Origin: Rhizophagus irregularis | Lineage: Eukaryota | Assembly (NCBI RefSeq): GCF_026210795.1 | Contig: NC_089434.1 | Span: 2,914,001-2,978,000, forward strand | Direction: 5' to 3' | Length of the DNA stretch: 64,000 bases | Shown: positions 1 to 64,000 of the stretch, piece after piece | Position numbering within the stretch: the stretch's first letter is position 1 | Layout of the letters: every line of letters starts with the position of its first letter | Translations under genes and position numbers: made by a program | Notes under the pieces: model-generated | Databases searched by the model: none | What the model was told of the DNA's origin: nothing | What the model saw: the letters and a program-made list of their open reading frames with translations, nothing else

Positions 1-617
1 TAGTTAAAAAATAATACATTAATTAATATAATTTTTTGTATTTTTTTATATAAAAATATTGATGAATAACCAAAACTAAATCTGAAATCACTATTTTATT
101 AAAATTAGTTTTAGATAGCAAAATTCAGTGTCCTAGGATTCTATTTAATTTAATAATAATTTAAGTATTACAATTAAAGTTTAAGTTATGAATTCTAAAG
201 AAAAAAAATTAGAAAATTAATTGTAATAATAAAATTTTGGGATTATAAGAAAAATAATTCAGAAATGAAGTACAAATTAGATATATATATTAAAAATAAA
301 AAATCTAAAAATATCAAATAAAGGTTTTGTTGTTCAGAAAGTTAGCTTATTTAAAGTGTTTTGTTGTAAATTTGTGCTTCAAACTTTTAAACAAAATTGC
401 ATCATTAAAAAAAAAGGAAGAATAATGAAAATTGTAAATTTGGAAATAATATTCAAAAGAATGAGAAAGAAAAATTTAAAAGCAATAGAAGAAGTATATA
501 TAAAGAAAAGAAATGAATTCAAAATCAATGGTTTCAACTTAAAAGAAAGATATGTATTAAAGAAGTATACTTTCTATGTTTATTCGCGTAAGTATCGTGA
601 TCTATTGATGCACGTCT

Positions 618-1047
618 GAAATGTGTGCCAGGTTGATGGCGCAGTGTGACGCAGTAATTTCAAAAAAAAATTAAGTTAAAGATTTTCTTTTTAATGTAAA
701 GCTTTCAACTTTATGCATTAGATGTATTTTCATCTGTTTTACAAAATTCACTTATAAATGGAAGGAGGTTTTGGAAGTAGATTTTGACTTTAGTATATAA
801 CAACCAATTTTATCGTCTTTGCCGATCATTTCCAAAATTGGATTTGTTGAAAAAACAGTTTTTGTTAAATAACTCGAAAATGGCCTTCTAAACCACCTGT
901 ATATTCTCTAAGTAAATTTGCAGAGCGGACGAAAATACATCTAGTGCAGGAATTTAAAGGGTTTATTTTAAATAAAAAAAAATTGTAATTTAATTTTTTT
1001 GGAAAAATCGCTGCGCCACACTGCGCCATCAACCTGGCACACATTCC
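618..1047. mobile_element. MITE-like element with ~55-bp imperfect terminal inverted repeats
   Basis: 618-674 (gaaatgtgtgccaggttgatggcgcagtgtgacgcag...) is the reverse complement of ~990-1047 (...ctgcgccacactgcgccatcaacctggcacacattcc). tct flanks both ends. No coding capacity. Confidence 0.8.
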
Positions 1048-1143
1048 TCTATTGATTTATGATGACGTCATTCGCGATAGTTATTTTTTTTTTTTAGAAC
1101 GTGATTTTTCTTCACTCGCAATTTATTTTCATTTACGAGTTTC

Positions 1144-4100
1144 ATGGCTGACTTCTTTGATTTAAGCGAGGAAATCGTAAAATTACAAGATACCATTTAT
1201 CCGATTTCAAATGAATTGCCAATTTCTAATTTGGCTGCCACTGAAATCGAAAGGTTGTTGAACGGTAAAGTAAAATATCTTTTTTTCAATTTTTGCATAA
1301 GACCATACTGCATCTTGGAGCTATAACTTTCTTTTATTTTTATTGTTATTCAGATATTGTTGACAAAATAAGCGTGTATTCTTATGCGATAGCAAATGTG
1401 GAGCTTTTTAGTGTTTTATGTAGTTTCATAAAGTAATGACCTTATCTCTTCCTGTTTCAAATAGTTTATTAGACATTTAATAAGTGAATTTATTATTTTT
1501 CTAGAAACTTTGATTCATTGAAACCTGCTACGTTAAATCGTGTACTTGATATAATCTTATCAGGTGTGAAATAATTTCAATACATTTTTAAGTTAAAAAA
1601 TAAGTTAATTAATTGTACATGTATTATAGGCTTAAAAAGCGAATGTGCAAATACGTCAGATAGTTTAGATGCTGATGATGAAAGCACTTACAGCAAACAT
1701 CGTGTTGCCTTGGAAATTTATGGATTTTTTTTGTATTGGTTTATTATTAATGCAGAAGATAAAGCAGTATCTAAAAATGATGCAAATGGAGGAAGTGGCG
1801 TGAGGACAAAGGTTTTTATAACAAGTTGTTTGCTAGATCTATTGGTAATATGTATTATTACGAATTCATAGTTATTCTTTATTTATTAGAGAGCAAGACA
1901 GCCTAAATCAAAAACCACATCAAATAATCACGAAGATTGGGATTGGTCTACTCAAAGAGAGGAAGTTCTAGCTTTAATGACGAAGGTGTTGGAACTTAGA
2001 ATTAAAAAAATCTGGACTTCAACTCATGAAATAGAGACTTTTGTCAGGTACATATTGTTTCATTTATGTTGTTCAAAAGTTTATTTGGATAAATAATTGA
2101 CTTTTATGATCTTTTTTTCGGGGTCAATTTCGGGTTCAATGTTAGTTTATTTACAAAATCAGCATATCGAATGTTGGAAAATGTTACGATGACTAAACCA
2201 TCTTCCATAAAATCCATAAAATCGCTCGTTTATACAATACTTTCAATATGTGTCAAAGAGCATAATCATGCATTTGGTAAATAATAATAAATTTCACAAA
2301 ATGATATCAGAAATAACAAAACATTAATTGGTTAAATTTCTTTTTTAGGGGCACAAACTACAATTATTCAAAATTTACAATATTATGAACATCTATCTGA
2401 ACCGATGGCAGAATTTCTTCAAGTTCTTATTCAGCAATATGGTCATACACAATTAGCGGAAAATACATTAGGGTATGAAAATATATTAAGCATACCCGAA
2501 TCTAATCTATGTTAACCGTGGAAATTTTTACTTTTTAGAGAAATAAGTGATAAGGAATTTAATAGCCAAGATACAACCGGACCGAAGTCTTTTTCGAAAT
2601 TTCTTATTAAATTGTCTGCACTAGCACCAAAAGTAGTGATTAAACAAATCGGTCTTCTTAGAAAACATTTAGATAGTGATGTAAGTAATAAAGAATATAA
2701 ATTGGTATCTCGCATTTTAAAAGGAAGTTCTGTCATTTTACTAATGCTTTTATAGTCGTATACTATGCGCTGTGGATTGATTGAAGTAATTGGAAATCTC
2801 ATCAATGATCTGGCACAACAGGAAGATAATGCACCAAATAATATGCATCAAGTTGGCGGGTTTTTTGATATTCTTGATGAACGCTTTCTTGATGTGAATT
2901 CTTATTGTCGTTCTAAAGTATTACAAGTATATTTTAAAATTTGGGAGTAAGTAATAATCCACAATTTTTTTTATTTATTTAAAAAGGATATTTAATTATT
3001 AACTTTATGACTTTTGAATTTATACGAACTTAGCTTAAGAGTAAAATTTCCAAAACGTCGGCAAAAAGTCGCAAATCTGGCCATTCGTTGTTTGGAGGAT
3101 AAGGCTAGTTTAGTCCGTAAAAATGCTATTAAGTTGTTGACTAAATTAATATCAACACATCCTTATGGTATTATGCACGGAGGTGAATTGTCTATTAAAG
3201 AATGGGAAAAGCGGTTAAATAAAGCTGAAGAGGACTTGAAGGTATGAATTAGCCGCTTTCGAAAATAAGTAAGTCGAATAATATTAATCGGAATATTTTA
3301 AATTATTAAGGCAATTCAACCACCTCAAGAACTTGTGGAATTTGGTGCTGAAGCTCTCACGGAAAATGACAATGAAGATACGAATAGTGAAGTAGAGACT
3401 CTTGGTGAAGATATCGAAATGATGGAAGCAACAGCAACTCCTCAATTATCATCATCCGATGAAATTATGAAATTGCATCTGATAAAACGTTTTAATGCGG
3501 ACGCTGTTCGATTCATTCATCAAATTCATACAGCAATACCAACACTTTGCCAACTTCTTGCTTCTACCACAAAGTCGGAAGTGATTGAGGGGATTGAATT
3601 CTTTGAAACGGCTCAATTATATAAGATTGAAAAAGCTGGTGAAGGAATTAAAAAGATGTTACATTTAATCTGGACAAAAGACAATAATGATGAGGGCAAA
3701 AGTATTAGAAAACGTCTGATTGAAAGTTATCGAAAATTATATATCGATCCAGACACTTCGATATCAGAGAAAGAGAACGTAAATATAGTTACTAAAAATC
3801 TGATAAGGTACATGATATAAAAAAAAAACTTTAAAATATGTTGAGTATTGAACAAATAATTAATATGTTGTAAATGTTGAGTATAGTTTAACATATAACG
3901 CTACACTTGCTGAATTGACGTCTCTTGAACAACTCCTAAGTACAATTATGGAAGAAGAAGAAGCTGTTATAAGCGACAATGTTATCAACAGATTATGGTC
4001 CATTTATTGCAAGTGTTCACAATTTTTAACTTAATTTAAATCATTTTAGTCATTCTGTTTAATTTTAATTAATTAATATTTTAGCTACGGGGGAAATATC

Positions 4101-6436
4101 TAAAGAGCAAAGACGCGGTGCGATCATAGTACTTAATATGCTTGCAAAAGCTAAAATGGAGATCGTACAGGAAAAAATCGATTTACTTCTAAAGGTTGGA
4201 CTTGGACAATTTGGCAAAGTAATAAAATAACTCTCCAGATTTTAATATTTGTTTTTAGTAATTATATCCGTATAATTAATTTGCGCGAATTCTAATTATA
4301 GACAGACTTGGTTTTAGCAAAATATACTTGCATTGCTTTACAACGTCTTTCCGGCAATAAGACTAAAGTTAAAGGTAAGATTCGCAAACAGAGGTGTACA
4401 AAAAATTTGACATCTTACGTGTTTCTTTGTTTTTAAAATAGGAGCTTTATCCGATAATTCAATACGTTTACCAATGTCTCATCAGATTTTTCAAAGGCTA
4501 AAACAAATTATTGAATTCCAGACAACATCACAAGAATGGTAATTATATAATATAATTGTAAATCTATTCTATAATGACATTGTTTACCTTTATTTTATAG
4601 GTTTAGAGTTACTGAACAAGCTATAAATGCAATATATTTGCTTGGAGAGCATCCAGATATTTTATGTGGTGACATTATTAAACGAAAAGCTACTTTAGTC
4701 TTTGATCTTAAGATACCTGATAATGAAAATTACATGGAAATTGATGAAGAAAGCCTTCTTACGAGCCAAGAGCCATTCCTGGCAAATCCACTCCATTTAA
4801 GTCAACTTATATTTATAGTTGGACATGTAGCCATTAAGCAAATTGTTCATTTGGAAGTAATTGAAGCAGAGTGGAAAAGACGTAAAGCTGAAGCCGAATC
4901 TAAAGGTATATTAATATTACATATTAAAAAAAGAAAAGGACTTTATGACGAATATTATGGGTTTTTTTATAATAAACGGATAGATAAAGAAAAATCAGCA
5001 AAGAATCCTGGGGATGATGAATTAGAGCAGGTAGTTGGAACTACTGAAGATGAGTATGGGGAAGCAATAGCACAAATTCGCGAACAAGAATTGTTATTCG
5101 ATCCAAATTCGTTGTTAGCAGTATTTGGTCCTTTAATTATAAGCATATGCGCCAACAATAAAACTTATAATGTAAGTCCTCCATTATTTCCGTTTTTATA
5201 TTATATATTTTTTCCTAATATTTATTTAATTATTAGCATCATAATTTGCAAATTGCTGCAACGCTTGCTTTAGCAAAATTAATGTGTGTGAGTTCAGGGT
5301 TTTGTGAAGACAATTTGCAATTACTTTTCACAATTCTTGAAAGGTCAAATGAACCTACAATCCGTAGTAATATTATTATAGCTCTAGGCGACATGACTGT
5401 GTGCTTTAATAATATAATTAATGAAAACATTAATTATATTTATAATCGTCTTTCGGATCCAGACAATTTAGTTAAGAAAAACACATTAATGGTGCTCACT
5501 CATTTAATTCTTAACGGAATGATTAAGGTTAAGGGCCAATTAGGAGAAATGGCTAAATGCTTAGAAGATAGTGAGCAAAGGATCAGTGATCTTGCAAAAC
5601 TATTTTTCACTGAACTCGCATCAAAAGACAATGCGGTATATAATAATTTACCGGATATAATCAGTAATCTTTCTAGTGGTGAAAATACGGTCAACGAAGA
5701 ATCATTTAAGAAAATTATGAAATTTTTATTTGATTTTATTGAAAAGGTAAAGCTTTTATAAATTGTCAACTCCTAAATCTTTTTAATATTATCTTTATAT
5801 CGACTTTAAATAGGAAAAACAAACAGAAAATGTGGTGGAGAAGTTATGTCAAAGATTTAAAAATCTTGATGATAGAAGACAGTGGCGTGACATTGCTTAT
5901 TGTCTTTCATTACTTCCTTACAAGACCGAAAAAAGTTTCAAAAAGTTAACCGAAGGGTTAGCACATTACCAGGATAAATTAAATGAAAATGATGTGTACA
6001 AATACTTTACAGAAATCATAGGAAAGGTTGGTACTTCTGAGGCACACATTACTTAATATATTATCAACTAATTATAAAAATATGAATTTCAGGCAAAAGC
6101 AGTTAAAGGGCAAAGACCGGAAATGAAACAAATTATCGAAGAATTTGAAGTAAAAATTGAAGATCATAGGAAGCGAAGTCAAGAACAAGAAGAGACAATG
6201 CAAAAAGCGGCCGAAGCGGCACAAAAGACTAAAAAGTCAAGTAAATCAAGTAAGTTAAGATTGATAGGTTTGAACGTATGAAAGTTTCTTTAAAACTTGC
6301 CTTTTAATTCATTGTAATCTAACCAATAGCAAGATCCTCAAGATCCTCAGGATCCTCAAGATCTACAAGATCTACAGGATCTACAAAATCTACAAGATCT
6401 TCCAGAGGTTCAAGTACCTCTACGCTTGACCATTAG
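1144..6436 (+). CDS. YCS4: Condensin complex subunit 1 (Ycs4/Cnd1/CAP-D2), multi-exon
   Basis: HEAT/Cnd1 motifs across exons: RFLDVNSYCRSKVLQ, ATLALAKLMCVSSGFCE, IRSNIIIALGDM, KVKGQLGEMAKCLED, NAVYNNLPDIIS. GT-AG introns. The stop TAG at 6434-6436 assumes a final intron at 6250-6329. Confidence 0.93.
6331..6400 (+). repeat. 9-bp tandem repeat (AAGATCCTC/AAGATCTAC) in the last condensin exon
   Basis: About 8 units read directly; translates as RSS/RST repeats. Confidence 0.8.
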
Positions 6437-7192
6437 GTTCAACCTTTTTGCAAAAATAAAAATATATTGTGTTTGTTATCTCAGTATTCTAGACTTGTAA
6501 TTATCGGAATTATAGATCACTAATTATTTTCATTAACCAAAGGTTACTCGTTACTAAGATTAATAAAGTTAAAGTCCGCAGAAAAATGTAATGCTCACGT
6601 GATTGTGACGTCGATCATTTCTAAAATAAATTTCATATTCATCTCTTTACCAAAGTTTAAAGTTTAATAAAAACCTGGATTCAAGTAATCTAGTAAAATC
6701 ATGTTCTGGATGTTAAAAAACGTACTTCTCTTGACTTTTTGATGGAAAAAAAACATGTAAAGCGAGCAACGTACTAATTTGTGGAATTAAAACAGAGTAG
6801 AAAAGTTAGCTTCAAACTCTAAATGGATTTGTGGACGCCCATTTTAATGGTAATATCCTAGATACGAATTCTTTCCACCTTAGTTAAGCGTAATCATACC
6901 TTTTTTTGATAATTCCAAATGAAAATGAACATTTAGTAACAACGGAACATTTGGCACGGCATGCAATCAATAATAAAGATGATGTGGAGATAGATAAAGA
7001 ACCTTCTTTTGATGAATTTATTCAAATAATAATGAATCTACATCAAAAATCCTTAAGGTGCAAAAGGATGCAGAGAATATCGAATGGTTAAAAAAAGTAA
7101 AATTTTAAGCCTTTAAAAAATGATAAAAGACATTGAAAGTTATAGTAAGCGACATACAATACCTCGGAAAGATTAGAATAGCAATACATATA

Positions 7193-7197
<5 letters not shown>

Positions 7198-7226
<29 letters not shown>
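7198..7226. repeat. (TA)n microsatellite
   Basis: Direct reading. Confidence 0.95.
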
Positions 7227-7228
<2 letters not shown>

Positions 7229-7379
7229 TGAAGTTATATTGTATTAATAAAAAAAGATTTGAAAGTTAATAACTTAAAAAATAATTTTATTGATTATTAA
7301 CTTAAATAAAAATACTAAAGTCTTATTTTGTCTATGGAACTGACATTTTTAAAAATGATCATCACAAATACAATGGATT

Positions 7380-7672
7380 AAAGTGTAATTTGCGCCCGTT
7401 TCATTTGAAACAGAGAAAAATTGTTATTCCCACTTTAGGTTTTCAAATGCGGTTGAACAAGTCACATAAGACCGCAACCTGTGAAAATCAGTGTAAGGCT
7501 CAATATTTATGAGACTTACACGCCAAAGACATGTAGTTTGTATAAAAACATTCGGAGTATTTGGAGATCAGAAACGTAAAATGCAAGAATTGCGTCATAA
7601 AAATAGATAGAAACGTCAATGATCCCGGATATTCCTTCGGGTTTTCTCGATAGAGCTATGATCTTGTCATAA
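7380..7672 (+). pseudogene. Degraded Fanzor/IS607-TnpB-like nuclease, C-terminal fragment
   Basis: With frameshifts reads PVSFETE..SHFRF/QMRL..ETYTPKTCS..IWRSET/KCKNCVIKIDRNVN../IFLR../LDRAMILS*. This is the order of the RuvC-II, zinc-ribbon and RuvC-III motifs (P.FET, WSHY.F..RL, E.YTSKTC, C..C...DRD.N.A..I.LR). Confidence 0.6.
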
Positions 7673-8146
7673 GATATCTATAGTAACTTTACTTATATTG
7701 ACTATTATTGATGTGTTACAAGAAATGTCTGATCAAAGTTCCTAAGATAAATAGCTTCCTAATTCTGCTGTTCCGCCTAGTAATACATCTTCTGCTATAT
7801 TACTAATAATATTGGAGTCAAAGCCGAAGGTACCAAGTACCAAGCTTGATGATGTAATTTACTATGATAATGTAAATTCTGCTATCATTCTTGTACTATA
7901 TACTAAGAATAAACTGGTTTTTTTTAAGATTGCACCAATCACTGGTGGTAGCCTCCGCTAATTATCATCCCGGAGAACAGATAAGAGAAATAAATCGAAA
8001 ATATTGTTTCCAGGAAAGACCAAAAGTATCTTGTAAATCATTAAATTATAACAAATACAAATAAGCGGAACTAAAGAAAGAATCTTTATGCTAAATACAA
8101 AGACAGTTATTAGAAATTTGACTCTTCAAAATAGTATAACAAAATG

Positions 8147-8762
8147 TTAAGAAATATTATTTTTCTCATCAAAATCTCTATTAGCCTTATAAAATGTTTC
8201 AGATATTTTGGCACATAATGATTTTAAATCTTCAAGTCCTTTACGCATTGCATCTATTGCCGTTGTGTTCTCTAATAAATAACACAGACAGTAAAAGATG
8301 AGAGATGATTACAAATTATAGAACATGGTTAACAATTATACCTACCTGTTGTTTGAATCCTTATATTAAGTTTATCCTCCGATGGGTGTGGGATTGAATA
8401 ACCACAGTATTCTACTTCAGGACTTTTAATAAATGATAGGTTATTTTTATGTTAGACAAATTATGAAATAACATAAACACTTACTTTTGGATAATGATGT
8501 ATCGTAAAGCATTTCCCAAAGTATGTTCTTCGCCAGAAATGCTGAAAGTCATACTTTGTGGGTCAGTTACAGACCCCTTTTCGGTGTACTTAATATAATA
8601 ACAAAAACAAAAGAGTGTAAAATATGATTAAATTCAATACAATAGCATTATAAAATATAAACTTATACTTACAAAGTTCAAAATGTCACTAATTTCAAAA
8701 TCAGAATTTTCTTCTGGGTTTCCGTTATTGCTATTATTGTCTGTATTATCTGAGCAGTCCAT
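8147..8762 (-). CDS. RPC19: RNA polymerase I/III subunit AC19
   Basis: Spliced exons give [55 protein letters not shown] (RPB11/AC19 family). Confidence 0.92.
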
Positions 8763-9358
8763 TTCAGTCCAGTCAAAATGTAAAGAAAAAAAAAAGACAG
8801 TAGCTGGTTTTACTACTAGTTTCACCCATAGTTCCCGGGATGCCAATCAACCGGCTTGAAATCCAGAGATGTCGATCATTTGGACGGCGCTGAATTTTCC
8901 ACGAAATTATTGGCTCTTGGGTCGGTTTGTTAGTACCGGAAAATATTAATAAATACGATTGGTTGTCATGTAAGTGAACAAAAGAATCCGATCCGCACGA
9001 CTATTGTTGGACAATGATCGAAATTTTTTTTTATTTAAAAATCGAATGATTTTCGAATTATCAAATCATATCACAAAATTTATGTATAAATATGTTAATG
9101 TTAATTAAACAAACCATAAACCGATTTCTTCTTGAACATTAAAAAAAATTAAAAAAAAAAATTTGAAATAATAATAATAATAAAAATAATAATAATAACA
9201 ACAATAATAATAACAATAATAATTTCAAACTGGATAATTAATAATTGTCTTTTTAAATCGCAATATCTTCTATTGGTCAAAAGACAATAATAAAATAAGT
9301 GAATGAAATATTAAATGTCCTTTCCATTTTCTCCTTTACTTCCTAGAATTCTAATTTT

Positions 9359-10537
9359 TCAAGTGGATATTATAGGTATTTTATTTCGATCATGCGAATT
9401 AATAAACCACTTAAAGTATTCATACACCGACCAACAGATAGCAGTTGAAGGCATGTGAGACAATACTCTTGGTCTTAAACCCCTAATGAAACCCCTTATA
9501 CCATTTTGTTCGTAAATGATTCGAAAGGCCTCCAAGAGACCTCTACAGTTTCGAACATGAACATCTGTAGCGTTCCCCCGTGTCTGTAATAAGGTTTTAG
9601 CAACATCCAAAGGAGTTGTTGCAGCAGCGGCTATTGCACCCGCAAGACCACCAGCTATAACATGAGTTTTTGGATCGTATTGCCCCTTCGGGTTTAATAC
9701 CTTGCGAAAATATTCATAAGAACTGAATTGAAACATTTGAAAGGGAATGGTCATTGTAAGTGTCGTAGGATAAGATACATAAAAAGCTATCAATCCTTCA
9801 TTTGCATATACTGTACGGGCACATTCAACTACACTACGGTACGTTGACCCGTGGACTTGCATTCGTTGTTTAACAACTGTAAAAAAACAATATTTTAAAT
9901 AAATGAATTATTGACTAAAAAAAACATAAAGAACTTATGATACTTGCCATCAAATGGATTCATTAATGCGTCACTCGCTATTGTTGCACATGCTCCTGCT
10001 GTTCCTAGAAATTGTTGATTTCGTCAATTTTGAACTCTTTAAGGGTGATAGTTAATAAAGATCTCGAAAGAAAAATACCTGTCGCAAATGGATGATGTCC
10101 TTGCGTTGCATTTGCCCCAAATAGATCTTTACAAAATTCATATGTTCCGAAATATAAGGCATGTGCAGGACCAGCACCCAGAACCACTGAATTAACTCCA
10201 CGCCATAAGGTGCGAACGCCTTCTGTTGAAGCAATACGGGAAAATGCATTTCCAACACCCGTATATACTGCCTGCGGTGTTGGATTCAAGATTTGCATTC
10301 TAGTCTGTCATATGTACAAAATAAATACTATAAATAAATTATAAGAATACATACAAATACTCTGAAATGACTAAAAATGATTTAATAAATTTGAGATCAA
10401 AATGAAAGTACCTTTACACTATCTACAGGATACATGATCGCATGCTCACCTATACCAGCTAAAGCACCAGCGATCAGATTTGCAGTCAAAGGAGAGTTTT
10501 CGGGTAAAGTTTCATAATCATGTTCTATTTCTGGCAT
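9359..10537 (-). CDS. MRS3: Mitochondrial iron carrier (mitoferrin, Mrs3/Mrs4 family)
   Basis: DYETLPE N-terminus, [61 protein letters not shown]; three carrier repeats. Confidence 0.92.
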
Positions 10538-10866
10538 TTCTAATAATTTATTCATAAGCTCAGAAAATTAAATAAAATTATTTTTTCTCAGTAAAAAAAT
10601 GTGATTGTATACAAGGTAAAATTCCATCTGATAATATAAAACTGATAACCTAAATAACGTGTAAAGATTCATCAATTATCAGTTTTCCCTGCATGTATTA
10701 GTTTCACGACAAATATCAATCTATTATTAATAATTATTTATTGATTGACCGAATTTAGCTTATTCATCATCCCGCCATTTGCCTTTTTAGCTTAATTGTA
10801 CAAATTGTACAATTATCTACTTAACGATACTTTACCTATCAAATCAATACTTATCTCTTAAATTTA

Positions 10867-12123
10867 ATGATGGTGTCTTTTGACTATAAAACAGCAGTTA
10901 CAACCCTCCATGAACTACGCAAAAGTGGAGAGAGGAAATCTGATCTTGTTGTTACTTTAGGTGAAAACTTGATTCACCAAGGCTATGCTGGCAAACTCGG
11001 TGATGAAGGTTCGTTTAGATTTTCGTAGAGTTATATATTTCACTTATTATTATAGTTAATCGAATGATTTGTTAATTAGTTTGGGCGGTATATGAACAGA
11101 TATTCATCGCTGCACTTGACTTAGGAAATGACACATTGGCCACTGTACGTGATCGAGAAATATTTAAATCAAATTTGATTTTAGTACGAACGAAAATTAA
11201 ATAGTTGTTTATGAAAAATCAAAAGAAATGTCTTGAAAATTTAGATAAACGATTTCCAGAATCGCCTCGCGTAAAGATCTTGAAGGGAATGAAATTGGAA
11301 GCTGAAGACAACCTGGATGCTGCTTTGTCTATGTACGAAAATATTTTACAAGACGATGATGCAAATGTAGTAAGTAACAAAAACCGAAGTATAAAATTTG
11401 TTAATTATCATTAATATTTTCCTTTTTTATTCAGGCGGCGATAAAGCGCCGAATTGCAGTATATAAAGCCAAGGGACAGGATCAGCAAGCAATTGAAGCT
11501 TTAACGAAATACCTTGACGCATTTTATAGTGATGCTGAATCATGGCTAGAATTATCAGCTTTATACTTAAGTTTTCATTTGTAAGTAAATTATCAGAAAA
11601 TAATTATACGAATATTTTAATTTAATATTATTATTTTTCTTTTCTTTCTTTTAAGGTACCAACAGGCAGGATTTTGTCTTGAAGAACTTATTTTACTTCA
11701 ACCACAAAATCACTTTTATCATCTTAAATATGCTGAAATTTTATATACTAGCGATAATATCACCGTAGCATTAAAAGAATTTTGTCGTGTGGTAGAATTG
11801 TGCGAGGATAATGTTAGAGCATTATTAGGAATTAAATTGGTATTTATATAAATTTCTTCGTGTCAACTTTTATTATTGATATTTTATAAATTAATTTATT
11901 TGTTTTATAGTGTACGTCCCGTCTTTTAAATTTACCTACCAGTGCTATCACTTCATCAGCATCATCTTCAACGAATTCTTCATTTTCTCTTGATATGAAG
12001 ACGATTTCTGATTTGAATGGCCTAGCTAAAGAACGTCTATCTATCATATATTCAAAGAATCAACGTGGTGGAAATAGTGCGAATGAAATAAAAATCGTCA
12101 TAAGTGACTGGCTTGTCAGATAA
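10867..12123 (+). CDS. EMC2: ER membrane protein complex subunit 2 (TPR protein)
   Basis: WAVYEQIFIAALD, RFPESPRVKILKGMKLEA, YLDAFYSDAESWLELS, YQQAGFCLEELIL, ALKEFCRVVELC. Confidence 0.9.
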
Positions 12124-12336
12124 TTCAATTAAAATGCGTTTCTTTAATTTTCAAATTACATGAAATTGATTCCTATTAATCATAAATGCATTTAATCAAC
12201 TCTTTACAGATTTATCAATAAATAAACAATATGCTATGTATAATCAATAAAAAAGCAAATAAGGTTGCTCTATTTTATTCAATTTTCAACTATATCATTC
12301 TTTGATATAATCAAGATTAATAATCATATTTATAGT

Positions 12337-12847
12337 TTAAGAAGCGATAGTAACTTCAACTTCAACACCAGGTTCAATTGAGATGGAGGTCTAAAAAAAT
12401 AACGGTTAAGAGCAATAAATTAGATATATGTAAATATAATAAAAAACAAAAAAAAGTTATATAAATTAACATACGATCTGCTTCACAATCTCGCTGGGAG
12501 AATGTAAATCAATCAAACGTTTATGAATTCTCATTTCATATCTATCCCAAGTTTTACTACCTTCACCACAAGGTGATTTGCGAGTAGTAATTCTCAAAAC
12601 TTTAGTAGGAAGACGTACAGGTCCTTTAACCCTCAATTGTTTTTCTTTTGCTCTTCCAATTAGATCCGAACAAACTTTTTCGAGAGCTTTAACATTACGA
12701 GAAGTTAAAGTAATACGGATGCGATGCACCTAGAATTTTAATTTGAATAAAATTAAAATTAATTTAGATTTGGCAACAAAATAATACGATTCTTACTTTA
12801 GGTGCTTCGTCAACAAATTCATCTTTACCCTTAGCGACGTAACTCAT
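12337..12847 (-). CDS. RPS20: 40S ribosomal protein S20 (uS10), 3 exons
   Basis: [19 protein letters not shown]...[41 protein letters not shown]...[17 protein letters not shown]. Confidence 0.98.
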
Positions 12848-13077
12848 GGTTTCTTGTGATTTTTTTTGAAAAAAACCAATGGAAGACAGCGGTGACCAAG
12901 GGAGAAATTATTAAAAAAAAAACTACCGAAATCAGAATCAAAAAAAAAATTTATTCTTTTGGTCTGTTTAATGATTGGTTGGATACTTGTGTGAACCACG
13001 TGGGACTGTCAAGCTTTAAAAGTTAGACAGACACGTAAATTATGTAATTCTGTCGGTAGTTCTTTCATTTTTTTCAA

Positions 13078-15257
13078 ATGTCCTACCAAAAATCAAAACT
13101 AGATATAGCACAGCATGAGCCAATATATAAACGTTCTAAACAGAATCATGTTGCTCAGAAAAGAATTGACTGTGTTAAAGAAAATAAACGAGATTTTGTA
13201 AAAATATTCTCTGATGAACTTAACCTTCATGTTTTTAAGTATTTGTCAGCTGCTGATTTAAGTATTTGCGCACTAGTTTCTCGGCAATGGTGGAGATTGA
13301 CAAACGATCGTCAAGTAAGCCTAATAATTTAAATGCGGTAATTTTGAAAAAAAATACTAATTTGTAATATATTCGCATTTAAAAGTTATGGAAAGATCTT
13401 TTCCTATCACGTTTTAAAGCTCCAAAACGTCCCAATCTTACATATCGCCTTGAAAGTCTTCAAATGATCCCATCACAAATTAATGGCTTTCCTAAATCCC
13501 AGATGTTACCAGATGAGACATGCACTAATAAGGCAGATGAGGAAGATTGGAAAAATATATATCGAGTCAGCCACAATTGGCAAACGGGAAATTGTCGTGT
13601 GATTGATTTCAAACCTTACGTTAATTTGAACAAAGATCGAAAACAAGATGTTTTCTCATCATCATCTTCAGTTTCGCATGAAGAATCGCTAGAGACGCGG
13701 GATATCCCTTCACCTATTAATTTCTTTACACGATTTCATTCAAGTCCTCCCGTTAATACTAATTCTAATCCTCTTGTCCAGTTTACCAGGCATGTTATTT
13801 TAACCGCTTCTTTTTCTGGTATTAATGATATTAATAGTATACCTGAAGTACATCTTTGGCGTGTTGGGAAACAGAATGAACATATAGATACTCTGCGCAG
13901 TGAAGTTTTGCATAAAGAGATCAAAATACAGAAGTCTAAATTCCCAATTACCATTACTTGTTTGAAGTTAGATAGTAATGAAGGGAAAGATGACACAGAA
14001 ACACATAAATTAGTAGCTGGATATTCAAGTGGAGGTTTTACTATCTGGGAGATTGATTCATTAGAAAGGTCAAATAATGACATAGGAAAATGGAGGCACC
14101 GGGAAATCTATACTTTGCCAACGATGTCTTCGCATAGATTGCCTTATACACGAAGTCCACTTATTGCATGTGCATTACATTTCCCAGTTTTAGTTACATG
14201 TACTGAAGATTTTGAGTTGTCAATATACTTTATTGATTATAAGTCAGAAGTTAATACTCTATTAAGTTCCGATGAAAAATCGATTGGACGAGTCGAGTGT
14301 AGACTTGTTCATCAACTAAGAAGTTTTGTTTGCTGGACACCAGTAGAAATATCTGTAGAGTGCATTACAACAGATTCTACGCAATGTACTTCAATGAATT
14401 ATGAGCCTCAAGATTCTTGGAAAGCAATAGTTGCTTATTCGGCTCCATTATATGGTGGTGGTTGGACAGTGGGTATTCAGGAAATAAAATTTTCAGCTAC
14501 ACGGTTGATATCAACACGTCATTGTTCATCTTTACCATCCTTTATCCCTATTCTTTCAGAAAATAATTTCACTGATAATATAGAGCAATTTTCATTTGCT
14601 CCAATTACGACTATCACGTATAATAGTGGTCAATTAGTTACAGCACACTGCGATAACACTTTACAAGTTTATTACGTTCTAGAACAAGGAACAAAATTAG
14701 AATGTAAACATAAATGTACACTATATGGACATACAGGAAGTGTTATGAGTGTTGCTCTGGATGAACATGGTAAGTTAATAACCGGTTCTATGGATCATTC
14801 AATTAAGATATGGGATTTAGGATGGAATTTAGTGAAAAATAATGAACGTCGAAGAAGTAAAGATTATGATAATGATGCAAAAGATATAAATTATCACCAT
14901 AGTCTTTATCGAGATACTGAATTTTCAACAGTTGGAATAACAGCAAAAAGAAAGAAACATGGTGAATGTATTGTGACTTTAAATGATTCTTCAAATAATA
15001 TAAGAGAATTTGAAAAGTATAATTTAGGGATTAAATGGGTCGGATTTGACGAGGGAAGAATTGTTAGTGTTTGTGGCGGTACTAATTTAAAGAACAATTT
15101 ACAAAGCAATATTAAAAATAATGGTTCCAGAAAGGGGCCAATAGGTCCTCCACCAGGATGGGTAGGTTTATCATCAACTGAAACAAAAGTTGATTCTCAA
15201 TTAAATTGTATGGAAGATATAGGAATAGTTAAGGTCTGGTCATTTTGTGATGAATGA
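13078..15257 (+). CDS. F-box/WD40-repeat protein, 2 exons
   Basis: F-box (FSDELNLHVFKYLSAADLSICALVSRQWWRLTNDRQ-LWKDLF across intron ~13315-13385) and a WD40 repeat (LYGHTGSVMSVALDEHGKLITGSMDHSIKIWD). Confidence 0.85.
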
Positions 15258-15465
15258 AAATTTACTTTTTAGTGATAACTATTTAATATGTAACACTAGA
15301 TATTTTTAATGCCTAATTATCCTCATAAATTTTTCTAGAAGCAAATTTCCTAGATTATTTTATTAAGATAAATTTTACGATAGAATCAGTATAACCAATT
15401 AATTTTTAATGTATAAGTGATTATAATTAAACCAAACAGAATTATGTTTTCAAGTAATTTACTTA

Positions 15466-15928
15466 TTATTTTTTACTTTTATTTTTTTCCTGATTTGGTT
15501 TCTTAGTATCCTTATCACTATTTAATTTTATAATACTAAATTTCTGGCCACCATCGACAGCTTCAGCTCTAGATGCGATTACTTGTTCAATATTTTTATT
15601 TATAGCAGCTGTCAATTTCTAATAATTTTTTTAATTAAAAATTACTAATCTTTTTCAACGATTATTTAATTATAAATATATATTACGTACCTTATGCATT
15701 TTTTTTTGTTTTATTAATGATTGTTTTTTTGGTGCGATTGATCTTGCTATTAAATAAATAAATAAAAATTAAAACACGTAATTTTTTTTTTATAAACTGA
15801 ATAAATTTACCTCCTTTCTTTGGCCCAAGTCCGTGACTTGAACTATTATTACTATTTGATTTTGATTTATTTATAATTCTTTTATTGACTGAGCCTTTGA
15901 ACTTTTTCGCAAGAGGACCTTGTGCCAT
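15466..15928 (-). CDS. Small basic protein, UPF0390/C19orf53 (Leydig cell tumor 10 kDa)-like, 3 exons
   Basis: MAQG start, GPKKG-ARSIAPKK, KLTAAINKNIEQVIASRA. Confidence 0.8.
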
Positions 15929-16064
15929 TTTTTAAAAAAGAGGTTTTTTTTTTCAACAGAAAAATTTTAAACATTTTTTATTGGAGGATCTAATTACATA
16001 ATCATAGATCTTTCGCCTATATATAGGGAGTATCTTATTGGGATAGTTTTTATTCATAAAAAAG

Positions 16065-18403
16065 ATGGCTTTAAAAGTCCCGAAGAGTAGCTATCCTCAA
16101 TTATTTAAAGAAGGTTATAAGGTATGTATGTTTTATTGACACGAGTAAACTTTTATACTGGTAGTAGTAGTGATAGGATACCGATAAGTCGTAATAAATA
16201 TAGAACGCTCTACTGTTTGATGCCGCGTATTTTTATAATATTAAATACATATTTCGGTTTAAAATAGAACCTTCAAGGTGTTGAAGAAGCTGTATTGAAA
16301 AATATTCAAGCTGTCCATGAATTGTCAGAAATTGTTAGAACCTCTTTTGGACCAAATGGTATGGCCACGTTAAGACGTGTATATATGTATTTAGGCTTAT
16401 TTTAACATTATAAATCGTTAATTTTTAAATTTAATAGGGCGAAACAAAATGGTTATCAATCATCTTGAGAAACTTTTTGTTACCAATGATGCAGCTACTA
16501 TTATTCGTGAATTAGAAGTTGTACATCCTGCGGCAAAATTATTGGTAATGGCGAGTCAGCAACAAGAACAGGAGGTATGTTTTCTGGAACTAATTAATTG
16601 TATTGATGGTTCACCTTTTATATGCGTATATGCTTGGCATTAAACTTGAGCTTAATTAAAATTTTATTTTTTATTTTTTATCTCGATTTAAAGATCGGAG
16701 ATGGTACAAATTTTGTTTTGATCTTTGCAGGAGAACTCCTCCAAAAAGCCGCAAATCTTCTTAGAATGGGACTTCATCCAAGTGAAATTGTTCAAGGGTA
16801 TGAACTTGCAAGTAACAAAGCTTCTGAAATTTTAGATGGTAAGGAATTTTGGGATCTTATTGTATTGATTATTAAAGTCATTACTTGATACATTTTACGT
16901 TAATTATGTGCTTTATTTGTTCAAAACATATATAGGATTATCGGTTGATAGTGTGAACGATTGTAAATCAAGAAGTGAATTAGAGAAATCAATTAAAACA
17001 TCAATTGCATCAAAACAATCAGGATATGAAAATTTACTTACTAATTTAGTTATTGACGCGACATTAATGGTTTTACCAAAAAATCCTCAACATTTTAATG
17101 TAGATAGCGTACGTATAGTAAAAATTATGGGTAGTAATATTTATGAAAGTAAAGTAGTAAAAGGTATGGTATTTGGTAGAGAATCTGAAGGTACTGTAAA
17201 TAAATCATTGAAATCAAAAATAGCAATATTTACATGCCCATTAGACTTAGCTCAAACTGAAACAAAAGGTACAGTATTAATTCATAATGCAAAAGAAATG
17301 TTAAATTTTACTAAAGGTGAAGAGGAACAAATCGAAAAAATTTTTAAAGAATTTGAATCAGCTGGTATAAAAGTTGTAGTGACGGGGGGTTCTGTTGGTG
17401 AATTGGCCTTACATTATTTAAATAGATTTAACATTATGGTAGTGAAGGTTTTGTCAAAATTTGATTTAAGAAGATTATGTAGAGTTGTTGGTGCTACAGC
17501 TTTAGCTAGATTGGGTGTACCTACTGCTGAAGAAATGGGCCATTGTGATGTTGTTGAAACTGTTGAGATTGGTGGTGATAGAGTAACGGTCTTTAGACAA
17601 GGTGAGGTAACAAATACTGTGAGGCCTTTTTTTCTCAAACAATATGTTTAATTTTTTTTCTGTGCATACGAATAATTACGCGAATTTACAGAGGACGAAA
17701 AATCAAAAACTGCTACTATTGTTATTCGTGGTGCTACTCAAAATGTTCTTGACGATATTGAACGTGCTATTGACGATGGTGTCAATAATGTTAAAGCTGT
17801 TACAAGAGATCCTCGCCTCGTTCCTGGCGCTGGTGCTACTGAAATGGAATTAGTTAAACAATTAACTTCTTTCGGAGAGGTATATATAAATTAAAGCATT
17901 TGCGATAAAAAAAATAATTTATTGAAAATTGTCAATTCTTGATAGAAAACTCCCGGTATCAACCAACATTCAATTAAAGCATTCGCTGAAGCACTTGAAG
18001 CTTTTCCACGTACTTTAAGTGAAAATAGTGGTTTAGATGTTACAGAAATTTTACCGAAACTTTATTCGGCTCACCACAATGAATCCACTTCAGCCACTGA
18101 GGATGATAAATCCGGCGCTTGTGTTGGTATTGACATTGAAAATGATGATATTGTTGATGTTACTAAATTACCTAATCCCGTCTTAGATGTTTTAATAACT
18201 AAACACTGGGCTATTAAATTTGCTACTGAGGCTGCACTGACTGTTTTAAGAGTTGATCAGGTATTTCACATATCGATAATTGGTTTTTTGTCGCGATATC
18301 CTGCTAATATCATAATTACTGTTTTTGGAACTAGATTATCATGAGTAAACCTGCTGGTGGACCTAAACCTCCTCAACAGAACTCTAATTGGGATGAAGAT
18401 TAA
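16065..18403 (+). CDS. CCT8: T-complex protein 1 subunit theta
   Basis: RTSFGPNGRNKMVINHLEKLFVTNDAATIIRELEVVHPAAK, GDGTNFV, KVLSKFDLRRLC, C-terminal IIMSKPAGGPKPPQQNSNWDED. Confidence 0.97.
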
Positions 18404-18702
18404 CTTGTATATAGCTTTATTTTAATTATAACACTGATTGATTAGTAATGCCTAAAGTGAAACTTATTTATAAGTAACTTTACAATATCACTTAGATAAA
18501 ACTTCCATGTATAATCAGACGACAATGAAAAAATTTTATTTCACAAATATTTTCGTTGAATATTTATTCTATATACTTTAATTCTTAAAGAATAAATATA
18601 TTTCTTCAAATAATAAAAATATTATTTCTAATTCTTCCTTAAAATAACAATTCTATATAGGTAACATCAAATTCAATTTTTTGCAAAAAAATTTTCGCAA
18701 AG

Positions 18703-20498
18703 TTAAAGAACAAATTGACCATTATTAGTAGCATCATCCAACAGATTATTTTCAACTACAACAGTAACATCTAAAGGTTGTTCGGGCTCATATAAACAAC
18801 TATATTCAGGTCTAAAAATACTATCGTTACCAGTTTGTGGATAATAACTATAATTGTAAGTTTGTTCATGTAATCTCCATTTATTTCTTCTTCTATTATA
18901 ATCTAAATTAAGTATAGGTGATGGAGACGATAATGGATCTGACAATTGACTAGTACCGTCATTCAATAATATTTCAGCTTCTATAGTATATGATCTCATT
19001 TCGTTTACAATACATCTCATCCACCCTTGTATAGTCTGCCCCGCATTAACCGCTAATGGCTCTTTTAACAAGAATCTAACTTGCTGCCAGTGTGTTCTTT
19101 CTGCTGTTGGATTTGTTGTCATAGTAATTGGGTTACCGTTCTGTATTGTGGCCGGTGGTGAAAATTGTAAATCAAACCATCCTGCTATACCGTGAATAAT
19201 TCCCGTGTATGATGCTTGCCAAATAAATGGTATTGTGAAATCTCGCAATTCTTCTAATGTTATTGTATAAAAATCAACAAGATATCCACCAGGATTAGCT
19301 GGCGCAATTAAGGTACGTGGATCAAATCCTCCAACAACCGGCATGCCTTTACCGATTCGTTTTGTTACAGAGAAAATTATTAATTAAATCATAAAGAGAA
19401 CGCTTTCAAAAAAATGTGCACTTACCAAACATCTCATCTTTGGCATCAGCATATACTGCAGTTAAATCTACACCATAAAAAGATTGTTGTTCCCAGAATC
19501 TGGCTTTACCCATAGTCTCACTCCATAAACCAGCATCTGTAAAAGGAGCAAGAAATATTGATCCAGTTGAAGGAAAAAGTGTTCCCCCAGGTTTTAAATA
19601 ATGATCTCGAGCATAAAGATAACTTTCAAGCTTCATTTTACATGCATAAGAATCAATGATTAGATTATATTTATATTAAAGAAATTATTACAAAAGGTTA
19701 GTAACTTGACTTTAAGAGAAAAAAATTTATTTGTTTACGGTATATTATATATGCATATAGTGTTAATCTACGCAAGAACTTAATATTAAGAAAGATTCTT
19801 GCGTATATTATCTTACCATTCTCTCATGGATCAACAAAACTCCAATAGGTTCAGAAATAATTGTGTCCACTTGAGGAATCGGAAGATTCGGTTGTTCAAT
19901 TTTGGCTAATGAAACCAGGAAAAAGAATTAGTTATTTATACTATACTTTGGTTATAGAACAGGAAGGGCCTACCTTGAACAACTTCAATCTTGTCTTTTA
20001 AGAAAGCATTCTTTCCCGGGACTTCATTTCCTGAAGCATTAGCGGCATCGACAATTTTTTGCATTTTCTCGGCCATATTTGAAGCTTCAACGGCATATAC
20101 TTTACGCGCTCCAGCTTGAACCGCAAAGTATGATAGAATACCCGAACCTAAATAATACCAAAAAAATGTAAGCTTAAAATGTATTAATTAAAGGCTCAAA
20201 TATATACATACCAGCACCAACGTCTAAGACCAGTTTATCATGGAAACATACAGGACCATTCAAAAGTATTGCCGAACGGTAAGTGGAAGTTCGTACTGTA
20301 TCTTGAAGCATATTTTGCTGTTGTTAAAACAAAACTCTCTGTTTAACAAGCCACCAGGAGTTTTCTTTGAGACGCGTTTGGAACTAAGTTCTTGAAAACC
20401 ACCTGATGCTGGAGCATGGCATAATACGAAAAATAGGCAGGATCGCGTCCTTCTGTTGAAGGAACTTTACCGTTTGCATTTAATGAAGCGTTCGACAT
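18703..20498 (-). CDS. CARM1: Protein arginine N-methyltransferase, CARM1/PRMT4-like
   Basis: [92 protein letters not shown]. Confidence 0.85.
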
Positions 20499-21856
20499 AC
20501 TTTTTTTTCAACTAAAAAAAAAGTTGTTTTGTACCCAAAAGGAGAGAAGAACTAAAAAAAAGATCAAGTACCAAAAAAAAAGAGATCAAAAAAAAAAAGA
20601 AACAATGTAAAAAAAAAAGTTGAAGACGAGTTTTTTGAGTTTATTGTTGCGTGCGTGTGACACTCGTGTAAACAAATATGTTGTCATACAATGCGTCTCT
20701 ATGACTGAAATTTAGAGCAAAATATCGTTTTTGATTCGCAGCTAATTGATACAAGTCACTTTTTTATCAAATAAGAAAAGGAGAAAATACAACTATATTT
20801 GAGCAATATTTACATAACTTTTTATCTTTATAATTCAAAGAAAATACTCATTCTTATGTCAGCATGCCGGCTTTATAGTGTTTTAATGTTTTATTTATGT
20901 CATGCATTGGCGTGACAATCAGGCCTAGTTCAATTTTAAAATTAAAAATTAAACGTTCTGTTTTATAAAATATCGATAAATATATAAATGATAATAATAT
21001 TAGACATTGCTAAATAAATTCTTTAATATCTATGTTGCCACTTATCCATAATTTAAAATATGAAATGAAAAAAAAATAAATAAATAAACCAATTTAATTA
21101 ATTTTAGTTTAAACCCATATAAAATATTTCATATCTTATACTAAAATTATTATTTATTTGCTAGTAAATTGTTGCCTATTTGCTAAATGATATATTTTTA
21201 TATCATTATTTTGCATTTTAGAATACTTTGAATTTATTTTAGCTTTATTATTTTATTTTTTCTATAGTAATTATTTTTCTGGGTAAAAACTTTTTTCTAA
21301 AATATTTTAAGCTGATTTTTTCTTTATTATTTTTTTTTTTAAAAAGTTTTTAATAAAAACAATTATTATTTATATATTTTATTTTTATTATTATTTCTCT
21401 TTTTTTTAATAATTAAAGCAGTTTACTAATTTTATTAAAGCTAAATAACAAACTAACTCAATTAAAAAAGATTCTTTTAAATTTAAATTAATAGATTAAA
21501 AAGTAAAAAATATACACTTTACAATATAGTTTAACAATTGCCATTTAAAAGAAATTACAGTCAACTCTGAATATAATGAATTAAAATTTGAATATACTAA
21601 ACTAATATTGAGAAGTTTATTCAAAACTATTAATTTTGGATAGATTTTGAATAACCTTTAATATATTTAAAACATGTTTAAATTTTGGTTAAAACTTTAT
21701 TAAATACTGTACTAAATTATCTATTACAAATCCAATTTATTTATAACTAATTATGCTGGATCTAATAAACTATATAATAAAATTATTACATCTAAATTTA
21801 TTTTAATTAAACAATTATATTAATCTATATATTTGATATTTCTAATATTATAATTG

Positions 21857-22011
21857 GGCGCTTTGCAGTAAAAAGGAATGAAACTACTAAAAAAAATAAA
21901 AAATAAGTTAATATAAAGTCTGAACAAATTATAGCATTTAGAATATTTTTGGCATATAAAAAAAAATTTGAATTTTTTCAGTAGTTTCATTCTTTTTTAC
22001 TGCAAAGCGCC
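21857..22011. mobile_element. Short MITE with ~35-bp TIRs
   Basis: ggcgctttgcagtaaaaaggaatgaaactact at the left; agtagtttcattcttttttactgcaaagcgcc at the right. Confidence 0.75.
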
Positions 22012-22377
22012 TATATAATATAAATTAGTTATACTAATCATAATTTTTTTTATTAAAGTATAGAAAATTTTTTAAAAAATTCTAATATATTAATTTTTTT
22101 TGTTTATATATAAAAATATGAATTTTACAAAAAAATCCAACTCTTTTTAATATTAACATTATACAATAATACTATATTGGAAAATTAATAATAGCTAATA
22201 TTTTGAAAGAAAAAAGTATATAGAAGTATTAAAAAATTTTATAATAATATTATTAAAATCTACTATATAATAATTGTTTTTGTGTATAACTGTAATGTTT
22301 AGAATAACTAGTAACTATATATTAATATTTTATTAGTTAATTTATATATCAAATAGTTCAATATAAAAATATAAGTA

Positions 22378-22574
22378 CAGTCGACCCCCTATATAGTCAC
22401 CCCCTGTATAATCATATCATATAAAATTCCCTTTATAAGCACACCATATTTTGGCCCAATGTACTAATAAATATATTAGAAAAACCTCTTCTATAATCAC
22501 AACATATGACTTTTTTTATAATCACACCCTTTTTTTTTGGTCCCAAGGGGTGTGACTATAAAGGAGGCCAACTG
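22378..22574. mobile_element. pogo/Tc1-mariner-type MITE
   Basis: TA|CAGTCGACCCCCTATATAGTCAC ... GTGACTATAAAGGAGGCCAACTG|TA, with repeated TATA(G/A)TCAC subterminal motifs. Confidence 0.8.
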
Positions 22575-22722
22575 TACTAACTATAAAAATATTTAATTTA
22601 TTTATATAGTAAAAGAAATAATATATATTACTATTTAAATAATTTAGTACTATATAAATATTAAAATTTTATACAAAAAATCTGATTTAAATATTAAATA
22701 TAAATATGGATTTTATAAAAAA

Positions 22723-23099
22723 TCGCCATTGCGATGTGTCGCAAGTGTCACGTGACTTTACATATGTGAATAATTTGTCACCCCGCATCACATCCTTTAG
22801 TTTTCCATTTTTATTATTTATTCTGGGGACTTGAATTTTTTCAGTGCAAAAAATACTATTTGTCACTCCCTATATATCACATGCTTAATCTCGGCCAAAT
22901 TTTATAACGCTGGCCAAAATATCCTTTTTTGGAGCTTTAGGTAATGTTACACAATCCAAAAAAAAGCAATTTTATTTTTCAGCAAAATTCCAAGTTTTTG
23001 TTACACAAAACTTTCAAAAAAGGAAATTTCTTTGACGATCTTTTAATTCCGGCCGGAATTACAAAATCACGTGACACTGGTGATGCATTGCCATGGCGA
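22723..23099. mobile_element. MITE with ~35-bp imperfect TIRs
   Basis: tcgccattgcgatgtgtcgcaagtgtcacgtga versus tcacgtgacactggtgatgcattgccatggcga; flanked by taaaaaa on both sides. Confidence 0.7.
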
Positions 23100-23169
23100 T
23101 AAAAAACAAAACCCTATAAATATTATATAAAAAAGGTATATATAAGTTTAATTAGAACAAATATTATAT

Positions 23170-23366
23170 AAAGATTATCTCTCTACAATTAATATTGGCA
23201 GAGTTATGATACAATAAAGTTTTAAGTATAATTCTGGCTAAAATTATGTTAATTTTTGGCCAGAATTATGATATACTAATATAAGAAATTTTTTATATAG
23301 TCACATCTCATTATAATCACCAAATATAAACTGTTCCAAATGTGTGACTATAAAGAGAGTTGACTG
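23170..23366 (+). mobile_element. Right-end fragment of the pogo-like host family, with EMPTY target site B
   Basis: Closely matches 47110-47266 joined directly to 59609-59647; reads ...ttataatcaccaaatataaactgttccaaatgtgtgactataaagagagttgactg|TA. Confidence 0.9.
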
Positions 23367-23398
<32 letters not shown>

Positions 23399-23607
23399 TG
23401 ATTTATATATGCTTTATTGATATGTAGTTTATATACCATACAAACAAATTATCATAAGCTATATCCACCCAGTAGGATGCAATCATCAAAATATGGATAA
23501 GAATAAATATAGAATAAAAAATAATTAGTGTTGTATCTATTGATTATAAAAATAATTAATATTATATCTATTGATTATATTATAGAAATTGTTGTTATTA
23601 TTATAAA

Positions 23608-23638
<31 letters not shown>

Positions 23639-24567
23639 TTTTCCCTCCCTTTTTCCTTTCAAATTTGGTAAATTTATGTATAATTCCAAGTTTAATTATA
23701 CTGTTGCTAAATCAATTATAACATTGTTAACAACATTTTTTGTCTTTTTATAAGCCCAACTAAACCACCAGTTATTATTAATTAATAAACACATTTGATC
23801 TTGAGCTTTTTTTCCCATTCTATAGCATTTTGATAATATGAGATTTTCATTTTTTAAGTTTTCAAGCTGTACTGAATCCAATTCCAATGATGTATCACCA
23901 AACTCTACCATTTGATCTTCCTGTGAATTTGTTATATTATGCTTCTTTGATTGTTGTTTATTCTGTTTTAATTGCTTGATTTATTGATGAGGGAATTTAA
24001 AATAATGATCCATATTTTCAGATTCATTTAATTTGTCTTTTTTTCCAATATTTTTAGCCTTTTCCCATGCATTAGTAGCATTACATCTAGGCAACCAAAT
24101 TAATTCCTTAAAGTGTATGATGAAGGAATCCAAAAGTGAAACCAAAAATAAAATGTTTTTTGACTCTGAGAATCCAAATATTTGTTTTGATATTTTGGAA
24201 AAATTAGTGTTAATCTTAGCTTCCAAGGCCAGTAAGCAAAAATCAAAAAATTTTTTATCATCATGTTGTGCTCCTAGTATCTGGTTTAATTTCTTATTTA
24301 TAATCTTAGGTGTATCCTCTGTTGTATTACTCCATTTTTGAATTATGGAAATCATATCATTTTGCATTCTGCTTTTGATTATAGGCCATAAGTCCTTATT
24401 GGCCTCACATTCAATGAAATGATGTTTGTTTTCTTTTTTGTTAGCATTGCACCTTGGACAGACAAACTCTTTGTATAGATTTAGTTTTCGCTGTAGAAGA
24501 ATAGTACCTATAGGAAGAAGTTTAGCAAATAGTTTAACAATAAATATTAAGTGCCAATGTTTTTTAA

Positions 24568-24859
24568 GGACCCCGGATATCTCCAAAACAGGTCATAAGT
24601 CACACTTTCGGCAGATTGGCCCATTTTTCAGGGCTCAAAAAATCATTTTTTGTAAATATCTCGGCATCCAGTAGTCCAATTTTGATGAACTTTTTTTTAA
24701 ATTGTAGAGCTAAATGAGGGCTACAAAATAAAAAAAGTTCATTAAAATTGAATTACTGGATGCTGAGATATTTACAAAAAACGATTTTTGAGTTTCAGCA
24801 AAAAGGGGTGTTTTTGGCCAAAAGTCCATTATGACCTTTATATTAAATATCCGGGGTCC
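24568..24859. mobile_element. Mutator-like MITE inserted in the LINE
   Basis: TIR ggaccccggatat / atatccggggtcc; 10-bp duplication tgttttttaa (24558-24567, 24860-24869); large internal palindrome. Confidence 0.85.
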
Positions 24860-25860
24860 TGTTTTTTAATTGAAATACAATTAAACCCTTTATATCTATA
24901 AATTAAGTTCCAAGTTATATTCCAATCAATTGGAGTTTCATGTCCATTTGATTTTAACATTGACCATTCTGCTGCCACTTTAGTATTTATTAGAGTTTTG
25001 ATAAATTTCCTTAAGTTGTATTCAATAGGGATCTGTTTAAAAATTGGAAAAAATCTGACTTTCTTATTGCTATAGTTAAATCTATTGTTAAAGTAACCGC
25101 TGTTGTTACTTGTGTTTTTAGCTAATTTATCTACCATTTCATTCATAACATCTTCACTGTGTCCCTTAACTTTCACTAACACTAGATCCATCTTTTTTTC
25201 CTGTAAAAGAATATCTATCTTAAGTAAAATTAAAGAATTAAACTGTTTCAGTAATTTTTTATCCGATTTATTATGTCTATTATTAATCATATAGATGGCA
25301 CTTTGACTGTCTGTATATATTTTAATTTTTGCATTCATAGGACCTGTGAGTAATGCCAGAAAAATAGCCACTAGTTCTGCATGTATAGAAGAGGACCATA
25401 ATGATAAATTTGCTTGGGCAGATAAGGCAGGTTCATTATTGACACAAAACGCTGCACCCATTTTTGTGTACACTAAATTGGGATCTTGTTTATCCCTTAA
25501 TGTAGGGATACTTGTCCTGAGCGAACCATCTGTGTAATATTCTACCGATGTTCTCTCTTCTAATATATTTCTAATATCCATAAGTTAAGTTTTGATTTCA
25601 AGTCATCATCATCTATCCATCTGTGAATCCATATGTCCTGAACCAGTGGTAGGTTAATTATAGGACTTGGCGTTGATGTTGGTGATCTATCTCTGGATAA
25701 TAAAATGTCAGGATGATGAGTTGAAGATAACCATTCACTAGGAAAACTCCAACCACGCGAATTAGAGACTCTATCTAAAATTGCTCTCTTACAGCAATGA
25801 GTCAGTATAACTCGTCCGGTATCCTGCCATCCAATTGTTCTATTATCATTGTATCCTGGA

Positions 25861-26046
25861 TAAAGTTGCTTGCCAAAAATAAAAAGGCTATTGTCGAAAT
25901 GGTAAAAATAATTTCGACATTTCGACATGACGAAATGACGAAATTATTTTATTATTAAAATTGACTAAAATGCAAATGACGAAATGGAAAAATAATTTTG
26001 ACAATTTCGATATGACGAAATTCACTAATTTCGACAAACAACTTTA
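25861..26046. mobile_element. hAT-type MITE inserted in the LINE
   Basis: TIR taaagttgcttgcc / gacaaacaacttta; 8-bp TSD atcctgga (25853-25860, 26047-26054); repeated atttcg/cgaaat subterminal motifs. Confidence 0.88.
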
Positions 26047-29000
26047 ATCCTGGACAATAGCTCACTGAAATCCCCTGTTCATGATGATGTATTTTGTTAA
26101 CTTTGCCAATTAACCATGCATCTGAATTAGCCAAAGGCTTTCTAACAAAAATGACTTGTTTGTGTCATGCATCTGGTATAATATCTAATAAAAAGGCCTA
26201 ATGGTTAACTTTTGTAATCTCCAAATCATTGCTTACTGTTAAATTATCTGTCCTTGATGTGCACAAATGGGCCACATCACGGTACCATCTAGCTGTCCTT
26301 CCTTGTACCAGGAGTAGTGCTAAACTACGATATTGTTTCCATGTCATAAGATATGTTCCCCTAATAAATAATTGATCAATATAAAATATTGGGTAATGTG
26401 AGCTTTGGTTAATCCTATATATATACTTTGTAAGCTGATATTGTTTAAAGAACTTTAATATCAGCTCTTTCCCTCCTGATATACTCCAAGTTGATCTATC
26501 AATCAGGTTTATCGCCATTGAAATGTCAAGAAATTTAGCTATTACTAATGCGTTGAATGAGACGTTTTTCTGGGCTTGAAGTTTTATCCAAGACGTTGCG
26601 TGAAGATCACAGTCAAAAATTGGATCAATGATAAGTGATTTAAGTTGCGCGTCTCTAAGCCTAATCTGTGTAGCTATCGCTACGTATGAATTACTATTCA
26701 ATTTAATCATTAAATCCGTTATAATATTGATACAATGGATTTTCCATGAGTGATCTATACCTAAACACCCCTCATGAAATAATAGAAACGATGGTGTATT
26801 CTTGGGTAATTTCATCCAGTTTTTAACCAATTTCATTATAGGAGTGAACAGTTGATTCCAGTCATGTTCTGACAGTGTCATGATTTGGGCTATATATATT
26901 AGTCTGAGAATCAATACTCTATTGATCAAGTAAATACATTGTCCAGCTGGAACAAATTTACTATGAACTGTATCGCAAAAGTTTTTGACCATCATAGACA
27001 AACATTGCATCTATCACCGTCTACTTGGTTTGTTAGAAAACTAGACCCCAAGGTATCTTATTTCATTATTAGTGTCTTGAACTATGGAGCGATCATAGCC
27101 TAATTCGATAATTTGATCATGCCTTTCTACTGACGGGTTGATAATTATTATTTCTGATTTCTTAACATTGATATCAATATCATTAATCAAATAGAAATCA
27201 TTTGCTATATTTACTATCTTTTGCATCCTGGATTTTGATGATTCTAAAAATACCATATCATCCATATATGCACATACCTAAACCTGAAGCCTGTAATGTG
27301 TCCATGTGGTAGGGTTATTAATATCATTTGGCCAAGTAACTTTCTTTTATATCCACTATCTTTAGTTTGTTGTATTTCTACTAGAAGTGGATCATAAAAA
27401 ATTCGCTATAGCAACAGAGATAGTGCATCGCCCTGATCTATTCCGTTATTTTCAATAAATCCATCACTTAACCCATATGCTGTGGCTATTCTAAGGAATC
27501 TGTGTTTGAAAAGGGCTATAATCCATTCAACCAGTGATGCCGGAATGTCAATACGAAGCAATGCTCAATTTAGTACTTCTAACCTAACTGAATCAAACGC
27601 CTTTTTCATATCCTATGTGAGGACCCATAGTTCTTTTTTATTTTCTCTGGCATCCTCAATAAAATTATTAACCAGGTGTATTGGTTCATTTGTACATTCT
27701 CTGGGTAAACCACAACAATTGTATTCCTGTAGTATGTTATATCGTTTCAAAACTGAACTCAACCTGTTCGTGATCATCTTTGTGAAGGTCTTCCAAAAAC
27801 AGTCCAGCAATGCAATAGGTTGAGTATTCAAAATATTATATTCAAAGTTGGTAGGCTTAGGAATAGGGAAAATGATCGATATTTTCCATGCCTTTGGTAC
27901 AAGTCCAGTTTGTAATGTCAGATTTCTGAACTTGACTAAGAGGATGACTAATTTCTCAGGTAATTATAGAATTATTTTGTAGTTAATACTGGACAACCCT
28001 GCAGTCAAATTTTTATTTAATTCTTTAACAGTACTATTGTTCCATTTTTCCATAGTAATCTTTTCTATTGTAGCTTCCATTATTTCTTTGAATTTACCTG
28101 CAGGTTCGTAAATTTGTTGCCAAAGTGGCGTTAAAGAATTCTGAAGTGTGTTCCTTTTTCTAAACATACTCGCGAAATCATTGTCCACTGCTTCCTTAAC
28201 TTCTCCCGATTCTGTAGCCAGTCTCTTAGTCGAACCTTCTGATTTTTCGTTTACTAACACCTTATCTATAACTAAGGATGGTGCTGCAAATAGGCAATTG
28301 CGGAATAATTGCGATTTGCGGTATTGCAGAACATTGCGAATTTTGAAGTCTAAATATCCGCAAATCCGCAATTCGCAATTGTCTGCAATTCTGCAAATAT
28401 TCTGCAATTCCGCAAATGATCTAAAGTATTACAATTCAATTGCGGTTGAATTGCGGTACTTTACAGAATTGCGGAATATTTGCGAAATTGCGAATTGCCC
28501 GCAAAAAAAAGAATAATTATTTTTAATAAATGTAATTTTTTAATTAACTAATAAAGAAACCAATTTCTTCTTATTACTAAAAGTAAAAAAAATTCAGTTT
28601 TTCATTAATAAAATTTTTTAAAAAAATCAGTTTATTTTTTAGAAGAAACATATCGACCAGTTAATTCGACAGTTATTAATGATCTGGATTAGATTATCAG
28701 ACAGCATAGTACAAATCAACTAATTGCATTGCGCAATTTTAAATATTTTTTTTTTTATTTTAAAAAAAAATTCGTTCTTTTTTTTGTAAATTCCAGCCTG
28801 AAACTTGGAAATGGAGACCGGTAAGTATTTTAAAAGGGGGAAAGCGGGGTTTTTTGTTTTTTATGTAAGAACGTTTATTAACGTTCTTTCTTCTTTTTTT
28901 TGTGGATTCTGGCCTGGAACTTGGAAATGGAGATCAGTAGGTGTTTCTAGAGGGGAAGCGGGGGGTTTTTTTTTTGGGGGGGTTTTTGAGTTTTTTTATG

Positions 29001-29128
29001 TAAGAACGTTTATTAACGTTTTTTTACTTCTTTTTTTTGTAGATTCTGGCCTGGAACTTGGAAATGGAGGCCTGTGAGTATTTTAAAGAGAGGGGAAGCA
29101 GGTTTTTTTGTTTTTTTATGTAAGAACG

Positions 29129-29305
29129 TATACATGCTGCCCAAATTATTTTGGGATGCTATAATTATAATTTGGGATGCCATAATTCATTCGGTTTATA
29201 TATAATTTACTATGTAAAGTGCCAAAATAATTTGGGATGTCATAATTGAATTTGGGATTTTACTTATAATTACGGCAATCCAAAATAATTTGGGTGGCAT
29301 GTATA
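29129..29305. mobile_element. MITE nested in the hAT-type element
   Basis: TIR tatacatgctgcccaaattattttgg / ccaaaataatttgggtggcatgtata; 8-bp TSD taagaacg. Confidence 0.85.
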
Positions 29306-29318
29306 TAAGAACGTTTAT

Positions 29319-31699
29319 CATCAGGAAGTCACGGGAAAAATGTTCATCAAATATACGTACATCGGTCACTTGATGTACATCATAAAGAAATGCTGAACAT
29401 CGGACCCTGCAATGTACTACCAATGTCACAACATTCGATGTTCATCACCAAATCAAGATGTTCATTGCCCGTACATTACAATATACATTATTTTATATCA
29501 TATCAATCTTTTATTATTTATGTTAATATGTTAATGTTAAATGTTATTGAATAACAAATTATTTTATTAAATTACATTATAACAATCTATACTAAAGCTA
29601 TATTAATCTAATTAATCCTATTAAAAACAACAACGTTTCTATAAAAAAGAAAAAAAATGGCAAAGTTTCACAAAGAAATTCACCATTTTCAAATTTTAAC
29701 ATTTCTAATTAAATCCCTTGAAACCTACAAAAAAAAAACAAAGAAAAAGAAAATTTAGTATTTCTGTTAAAGAAAATGAAAAAAAAGATGGTAAGCTTCG
29801 CAACGAAACTTACCACTTTTAAATTAATTTAACTGAATACTCCAGAGAACCCACAAAAAAAAGTTTCGAAGTTATTCTTCGAACTGATTTTATCCAGGAA
29901 GTACAACCTACAATAAAAAGATAAAAAAAAATATTAATAAAAAAAAATAATTTAAAAGAAAAAGTTTTGAAGAGAAACTTCGAAACTTGCCTGAGAAGCC
30001 GATCCAAATCTCAAAAATGATTCTTACAAAATAGACAAAAGAAGAAATGATTAGTTTCTTCAAAACATACCAAAAAAAAATTTAAAGAAAAAAGTTTCGA
30101 AAGTAAACTAAACTTTCGAAACTTACCAATCATATCGTCTAAGATCTGGAAGCTCAATCTACTGGTACCTGCAAAAAAAAAGAAAAAAAAATTAATAAAT
30201 TAAAAAGTTCAAAAGTAAACTTTACTTTTGAAACTTACAAATCATATCGTCTAAAATCCGGGAACTCAATCTACCGGTACCTGCAAAAAAAAATCAAAAA
30301 AAATAAATAAATTTTAAAAAAGTTCTGAAGCAAAGATTTGCTTCAAAACTTAACAATTCATTCCAAGACGCTAATCTACAGCAAGGTACCGTTCTACAAA
30401 AAAGAAACCACCAAAGCCAACCATTCAACGTCAAAAAATCCAACTGAAGAAGTTCAAGAAGCCATCATGTAAAGATATTCTTAGTTTATTGGTTTCATCT
30501 AATGAGTTAGATATCAAAGAAGGTATCAAAAAATTATATTATTTAATCGAAAAATAAATGAACCGATACCTACAAAAAAAATAATATAAAATTTAAAAAA
30601 AAATAAATTAGAAAAAAAAAGTTATGTTTCGAATTTCAAATCGAAACTTACCATATATTCAAGTTCCAGCCGAAAGAATCATACCTACAAAAAAAAACAA
30701 GAAAATTAAAAAAAAAAATAAATTAAAAAAAAATAAATTAAAAAAACAGAAGTTTCGAATCGAAACTTACCAGACCCAAGTCCCAAAGCCGAAGAAACCG
30801 GAACTCTACAAAAAAATATGAAAAGAAATGTTAGATCGTTTCTTAAATTAAAAATAACAAAATCCCAACCCTTTCCCATCACTACCTTAAAGTCTGGTTT
30901 CGTATTCAAGCCGGCGTCCTCCTAGTACGTGTCCTACAAAAAAATAAAATAAGAAATGTTAAGTGGTTTCTTAAATTAAAAAAAAAAATTAAAAAAAAAA
31001 ATTATGTAAGTTTAGAAACAAAACTTACATTACTTTCAAGAAAACTAAAGAGGCGGAAGAAAAGTATGAGAAAAAAGGTGTGAGAAAAACTGAAAAAGGG
31101 TGTGAGAAAAAGGGGAGAATGAAAGGGGAAGGGAAAGACGATAGGGAAGGAGTAAAGGAGGAAAAAGGAAGGGAAAGGAAAAAGTTTAAAAAAGATGATC
31201 CTTTTTTAAACTTTTGATACGCGTAATGTGTGACGACGTGATGTTTAATTAGTGCATTATTCGACCAACATCTAATTGTAGATCATGGTCGAATTTTTTA
31301 ATTTTAAGTACTAGTCAAATATAGGCCAAATTTTACTAAGGCCGAATATTCCTTTTTCAACTTGTAGTAAGAGAAGGGAAATGTGGGGAAGAGAAAGGGT
31401 GGGAAAGGGAAAAATAAAAGGATAAAGAAGAGGAAGTTTCGTTTATCATGTTGCTAAGATTATTTCACGTGACATAATAATAAATAGGGGCTGATATCAT
31501 AAAAATTTATTTTTGAAAACATCATATTTGATAAACATTGAATTTTCATTATTAAATGATGCATATCATGATAAAAATCTCATTGGTGATGTTTATTAAT
31601 ATTAAATATTACATGTACATTTAAAATAATAAAAATTATGATGTAAATGATTTGCAAAAATATACATGTGATGAATATTTTTCCCATGACTTCCTAATG
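29319..31699. mobile_element. TIR element with 2-bp TSD (possibly CMC/EnSpm-like), no transposase seen
   Basis: TIR catcaggaagtcacgggaaaaatgttcatca / tgatgaatatttttcccatgacttcctaatg, flanked by AT. Removing it restores the tandem-repeat unit (acgtttat|taa). Confidence 0.8.
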
Positions 31700-32711
31700 A
31701 TTAATGTTTTTACTTTTTTTTTTTTGTAGATTCTGGCCTGGAACTTGAAAATGGAGGACCGGTGAGTATTTTAAATGAGGGGAAGTGGGTTTTTTTTGTT
31801 TTTTTTTATGTAAGAACGTTTATTAACGTTCTTTTACTTCTTTTTTTTTGTAGATTCTGGCCTGAAACTTGGAAATGGAGACCGGTACTAAGTATTTTAA
31901 AAGGAGGGGAAGCAGGTTTTTTTGTTTTTTTTATGTAAGAACATTTATTAACATTCTTTTACTTCTTTTTTTTTGTAGATTCCGGCCTTAAACTTGGAAA
32001 TGGAGACCGGTGAGTATTTTAAAGGAAAGGAAGTGGGGTTTTTTTTGTTTTTTTTATGTAAAAACGTTTATTAACGTTCTTTTACTTCTTTTTTTTGTAG
32101 ATTCCAGCCTGAAACTTGGAAATGGAGACCGGTGAGTATTTTCAAGGGGGAAGCGGGTTTTTTATTTTTTTTATGTAAGAACATTTATTAACGTTCTTTT
32201 CTTCTTTTTTTTGCGATTCCAGCCTGAACTTGAAAATGAGACCGGTAGGTGTTTCTAGAGGATAAGCGTTTTTTTGTGTTTTTTCTTATGTAAAGAACGT
32301 TATTAACATTCTTTCACTACTTTTTTTTGTAGATTCTGGCTGGAACTTTAATTAGTAGTATTAAGTTCGTCATTGTTATCTGTGTTTGATTTAGTTTTTG
32401 GTGCAGTTGCGCCATTTCAGAAATTATGGTTTTATTGTTTCTAATAAATAATAAATAAATTTATTAAAAAATTTTTTTTGATTAAATTATCATTTAAAGA
32501 CATTAAAAAAAAATTTAATTATCAGCCAATCAGAATTGCGGAATTGCGGGTTACTAACCGCAATTCAACTCTAAAATCCGCAATATTGCAGATTTTGGAA
32601 ATTATTTGCAGACCCATCCTTATCTATAACTATATTGGCGTGAGTGTTTCTATCTAATATGCTAGACAGCCATGATGTTGTTTGGTCTTCTTGTGTAATT
32701 TCAAATAGTAA

Positions 32712-32973
32712 TTATATTTTATTAAAAAAAAAATAGTTTTTTTTGCGAACATTTCGCAAATCCGCAAATATTTCACAAATCCGCAAATATCGCAAGTACT
32801 GCAATTCAATTGTAAAATATTTGCGATACTTTGCAATATTTGCGGATTTGCAGAATATTTGCGGTTTTGCAGATAATTGCGGATTTGCGAATTTGCAGAT
32901 TAAAATTCGCAATGTTTCGCAATACCGTAAATCGCAATTATTCCGCAATTACATATTTGCGGCACCATCCTTA
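32712..32973 (-). mobile_element. Inverted, truncated copy of the hAT-type left end
   Basis: Reverse-complement similar to 28273-28530; ends ...gcggcaccatcctta. Confidence 0.8.
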
Positions 32974-33486
32974 CTCTTTACACAGATATTAAACCAAAGT
33001 TTCAGATGTTTTCTCAAAGTTCAAATTTTGAAAAAGTAATTAATTTAGTAAAGATAAATACTAAAAAAGTGATAGCAATTGAATTTGATAATATTAAGAT
33101 AGAAAGTGTTAAATTGGATGGAATTCAAAGTAGTTGGCAGAAAGTAACTGATATTTCACAATTATTATTAGAAAAATCAGATAATGAAATTTTAAGTTTT
33201 GAAATTAATGATAGATATTATCCAAACCAAAAAAACAGTTCAGCAAGCTTTAGAATTAAAGATTAAAAAAAAAAGTAGTAAATATTTAGATTTGTTAAAA
33301 AAATAACACAATGTAAAGTCAAGTTGTATGTTTATTGTTTTAAGAATAGGTTTATATCATCTAATTAGTAGAAAGATTTATGCTAATAAATAATTTGTAA
33401 ATATTAAATACAAAATTACAATCTATAAATAACAATTTTGAAAAATAGTTCAAAATTTGAATTTTATTTATTTATATTGTATAACT

Positions 33487-33670
33487 TATACATACCATCC
33501 AAATTATTTTGGACTGCTGTATGCCGTAATTATAAGTAAAATTCCAAATTCAATTATAACATCCCAAATTATTTTAGCACTTTACATAGTAAATTATATA
33601 TAAACTGAATGAATTACAGCATTCCAAATTATAATTATGACATCTCAAAATAATTTGGGCAGCATGTATA
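33487..33670. mobile_element. Second, inverted copy of the 29129-29305 MITE family
   Basis: tatacataccatccaaattattttgg ... caaaataatttgggcagcatgtata; diverged 8-bp flanks gtataact/atgtaact. Confidence 0.8.
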
Positions 33671-35027
33671 ATGTAACTTATTTTTTAAAGTACTTTGTTA
33701 AAATTTTAATTATCATGTGAGTGGTAAAATTTTTTTTTGTCATATTACATGAAATTTTTATAGATTTCCATGGAATTTTTGTAAAATCCATAAAAATTAC
33801 ATGAAAACTAGTCCAAAATTTTATATTTTTATTATTGCTACTTAATAAAATTATCCAACTTTAACCCATAATATTAATTAAAATTCTTATTAAATTCTAT
33901 AAAATAATCTGATAAAAATATTCAGTACATGTTGCTTTATCATTTTATTGGTTTAGTTTTTTCTTTTTACTATTCAATTTACAATTTATAAAAATTTGAA
34001 GTTATATAATATTAGTGTAGTTTATAGGTGACAGCCACCATAGTAATTTATATATATTTTTCTAAATAATAAAAGTTTTAAATAGGATAACTATTGCAAT
34101 TTTTAGTTATACTAATAAATATTTAAAATTTTATATAATTATAATTACTATTTTTATAAAAAAGAAATATATTTTAATAAATAATGTTGCTAATCTTAAC
34201 CAAAGGGATAATTTTTCTTCCTTAAGAATTAAAAAAAAATAAACTTTTTTTATGAAATATATAAAATAAATATAATTGGATATTAATCACATAAAAATTT
34301 AGCAATTTTTGGTTTTAAAAAAAATTTTTATTATGAAAAATACAATTTAATTATAAAAATTAAAATTATGTAATTTTCTCAAAAACCATCTGAACAACTA
34401 CCTTTTTTAATTTAATAAAACCTTTTTCTCATAAATTTATATATAATTTTATTTTTAAATTACTATACAAGTCAATATTTTAATTAAAAATTGAAATAAA
34501 AGGAGAGAAAAAGAAATTTTTTCTGGTTAAGTTTAGTAATTTTCTTTAATAAATACAATTAATTTATATAATTATTTTTTTTTTTATATAATAATTATAT
34601 TATATTTATTTTTAACAATACAAAATTTAATTGAATAATAATAAATTTTATTATATAATTAAAATAAAAAATTATAATACTAGTTAATATATATTTAAAA
34701 TATTAATAAATCTGTAGTAATATTTAGATATACAGTCAACTCCCTCTATAGTTACTCCCGTTATAGTCACATTCTACTATATAGTCACACCAGTTGAATA
34801 TTCAAAACACTTTATTATTAAAATCTATCCTATATAGTCACAATCTATCTATAGTCACTATTACACCTATCCTTAAAAATCTTATATTAAAAAGAACCGT
34901 TTATAATCACAGTTATATAAAGAATATATTAAATAACTTGGCATCTAATAATCGTACAAAGATATATCATAGCTTGTTAGAATCGTCTCACTGAGACGAA
35001 TCGAATGGTGGTAGTTTTATCCTTTCC

Positions 35028-36017
35028 TTTGCTAGTGTTTACGGCCAGACACCCCATTGCCTCTTATGAGACTAATACGGAATGCCAATGTGCCCTATCA
35101 TCTTCAATAGCAACCATTAGTACCCCGAGCACTTAATTCCTCAGGTAACAGCACCACTATAGAAGACATCCCCCATCGGGCCATTATAGGCTGATCTGAA
35201 GCTAGGTACACGCTGCCTACTCATCCTATACTCATTGTATGATACTGATACTTAATTTATTTAACAACCTTTAGAGAGCATCTACTTTCATGGAGGACTT
35301 TCGACAGGTAACATCAACCATCTAAGCACTTTTCATACCACCATTTTAGGTACTAAGTCTCACTCAAAGGGCCACTACAGCCCGCGATTACTTAGCACCG
35401 ATAGTACAGTTGTTTACCCCAAGTGGTATACTTTGTAGTGACCACTCGGACGGGAAGGTAGCAGGCTTCTGTCCAGGATCACCCCTTATGGTGGGTATCA
35501 ACCACCAGGGATCACCAACCAGGACCCAAGAAGTGGGGAATCGAACCCCATAACCATACTACCTGTTCTGTGCACGAACACCTTGGTTGGTCTAAGACCT
35601 AACAGAAGGTCAAACTACCACTAAGACATTGCACTCTCAGCTTTACCATCTGATGGACGACCATACTAGCCATTACTGACCCCAAGATGGTATCGGGTAG
35701 TGACCACCTGAACAGAAAGTCCCCCCCAAAGGTATAGTAGTGACCTCAAAGACAGGACTGCGCACATACCAATGGCCTCATAGGGAACGTTAGAACACAT
35801 ACGACCCTTAGTTGAAATGTGCGGCCTAACCGTACACACTAATTCACCATGATGCAGTCCAACTACACTAATCCCTGTACCTTCACGCTATTGGTTGTAG
35901 CGTCTGCAGTAAAATTCTTTTTATTTCCGTAGTCATGGGAATCGAACCTGCGACCTCACCATACTCAGGCTTAATGAGGGTCTCAGTGACTAACCACCGA
36001 GATAGGGTGACCAACCC
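35028..36017 (-). mobile_element. tRNA-headed ~1 kb SINE-like element, subfamily A, copy 1
   Basis: 5' gggttggtcaccc with A-box-like tatctcggtggttag and B box ggttcgattcc; bounded by target copies at 35015-35027 and 36021-36034. Confidence 0.85.
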
Positions 36018-36034
36018 TAGTTTTATCCTTTTCC

Positions 36035-37016
36035 TTTGCAAGTGTTTACGGCCAGACCACCCATTGCCTCTTATGAGACTAATCTCGGGTCTGTGTCCTA
36101 TCATCTTCAATAGGCAACCATTATACCGAGTACTTAATTCCTCAGGTAACAGCACCACTATAGAAGACATCCCCCATCGGGCCATTTTAGGCTGATCTGA
36201 AGCTGAGACACGCCGCCTACTCATCCTATACCCATTGCATGATACTGATACTCAATTTATTTAACGACCTTTAGAGAGCATCTACTTTCATGGAGGACTT
36301 TCGACAGGTAACATCAACCATCTAAGATCCCTTCCATACCACCATTTTAGGTACTAAGTCTCACTCAAAGGCCACTACAGCCCGCGATTACCTAGCACCG
36401 ATAGTACAGTTGTTTACCCCAAGTGGTATACTTTGTAGCGACCACTCGGACAGGAAGTAGCAGGCATCTGTCCAGGATCACCCCTTATGGTGGGTATCAA
36501 CCACCAGGGATCACCAACATGGAGGGGCCAAGGAGTAGGAAATCGAACTCCATAGCCATGCTACCTGTTCTGTGCACGAACACCTTGGTTGGTCTAAGAC
36601 CTAACAGAAGGTCTAACTACCACTAAGACATTGCACCCTCAGCTTTACCATCTAGGACGACCATCTAGCCATTACTGACCCCAAGCAGTATCGTAGAGTG
36701 ACCACCTGGACAGGAAGTCCCCCTCAAGGTATAGTAGTGACCTCAAGGACAGGATTGCGCACATGCCAATAGCCTCATAGGGAACGTTAGAAGAACACCA
36801 TGACCCTTAGTTGAAATGTGCGGCCTAACCGTACACACTAATTCACCATGATGCAGTCCAACTACACTAATCCCTGTACCTTCACGCTATTGGTTGTAGC
36901 GTCCGCAGTAAAATTCTTTTTATTTCCGTGGTCATGGGAATCGAACCTGCGACCTCACCATACTCAGGCTTAATGAGGGTCTCAGTGACTAACCACCGAG
37001 ATAGGGTGACCAACCC
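36035..37016 (-). mobile_element. SINE-like subfamily A, copy 2
   Basis: Full-length repeat of copy 1 between target copies. Confidence 0.85.
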
Positions 37017-37033
37017 TAGTTTTATCCTTTTCC

Positions 37034-37460
37034 TTTTGCAAACAGTCTTATAACATTATTTTTATTTATATTTTAACATCGAAAATTCAAACGAACAATA
37101 TTACAAAAATAAGAAAATAAACTAATAAAAATAAAAAGAGTAGCTTCACGACTCATACAAGCAAAGAAATCTAAACTAAAATAAAATTAAAGCAAAGAAA
37201 AACTAGACTATTACAGAATCGCATACCCCAACTTTACCCGAAGGCCAGTGTGAGTCAACTATCCAACATCCAAAAATCCAGTCCGTTACCAGAAAGAAAT
37301 CCTAAGAGGTTGAACTGTTAAGCAGCGCAGAAAATCCAAGTGCGAGATCCATGATCCACCCCGAATTATAGAAGAGGATATCCAAGAAATCCAGGAATCC
37401 TGAGAAACTGTCGCCAAAGAAGAGTTATTTGTATGTGGAGAAGAAACAATAGGAGAAGAA
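37034..37460 (-). mobile_element. 5'-truncated LINE family A, 3' fragment
   Basis: Encodes ...DSWISWISSSIIRGGSWISHLDFL..LTVQPLRISFW*; 3' UTR homologous to 55003-55267. Confidence 0.88.
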
Positions 37461-37476
37461 AGTTTTATCCTTTTCC

Positions 37477-37633
37477 TTTGCAAGTGTTTACGGCCAGACC
37501 ACCCATTGCCTCTTATGAGACTAATCTCGGGTCTGTGTCCTATCATCTTCAATGGGCAACCATTAAACCGAGTACTTAATTCCTCAGGTAACAGCACCAC
37601 TATAGAAGACATCCTCCATCGGGCCATTTAGGC
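37477..37633 (-). mobile_element. 5'-truncated SINE-like subfamily A, copy 3
   Basis: Only the 3'-most ~157 bp, between target copies. Confidence 0.85.
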
Positions 37634-37648
37634 ATTTTATCCTTTTTC

Positions 37649-40600
37649 TGTGCAAACAGTCTTATGACGTTATTTTTATTTATATTTTAACATCGAAAAT
37701 TCAAACGAACAATATTACAAAAATAAGAAAATAAACTAATAAAAATAAAAAGAGTAGCTTCACGATTCATACAAGTAAAGAAATCTAAACTAGAATAAAA
37801 TTAAAGCAAAGAAAAACTAGACTATTACAGAATCGCATACCCCAACTTTACCCGAAGGCCAGTGTGAGTCAACTATCCAACATCCAAAAATCCAGTCCGT
37901 TACCAGAAAGAAATCCTAAGAGGTTGAACTGTTAAGCGGCGCAGAAAATCCAAGTGCGAGATCCATGATCCACCCCGAATTATAGAAGAGGATATCCAAG
38001 AAATCCAGGAATCCTGAGAAACTGTCGCCAAAGAAAAGTCATTTGTATGTGAAGAAGAAACAATAGGAGAAGAATTTATAGATGGGCCACGTAATTTGGA
38101 AGCAGCCGAGACACTAGCAAGCTAGTCGAATTAATCTTTAACCGAAGTTTTATGTGTAAATTCTGGCTGACATAAAATGTTGTAAAATTTTGTAATTCAA
38201 TAGAGTAAATTCATCAATCGCTAAAGCGCTGTATATAAATTTTCGATACAGAATGATAAAATTTGTATTCATAAAGAAAGAGGAAAGGAATAGGAAAGCT
38301 TAAAATAAGCATGAAAGAAATGAAGTGTAAAAGAAGAATAATAAAAGGAAGGTAATTAATTAATAAGAAACTAGCGCAATTAGCGCATTAAAAAAACAGG
38401 ATGAACAAAATCAGCGGGTAATTCCCACGATGTTCGGAAATCAGAAGGAGCAGGGTAAGGATGTGAATCAAACCAAGGTGCACAAACATCCAATAACATT
38501 AAGATATCACAAGGTTTAACACGACCTAGTTTGAAAGAAAACCGGGTATCACTATTCCAAAGATGTGAAAATGTCGAAGATGAAGCCGATTTGGTGATAA
38601 TAGATTGGATGGCATCTCGAAGATACTTCTTCGATACCGAGGAAGTGTTGTGCTTGGAAATTAATAACCAGAGGAAATTGTGAGAAGGTACATAAATGGA
38701 AGCACTATTCGAGAGTATCCTTCAGACCATATCAATAATGGAACGACTAAAGCCAAGAGTTTTGAAATCTTGATAATCAATAGCAAGGCAGTTCAGACCA
38801 ACAAAAGGACCAGAGGTGGGTTTGTCAGTGATAAAATGACTTGCAACTACAGAAGAGGGATTCAAAACCACTTTTTGGATAGAACCCGTAAACTTAGAAG
38901 ACACGAACGCAACAGAAGATTGATGTGAATGTTCTTTCAAACAGAAGGAAACGTCAGGACGTGAGGATACAAGATTACGTATATTCTGGACAATTGAGTA
39001 ATCAGTAGTAGACATAGTCAAATTATAGGAGGTAGGAGGAATGACTATAGCAGGATCCTTAGTGGCCATCCACATAGAAGAGTCAAGAAGATCGGAGTGA
39101 ACAACATGTCGTGAAAATTTGCTCCAGTCTGATAGAAGGTCTTTATGGCGTACTTGACGAGCAAGTTGTTTCTTCGTAGGGTGGGAGATAGATTTGTGAG
39201 CAGAATATGAGATAAGAGTTCGAGCAGAAAGTGAACCACTGTCGTCCTCAAGAACATGATGAAAAGCATAGGATTTGCGGTAGAAAAGTCCTAGGCATCG
39301 GGAAGTTACATCTTTATAAAAACCATCAGCGTGTCTTTTAGACACACGGTTACAAGGTAAAGCAAAAGGAGGAGAAGGAGGAGGGGGAGGTGTATGAACA
39401 AGTTTTTTGTCATGAATATGACAAGCATGACGAAATTGAGACATAACATAGGCAGCAGGAGTCTTGCAAAACGGGCAACCAAAATAAAGGCCAAGGTAAA
39501 AGCAAGATTGACGATATCGAAATTGAATAAAGGTACGAGTACGTCTATTATTACGATGAGAAGATGACCAACGAGCAAGAGAGGTAACACATTGTGTTAA
39601 TAAAAGCTGGCGTAACCTATTAAAATATTTACGTCGAGCACGGGAGGGAATACGGTTCTGGCGGTAAAAGAAAAAGGTTAAAAATTTTGATAAAATAAAT
39701 TTCAAATTAGGAGAGGGACGATCAGATGTAAATTGAAATGGCTCAGTAGTTGAAAGAAGAGGAGAATTGGTATGAATTGAATAACAATTATCCGAATCAG
39801 GAGTGGGGTCCAAAAGGAAATAACAGTTGCCTCGTCGAATAGAATATAAACGGTTAGAGCCAATATTTCGAGCAGGATGTATCCGTCCATCCAGGATGGT
39901 ACATATAGTGAAAGTGTAAGATGAACACTGTACATTATCATGAAGAAGATGGGCTGAAGTAGAAGTTGCCGGTAAAGGTTCCGCAGGTGTACAATTCAAA
40001 GAAAGGACTGGAGAAGGGACGTTAATGTCATAATCAGCAGTATCTTCTGAAACTGAAATTTGGGGAGTAATAAGAGAGGAGTCTAGGAATGTATTTTGAA
40101 AGGGACTTATAGGTTCGGAAGGACGTGATAAAGGTGGAACCAATAAACGTATTGTAGAAGGAGATAAAACCAGACGCGTAAAAGACAATTTAGTCTTAAT
40201 TTTCTGTGCACGTTTAAAAGATGCAGGGGAAATCATAGAGGATACGCGTTTACAAAGAAATTTATAAGTACGCCGTGAAGGGCGTAAACAATTGGTGCGT
40301 CGTGTAGAAGGGGTACATAAATCTAAGATGAGATTAGGATCAGCCTCGTGTTTAGAAGCCCAAATAGCTAATGGAAGAGGAGGTAGATTATCAATCAATG
40401 GATCATCATGTGATGGATGATCGTCAACAGGGGGGATAGCGAAATCCTTTTCTGAATCCGCAGTAGATGAAAGAGAGTCTAAACGCAAGTGTAAAAGGCG
40501 TTTTTATTCAGAAAGAGAGTCGTCTAGAAGGCGGAGGGGGCCAAAAGCGAGGTAAGCACGTGACTTGGCGGAAGAGTTATCAGGAAAAGAGTTGTAACGA

Positions 40601-40813
40601 GCAAAAAGAGTTTCTTGTTTAAGGGCGCACTTAGCGCAAAGGTCCTCAACTTCGCGAAGTTTGAAAAGAACTTCATCCCAACTCAAGGTTGAGAAGTCGT
40701 GAAAAGAGGCCATAGGCCAGAATAAGAATAGAAAAGATAAAAATAAAAGAAAAAGTAATAAAAAACTTTGGAAAAATTTTTTTTTATTTTTATGTAAATA
40801 ATGTCGTGAGGGC
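37649..40813 (-). mobile_element. Chimeric insert 1: RT-less passenger (38112-40813) fused to a LINE-A 3' tail (37649-38111)
   Basis: Target copies at both outer ends and none at the internal junction gccgaga|cactagcaagc. Confidence 0.82.
38380..40713 (-). pseudogene. Passenger ORF, 777 codons, two premature stops; unknown basic protein with CxxC...HxCxxH
   Basis: One frame from ATG 40713 to TAA 38380, broken only at 40504-40506 and 38722-38724; both positions are sense codons in copy 2. Confidence 0.75.
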
Positions 40814-40829
40814 CGTTTTATCCTTTTCC

Positions 40830-41384
40830 TGTGCAAACAGTCTTATGACTTTATTTTTATTTATATTTAACATCGAAAATTCAAACGAACAATATTACAA
40901 AAATAAGAAAATAAACTAATAAAAATAAAAAGAGTAGCTTCACGACTCATACAAGTAAAGAAATCTAAACTAAAATAAAATTAAAGCAAAGAAAAACTAG
41001 ACTATTACAGAATCGCATACCCCAACTTTACCCGAAGGCCAGTGTGAGTCAACTATCCAACATCCAAAAATCCAGTCCGTTACCAGAAAGAAATCCTAAG
41101 AGGTTGAACTGTTAAGCGGCGCAGAAAATCCAAGTGCGAGATCCATGATCCACCCCGAATTATAGAAGAGGATATCCAAGAAATCCAGGAATCCTGAGAA
41201 ACTGTCGCCAAAGAAGAGTTATTTGTATGTGGAGAAGAAACAATAGGAGAAGAATTTATAGATGGGCCACGTAATTTGGAAGCAGCCGAGATACCCTGCG
41301 ACTTTTCCCAAGCATGGAAAAGAACATTCCGACATAGCCAAATTTCACCATATAATTTGACTTGGAAGTCATTAAGAAGAGGAG
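40830..41384 (-). mobile_element. 5'-truncated LINE family A, 3' fragment
   Basis: PPLLNDFQVKLYGEIWLCRNVLFHAWE...LRISFW* plus 3' UTR, between target copies. Confidence 0.88.
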
Positions 41385-41399
41385 GTTTTATCCTTTTCC

Positions 41400-42377
41400 T
41401 TTGCAAGTGTTTACGGCCAGACCACCCATTGCCTCTTATGAGACTAATCTCGGGTCTGTATCCTATCATCTTCAATGGGCAACCATTATACCGAGTACTT
41501 AATTCCTCAGGTAACAGCACCACTATAGAAGACATCCCCCATCGGGCCATTTTAGGCTGATCTGAAGCTGAGACACGCCGCCTACTCATCCTATACCCAT
41601 TGCATGATACTGATACTCAATTTATTTAACGACCTTTAGAGAGCATCTACTTTCATGGAGGACTTTCGACAGGTAACATCAACCATCTAGTACCCTTCCA
41701 TACCACCATTTTAGGTACTAAGTCTCATTCAAAGGCCACTACAGCCCGCGATTACCTAGCACCGATAGTACAGTTGTTTACCCCAAGTGGTATACTTTGT
41801 AGTGACCACTCAGACAGGAAGTAGCAGGCATCTGTCCAGGATCACCCCTTATGGTGGGTATCAACCACCAGGGATCACCAACCAGGACCCAAGGAGTAGG
41901 GAATCGAACCCCTTAGCCATGCTACCTGTTCTGTGCACGAACACCTTGGTTAGTCTAAGACCTAACAGAAGGTCTAACTACCACTAAGACATTGCACCCT
42001 CAGCTTTACCATCTAGGATGACCATCTAGCCATTACTGACCCCAAGCGGTATCGTAGAGTGACCACCTGGACAGGAAGTCCCCCCAAGGTATAGTAGTGA
42101 CCTCGAAGGACAGGACTGCGCACATGCCAATGGCCTCATAGGGAACGTTAGAAGGACACCATGACCCTTAGTTGAAATGTGCGGCCTAACCGTACACACT
42201 AATTCACCATGATGCAGTCCAACTACACTAATCCCTGTACCTTCACGCTATTGGTTGTAGCGTCCGCAGTAAAATTCTTTTTATTTCCGTGGTCATGGGA
42301 ATCGAACCTGCGACCTCACCATACTCAGGCTTAATGAGGGTCTCAGTGACTAACCACCAAGATAGGGTGACCAACCC
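41400..42377 (-). mobile_element. SINE-like subfamily A, copy 4
   Basis: Full-length copy between target copies. Confidence 0.85.
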
Positions 42378-42394
42378 TGGTTTTATCCTTTTCC

Positions 42395-45300
42395 TGTGCA
42401 AACAGTCTTATGACTTTATTTTTATTTATATTTAACATCGAAAATTCAAACGAACAATATTACGAAAATAAGAAAATAAACTAATAAAAATAAAAAGAGT
42501 AGCTTCACGACTCATACAAGTAAAGAAATCTAAACTAAAATAAAATTAAAGCAAAGAAAAACTAGACTATTACAGAATCGCATACCCCAACTTTACCCGA
42601 AGGCCAGTGTGAGTCAACTATCCAACATCCAAAAATCCAGTCCGTTACCAGAAAGAAATCCTAAGAGGTTGAACTGTTAAGCAGCGCAGAAAATCCAAGT
42701 GCGAGATCCAAGATCCACCCCGAATTATAGAAGAGGATATCCAAGAAATCCAGGAATTCTGAGAGACTGACGCCAAAGAAGAGTTGTGTTGAGGTGGAGA
42801 AGTAGTATTAGGAGAAGAATTTGTAGATGGGCCACGTAATTTGGAAGCAGCCGAGATACCCTGCGACTCTTCCCAAGCATGGAAAAGAACATCACTAGCA
42901 AGCTAGTCGAATTAATCTTTAACCGAAGTTTTATGTGTAAATTCTGGCTGACATAAAATGTTGTAAAAATTTGTAATTCAATAAAGTAAATTCATCAATC
43001 GCTAAAGCGCTGTATATAAATTTCTGATACAGAATGATAAAATTTGTATTCATAAAGAGAAGGGAAATAGGAAAGCTTAAAATAAGCATAAAAGAAGTGA
43101 AAAAGGGAAGATGATTAAAAGAAAGTAAAAGAAAGTAATTAATTAAAAGGGAACTAGCGCAATTAGCGCATTAAGAAAGTAGGATGAACAAAATCAGCGG
43201 GTAAAACCCACTGTGATCGAAAATCAGAAGGAGCAGGGTAAGGATGTGAATCAAACCAAGGTGCACAAACATCCAATAATGATAAGATATCACAAGGTTT
43301 AACACGACCTAGTTTGAAAGAAAACCGTGTATCACTGTTCCAAAATTGTGAAAATGTTGAAGAGGAGGCCGATTTGGTGATAACAGATTGGATGGCATCG
43401 CGAAGATACTTCTTTGATACCGAAGAAGTATTGTGCTTGGAAATTAATAACCAGAGGAAATTGTGAGAAGGTACATAAATGGAAGCACTATTCGAGAGAG
43501 TATCCTTCGGACCATATCAATAATGGAACGACTAAAGCCAAGAGTTTTGAAATCTTGATAATCAATAACAGGGCAGTTTGGACAAACAAAAGGACCAGAG
43601 GTGGGTTTGTTAGTAATAAAATGACTTGCAACTACAGAAGAGGGATTCAAAATCACTTTTTGGATAGAACCCGTAAACTTAGAAGAAACGAACGCAACTG
43701 AAGATTGATGTGAACGTTCTTTCAAACAGAAGGAAACATCAGGACGCGAGGATACAAGATTACGTATATTCTGAACAATTGAGTAATCAGTAGTAGACAT
43801 AGTCAAATTATAGGAGGTAGGAGGAATGACTATAGCAGGATCCTTAGTAGCCATCCACATAGAAGAGTCAAGAAGATCGGGGTGAACAACATGTCGTGAA
43901 AATTTACTCCGGTCTGATAAAAGGTCTTTATGGCGTACTTGACGGGCAAGTTGTTTCTTCGTAGGGTGGGAGATGGATTGGTGAGCAGAATATGAGATAA
44001 GAGTTCGTGCAGAAAGTGAACCATTGTCGTCCTCAAGAACATGGTGAAAAGCATAAGATTTGCGGTAGGAAATTCCTAGGCGTCGGGAAGTTACGTCTTT
44101 ATAAAAACCATCAGCATGTCTTTTAGACACACGGTTACAAGGTAAACTGAAAGGAGGGGAAGAAGGAGGGGGAGGAGTGTGAACAAGTTTTTTGTCATGA
44201 ATATGACAAGCATGACGAAACTGAGACATAACATAGGCAGCAGGAGTCTTGCAAAACGGACAACCAAAATAAAGGCCAAGGTAAAAGCAAGATTGATGAT
44301 ATCGAAATTGAATAAAAGTACGAGTACGTCTATTATTACGATGAGAAGATGACCAACGAGCAAGAGAGGTAACACGTTGTGTTAATAAAAGCTGGCGTAA
44401 TCTATTAAAATATTTACGTCGAGCATGAGAGGGAATACGGTTTTGTCGGTAAAAGAAAAAGGTTAAAAATTTTGATAAAATAAATTTTAAGTTAGGAGAA
44501 GGACGATCAGATGTAAATTGAAAGGGATCAGTAGTTGAAAGAAGAGGAGAATTGGTATGAATCGAATAACAATTATTCGAATCAGGAGTGGGGTCCAAAA
44601 GGAAGTAACAGTTGCCTCGTCGAATAGAATATAAACGGTTAGAGCCAACATTTCGAGCAGGACGTATCCGTCCATCCAGGATGGTACGTATTGTGAAAGT
44701 GTAAGATGAACACTGTGTGTGATCATAAGGGAAGGCTGAAACAGAAGTCGCAGGAAAAATTTCCGCAGGAATACTATTTAAAGAAAGGACCGGAGAAGCT
44801 AGAGGAGGAACGATATTGTCATAATCAGCGGTATCTACTAAGGCTGAAATTTGGGGAGTAATAAGAGAGGAATCCAGAAAATTATTTTGAAAAGAATTCT
44901 TAGGCTCGGAAGGACGTGGTAAAGGTGGAACCAATAAACGTATTGTAGAAGGGGATAAAACCAAACGCGCAAAAGACAATTTAGTTTTAATTTTCTGTGC
45001 GCGCTTAAAGGATGCAGGGGAAATCATAGAGGATACGCGTTTACAAAGAAATTTAGGAGTACGCCGTGAAGGGCGTAAACGATTGGTGCATCGTGTAGAA
45101 GGGGTACATAAATCTAAGATGATATTAGGATCAGCCTCGTGTTTAGAAGCCCAAATAGCTAATGGAAGAGGAGGTAGATCATCATTCATTGGATCATCAT
45201 GTGATGGATGATCGTCAACAGGGGGGATAGCGAAATCCTTTTTTGAATCCGCAGTAGACGAAAGAGAGTCCAAGCGCAAGTGTAAAAGGCGTTTTTGTTC

Positions 45301-45609
45301 AGAAAGAGAGTCGTCTAGTAGGCGGAGGGGGCCAAAAGCGAGGTAAGCACGTGACTTGGCGGAAGAGTTGTCAGGAAGAGAGTTGTAACGAGCAAAAAAG
45401 AGTTTCTTGTTTAAGGGCGCACTTAGCGCAAAGGTCCTCAACTTCGCGAAGTTTGAAAGAACTTCATCCCAACTCAAAGTTGAGAAGTCATGAGAAGAGG
45501 CCATAGGCCAGAGGAAGGATAAAAATAAAAGAAAAATTAATAAAAAACTTTGAAAAAAATTATTTTATTTTTATGTAAAAATTGTCGTGAGGGCGAACGG
45601 GAGAGAGAT
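42395..45609 (-). mobile_element. Chimeric insert 2: passenger (42893-45609) fused to a LINE-A 3' tail (42395-42892)
   Basis: Junction gaaaagaacat|cactagcaagc; target copies at the outer ends. Confidence 0.82.
43444..45504 (-). CDS. Passenger ORF copy 2 (686 aa; C-terminus shortened by a 2-bp insertion), unknown function
   Basis: Intronless long ORF closely similar to copy 1. Extra AG at ~43497 (ttcgagagagtatcc versus ttcgagagtatcc) shifts the frame. Confidence 0.7.
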   Translation of the reverse strand: MASSHDFSTLSWDEVLSNFAKLRTFALSAPLNKKLFFARYNSLPDNSSAKSRAYLAFGPLRLLDDSLSEQKRLLHLRLDSLSSTADSKKDFAIPPVDDHPSHDDPMNDDLPPLPLAIWASKHEADPNIILDLCTPSTRCTNRLRPSRRTPKFLCKRVSSMISPASFKRAQKIKTKLSFARLVLSPSTIRLLVPPLPRPSEPKNSFQNNFLDSSLITPQISALVDTADYDNIVPPLASPVLSLNSIPAEIFPATSVSAFPYDHTQCSSYTFTIRTILDGRIRPARNVGSNRLYSIRRGNCYFLLDPTPDSNNCYSIHTNSPLLSTTDPFQFTSDRPSPNLKFILSKFLTFFFYRQNRIPSHARRKYFNRLRQLLLTQRVTSLARWSSSHRNNRRTRTFIQFRYHQSCFYLGLYFGCPFCKTPAAYVMSQFRHACHIHDKKLVHTPPPPSSPPFSLPCNRVSKRHADGFYKDVTSRRLGISYRKSYAFHHVLEDDNGSLSARTLISYSAHQSISHPTKKQLARQVRHKDLLSDRSKFSRHVVHPDLLDSSMWMATKDPAIVIPPTSYNLTMSTTDYSIVQNIRNLVSSRPDVSFCLKERSHQSSVAFVSSKFTGSIQKVILNPSSVVASHFITNKPTSGPFVCPNCPVIDYQDFKTLGFSRSIIDMVRRILSRIVLPFMYLLTISSGY

Positions 45610-45642
45610 TTAGTTTTATCCTTTTTGGTTTTATCCTTTTCC

Positions 45643-46620
45643 TTTGCAAGTGTTTACGGCCAGACCACCCATTGCCTCTTATGAGACTAATCTCGGGTCT
45701 GTGTCCTATCATCTTCAATGGGCAACCATTATACCGAGTACTTAATTCCTCAGGTAACAGCACCACTATAGAAGACATCCCCCATCGGGCCATTTTAGGC
45801 TGATCTGAAGCTAGGTACACGCCGCCTACTCATCCTATACCCATTGCATGATACTGATACTCAATTTATTTAACGACCTTTAGAGAGCATCTACTTTCAT
45901 GGAGGACTTTCGACAGGTAACATCAACCATCTAGTACCCTTCCATACCACCATTTTAGGTACTAAGTCTCACTCAAAGGCCACTACAGCCTGCGATTACC
46001 TAGCACCGATAGTACAGTTGTTTACCCCAAGTGGTATACTTTATAGTGACCACTCAGACAGGAAGTAGCAGGCATCTGTCCAGGATCACCCCTTATGGTG
46101 GGTATCAACCACCAGGGATCACCAACCAGGACCCAAGGAGTAGGGAATCGAACCCCATAGCCATGCTACCTGTTCTGTGCACGAACACCTTGGTTGGTCT
46201 AAGACCTAACAGAAGGTCTAACTACCACTAAGACATTGCACTCTCAGCTTTACCATCTAGGACGACCATCTAGCCATTACTGACCCCAAGCGGTATCGTA
46301 GAGTGACCACCCGGACAGAAAGTCCCCCCAAGGTATAGTAGTGACCTCAAGGACAGGACTGCGCACATGCCAATGGCCTCATAGGAAACGTTAGAAGGAC
46401 ACCATGACCCTTAGTTGAAATGTGCGGCCTAACCGTACACACTAATTCACCATGATGCAGTCCAACTACACTAATCCCTGTACCTTCACGCTATTGGTTG
46501 TAGCGTCCGCAGTAAAATTCTTTTTATTTCCGTGGTCATGGGAATTGAACCTGTGACCTCACCATACTCAGGCTTAATGAGGGTCTCAGTGACTAACCAC
46601 CAAGATAGGGTGACCAACCC
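45643..46620 (-). mobile_element. SINE-like subfamily A, copy 5
   Basis: Full-length copy; host sequence resumes at 46641 after the last target copy. Confidence 0.85.
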
Positions 46621-46782
46621 TTGAGGTTTTATCCTTTTCCGATCACTGGCTGACGAGTTATTCAACAAAATGTTAAACATCAGCATTATAATATTTCTTG
46701 ATTTACGTTTACTGCGCCATTTAACATTTTGCTAGATTTCTCGGTACCTAGTGATTGTAAAAAGACGATTTATAGCTCGTTG

Positions 46783-47130
46783 GAATCGCCACATCGAGAC
46801 GAATCGAATGGTGGTAAGCTCACCTCTCTGTGATCAATATTGACGGAGTTATTACTTAAAAACCATTTAATATTTTTTAATTTCGGAAATTGATCTAGTG
46901 ATTGGATTTCGATGTATCTTATACCATTAGATTCGTCTCATCAAGATGAATCGAATGGTAGTAAGATCGTTTTTCTAGGATCAATATTGGTAGAGTTATT
47001 ACACAAAAACCATTAATATTTTTTTAATTTCGGAAATTAATCTAGTGATTGGATTTCGACGTATTTTATACCATTAGAACCGTCTCATCAAGACGAATCG
47101 AATGGCGGTAAGATCATCTCTCTACGATTA
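46783..47130. repeat. 147-bp-period internal repeat of the host element with an imperfect palindrome
   Basis: gaatcgaatgg at 46801, 46948 and 47095 (also 34998); core taccattagattcgtctcatcaagatgaatcgaatggta. Confidence 0.8.
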
Positions 47131-47408
47131 ATATTGGCGAAGTTACGATACAATAAAGTTTTAAGTATAATTCTGGCTAAAATTATGTTAATTTTTGGCC
47201 GGAATTATGATATACAAATATAAGAAATTTTTTATATAGTCACATCTCTTTATAATCACCAAATATGGAGGATCATCGCAACTCTTTCCTGAATTTTTGA
47301 AAATACTAATAAAATTTATTTTTGAAATTTTCGTTCGAAAATTTCTAAGTGCTCGTTCAAAATACTAATATTTCCACAGTTGCTTTCCTCTTTACTGAGC
47401 TTTATACT

Positions 47409-49529
47409 ATGACTTCACCTCCAGCTCCTTCTGTTATTAACCCGGATATTCCGCCACCACCGCGTCCTGTTACTTCTACTCCCTCTGGAGACCGACCTTT
47501 GTCTCCTACCAATACCGCTGACGCTCCTAATAAACGTACACGTACTGTCTCTGATGACGCGATGAATGTTGATATAACTTCGCCCTCAGCTCCTGCTTCC
47601 ACCTTTACTTCTACTGTTCCTTCTGGTCTTCCTGTCAACAAAGTCCACGTGATTACTTCTCCTCAAAATATTACCACTCCTGTTGAAACTGTTGACGCTT
47701 CTATCCATGCTCCCTCTAACACCAGTGGTAAAGGCAAAGCTGTTGTCTTTGATGTCCCAGAACGACGACCATCTCCCGATGGTAATGCTGCTGCTATCAA
47801 ATCTGCACCCTCTCGTTATCATGCTGCGGCCTATCTACGTGACGCGCCTGACGCGTTCAAAGCTAAATTCACCACCAATCGCTCTATATGTGACGAGGTG
47901 GATTGTTCACTCTCCCGTTATTCCTCTTATGGCGCTCGCGCACGATGTGATGGATTAGGCGATAACAAGAAAATCCTTGTCCTCTTTAATAATCATGATG
48001 ATTATACTGATTGTATCACCTCTCCACATGCCGATCTCCTCGATTTGGCCTTCAGTCATTACTCCCCTGCAGACGCCAAGCTCAGTGACGAGATGAAGTC
48101 CTTATTCGTCACTGATATCCCACTTTTTCTAACTGAGACTCAAGTCCGTCAGGCATTTTCCCGATATGGTACTGTAATCAAGTGCAAACTTACTCCTAGG
48201 AAACATTACTATAATGGACATATCCAGTTTTCCTCCGCGGATGCAGTTACCCAATTTAATGATATTTGGGCGATCATTTGCCTTGGTAATTCTTTACGTG
48301 TCTGCTCGGCATCTTTCTCAAAAACCCAACGCGACAGCCGTAGAGAACATGTCGCCATCCTTGCTGGCATCCCAAAGAATATTAAAGAAGCTGATCTGTT
48401 GGAAATTGCTACTCAAGTTAACGCTAAAGCCCTTAACGTTCCTCTATCTATCAGCTCCTACAAGCCTAAACCCTATGTATATTTGAACTTCTCCTCGTTT
48501 GAATCTCTTGAAGCTGCCAAAGAAATGACCGTGGCTTTCCGCGGCAAAGGTTTAACTTGGCACCCTCCTAATGAAGCTCACACTTTATGTCATATCTGTG
48601 AATGTTCGGGTTGCTCTCCTTCTGTATGTAGCCCTCGCCCTACACGAAAAGTGGACGATCGCCTTAACAAACTTTACTCTCGCTTCAATGCTGGCCCTAG
48701 ACGAGGCCGTCAGGATTCATGACAATCACGTGACAATTCTAATTCCCGTTCAAGATCGCGTTCCAATTCTCGATCTCGCAATAATAATTCCTCTTCATCT
48801 CGCTCTAACAACAGCAATAATAAGTCTAACACTTCTCGTCCCAATACTCCTCGAAGTAGTAACCGGACTAACAATAATAATAATAATCCCAGGAACAATG
48901 GAAATTCTTCCGGACCTACTCAACCTCCGCACAGACCTCATCCTATTATTTCTACGACACCTACTTCTTCCTCTGACAATCCTGCCCCTACGCTTCCTCA
49001 ACATATTATTGATGAACTAAAGGCGCAGATTAAAGAGATCGCTAACACCCTCCATACTCTCGAGGAAACTGTCTCTTGGATGAATGATACTATCACGTCC
49101 CATGAATATAGGCTATCTGAGCTTGAATCAATGATGAATTATGATAACCCTGGTGACTCTGATTTGTATCCGCCTCGTGATGATCATGAAAATCAAAATT
49201 ATTCTTATGATAATGGATGGGATGATGCTCCAACCCATGACACGAATTCTGGTTTCAATCTTCCTCCCCATACTTCCTCTTCTCTTATGGACGTTTCTCC
49301 TGATGCTTCTTTCTCAGCTTTGGATCCTAGCTCCGTCCTATCAAAACGACATGTCCCCTTACCTGTTTCCCGACCTACTAATATCACCCCCGACGCTAAC
49401 ACTTCCCGTTTGCAATCAGAAATTTTTAATGTTACTACTACACAAAAGAATCTTTCTGCCCAACTTGGTTCGATTATGGAAAAATTGGACTCCTTCTCTC
49501 CTTCAAAACCCTCCCCTTCTAATGATTGA
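47409..49529 (+). pseudogene. LINE ORF1 (RRM-like domains, Cys cluster, S/R/N-rich tract, coiled coil), one premature TGA
   Basis: LFVTDIPLFLTETQVRQAFSRYGTVIKCKL..GHIQF; YVYLNFSSFE; CHICECSGCSPSVC. The frame stays open past the stop at 48720-48722. Confidence 0.85.
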
Positions 49530-52500
49530 ACACCAACTTGTATCGGGTGTCTCACAGGGATTTCACCCCCCTGATAGTGCGATACCTAATTTTAATAGTC
49601 CTTATAATCCCCCTTCTCCTTCTTTTTCTTCCCCTCTTATTAACTTTGGACAAATCAATGTTAATGGATTATGTTCCCCTGTACGACAACTGCATTTGTT
49701 AAATTATTTCCTTCATTCTTCTTTTGGCGTTTTATCTTTAAATGATACTCGTCTTACTTCTTCTAGTGCTAAATTTATTTATCAAAATGAACATTTCCAA
49801 TATAATTTTAAATCTTATTGGGCTCCTTCCCCCTCTAATTCGCGACCACATGATGGTGTTGGTCTTTTACTTCGCCATCCTTTACACAAACATGTTCAGA
49901 AGATTGATCCCTGGAAAGGTCGTCTTTTAAAATTAGATCTTTTTTTTCATCAGACAAAAATTTCTATTATCTCTGTTTATATTCCTCCTTATCATTCTAT
50001 TCATTATAAAGAACGTGATGTTATTCTTGTTCAACTTAATTTATGGCTTGATCAAGCCCGTTCCAATAACTATCACGTAGTTATCCTTGGTGATTTTAAT
50101 GCAGATAAAATTTCACATTCACATCTTTCTCAACATCATTTGAAAATTTTACGATCACTCTCTTCTCGATATTTTACGGATCACCAATCCCATATTTCCT
50201 CAATTTCAGGTCCTAGTCCTACCTTTTATCATCAAAATGGTTCTTCAAGACTTGATTATATCTGGTCATCCCCTGGATTTCCTGCTCCCGGTCTTTTCTC
50301 TCAAGTTGCAACTTGTCCTAAGCTGAATGATAATCAATTTACTGATCATTGTGTACTTATAACGGCCTTTGATTTTAGCTCATGTTTCGCTATTTTATCC
50401 AAAGCTCGATTAAAGCAGAAAAGCGAACAACGCACCATCTTTCTTTACAAAAATTTGAAAGATGACACTTGGGACAAATTTTCCAATGAAGTAAACTCAC
50501 GTCTTGAGTTATACTTGATCACACACCACCCTTCAGTATCTTCACTTTCAGCTCTTTCATTGGACAAACTTTGGCACGTTCTTAAACGTTCTATTCTTGG
50601 TGGTGGCATTGATTCTCTACCATTCCAACATGTATCCAATACTCATCACCATAAATATCCTCCTGAACTTACCATGCTTATTGCTGTCAACAAATTCTTG
50701 GATAGATTATTGTTTAAATTGACCACATCTAGGCCTAGTCGTCCTGCTCAAATTTCACAAATGATTAATTCTTTACCAATCCAATTAATCCTCCTTAAGT
50801 CTCTTTTAACAGATTATACTATACCTTCTTATAGTACAACACCGCTTTCTACTTTTGTCAAATTTTTACGTTCACAAAAAGCTTTGGTCTCAGCTTATCT
50901 TTCCACACAATTTCATCAGCATCGTGTAGATTCCATTGAATATTATACTGCTCTTAGAGATGAACATTTCTCTACATCCTCGGGCTCTTTTATTTCTTCA
51001 GCCCTATCAGTGGAACATCGTTCTATCGTCCTTGATAGAGTTTTGGTTGTTATTGACTCCAAACCCACATTATTTACTGATCCTTCAGATATTAAACAAG
51101 CTGCTATTAAACACTTCCAATCAGTTGTCACTCCTCCTTTGGTCCAGTATTCTTCTACGGATTCATTTCCTTCACGATGGCAACGAGCTTATACTCCTCT
51201 TCCAGATATTGATTCGTCCTTATATAACTCGGTTATGTCTCCTATTCTGGCCGATGAATGGAAAAACACTCTCAATTCTATGCCTAATAATAAAGCCTCT
51301 GGTCCTTCCAAGATCTCTTATGAGATGCTCAAACATTTAACTGGAGAAACTTTCAATTTGTCCCTTGTATTAGCCAATGCTTGTCTCATTCATGGAGATA
51401 TTCCTGCCGATTGGCGTGAAGCGCTTGTTTATCCCATTCCAAAGCCTCATGAATTTGACGCCCAATTGAAGAATACGTGACCTATCACTCTATTGGAAAC
51501 AGTACGAAAATGTGTGGTTAAGGTCGTTACAACTCGACTATCAAAAATCCTAGCCGACAATCAAGTGCTCCAAGGTGGTAATTTTGCCGGATTACCAGGC
51601 GGCTCCACCGACATTCCTATTAAGATGCTTGATGCTATTATTCATCAACGACGCTTTGATAAAAGCGATGACCAAGAACTATGGGTTGTTTCTCAGGACA
51701 TTTCTAAGGCCTTTGACTCAATTGATTTGAACATGCTTAGACTGGCTTTAATCCGTCTGCATATTCCGTCTTTATTGATCAAATTTATCATTAACCTTTT
51801 TACAAGGCGTAATAATAAAATTATTACACATCATGGTGATACTTCTGGATATAGAGTTAGAATTGGTATTGACCAAGGTGAAATCATCTCTCCACTGTTA
51901 TGGGTTATATACTTGGATCCGTTACTTACCACACTTAATCGAGAAGCTTGTGATCCCTTTATTTTGAAATCTTCTGCATTATTGGATTATTCTCCAATTG
52001 AATATGAACAACATAATTTTCCCGTTTCACATATTACATTCATGGATGACTCTACTTTGATTGCTTCATCTAAACAAGGAATTGAAGATCGCCTTTATAT
52101 CACTGCTGAATTTTACACTTTAAATAATACTCAAGCAAATTCAGCAAAATATATCCTTCTTTCTTCTGAACAATTTTCTCAAATTATTGTATTTGATCTA
52201 TTCCCATCTTCTTTAAATACGATTCATACCCTTACTTTAAAGGCGGTAGCCTTATCTACATCTTTTCGGTTTTTAGGTGTTTGGTTTAACCTTTTGGCTT
52301 CTTCTCGTTTCGTTCATAACCAAACTGTTTCCATGGTCAAAGACATGGCCGCTCTACTCAGTCCTAAAAAACTTTTAGCACAACATATAGCTTATCTTTA
52401 TAACGTTGTCCTACTTCCGAGGCTAGAATTTCGCCTACAAACCACATTATTTGCAGAATCCACCATTAATCGCATGGTTTCTCCAATGCTTTCTCTTATT

Positions 52501-55002
52501 CGTCAGAAGGCTGGTTTGGCCTCAGTCACTCCTCTTTCCACACTCTTCACACTGTTGCCTTTCTCTATTCAACAAGCATTTGGTCGATTTCTATCATCTC
52601 ATGTGGCTTCATGGCAGAAAATTTTTTCTCACCCTTCATATAAGCTCTTTGCTAATTATATGATTACTTATCTCCAAGGTTTTTTGGACTGTGATGTCTG
52701 CCCTTCTACTATTGACCTGGAACCATGGTCCCACACCTTTTCTTTGCGAACACATTCTTTATTTAATTCTTTATTGTTCTCTTCTCGTTTAAATATCACG
52801 TGGTCTTTACTGTTCCGACCTCCGAGGAAAGATTTACGTCCGGCGATTCCACTCCAGTCTATTTTACCAAATGATTTATTTACTTCCATGAAAAATGTTC
52901 GGAAAAATTTCTGCACTCATTTTCTTGCTCAATTGATTACACCGTGTGGCTCTCGACTTCTCTCATGGAAAGATTTACGTTTTCTTAAACGAGTATCGAA
53001 CAAAGGATCTGTGCCTGCTTGGTTTAATTATTTGTTCAATCTTATTGTTATTCCTAATTCACTTTCTTTTTTTATTTTACAACAATTTAGAATTCCTAGT
53101 TCTCATACCGTAGCTTCTATTTCTTTTATAGATATTAGTCGAAATTATTGGTTTAACCCTCAATGGGCTATTTCTTTTAATCGCGATACTAACTCTTTCC
53201 TCGTTGGCCGTGTGATTACTACCTATCCTGCTCCACGTAATGAAGCTCTTATTTCACATTGGATTGCGTCATCGGTTGATGATTTACTTTCTGAATTTAC
53301 TGCATGCCAAGGTTGTGCCTCTGCTATTCCGCGATCCTCTACCTCTAAGACTTTGATTAAACGATGTCCCTCTGAAGGATGTTTCTCTTATGTTCCGTTA
53401 TCAAGTTTGATCCGTTATCCTACGAAACCTCGTACTTATATACATGCGGATACTCATTCGGTTTCACTTTCTGCCTCGTTAGGCTATGCCAAATCTCTTT
53501 TACTATTTCATCTTTTTGCTCCGGTTCGCTTACTTCCTACGAATGAACTAGTGCTTAGGATTTCTGATATCCAACTTCCTTCTTCGGTGTTTACCCTTTA
53601 TATTGATGGTTCCTTCCTTTCTCCTCCTAGTCATCCGGCATCCTCGATGGCTTATGCATGGACTGCTATAGATCCTGATGGATTTATTTTGGAATCCCAT
53701 TATAATATCATCTCTTCCATTTTTCCTTCTGCTTTACGTTCAGAAGTTTTTGCTTTATTGCACGGATTGGACTCCCTTTCTCGGAATTCAAAGATTACTG
53801 TCGCCACTGATTGTGCTCAATTACTTTCTTTATGGTCTTTGTATGTGGATGCTCCTTTTATTCCCAGAATGCTTAAAGAATCCAATTACCTTTTGTGGTC
53901 CACCATACGCACTATTATGTTGCAAAAGAATCTGGATGTTACCTTGATCAAGGTTCCTGCTCATGCTGACGACCCTTTGAATAATCATGTGGATGCATTA
54001 GCTAAAGCCGCTCATACTGACTCACATCTTTCTTCTTGTCCACCATCGGAATTGATGGCTCCTTGCATTTTACAATTTAATTCCTTACCTGTGGATATGA
54101 ATATCCGGAAATTTATTAGAGATATTTTTGACGCCAAAAGTCTTTTAACTCTTGCTGTATTACCAAGATTTAATTCCTATTCTTCAACTTCTGATATTGA
54201 TTGGGCTTGCACCAAATTTTGTCTCAATAACATTAAGCATTTTGTCTCTCATCAGAATGGCCGTTCCGAGTTTTGTGGTTTCCGTATCAAGCTACTTTTA
54301 GATATGCTTCCAACGCTTACAACTCTTCAGAGACGAAAGCCTCATCTTTATAATCCAAGTTGGCTTTGTCCTCAATGTAATTCCTTTCCTGAGACTTTAG
54401 ACCACTTGTGGACTTGTCCTTATATTTTACCGGAATTTAGCCCTTTACAAACTTTTAAAACATTACTATTGGCTCTTCAGACTACTTATCTTGATAATTT
54501 CCTTTCCGCGTCATCTTTAATCCCTTTACCAGACTCTTTTGCTGCTGAATTTATGGCTCTTAATTGTTGGGATTGTGACCCTCCTTCAATTTCCTGCCTG
54601 CGACTCACAAGAGGACTTATACCGATATCTTTGACAGAATTTCTTGGAATTTATTTTTCTTCACCTACCATATGGTCTATCTTAGATACACCTTTGCACG
54701 ACTTTCATTTTGACCTTTATGTTCAAATCTGGTTGTGCCGATCCATTTTCTTTCATCATTGGGAATTAGCTCAAGGCATTACAAAAAAAATGAAATCGTC
54801 AGCTCTTGGGCCTTCTTCTATTCTTCGACCTTCCTCTAACATTCCTCTTGACTCTTCGACACCTTCCTTGGTGACAGCTTCCTTGGATTCCTGGGATTCT
54901 TGGGTTTCCTCTTCTATAATCTATGGGGGATCTTGGATTTCGCATTTGGATTTTTGGCGCCGCTTAACAGTTCAGCCTCTACTTAGGATTTCTTTTTGGT
55001 AA
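49522..55002 (+). pseudogene. LINE ORF2 (AP endonuclease, reverse transcriptase, RNase H, CCHC finger), one premature TGA
   Basis: INVNGL, HDGVG, ILGDFN, RLDYIW, TDH; QDISKAFD, GIDQGEIISPLLW, FMDD; LYIDGS..SEVFA..TDC..KVPAH..NNHVD; CPQC..HLWTC. Stop at 51478-51480 (KNT*PI). Confidence 0.93.
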
Positions 55003-55282
55003 CGGATTGGATCTTAGGACATGCTGGATAGTTGACTCACACTGGCCTTCGGGTAAAGATGGGGTATGCGTTTCTGTAATAGTTTAGTTTTTCTTTACTT
55101 AATTTTATTTTGTTTAGATTTCTTTACTTGTATGAATCGTGAAGCTTGTTCTTTTTATTTTTTATGTTTATTTTCTATATTTGATATTTGTAATATTGTT
55201 CGATTTGTTTATTGTACTTTTCGTTTAAATTTAATAATAAAAGATAAAGTCATAAGACTGTTTGCTCATAATCACCAAATAT

Positions 55283-56082
55283 CAACTAAGGGTCATGATG
55301 TCCTTCTAACGTTCCCTATGAGGCCATTGGCATGTGCGCAGTCCTGTCTTTGAGGTCACTACTATACCTTAGGGGGGACTTCCTGTCCGGGTGGTCACTC
55401 TACGATACCACTTGGGGTCAGTAATGGCTAGATGGTCGTCCTAGATGGTAAAGCTGAGGGTGCAATGTCTTAGTGGTAGTTTGACCTTCTGTTAGGTCGT
55501 AGACCAACCAAGGTGTTCGTGCGCAGACAGATAGCTTGGTGATTGGGTTCGATTCCCATTCTCTGATGGGCCCTGGTTGGTGATTCCTGGTGGTTGATAC
55601 CCACCGAAGGGATGATCCTGGGTAACACCTACAAGCTTACTGTTCAGGTGGTCACTACAAAGTATACCACTTGGGGATTACAACTGTACTATCGGTGGTG
55701 GGTAATCGCGGGCTGTAGTGGCCTTTGAGTGAGACCTAGTACCTAATATGGTGGTATGGAAGGGGTCTAGATGTTTGAAAGTTATCTGATGAAAGTCCTC
55801 CGTGACAGTAGTAGTGGTGAGGGGTTATAATAGTAGCCATTACAGTATCATGCAACGGATTAAAGGACGAGTAGGGTGGTGTTCAGCAGATTCGAAGGCC
55901 TTCGGATCCCTGGGATAAGTCCTTGCGTTTCAGTTGTGGTGTTGAATTGTCCCTGTTAAAAAGGTGGCGGGGATGGTTACATCATACATAGGTGAGGATG
56001 ATGCAATGAACGACCTACCTCCATAGCCTTCAATAGAGGGTGCGGAAAGTAGTGGCCACTAAACTTACAAAACACTTGTAAA
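55283..56082 (+). mobile_element. 5'-truncated SINE-like subfamily B, copy 1
   Basis: Core homologous to subfamily A with a different 3' region; bounded by target B at 55268-55282 and 56083-56097. Confidence 0.85.
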
Positions 56083-56097
56083 ATAATCACCAAATAT

Positions 56098-58564
56098 CAC
56101 GTGGTCGTTATTGTTCTGACCTCCGATAAAAGATCTACGTCTGGTGATTCCACTCCGGTCTATTTTACCTAAAGAACTATTTACTTCCATGAAAAATGTT
56201 CGAACTAACTTTGGTACTCGTTTTCTTGTCCAACTGGTTACTCCGTGTGGCTCCAGACTTCTTTCATGGAAAGATTTACGCTTTCTTAAACGTGTTTTGA
56301 ACAAAGGATCTGTGTCTGCTTGGTTTAATTATTTATTTAATTTTGTTATTATTTCTAATTCTTCTTCCTTTTTTGTTTTACCGCAATTTAGAATACCTAA
56401 TTCCCATACTGTAGCTTCTATCTTTTCTATAGATATTAGTCAAAATTATATGTTTAATCCACAATGGGCTATTTCTTTTAATCGCAGTACTAACTCTTTT
56501 CTTGTTGGCCGTGTGATCATTACCTATCCTGCTCCGCGAAATGAAGCTCTTATTTCACATTGGATTGCGTCATCTGTCAATGACTTATTATCCGATTTTA
56601 CTGCATGCCAAGGTTGTGCCTCTGCTATTCCGCGATCCTCTACTTTCAAGACATTGCTTAAACGGTGTCCTTCTGAAAAGTGCTTTTCTTATGTGCCTTT
56701 ATCAACTCTTATCCGTTACCCTACGAAGCCTCGTACTTATATACATGCGAAAACTCGTTCGGTCTCACTTTCTGCCTCGTTAGGCTATGCCAAATCTCTA
56801 TTATTATTTTATCTTTTTGCTCCAGTTCGATCACTTCCTATGAACAATTATGTGTCTAGGATCTCTGATATCCAACTTCCTTCTTCAGTGTCTACATTAT
56901 ATATCAATGGCTCTTTCCTTCCTTTTCCCAGTCATTCGGTACCTTCGATGGCTTATGTTTGGACTGCTATCGATTCTGATGGATTCCTTCTTGAATCTCA
57001 TTATAACACCATTCCTTCTCTTTTCCCCTTTGCATTGCGTTCTGAAATTTTTGCTTTATTGCATGGATTGGACTCTCTCCCTCAGAATTCCAAAATTACT
57101 GTCGCCACTGATTGTGCTCATTTAATTTCCCTATGGTCTATGTATGTGGATGCTCCTTTCATTCCTAGAATGCTTAAAGAATCCAACCACCTTTTATGGT
57201 CTTCGGCATGAGCTATTATTTCACAAAAAAATCTGGAAGTTACTTTAATCAAGGTTCCTGCTCATGCTGACGATTCTTTGAATAATCACGTTGATGATTT
57301 AGCGAAAGCTGCTTATACGGACTCGCGTCTTTCCCTTCAGTTGCCTGTACTTTTGGCTCCTTGCATTTTACAATTTAATTCTTTACCTGTGGATATGAAT
57401 ATCCAGAAATTCATTGGAGAAATTTTTGACGCCAAGAATCTTTTGACTCTTGCTTTACTACCAAGATTCACTTTTAATTCCTCTATTTCAGACATCGATT
57501 GGGCTTGTACCAAATTTTGTTTTAATAATAAACAATTACAAATTTTCCATCGCAATGGCCGTTCTGAATTTTATGCTTTCCGTATCAAGATTTTATTGGA
57601 TATGCTTCCGATACTCACAACTCTTCAGAAACGAAAGCCTCATATCTATGATCTGAGTTGGCTCTGTCCTCAGTGCAACTCCTCTCCTGAGACTTTAGAC
57701 CACTTATGGACTTGTCCTTATATTCTACCTGAATTTGGCCCTTTTAATACTTTTAAAACACTTCTGCTGGACCTTCGTACTGTTTATCTTGACAAACTTC
57801 TTTCCGCGACTCCTATGAACCCTTTACCGGACTCTTTTGTTGCAGAATTTATGGCTATTGATTGTTGGGAATGTGACCCTCCTTCAAATTCCTGTCTGCG
57901 ACTTACATGTGGCCTTATACCGATGTCTCTTATAAGTTTTCTTGGAACTTATTTTTCGCCATTCAATATTTGGTCTATCCTTGATACACCTCTACACAAC
58001 TTCCACTTTGACCTTTATGTTCAAATCTGGTTATGCCGTTCCATTTTTTTTCATCATTGGGAATTAGCTCAAGACATTACTAATAAAATTAAATCGTCTG
58101 CTATTGGTCCTTCTCCTATTTCTCATCCTTCCTCTCATATTTCTCCTGATTTTTCGACACCTTCCCTGGCGACAGTTTTCTTGGATTCCTGGATTTCTTG
58201 GGTTTTCTCTTATGTAATCCGTGGGGGATCTTGGATTTCGCACTCGGATTTTTGGCGCCGCTTAACAGTTCAGCCTCTACTTAGGATTTCTTTTTGGTAA
58301 CGGATTGGATCTTAGGACATGCTGGATAGTTGACTCACACTGGCCTTCGGGTAAAGTTGGGATATGCGTTTCTGTAATAGTTTAGTTTTTCTTTACTTAA
58401 TTTTATTTTGTTTAGATTTCTTTACTTGTATGAATCGTGAAGCTAGTTCTTTTTATTTTTTATGTTTATTTTCTATATTTGGTATTTGTAATATTGTTCG
58501 ATTTGATTATTGTACTTTTCGTTTAAAAATTAAATAAAAAATAAAGTCATAAGACTGTTTGCTC
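56098..58564 (+). mobile_element. 5'-truncated LINE family B copy (RNase H, CCHC, 3' UTR)
   Basis: Homologous to 52797-55267; TGA at 57209-57211; RNase H catalytic D appears as N (LYINGS). Confidence 0.92.
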
Positions 58565-58583
58565 ATAATCACCAAATATATAT

Positions 58584-59593
58584 GGGTTGGTCACCCTATC
58601 TTAGTGGTTAGTCACTGAGACCCTCATTAAGCCTGAGTATGGTGAGGTCGCAGGTTCGATTCCTATGACCACGGAAATAAAAAGAATTTTACTGCGGACG
58701 CTACAACCAATAGCGTGAAGGTACAGGGATTAGTGTAGTTGGACTGCATTATGGTGAATTAGTGTGTACAGTTAGGCTGCACATTTCAACTAAGAATCAT
58801 GGTGTCCTTCTAACATTCCCTAAGAGGTCATTGGTATGTTCGGAGTCCTGTCTTTGAGGTCACTGCATAGTATACCTTAGAGGTGGTGTCCTGTCCTGGT
58901 GGTCACTCTACAATACCACTGGGGGTACAGTTCGCTGTGCTAGATGGTCCTATAGATGGTAACATCATGGGTGCAATGTCTTAATGGTAGTTGACCTTCT
59001 AATAGATCTTAGACCAACCGTGATGTTCCTGAACAGAACAGATAGCTTGGTGATTGGGTTCGATTCCCTTCTCTGATGGCCTTGGATTGGTGATTCCTGG
59101 TAGTTGATACCCACCAAAAGGGATGATCCTGGGTAACACCTACAAGTTTACTGTCCAGGTGGTCACTACAAAAAGTATACCACTTGGGGATTACAACTGT
59201 ACTATCGGTGGTAGGTAATCGCAGGCTGTAGTGGCCTTTGAGTGAGACCTGATACCTAATATGGTGGTATGGAAGGGGTCTAGATGTTTGAAGGTTATCT
59301 GACGAAAGTCCTCCGTGACAGTAGTAGTGGTGAGGGGTTTATAATAGTAGCCATTACAGTATAATGCAACGGATTAAAGGATGAGTAGGGTGGTGTTCAG
59401 CAGATTTGAAGGCCTTCGGGTCCCTGGGATATGTCCTTGCGTTTCAGTTGTGGTGTTGAATTGTCCCTGTTAAAGGCGGCGGGATGGTTACATCATGGCC
59501 TAGTGAAGATGATGCAATGAACGACCTACCTCCATAACCTTCAGTAGAGGGTGCGGAAAGTAGTGGCCACTAAACGTACAATACACTTGTAAA
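58584..59593 (+). mobile_element. Full-length SINE-like subfamily B, copy 2
   Basis: gggttggtcaccc start, A-box-like 58597-58611, B box 58653-58663; target copies at 58565-58579 and 59594-59608. Confidence 0.87.
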
Positions 59594-59940
59594 ATAATCA
59601 CCAAATATGGACTGTCCCAAATGTGTGACTATAAAGAGAGTTGACTGTACCGGTTATTTTTATATTAAAAAATCTGTCAAATTTACTAGTTAGTTTAGTT
59701 AGTTTAAAATTACATTAATATTTTATTTATTATAATAATATTAATGTATTATTTAATTTAAATTTACTAATATTATAAAAAAATAAAATATAAAGTATAT
59801 TGTAAGTTAAATTTATATATATTTTATTACAAAAAAATTTAATAAGTATTTCTATTGATTTTTTATTAAAAAAAAATAATTAGTACAACTAATTCTTTAA
59901 AAAAAATAGCTAATTGATAAGTTATAATAAGATCCAAATT

Positions 59941-62900
59941 TTATTCATTAAATGGATATTCAAATGGTTCTGGTGGGGATGCTTCTTCTTCTTCAGTAAC
60001 TTCAGTTGCTATAATAAAACATGATATTTAATATTTTATTTGATCAATTATATTTGATATTAATTATATTAATTGAAATTCAACTTACCAACAGGTGCAC
60101 TTGGTAAAATTAATTCTTCAGGTTCATTAGGTGACCCATCTACCATCATTAAAATTCCACCAATTACACCCTAAAAATTACAAAATTACAAAATTACATT
60201 AAGTAAATGATAATTACTAATCAATATGTTTATTCTATAATAAAAATAATAACATACACTTTTTACAGGAATATAACGTGAATTTTCTTTAAATGTGATA
60301 TATTGCAACTGCGTTGGCAAAACACGTGCCATGTTTTCAAGAGTTTCATATGATTCTTCTTTTTTCTTTTTTCCTTTTTTATCCTCCTAAAAAAAAAATG
60401 TAAATAAATAATAATAGAATAAAAAAAGATAACACAACCAAACCTTTTCTTCCTCTTTTTTGACATGTTCTGTAGTTTCTTTTTTTTCGTCCTATAATAA
60501 TATTAATTTCATTTAGATAATACATAGGGGACAATTTAATTTATATAAATTTATAATTTATATATACCATATCCATTGCATCTGTATTTTCTGTTCCTTT
60601 TTCCTTTTCGGATTTTTTGGCTCTTGCCTTTGTTTTTGCAGTTGTAGAAAGTACAGCAGTTGCTACCTATAAAATAAAATAAATTCAAATGAAATCAATG
60701 TGCTTTAGTACATAAAAATAATAAAGAGAAACAATACCTTCTCTACAACGTTAGTTGTTGGAGGTTTAGTAGTAGCAGGATACGCAAAAAGTGATGGTTT
60801 TGCATTAGAAATAAATTCAAACTTTGGAATCTTTTACAATTAAAATAAATCAGTAAATTTGATGTCAAATAAATCTAATAAATTTTAAGCCAAAAAATAC
60901 TGATTTTCACCTTCAGATCCTTATTTAAACCAATAATAGCAGTAGGAGTAAAAGCCAAACTTAAGAAATGTGTCAATGGGAACCAATACCAAAATTGTGT
61001 GAATACAGCCATTCCTACAATAGCTGGCATATTTAAATGACCTGATCTTGATTGTAATGAGATCGTTACATTACGACCACCTATTTCAAATAAAAGATAA
61101 ATGCCATATTAAAAAAGATCCCACTTAAATATAGCAATATTATTATATAATTAAAATTAAGAAATACCGGCATCAATAATTCCTTGGCCAAGAACAGCTC
61201 CAAATTTTGCCATTGCATCTTCATGTTTATCATTTATGATTTTCTCATATAATTTACGAGTTGGTGATACCTTTTAGATATTATATGTTAATAAACTTGT
61301 CAATAATAATAGAATATGTTCATATAATTCAAACCTTAGGATTAATAGCATCATTTTGTTGTATTAGAATCATAGCTAAAGAAATGAAAGCGCCCTGTCG
61401 AACATAATCAACAGGATCTTTTGTCATTGGCTCCAAAAGTTCAATGGCTTCCTAATTAAATAGAAATTAAAAACAATGATAAATATGTGAAATATTGAAA
61501 AAGTTTCAAATTTTTTAAGGGATAATAACACAAACCATTAAGCCAGTTCCAGCACATGAAATACCCAAAGCTAATGTGGCGCCATACCGTACATTGGGAT
61601 TATAACTCTCTGATAATAATTGAACTATTCGAGGAACTTGTTTTGGTGTTCTGAATAAGATAAATCCAAGTGCTGTAACAGCAGCACGACGTACATCATC
61701 ATTGACATCACTTACAGCCACGTGTAATAATCGTCGGATAGCTTTATTATTTCCAGTACCACAATAGGCCAATGCAACTGTATATATTCCACCGTACCGT
61801 AAAATTGGGTCCTAAGAAATTTTTTTTCAAATTGAATGATAAAAAAATTTTTTTTTTTTTTACAATACAATTAAAAGTTTCTACATACTTTATCCAGGGT
61901 AAGCTGTTCAACTAGAGCATCTGCAGCCTCTTCTTTACCATACATGATAAGTGAAATCCCAATTGCCAAACCTCTAATAATTTTTTCATGCTGAGTTTCA
62001 TGGGCATATTGCAGCATTTCCCTGATAGCTTTTTTGGAAGCCGTTCCAAGCATAACAAGTCCCATTGTCAAACCAGCAGCTTCTCCCGCAACAGCGCTAT
62101 CGCTGAAAAGAACATCCTTGAGTTCCTCATATATTTCTTATGATTTATGACATAATGGTATCAGAACTAGTTTTTTATATTTGTATATTTTAAGAAATTA
62201 ATAAAGCAACCAAATACCATCATTGCCCGTTGCCATTCCTGCAGTTGCAAGCCCCAAACATGCACCATGCTGAAGGACTTCGGTTTGAGTATTTTTTAAA
62301 GCATTTCTCAAATAATCAAGTACACCAGCACCGTGATTTGCATGAATAAGTCCCAAAGCAAATAAAGAACCGCCTTCTGAATAAGAACTTCCACTCACTC
62401 CATCTTGAGGCAAATAAGGTTGTAGCAAGGAAAGACCTTGAGAAAGATGCCCCTATAATAATTATGTAAAATATTTTATAATGGCTTCCTAAGTTATTCA
62501 TAATAGTCCAAAACTCACTTTGTGTATTACACCCAAAGCTGCTGTTGCACTAAATTTAGACCAATTAGTAGCACGTGAGAGCCATTCCAAATTCTGACGA
62601 AGAAATTCGTCACTTGTTGTTCCAGCATGCATAAACGCATTTGCAAATGTAACGGCCGAATGGTATACTGAGTTCCGGGACTCTAATGCATTCTATTACA
62701 TAAAATTATCAATTATTTTTCAATGGTAATTTACAAGAAAAATAAATACAAAATAATGAATAAATACTTTTGTATTTTTAAGTATAAGTAAATCTGTATG
62801 ATTATTTCGATATAAAAATTCCAAGTGTAATTTGATTGACTCTTCCCCTGAAAGTATACGTTGAATTTTCGCATATTTTTCATCAGTCGGACTCGTGGAC

Positions 62901-64000
62901 TAATAAATAAGACTTAAATTTAGTATGCAATATATATTGATAAAGTATAGGTCACTGTAACATAATTACATATTCCTGGTCATCAGTCTCCATCGCTTCA
63001 CTATCCGATTTTTCATGAGTACTAGTTATTGTACTAGTTACTGGTAACTCCGAACCAACCTTTTGGAGAAATTCTTGGGTAGCGTTATCTTCGAGGTCGA
63101 AAGCAATCTGATATGCCATTAACAAATAAAACTATACAATATAACAAAAATGTTAAGTAAGTTGAATTAACTATTATATTAAATAAATTTAATGATATCA
63201 TACCTCATCTCCTTTTGAAACGAGATCTTTTAACAATCTAGCTGCTTCAATAGGTTTATTTAAGTGAACATAACATTGGCTGATAGAAACATAATCGGGC
63301 TCCGCGAGATTTTGATATAATTTTGCCAGCAGAAGTAAAACCTTAACCAAAAAATTTTTTGCTTATAGTTAACAATTATGAAATGGAAATCTGAGAGATT
63401 TTACTATTAATAAACGATACCTCATTTCTAAAATCTAAATTTAATACTAATGTCATGCTAACTTCTAATACGTAAGCCAAGAGATCCGAAGCCTGACCTT
63501 TAGATATTGCTTGTTCAATAATATCCAAACGACGAGCTTCCAGAGCAATTCCAATTGCCTATAATAGATTATAACACGGATCAAAAAAGTTAAAACTAAG
63601 GCGAAATAATTAAAATAATTAGTAAAAAAACATTTTAAAATAAATACTTGTTTAAATTCACCGTCGTCATAACACCTCTGAAACATACGCTCAACTACGT
63701 CTTGTAAGCGCGGATCAATTTGAATATTACTAGCAGGATCATCTTCATATTGTTTTACACGCAAGGAAATATATTTATCTATACATTTTGCTAAAGTAAA
63801 TAAATTTAATTAATTTTTTTTATTGCAATTTATTTCATAAAATGTCAAGAATCTAAAAATATTAGAATTACATATAATGGTTTCAACGTATTCTGATTTA
63901 GACGACGCGTCAAACATGTCCTCTGCTCCCAATGCAAATGTCAATGAATCATCAAACTCCCCAAGGTGATAATAAACCTATTAGCGAACAATAATATATA
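59941..64000 (-). CDS. RPN2: 26S proteasome regulatory subunit Rpn2/PSMD1, 5' part outside the window
   Basis: [84 protein letters not shown]-terminal PPEPFEY. Confidence 0.97.

Follow-up and report, generated by a model that had tools for sequence, protein, structure and literature searches.

APE-type retrotransposons that insert into specific targets have been reported in the Tx1 and R1 clades (PMC4640811), and the Tx1 clade is one of animals (PMC4494074). The closest described system comes from crocodilians, in which the DNA transposon Mariner-N4_AMi has two hot spots for insertion, one at about 240 (opposite direction) and one at about 830 (same direction), used by different Tx1-Mar and SINEU families, and tandem SINE copies sandwich a 16-bp target-site duplication (TSD) (PMC4494074). 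That account takes an element as target-specific when more than 20% of its flanks come from one repeat type (PMC4494074). In Magnaporthe, chimeras called MINE have been explained by template switching (PMC2104539).

For Rhizophagus irregularis, 'LINE R1' has been listed among the repeats with its families unspecified (PMC8647823), and the word SINE occurs 0 times in the main text of PMC8647823 and of bioRxiv 10.1101/2022.10.19.511543. Our literature search found no description of the docking system presented here for Rhizophagus or other fungi; Repbase, Dfam or paper supplements may contain its families. We analysed a 64,000-nucleotide stretch of the R. irregularis genome (hereafter the window), which contains a DNA transposon loaded with 13 retroelement copies. 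Our main reading, to which we assign a probability of about 0.75, is that these copies were inserted one by one via target-primed reverse transcription at two exact 15-base sites, for each of which one of two sister LINE families has a preference. It draws on directly observed features: the anatomy, the 15-bp duplications, the varied 5' truncations, the empty site B copies, the two LINE families and the 3' junctions elsewhere.

Host transposon and its two target sites

Both ends of the host element were located, at 34733 and 59647, with TA outside each. The element starts with CAGTCAACTC and ends with its reverse complement, and the two ends match in 20 of their first 23 bases. Subtraction of the inserts and of one copy per target left 961 bp of host DNA, in agreement with the first-pass annotation, which had described TA-flanked terminal inverted repeats (TIRs) 24.9 kb apart around about 0.96 kb. 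The host shows the features of a Tc1/mariner-type MITE, namely TA duplication, short TIRs, no coding capacity and dispersed copies; from its TA and CAGT ends we take its superfamily to be Tc1/mariner. A second CAGTCAACTC at 21558 was considered as a homologous left end and rejected, since the likeness stops after about 10 bases. The host right end was followed by unrelated flanks in 6 contigs of X1 and 13 contigs of X2, and an empty site B was present in 25 contigs of run X2. The host is likely a dispersed multicopy element that offers a harmless, renewable landing site.

Site A (GTTTTATCCTTTTCC on the plus strand, 15 bp) sits in a diverged repeat unit related to the repeats of the host middle part. 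Its 11 copies between 35014 and 46640 (8 exact, 3 imperfect) bound nine minus-strand inserts; of the three imperfect copies, one is an additional copy adjoining A8 on its 5' side. Site B is ATAATCACCAAATAT, and its five exact copies bound four plus-strand inserts (Table 1). The earlier description of 13 inserts at two exact sites, with one orientation per site and a target copy between inserts, was thus reproduced: a 15-bp copy stands at every junction, three of those of site A being imperfect. Among the 39,085 window bases outside the element, we found no exact copy of site A and one of site B, which lies inside the second, empty host right end.

Table 1. Positions of the host parts, target copies and inserts in the window
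Feature	Position	Strand	Remarks
Second host copy, right-end fragment	23171..23366	+	Single empty site B at 23313-23327
Host left part, non-autonomous DNA transposon	34733..35013	+	TIR and TATA[GA]TCAC sub-terminal motifs; TA outside
Target A copy, host-left junction	35014..35027	.	1 base short
A1, full-length SINE-A	35028..36019	-	Most diverged copy (6.5-6.9% from others)
A2, full-length SINE-A	36035..37018	-	
A3, LINE-A 3' piece	37034..37461	-	428 bp
A4, SINE-A 3' piece	37477..37633	-	157 bp
Target A copy	start 37634		2 mismatches
A5, passenger	37649..40814	-	2703-bp body and 463-bp LINE-A tail
A6, LINE-A 3' piece	40830..41384	-	555 bp
A7, full-length SINE-A	41400..42379	-	
A8, passenger	42395..45612	-	2720-bp body and 498-bp tail from another LINE-A subfamily
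Target A copies, two adjacent	45613..45642	.	One with 2 mismatches, one exact
A9, full-length SINE-A	45643..46625	-	
Target A copy, host-middle junction	46626..46640	.	
Other exact target A copies	starts 36020, 37019, 37462, 40815, 41385, 42380		
Host middle part	46641..47251	+	~147-bp internal repeats (76-82% alike)
Target B copy, host-middle junction	47252..47266	.	
B1, full-length LINE-B	47267..55267	+	8001 bp, no poly(A) tail
B1 ORF1	47409-49529	+	RRM; TGA at 48720
B1 ORF2	49522-55002	+	APE endonuclease, RT, RNase H, C-terminal Cys/His motif; TGA at 51478
B2, 5'-truncated SINE-B	55283..56082	+	A-like 5' part, B-like past about SINE position 400
B3, 5'-truncated diverged LINE-B	56098..58564	+	85% to B1
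B4, full-length SINE-B	58580..59593	+	
tRNA-like head of B4	58585-58672	+	Exact B box
Other target B copies	starts 55268, 56083, 58565, 59594		
Host right end with TIR	59609..59647	+	TA outside

DNA tandem duplication, unequal crossing over or an assembly artefact could also yield an array of this kind. Indeed, A2-A3 resembles A7 plus the A8 tail (96.7% over 1.4 kb), and the listed sequencing pieces included no read or contig spanning the array, so that the exact unit order rests on the assembly. However, the sole adjacent pair of the same type, A1/A2, differs by 6.6%, compared with 2.2% between A2 and A7, and the A3 tail is nearer to A6 (1.2%) than to A8 (4.3%). Truncation points and extra 5' bases vary from unit to unit, and the same junction types recur in raw reads and in other assemblies, on contigs of 1.4 and 4 kb (P0150, P0118). 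We therefore regard such an origin as very improbable.

LINE, SINE and passenger components

Pfam analysis of LINE-B identified Exo_endo_phos (1e-12), RVT_1 (5e-14), RRM_1 (4e-8) and RNase_H (3e-7), with a higher score for Exo_endo_phos than for Exo_endo_phos_2. APE and RT domains in ORF2 and an RNA-binding domain in ORF1 mark an APE-type non-LTR retrotransposon, and the LINE copies have a common 3' end, variable 5' truncation and TSDs. B1, the only full-length LINE in the window, has a premature TGA in each ORF; intact ORF2 records exist for both families (e.g. P0193, P0274). LINE-A is present in the window as 3' pieces only (428 bp, 555 bp and the two passenger tails). The ORF2 C-terminus of A6 is 98% identical to P0058, an intact database family whose ORF2 carries the same domains as that of LINE-B and which is itself 59% identical to LINE-B. 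In a tree confined to database homologues of the query, LINE-A, LINE-B and a third family, C, each occupied one side of a supported branch. The tree thereby bore out the two sister families that had been claimed; the proposal that each site has its own LINE family stands as to the split of A and B by site, but LINE-A has no full-length copy in the window.

The LINE-A and LINE-B endonucleases are 73% identical. Among the places where they diverge are the loop that follows the YxP motif and that of the beta-hairpin, APE loops that have been tied to target selection (PMC1950540). The endonuclease carries Asp at the position of the human L1 QET-motif Glu, and the best PDB match was weak (L1/R1Bm loop chimera 2v0s, E 0.073). 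A search with the LINE-tail pattern returned 6 loci in metagenome contigs, none related, and 4 loci in viral contigs, chance matches only; prokaryote genome contigs contained no LINE-A protein relatives.

The two SINEs, SINE-A and SINE-B, have the tRNA-like head and some 700 bases of body in common, but their 3' modules of ~300 bases are different. The head contains an exact GGTTCGATTCC B box; its tRNA-clan alignment, at 16.1 bits (E 0.61), fell short of the cut-off of 47, and Rfam and ARAGORN gave no match over the array. A run of five T on the sense strand was absent from the 7 SINE copies, a sign that is weak on its own. As expected of SINEs, the copies are non-coding, TSD-flanked and 5'-truncated, with a common 3' end. 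Homology of the SINE 3' tail to the partner LINE was not found, with no blastn match among SINE and LINE units, and the likeness of their 3' ends is limited to a small hairpin with a four-base loop and a terminal TTG(C/T); exceptions to the rule of a shared tail have been reported (PMC4494074). The tails split between A and B with no cross-placement among the 13 inserts, as the idea of site-matched SINE subfamilies had predicted.

The first-pass annotation had further placed an ORF-bearing passenger at site A. An ORF of ~779 codons is present, but both copies in the window are broken: A5 (ATG 40713) has stops at codons 70 and 664, and A8 (ATG 45504) has a frameshift near 43500. The dN/dS was 0.28, compared with 1.02 and 1.34 in shifted frames, and this codon comparison indicates that the ORF is under purifying selection. 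The protein carries a basic CCCH domain and scored best only to itself, not to LINE-A or LINE-B ORF1, although a distant kinship with a LINE ORF1 is conceivable; its relatives form 203 protein clusters. Pfam returned neither a family nor an RRM, 38 of 40 distant homologues likewise had no family, and all ESM Atlas matches were under 0.9. The whole-protein model had a pLDDT of 34.7 and the central-domain model one of 91.8; comparison of the latter with PDB Foldseek, VIA-align wide (best Z 3.6) and a viral library yielded nothing similar, a result that establishes neither a new fold nor a difference from known folds.

The passenger body ends identically in A5 and A8, and the tails of 463 and 498 bp come from different LINE-A subfamilies. 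In P0364, read at the protein level only, this end meets a LINE-C tail further upstream; in P0027 (R. diaphanus), read in the same way, it meets a shorter tail. P0502 combines the A8 junction with an A5-type ORF end, and therefore a single fusion followed by deletions may account for some of the differences between junctions. A Helitron origin, raised by a terminal hairpin, was set aside: LINE sequence does not precede the passenger, and the target copies lie on either side of the chimera as a whole.

Junctions at other loci and the insertion mechanism

The SINE-A end was queried without its target and gave 12 matches among 14 candidate gene models. Eight of the 12 reached the SINE-A end, and all eight continued into the target A peptide, seven of them from outside the window; as gene models of >= 89 aa, these are biased towards junctions into another element over random AT-rich flanks. 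In the P0152 cluster (16 members), SINE-A, target and SINE head followed one another in 15/15 among the members listed. P0118, P0151 and P0154 run on into LINE-A, each with its own truncation point, whereas host-left sequence follows in P0153 and P0335; P0033/P0178 join LINE-B, target B and SINE head.

Read mapping covered the site B end. In X24, 19 RNA reads with 17 starts led from the LINE-B tail through target B into the host right end, as did one contig of X2 and one of X3; one X1 contig held tandem SINE-B. No loose ends were found at either element 3' end among the 24 rows listed of 324; in 4 X2 contigs, other, mixed letters stood ahead of target B and SINE head. Of 21 LINE-B loci, 4 had a SINE-A tandem model no more than 10 accession numbers away (null mean 0.51, P 0.0014), compared with 0/22 for a distant LINE family, and 17/21 did not adjoin a sampled SINE-A model. 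The values for LINE-A loci (2/16, P 0.054) and passenger loci (0/7) were not significant.

In a biased sample, the junctions of SINE-A (7/7 outside the window on target A) and LINE-B (through target B) agreed with the expectation that 3' junctions across the genome would share these flanks. All sampled outside junctions were on target, but the samples are biased (gene models, partial read listings), and it is such samples that point to strict genome-wide site specificity. With a loose host preference, the pile-up here would be extreme and many copies elsewhere would have unrelated flanks; in crocodilians, no more than 23% of SINEU-1 and 13% of SINEU-2 copies adjoin the Mariner host (PMC4494074). 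The biased or partial outside samples leave room for this, yet 16/16 window junction copies lie on the same base, and no off-target junction occurred among 7 outside matches and 14 outside cluster members. Cargo might instead have multiplied when a loaded transposon moved or duplicated: both host TIRs are intact, and therefore mobility of the entire 25-kb unit is conceivable. Outside loci P0118, P0151, P0154 and P0181 vary, however, in the order of their neighbours and in where they are truncated, which is not what cargo copying would give. In either form, we consider this explanation unlikely.

In the preferred reading of successive target-primed insertion, the ORF2 endonuclease would nick the antisense strand at the 5' boundary of its own 15-mer (A, TTTTCC/GATC; B, GATTAT/AAAG), and the other strand would be cut 15 bases on. 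Because the nicks would lie 15 bases apart, each insertion would produce two target copies, and arrays could grow. A read-through target copy on the RNA likely pairs with the nicked primer, given that poly(A) tails are absent from the elements and that RNA reads continue through target B. Recruitment of the LINE-A or the LINE-B protein is probably the role of the SINE 3' modules. As to the passenger, it is likely an RNA of separate origin that codes for protein and has a fixed 3' end, which the reverse transcriptase would join to a LINE tail by template jump; the chimera would then move as one unit.

The read-through copy might also set the site by itself, with either LINE protein serving either site, in which case endonuclease specificity need not differ. 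The same lack of poly(A) tails and the same RNA reads into the host would fit this, R1Bm depends on target sequence downstream to reverse-transcribe accurately (PMC7265360), and APE selectivity is partly structural (PMC1950540). A nick must nevertheless come first, and sites A and B have no common sequence; the endonuclease loops differ between A and B; and SINE tails, LINE tails and ORF2 families all divide between the sites with 0 cross-placements. Site choice by RNA is, in our judgement, quite unlikely.

The multi-component system proposed by the first-pass annotation held up, comprising a host MITE, two sister LINE families, site-matched SINE tails and an ORF-bearing passenger, with the junctions repeated elsewhere. 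A wider reading is possible, and we advance it tentatively, as one that may well prove wrong. In it, an independently evolved, strictly site-specific APE-RT-RNase H LINE lineage in Glomeromycota would have sister enzymes with different 15-bp addresses in one DNA transposon. SINEs would change address by swapping the 3' module, and passenger RNA would be recaptured repeatedly by template jumps. The passenger would encode a domain that binds zinc and nucleic acids and has a fold not yet described; selection would retain it for aiding or regulating this mobility. If this were true, the 203 related clusters would mark a wider class of riders.

The docking system would explain part of the unclassified repeats of R. 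irregularis (32% of the genome, PMC8647823) and a set of spurious 95-aa gene models. The passenger flags a large protein family as possibly retro-mobile. Endonucleases that are 73% identical and have unrelated 15-bp sites make APE target choice testable via domain or loop swaps, and the LINE-A/LINE-B pair could yield a site-specific gene-insertion system.

Comparison with known systems

HAL1 and Magnaporthe MoTeR2 are non-autonomous elements that retain an ORF or a foreign interior and borrow LINE machinery. HAL1 keeps an ORF1-type protein, whereas neither RRM nor any other Pfam family was matched by the passenger. Tx1-clade ORF2 is not known to carry RNase H; the present lineage departs from that clade in having RNase H and in its Rhizophagus host.

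R1Bm and SART1Bm are likewise sequence-specific APE-type LINEs, and R1Bm also has a short beta-hairpin loop and a downstream target in its RNA that aids accurate priming, but their targets are insect rDNA and telomeric repeats, and SART1 has a poly(A) tail (PMC7265360, PMC1950540). Xenopus Tx1L in Tx1D is similar in that an APE-type LINE occupies a defined sequence within a DNA transposon that is non-autonomous; it differs in its piggyBac-type host and animal Tx1 clade, and the available parts of the sources mention no SINE or passenger partner (PMC4494074, PMC1950540). The passenger resembles the Magnaporthe MINE (WEIRD-MGL), in which a full-length 5' RNA precedes 5'-truncated LINE tails of varying length (PMC2104539), and shares with it the fixed 3' end of the 5' RNA. 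WEIRD, however, is 1.1 kb and non-coding, with no site specificity mentioned in the available part of the source (PMC2104539), whereas the passenger is 2.7 kb, codes for ~779 aa under purifying selection and lies at site A.

The first-pass annotation knew of no description of a two-slot docking platform, but the concept is already present in crocodilian Mariner-N4_AMi (Kojima 2015, PMC4494074). As in the Tx1-Mar/SINEU system, the fungal host is of Mariner type with two dissimilar regions, filled in the opposite direction on the left and the same direction on the right; the LINE families differ in preferred region, and the SINE families follow (PMC4494074). In contrast, the crocodilian system belongs to the animal Tx1 clade, has snRNA-headed SINEs and old copies (85-91% to consensus), and uses 'regions' with 13-90% preference, compared with one exact base per site in the fungal array; the available part of its description contains no protein-coding passenger (PMC4494074). 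The fungal system further differs in that its ORF2 includes RNase H, its SINEs have a tRNA-like head, its ORF2 records are young and intact, and one host holds 13 units. A fungal RNase H-bearing lineage with crocodilian-like Mariner docking would make a strong example of convergence; alternatively, it would extend a known clade to fungi. The fungal system is set apart by its RNase H lineage, its exact sites, one SINE head with two tails, and a selected passenger ORF.

Host transposon and the inserts at its two sites

We removed the inserts from the host transposon, and 961 bp remained; the first-pass annotation had been correct in counting 13 inserts and 0.96 kb of host DNA. TATA[GA]TCAC motifs recur toward each end of the host, with three to four repeats of ~147 bp in its interior. 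TA/CAGT ends are the rule for Tc1/mariner elements. Site A lies at host position 282. Its 15-mer is present there 11 times, 8 of them exact, and bounds nine minus-strand inserts (A1-A9): four full-length SINE-A and a 3' piece of a fifth, two 3' pieces of LINE-A, and two ORF-bearing passengers. Site B lies ~50 bases from the host right end, where five exact copies of another 15-mer stand around four plus-strand inserts (B1-B4): a full LINE-B, a truncated SINE-B, a truncated LINE-B and a full SINE-B. In the 39,085 bases of the window outside the element, the exact site A 15-mer was absent and the exact site B 15-mer occurred once, single and empty, in the right end of a second host; the B 15-mer is therefore host sequence that is duplicated upon insertion. 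The inverted similarity between the AT-rich host flanks scored 70 (null mean 40), a weak signal even though 0 of 500 base shuffles reached it, since shuffling destroys A/T runs.

Positions of the host element and other features in the window
Position	Strand	Feature	Details
3302-19383		Ordinary fungal genes, upstream	Others presumably resemble condensin, mitochondrial carrier, CCT chaperonin and arginine methyltransferase exons
13383-15257		F-box/WD40-type gene	
22378-22574		197-bp TA-flanked MITE	Related CAGT ends and TATA[GA]TCAC motifs; unoccupied site B version with 2 mismatches
22722-23100		Short element	38-nt inverted ends (82%); immediately upstream of truncated host copy
23981-28428	-	Unrelated RT/RNase H/zf-RVT retroelement	Decayed pieces
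28273-33670		Two overlapping long inverted-repeat elements	Internal tandem repeats of ~120 bp; arms 149 nt at 93% and 83-127 nt at 72-87%
34561-34732, 59648-59823		AT-rich host flanks	~70% inverted similarity
34733-59647		Host element	TA both sides; 20/23 terminal bases alike
35883-36167	-	SINE-A/target/SINE junction	Spurious 95-aa ORF, also in the P0152 cluster
49636-50400		Endonuclease	NDT (also in homologues) in place of human L1 QET (metal-binding Glu)
58278-58529		LINE 3' tail	Poly(A) RNA read pile-up, depth near 900 per mate direction, little upstream
58565		Site B junction	Mixed other letters ahead of target B and SINE head in four contigs of sequencing run X2

An origin of the array by duplication, or as an artefact, is very improbable. 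Against duplication, A1 and A2, the sole adjacent pair of the same type, differ by 6.6%, whereas A2 and A7 differ by 2.2%; A3 lies 1.2% from A6 and 4.3% from A8; and 5'-junction bases and truncation points vary from unit to unit. In both arrays the downstream end holds the most diverged units, as seen in private differences (A1, 5.2% vs 0.5-1.0%; B4, 9.6% vs 1.5% in B2) and in best database matches (B3, 85-88%; B1, 96%). This is only a hint that new copies enter at the upstream target copy, since the A8 tail, which lies upstream, has diverged as well (3.4%).

LINE families, SINEs and passenger

B1 encodes an RRM ORF1 and an APE-RT-RNase H ORF2, each interrupted by one TGA. An intact relative has Arg at the ORF1 stop position, and a CGA-to-TGA change there would fit the high CG methylation reported for TEs (PMC8647823). 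No whole LINE-A was present in the window; the protein end of A6 was 98% identical to P0058, an APE-RT-RNase H record that heads a 143-member cluster and is 59% identical to LINE-B. Named close homologues of ORF2 and the passenger were all from Rhizophagus irregularis, except some passenger ones in R. diaphanus. A tree of the RT region with 26 rows (P0030, lacking the anchor motif, and P0047 were excluded) set LINE-A (6 rows), LINE-B (5) and LINE-C (5) each off by a supported branch; as a group, the three were separate from ten more distant LINEs (~32% identity). LINE-C is a third sister family (P0063, P0066, P0070, P0076 and P0083); the contigs of two variant SINE-A gene models, P0156 and P0158, equal in size those of P0076 and P0070. 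The endonucleases of A and B are 73% identical and carry FHDNGS and YHQNGS, respectively, in the beta-hairpin loop, which passages of PMC1950540 tie to target selection. The Asp of the NDT motif is common to A, B, C and the more distant LINEs in the set. The RNA pile-up on the LINE tail may come from another family or the passenger, because 338 of its reads carry an A-like tail variant.

Over the first ~700 bases, SINE-A and SINE-B match at 75-98% in most 60-column blocks and at no less than 69% in any; beyond, the match drops to 39-66%; B2 is a mosaic, A-like up to ~position 400 and B4-like thereafter. The SINE head contains an exact B box and aligned weakly with the tRNA clan (16.1 bits, E 0.61); Rfam across the array and ARAGORN returned no match. 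By blastn, SINE tails and LINE tails showed no homology. A small candidate hairpin with an ATAA loop lies near the 3' end of LINE-A, LINE-B and SINE-A, and a similar candidate with a four-base loop near that of SINE-B. As a rival reading of the mechanism, an address set by the RNA is quite improbable.

The passenger ORF (~779 codons) is broken in both A5 and A8 and whole in records such as P0001. The dN/dS between the A5 and A8 passengers was 0.28, similar to LINE ORF2 (0.25), and shifted frames gave 1.02 and 1.34. Both bodies stop at the same base, directly 3' of a short hairpin. The LINE-A tails that follow, 463 bases in A5 and 498 bases in A8, belong to different subfamilies. Read at the protein level, P0364 has a 69%-identical passenger joined to a LINE-C tail, with the joint further upstream, and P0027 has one joined to a shorter tail. 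P0502 has the A8 joint; chimeras therefore also spread as units. The passenger profile search returned 203 clusters with E-values of 0.001 or lower; in most of them the match covers a central stretch. LINE ORF pieces occurred in just 2 of 146 further proteins. The central stretch (83 rows) gave a predicted fold with pLDDT 91.8, for which no structural match was found. Because it is basic (39 K+R, 11 D+E) with conserved C154, C157, C172 and H175, it is predicted to bind zinc and nucleic acid; the role of the passenger is one that we infer.

The same junctions at other loci

Reads and contigs from 4 of 24 listed runs were aligned to 57900-59760. The LINE-B tail ran through target B into the host right end in 19 RNA reads, which had 17 starts, and in one contig from each of two further runs. 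One contig held tandem SINE-B, and 25 contigs of a single run had site B empty. In 6 and 13 contigs, varied sequence followed the host's own end, as is typical of a dispersed element; of the 324 loose-end rows, 24 were listed, and none of these showed varied flanks at either retroelement end. The four X2 contigs possibly represent a further element using site B.

As a second route, automated gene models crossing junctions were used to document other loci. A query of 50 residues of the SINE-A end, target excluded, gave 12 matches among 14 candidates, 4 spliced before the end and 8 reaching it; the target A peptide came next in all eight, one being the window's own. Beyond SINE-A and target A, models continued into a SINE head (P0155, P0152), LINE-A truncated at three different points (P0118, P0151, P0154) or host-left sequence (P0153, P0335). 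In the 16-member P0152 cluster, all 15 listed members (one the window's own) had SINE-A/target/SINE head; at least 21 accessions list the spurious ORF at this junction as a hypothetical protein. P0033 and P0178 ran from LINE-B through target B to a SINE head, and P0181 from LINE-B through a SINE-B tail to LINE-B.

Accession order served as a proxy for position: a locus counted as a neighbour if its number was no more than 10 away from that of any of 19 SINE-A tandem models. The loci were listed members of one accession series only, with up to 15 taken from each cluster and some isoforms omitted. Four of 21 LINE-B loci lay near such a model (null mean 0.51, P = 0.0014), compared with 0 of 22 loci of a distant LINE family; the result was not significant for LINE-A (2 of 16 loci, P = 0.054) or for the passenger (0 of 7). 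On the strength of the read/contig and gene-model routes, loaded two-site hosts likely recur at other loci. Both routes are biased toward on-target junctions, with LINE-A and passenger 3' flanks seen in the window only. Loose site preference or cargo copying is unlikely.

Mechanism and known systems

The arrangement is real and multi-locus, and most likely a product of sequence-specific retrotransposition. In our best reading, with a probability of about three in four, two sister ORF2 proteins would carry out target-primed reverse transcription, a nick spacing of 15 bases would regenerate the targets, read-through target RNA would likely aid priming, SINE tails would act as address labels, and the passenger would have been joined via a template jump. 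HAL1 and MoTeR2 serve as comparison systems. For R1Bm, passages of PMC7265360 report that target RNA read-through helps priming. The passenger resembles the Magnaporthe MINE chimeras, as described in part of PMC2104539, save that its 5' RNA is protein-coding.

Literature searches outside Repbase, Dfam and supplements listed no account of the system for Rhizophagus. APE-type target-specific elements are assigned to Tx1 and R1 in passages of PMC4640811; a Tx1 assignment was not adopted for the Rhizophagus system, which is fungal and RNase H-bearing. In the crocodilian Mariner-N4_AMi, as passages of PMC4494074 describe it, regions at ~240 (opposite direction) and ~830 (same direction) are used by different Tx1-Mar families and SINEU, and tandem SINEU-3 sandwich a 16-base TSD; the Rhizophagus system operates like this Tx1-Mar/SINEU layout. 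The first-pass claim of two-slot docking in a multi-component fungal system holds as a real, multi-locus phenomenon, but docking as a concept was already known from that source. Relative to known docking, what is new is the fungal lineage, a matched enzyme pair with exact unrelated sites, a modular SINE and a selected passenger gene.

Follow-up and report, generated by a model that had tools for sequence, protein, structure and literature searches.

Template jumping by the reverse transcriptases of LINEs is usually regarded as accidental, with small RNAs as what is captured. Chimeras of U6 with L1 have been described by Moldovan et al. 2019 (PMC6789731), and jumps of R2 in vivo, to U12 and tRNA, by Eickbush and Eickbush 2012 (PMC3414825). 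In a fungus, Magnaporthe grisea, 33 chimeras with 28 switch sites are reported for MINE (WEIRD-MGL) (Gogvadze et al. 2007, PMC2104539). Tandem arrays have a crocodilian example, in which two hot spots of opposite orientation lie inside a DNA transposon (Kojima 2015, PMC4494074). In mycorrhizal genomes, two-thirds of the repeat content is given as unclassified (PMC11075540).

We analyzed a 64-kb stretch of DNA (the window) that contains two copies of a passenger element joined to LINE-A tails. The host of the passenger is a root-symbiotic fungus. Scanning the whole window for a 15-bp target repeat with up to 2 mismatches allowed gave 12 matches, 11 of which are the unit borders of a head-to-tail array (Table 1) and one of which, at 24051, is unrelated. 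The array contains free LINE-A tails, passenger/LINE chimeras and SINE-like units, and ARAGORN and Rfam returned no match. The tail of a full-length related LINE in the window shows ~82-84% identity to the LINE-A tails of the array, and this LINE provides a picture of what the driver looks like.

Table 1. Features of the window and passenger/LINE joints in public contigs and gene models
Feature	Window position or LINE tail length	Strand	Details
Small element with terminal inverted repeats	34731..59650	.	~0.95 kb without inserts; host of both arrays
Head-to-tail array	35014..46640	-	nine units, with one 15-bp target repeat between neighbouring units; repeat scan
15-bp repeat starts	35014, 36020, 37019, 37462, 37634, 40815, 41385, 42380, 45613 (partial), 45628, 46626
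SINE-like unit	41400..42379	-	~980 nt; tRNA-like head
SINE-like unit, further copies	35029-36019, 36035-37018, 45643-46625; 37477-37633		last is a 3' fragment
LINE-A 3' tail 1	37649..38111	-	463 nt; joins passenger 1 without A-run or target repeat
LINE-A 3' tail 2	42395..42892	-	498 nt; variant patch 42758-42823; joins passenger 2 via one A
Free LINE-A tail 3	40830..41384	-	555 nt
Free LINE-A tail 4	37035..37461	-	427 nt
Passenger copy 1	38112..40814	-	2703 nt; ~18 nt short of the 5' end of copy 2
Passenger copy 2	42893..45612	-	2720 nt
Passenger 3' end hairpins	38112..38156	-	a pair of small hairpins (C-UUCG-G, 3 bp; G-CUUG-C, 5 bp); copy 2 (42893-42937) has the identical sequence
Passenger ORF, copy 1	38380..40713	-	778 codons; in-frame stops 40504-40506 and 38722-38724; intact relatives 776-779 aa
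Passenger ORF, copy 2	45504-43163	-	three small frameshifts
Conserved basic core domain	39124..39942	-	C-x2-C ... C-x2-H motif; relationship to DUF8211-labelled records
Full-length related LINE	47267..55267	+	RRM-type ORF1, endonuclease, RT, RNase H
Contig joint, run X1	438 nt		5 T
Contig joint, run X12	~453 nt		6 T; variant LINE; one contig with 133 nt passenger and ~90 nt LINE-like sequence
Contig joint, run X1	~455 nt
Contig joint, run X1	462 nt		as in window copy 1
Contig joint, run X13	497-498 nt		3 T; window copy 2 has 1 T there
Contig joint, run X19	526-529 nt		5 T
Gene models P0175, P0184, P0188	at least 552-561 nt		passenger ORF into LINE C-terminal peptide
Gene models P0039; P0032 (R. 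diaphanus)			passenger ORF into LINE C-terminal peptide

In each chimera the passenger and a 5'-truncated LINE copy forming the 3' part are joined directly and in the same orientation. The 15-bp repeat flanks the whole chimera (37634/40815 for passenger 1 and 42380/45613-45628 for passenger 2), and no copy with up to 2 mismatches occurs at either passenger/LINE joint, in agreement with the original prediction. Both passengers end at a common last base (...gactagcttgctagtg) with the final 60 nt identical, again as predicted, and the joints at 38111/38112 and 42892/42893 place the two LINE truncation points 36 nt apart in LINE coordinates, close to the ~40 bp first claimed. Tail 1 had been said to resemble the free fragments and tail 2 to be a variant; comparison with free tail 3 confirmed this, revealing differences at 6 of 462 positions for tail 1 versus 17 of 498 for tail 2, 13 of the latter within 42758-42823. 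A recent local duplication was rejected as the origin of the two units, because the passengers are 93.6% identical in their ORFs and belong to different subfamilies in the protein tree, whereas pairwise comparison of tails 1, 3 and 4 shows no more than 6-11 differing positions. The last 150 nt of the passenger are 97% identical versus 92% for the whole 3' UTR, and the overall folding energy of the 3' end is unremarkable (z +0.2 to -0.6). The passenger 5' end is common to copy 2 and runs X2 and X13; a copy in X2 has its truncation at 40403, and in an X2 contig a 5'-truncated passenger adjoins the target repeat, as reverse transcription would predict.

Of 8 public runs, 6 yielded contigs with a passenger joined to a LINE tail, and five gene models, 5 of 231 fetched proteins at E 1e-6 or better, show the same arrangement; runs X15 and X4 gave no passenger-end joint among the rows displayed. 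Run X19, guessed to be RNA, was treated as DNA-type evidence. In every displayed contig that extends as far as the passenger end (11 of 11), LINE tail follows, with five or six different breakpoints, several of them bearing a short A-run; this is the combination of a constant passenger 3' end and diverse LINE breakpoints that had been proposed as a check for jumping. The displayed set leaves outside it 2 rows of joints and, for loose ends, 213 and 116 rows; at six contig joints the shorter side is 22-30 letters long, and one X5 contig has 28, below the 31-letter bridging threshold. The junction list is biased because the reference tails spanned only 498 and ~150 nt. The gene models contribute at least one tail longer than those at the contig joints. 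Contigs and gene models together place the joints at six or seven points, frequently with a short A-run, and because of this spread the one or two shared junctions proposed as the mark of a single ancestral fusion were not what we observed. The breakpoints cluster within ~125 nt, two of them falling in T-runs of the LINE cDNA and the others not, and short A-runs occur at most joints with known letters, window copy 1 having no A. Three joints, in X1, X5 and X2, begin 17 nt inside the passenger; a single old diverged copy may account for all three.

Part of this pattern would also be expected of a composite non-autonomous element, in which one or a few old fusions spread only as a unit via the LINE 3' end and junctions diversified later, by deletion or by recombination with the abundant tails of LINEs. 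The window, X13 and P0175 share the 497-498 breakpoint across two passenger subfamilies, which fits an old fusion with recombination, and tail 2 looks mosaic. One junction contig of X12 and one of X5 have depths, only a hint of copy number, of 441 and 260, compared with ~30-85 and ~6-50 for the other listed LINE-side contigs of the same runs. However, deletions are not expected to end at the identical passenger base every time, nor to leave the 5-6 A that are absent from the LINE at the 438 and ~453 joints, and we consider unit spread unlikely as the whole explanation. Some chimeras have nevertheless probably spread as fused units in addition to repeated jumping, since several sources have one junction in common and the depth of single junction contigs greatly exceeds that of neighbouring ones.

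A ~779-aa protein is encoded by the passenger; the original prediction did not notice it, and it is broken differently in each window copy. The dN/dS of the ORF is 0.28 over 770 codons (p 1.5e-13), which shows purifying selection. The conserved basic core is likely to bind zinc. Two relatives of the protein (E 1.5e-19 and 4e-17) bear the UniRef label DUF8211, and with the Pfam set used neither these two nor the passenger gave a DUF8211 match. Pfam matched neither window ORF, and of 39 family proteins 37 had no match and two had weak, unrelated ones; no relative was found among PDB sequences. The structure model of the core is confident (pLDDT 91), whereas the full-length model is poor (pLDDT 36) and confident only at residues ~11-88, which are helical. 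Searching the core model with Foldseek against PDB and viral structures gave none at E 0.001, the best ESM Atlas score of 0.78 was no usable match, and the best VIA-align match (Z 3.9, rmsd 4.2, 87 aligned) showed no clear fold match, which does not imply a new fold. The passenger protein (P0002) aligned to the local LINE ORF1 with a score of 53, reached by 28 of 100 shuffles, and the RRM is present in the LINE ORF1 only.

Family records lie on 11 contigs, differing in length, within one locus-tag series, and in a second series four contigs hold four intact copies of 779 aa; judged from these records, the passenger is a dispersed multicopy Rhizophagus family. Longer fused forms of the protein were absent from two candidate sets, 5733 proteins of 1039-2965 aa and 2626 proteins of 1365-3895 aa, which is weak evidence. 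Metagenome contigs gave 0 matches to the exact passenger-end pattern and 0 of 400 candidates confirmed in a protein scan, and the family was found in 0 of 15 viral contigs and 0 of 1 prokaryote genomes. Distant relatives do occur in Rhizophagus and Glomus cerebriforme, without LINE-A peptide in any fetched gene model. Together with the selection on the ORF, this could suit an ordinary host gene whose mRNA is often captured by jumps, the chimeras being by-products and selection acting on the source genes, much as WEIRD is taken as a housekeeping RNA in the account of its authors (PMC2104539). Against such a host gene, neither window copy has introns in the ORF, the family splits into subfamilies of near-identical, dispersed and often partial copies, and no non-LINE 3' flank of the passenger occurs among the contigs displayed, making this reading distinctly unlikely.

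The evidence for jumping is its expected footprint, namely a fixed passenger end, many LINE breakpoints, the same orientation, no repeat at the joint and repeats outside. We consider it probable that the passenger is an RT-less protein-coding element mobilised by the LINE-A enzyme jumping from LINE RNA to the predicted oligo(A) 3' end of the passenger RNA. The passenger would first be transcribed into an RNA ending in ...ctagtg plus a few A. The LINE-A RT would prime at the target on LINE RNA, copy ~0.44-0.56 kb, stall and jump onto this end, where LINE cDNA ending in T could pair with the A of the passenger; the jump and the copying of the passenger would leave passenger and LINE tail enclosed by a single pair of 15-bp target repeats. 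Once a chimera exists, its read-through transcripts would end in the LINE 3' end and be copied as a unit, so that a single junction would be multiplied. In the weakest step of the scheme, the basic, probably zinc-binding protein might bring its own RNA into LINE particles in cis, which would account for the selection on its ORF. The original prediction of a dedicated satellite or helper RNA spreading by template switching is thereby upheld by the outside junctions as to repeated capture, conflicts with the selected ORF as to a mere helper RNA, and probably needs unit spread added.

Ligation of passenger RNA to cleaved LINE RNA before reverse transcription, as in the U6/L1 type, would leave the same DNA footprint (PMC6789731), and clustered breakpoints could be nuclease sites; such ligation is described as needing a 2',3'-cyclic phosphate end (PMC6789731), whereas the variable A-runs at the joints would point to an adenylated 3'-OH end, and we regard this route as very improbable. 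Insertion of the passenger into LINE tails via its own A-tail, which the A-runs at its 3' end might suggest, is scarcely credible, as neither window copy has LINE sequence upstream or a second duplication at its 5' end, and both window copies, like two X2 contigs, adjoin the array repeat there, contradicting this origin for the window copies.

Beyond the jump itself, we tentatively suggest that the passenger might be a true jump-dependent satellite of the LINE without a LINE-recognition tail of its own. Its structured, short-adenylated 3' end might serve as a landing pad for the stalled RT. The encoded protein might be a zinc-binding RNA protein with an unrecognised fold, either loading the passenger's own RNA into LINE particles or provoking the jump. 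The wider families of DUF8211-like proteins in mycorrhizal fungi might then be satellites of other LINE families. If the satellite reading is true, these would be a class of protein-coding parasites of retrotransposons. In two Rhizophagus species, a selected protein-coding family lies repeatedly 5' of LINE tails, and this suggests that an element can live by jumping. The passenger also provides a naturally occurring acceptor RNA that is large (2.7 kb) and has a defined end, with which the causes of RT jumping could be tested. It further suggests a testable role for an expanded family of 'hypothetical proteins' and puts a name to some of the unclassified repeats in mycorrhizal genomes. No description of the element was found in open full-text literature, including papers on mycorrhizal transposons, although the supplements and curated repeat libraries of those papers may list it as unclassified or as a LINE family; DUF8211 had no occurrence in the open full text searched. 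Template jumping, the likely route, has been described in the rice-blast fungus for a non-coding RNA, and we found none described for a protein-coding passenger.

Tandem units with one target duplication between them, inside an element with terminal inverted repeats, give the array the layout of Tx1-Mar-like site-specific arrays. The setting resembles that of Tx1-Mar and SINEU-3 in Mariner-N4_AMi, where tandem LINE/SINE insertions also have one target duplication between them (PMC4494074), and the R1 tandem arrays of D. willistoni (PMC3414825). These likenesses concern the layout of the array and not the passenger. As described for HAL1 (half-L1; PMC5753468), the passenger is non-autonomous and LINE-dependent, with one ORF and no RT. 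HAL1, however, derives from L1 and encodes ORF1p (PMC5753468), whereas the passenger protein has no detectable similarity to the local LINE ORF1 and the passenger's link to its LINE tail is not fixed. U6/L1 chimeras (PMC6789731) and R2 jumps (PMC3414825) share with the passenger a second RNA copied 5' of the LINE, and for R2-U12 a multicopy subfamily probably goes back to one jump (PMC3414825), a further likeness; their acceptors are small structural RNAs, in contrast to a multicopy protein-coding passenger.

By analogy, MINE is the closest precedent for the layout, which is less new than the original prediction rated it because MINE in Magnaporthe is a close fungal precedent. In both, a fixed 5' passenger joins directly onto LINE tails whose 5' truncation varies, the two parts sharing one orientation, with target repeats around the whole and switch sites reused (PMC2104539); the four bipartite features (5'-truncated LINE 3' part, varying truncation, direct same-orientation joint, flanking direct repeats) are all present here. 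No solo copy is given in the account of MINE (PMC2104539), nor was one of the passenger found among the displayed contigs. LINE tails span 230-5461 nt in MINE (PMC2104539) versus ~440-560 nt in the passenger chimeras seen. MINE joints are described as lacking microhomology and following a GCC*A/U rule (PMC2104539), whereas passenger joints have short A-runs and lack the motif, inspection by eye of four breakpoints with a known place (438, 462, 498 and 529) giving 0 of 4 exact matches; the X19 breakpoint reads GTC*A, a variant listed for MINE (PMC2104539). The head sets the two apart, the WEIRD of MINE being 1.1 kb and non-coding (PMC2104539) and the passenger 2.7 kb with a selected ORF of ~779 codons (dN/dS 0.28), in place of the non-coding head of MINE proper.

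Both passengers (RT-less elements of 2703 and 2720 nt) end at a common base and are fused to LINE-A tails of 463 and 498 nt, with breakpoints 36 nt apart. The 15-bp target repeat occurs at all unit borders of the minus-strand array (11 matches, including a partial repeat that is doubled; the only other match, at 24051, is unrelated), and a scan of the window found it absent from both passenger/LINE joints. Every border except these two carries the repeat, so each passenger entered together with its tail, in one insertion event. Besides these two chimeras, the array holds free LINE tails of 427 and 555 nt, four SINE-like copies of ~980 nt and a 3′ fragment of a SINE. Against free tail 3, there are 6 differences in 462 positions for tail 1 and 17 in 498 for tail 2, of which 13 fall within 42758-42823. 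The anatomy described in the original prediction, including two tail variants and joints devoid of a target copy, is present in every respect. The variant patch of tail 2 lies within a Ser/Pro-rich stretch near the ORF2 end, and similar variants occur in three gene-model proteins, each with a passenger attached (P0175, P0184 and P0188).

Both arrays are hosted by one small TIR element (~0.95 kb, terminal inverted repeats at 34731 and 59650), where they form polar LINE/SINE arrays running in opposite directions. The two differ in their 15-bp target repeat as well as in their LINE and SINE subfamilies (82-84% identity between arrays), and no clear sequence likeness was found between the targets. 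The minus-array target sits within a diverged unit of the host element's 147-nt repeat. The first unit of the plus-strand array is a full-length LINE in which RRM, endonuclease, RT and RNase H domains were recognized; since both of its ORFs contain stops, this copy is probably inactive. The far-end SINE copy is the most diverged (95% versus 97-98%), as would be expected if each insertion rebuilds the site where new units join. The SINE-like family has a tRNA-like head, recognized by neither ARAGORN nor Rfam, B-box-like motifs near +72 and +470, and a 3′ end similar to the last bases of the LINE. At its 5′ end, passenger 2 is bordered by a duplicated target repeat with an imperfect inner copy, perhaps a trace of slippage or of re-priming at the joint of the top strand.

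Features of the window and passenger/LINE breakpoints placed in contigs of public sequencing runs (X handles)
Feature	Position or tail length	Strand	Run	Detail
Minus-strand array	35014-46640	-		nine head-to-tail units
Passenger 1; tail 1	38112-40814; 37649-38111	-
Passenger 2; tail 2	42893-45612; 42395-42892	-
Free tails 3; 4	40830-41384; 37035-37461	-
Doubled target repeat	45613-45642
Second array	47252-59609	+		own 15-bp repeat
Full-length LINE	47349-55002			stops at 48720-48722 (ORF1), 51478-51480 (ORF2)
SINE-like family (~980-1010 nt)	35029-37018, 41400-42379, 45643-46625, 55284-56082, 58581-59593
Host TIR element	34731-59650
147-nt tandem repeats of host element	46748-47188, 34937-35013
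Solo right end of host element	23171-23370			empty copy of plus-array target near 23313
Broken LINE, second family	23981-28240	-		RNase H and zf-RVT matches
Nested inverted-repeat elements	28273-33670			~120-nt tandem repeats (28724-29130, 31664-32350)
TIR pair	29129/33670			fragment of this element in gene model P0080
Breakpoint	438 nt		X1	five T on plus strand (five A after the terminal ctagtg)
Breakpoint, second contig	438 nt (same point)		X1	inner letters not given
Breakpoint	~453 nt		X12	six T, variant LINE
Breakpoint	~455 nt		X1
Breakpoint	462 nt		X1	no T; as window copy 1
Breakpoint	497-498 nt		X13	three T; window copy 2 has one
Breakpoint	497-498 nt		X5	only 28 letters on LINE side
Breakpoint	526-529 nt		X19	five T, three of them offered by LINE

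Template jumping had been expected to leave a constant passenger 3′ end with diverse LINE breakpoints, and this was observed when joints were compared with contigs of 8 of the 24 listed runs. All 11 displayed contigs (six runs) at the passenger 3′ end region run on into a LINE tail, and five or six breakpoints were placed (six if 453 and 455 are counted separately) instead of one or two junctions common to all copies. These counts refer to displayed contigs, next to two more joint rows and 329 loose-end rows among which solo copies are possible; many joints have only 22-30 letters on the short side, some runs possibly represent one strain, and the breakpoint list is biased to short tails because the reference sequences contained little LINE. 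Three of the contigs (X1, X5 and X2) match the passenger only from a point 17 nt inside it and possibly stem from one diverged copy. The passenger 5′ end in X2 and X13 is that of copy 2, and in one X2 contig the passenger is cut at 40403, directly adjoining the target repeat.

Read-through from the passenger ORF into the LINE C-terminal peptide was found in 5 of 231 fetched proteins. P0184 and P0188 require LINE tails of at least 552-561 nt, P0175 spans the copy-2 joint, and P0032 derives from R. diaphanus, so the pairing exists in more than one species. In P0203, the passenger sequence continues into the start of a LINE ORF1 read off-frame (score 104, against at most 91 in 100 shuffles), which may reflect a jump from a LINE of almost full length or just the adjoining unit of an array.

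Repeated capture of the passenger onto LINE tails, as originally proposed, is thus well supported by the junction survey, with fused-unit spread and recombination likely contributing as well. The copy-2 joint was found on both passenger subfamilies, and the depth of two junction contigs (441 in X12, 260 in X5; several times that of other listed contigs of those runs) hints that a single junction can be multiplied, depth not being equal to copy number. That units spread from old fusions alone is improbable.

Each passenger copy carries a ~779-codon ORF with a leader of ~100 nt and a trailer of ~270 nt. The ORF is interrupted by two in-frame stops in copy 1 and by three short frameshifts in copy 2, some of the latter perhaps being artefacts of assembly in homopolymer runs. 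Alignment of 770 codons gave dN 0.042 and dS 0.152 (Fisher p 1.5e-13), the ratio of 0.28 being somewhat lowered by simple counting without transition correction. The search returned 33 relatives, with R. irregularis and R. diaphanus as named sources; identity to R. irregularis records reaches 92% over the whole query, which assigns the window to this mycorrhizal fungus or one closely related to it. One accession series has four intact 779-aa records, each on a separate contig; another has whole or partial records on at least 11 contigs, the listing covering 15 of the 21 members of the largest cluster. A quick tree built from 27 proteins places the window copies in different subfamilies, each with close outside relatives. 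A profile search gave 202 proteins at E ≤0.001, most matching only the core (profile positions ~260-490); of nine looked up, five are from Rhizophagus or Glomus cerebriforme and two are labelled DUF8211. The core is basic (pI 10.4), confidently predicted (pLDDT 91) and keeps C-x2-C and C-x2-H in ~90-98% of the alignment rows covering them, a make-up suggesting zinc and RNA binding.

The model we consider most likely, and hold to be probable, is LINE copying that stops and jumps onto the passenger RNA end. The LINE enzyme would nick the target and copy its own RNA from the 3′ end, often halting after ~0.4-0.55 kb; such early stops are shown by the free tails of the window and the runs (~231, 393 and 423 nt in the latter). 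The halted enzyme would either finish or jump. Since the LINE lacks the A-runs found at the 438 and ~453 joints, these point to a short adenylated passenger RNA end, with which T-ending cDNA could pair at 498 and 529. The last 150 nt of the passenger are 97% identical between copies, versus 92% for the trailer as a whole, and two small hairpins lie in the last 45 nt, their loops (C-UUCG-G and G-CUUG-C) being extra-stable tetraloops (chance 4e-4 and 3e-5 in single-base shuffles of the last 60 nt, tested post hoc); total folding energy of the 3′ end is ordinary. Transcripts of a chimera that extend to the end of the LINE tail would be reverse-transcribed whole, and those stopping at the passenger 3′ end would undergo a fresh capture. 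The protein might help in cis to reach LINE particles, which would explain selection on the ORF; that the passenger is a satellite dependent on jumps, with a protein that promotes capture of the element, is a tentative reading. Capture of a host mRNA is slightly less probable than spread from old fusions, and RNA ligation or passenger insertion into LINE tails is very unlikely.

No description of the passenger was found in the paper texts searched. The feature is real and consists of MINE-like chimeras in which the head belongs to a protein-coding family that lacks RT and is under selection. MINE of Magnaporthe comprises 31 WEIRD-MGL chimeras, with 28 switch sites in 33 elements, six of them used twice, and no solo WEIRD found (PMC2104539). 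The passenger chimeras match this layout and share four of five hallmarks listed there, but their protein-coding head, missing switch motif and A-runs at the joints rule out MINE itself. U6/L1 chimeras (PMC6789731) and R2 jumps (PMC3414825) have small RNAs as partner, unlike the passenger, and HAL1 encodes the LINE's own ORF1p (PMC5753468), whereas the passenger protein has no detectable relationship to the local LINE ORF1. The arrays of the window resemble Tx1-Mar/SINEU inside a Mariner element (PMC4494074).
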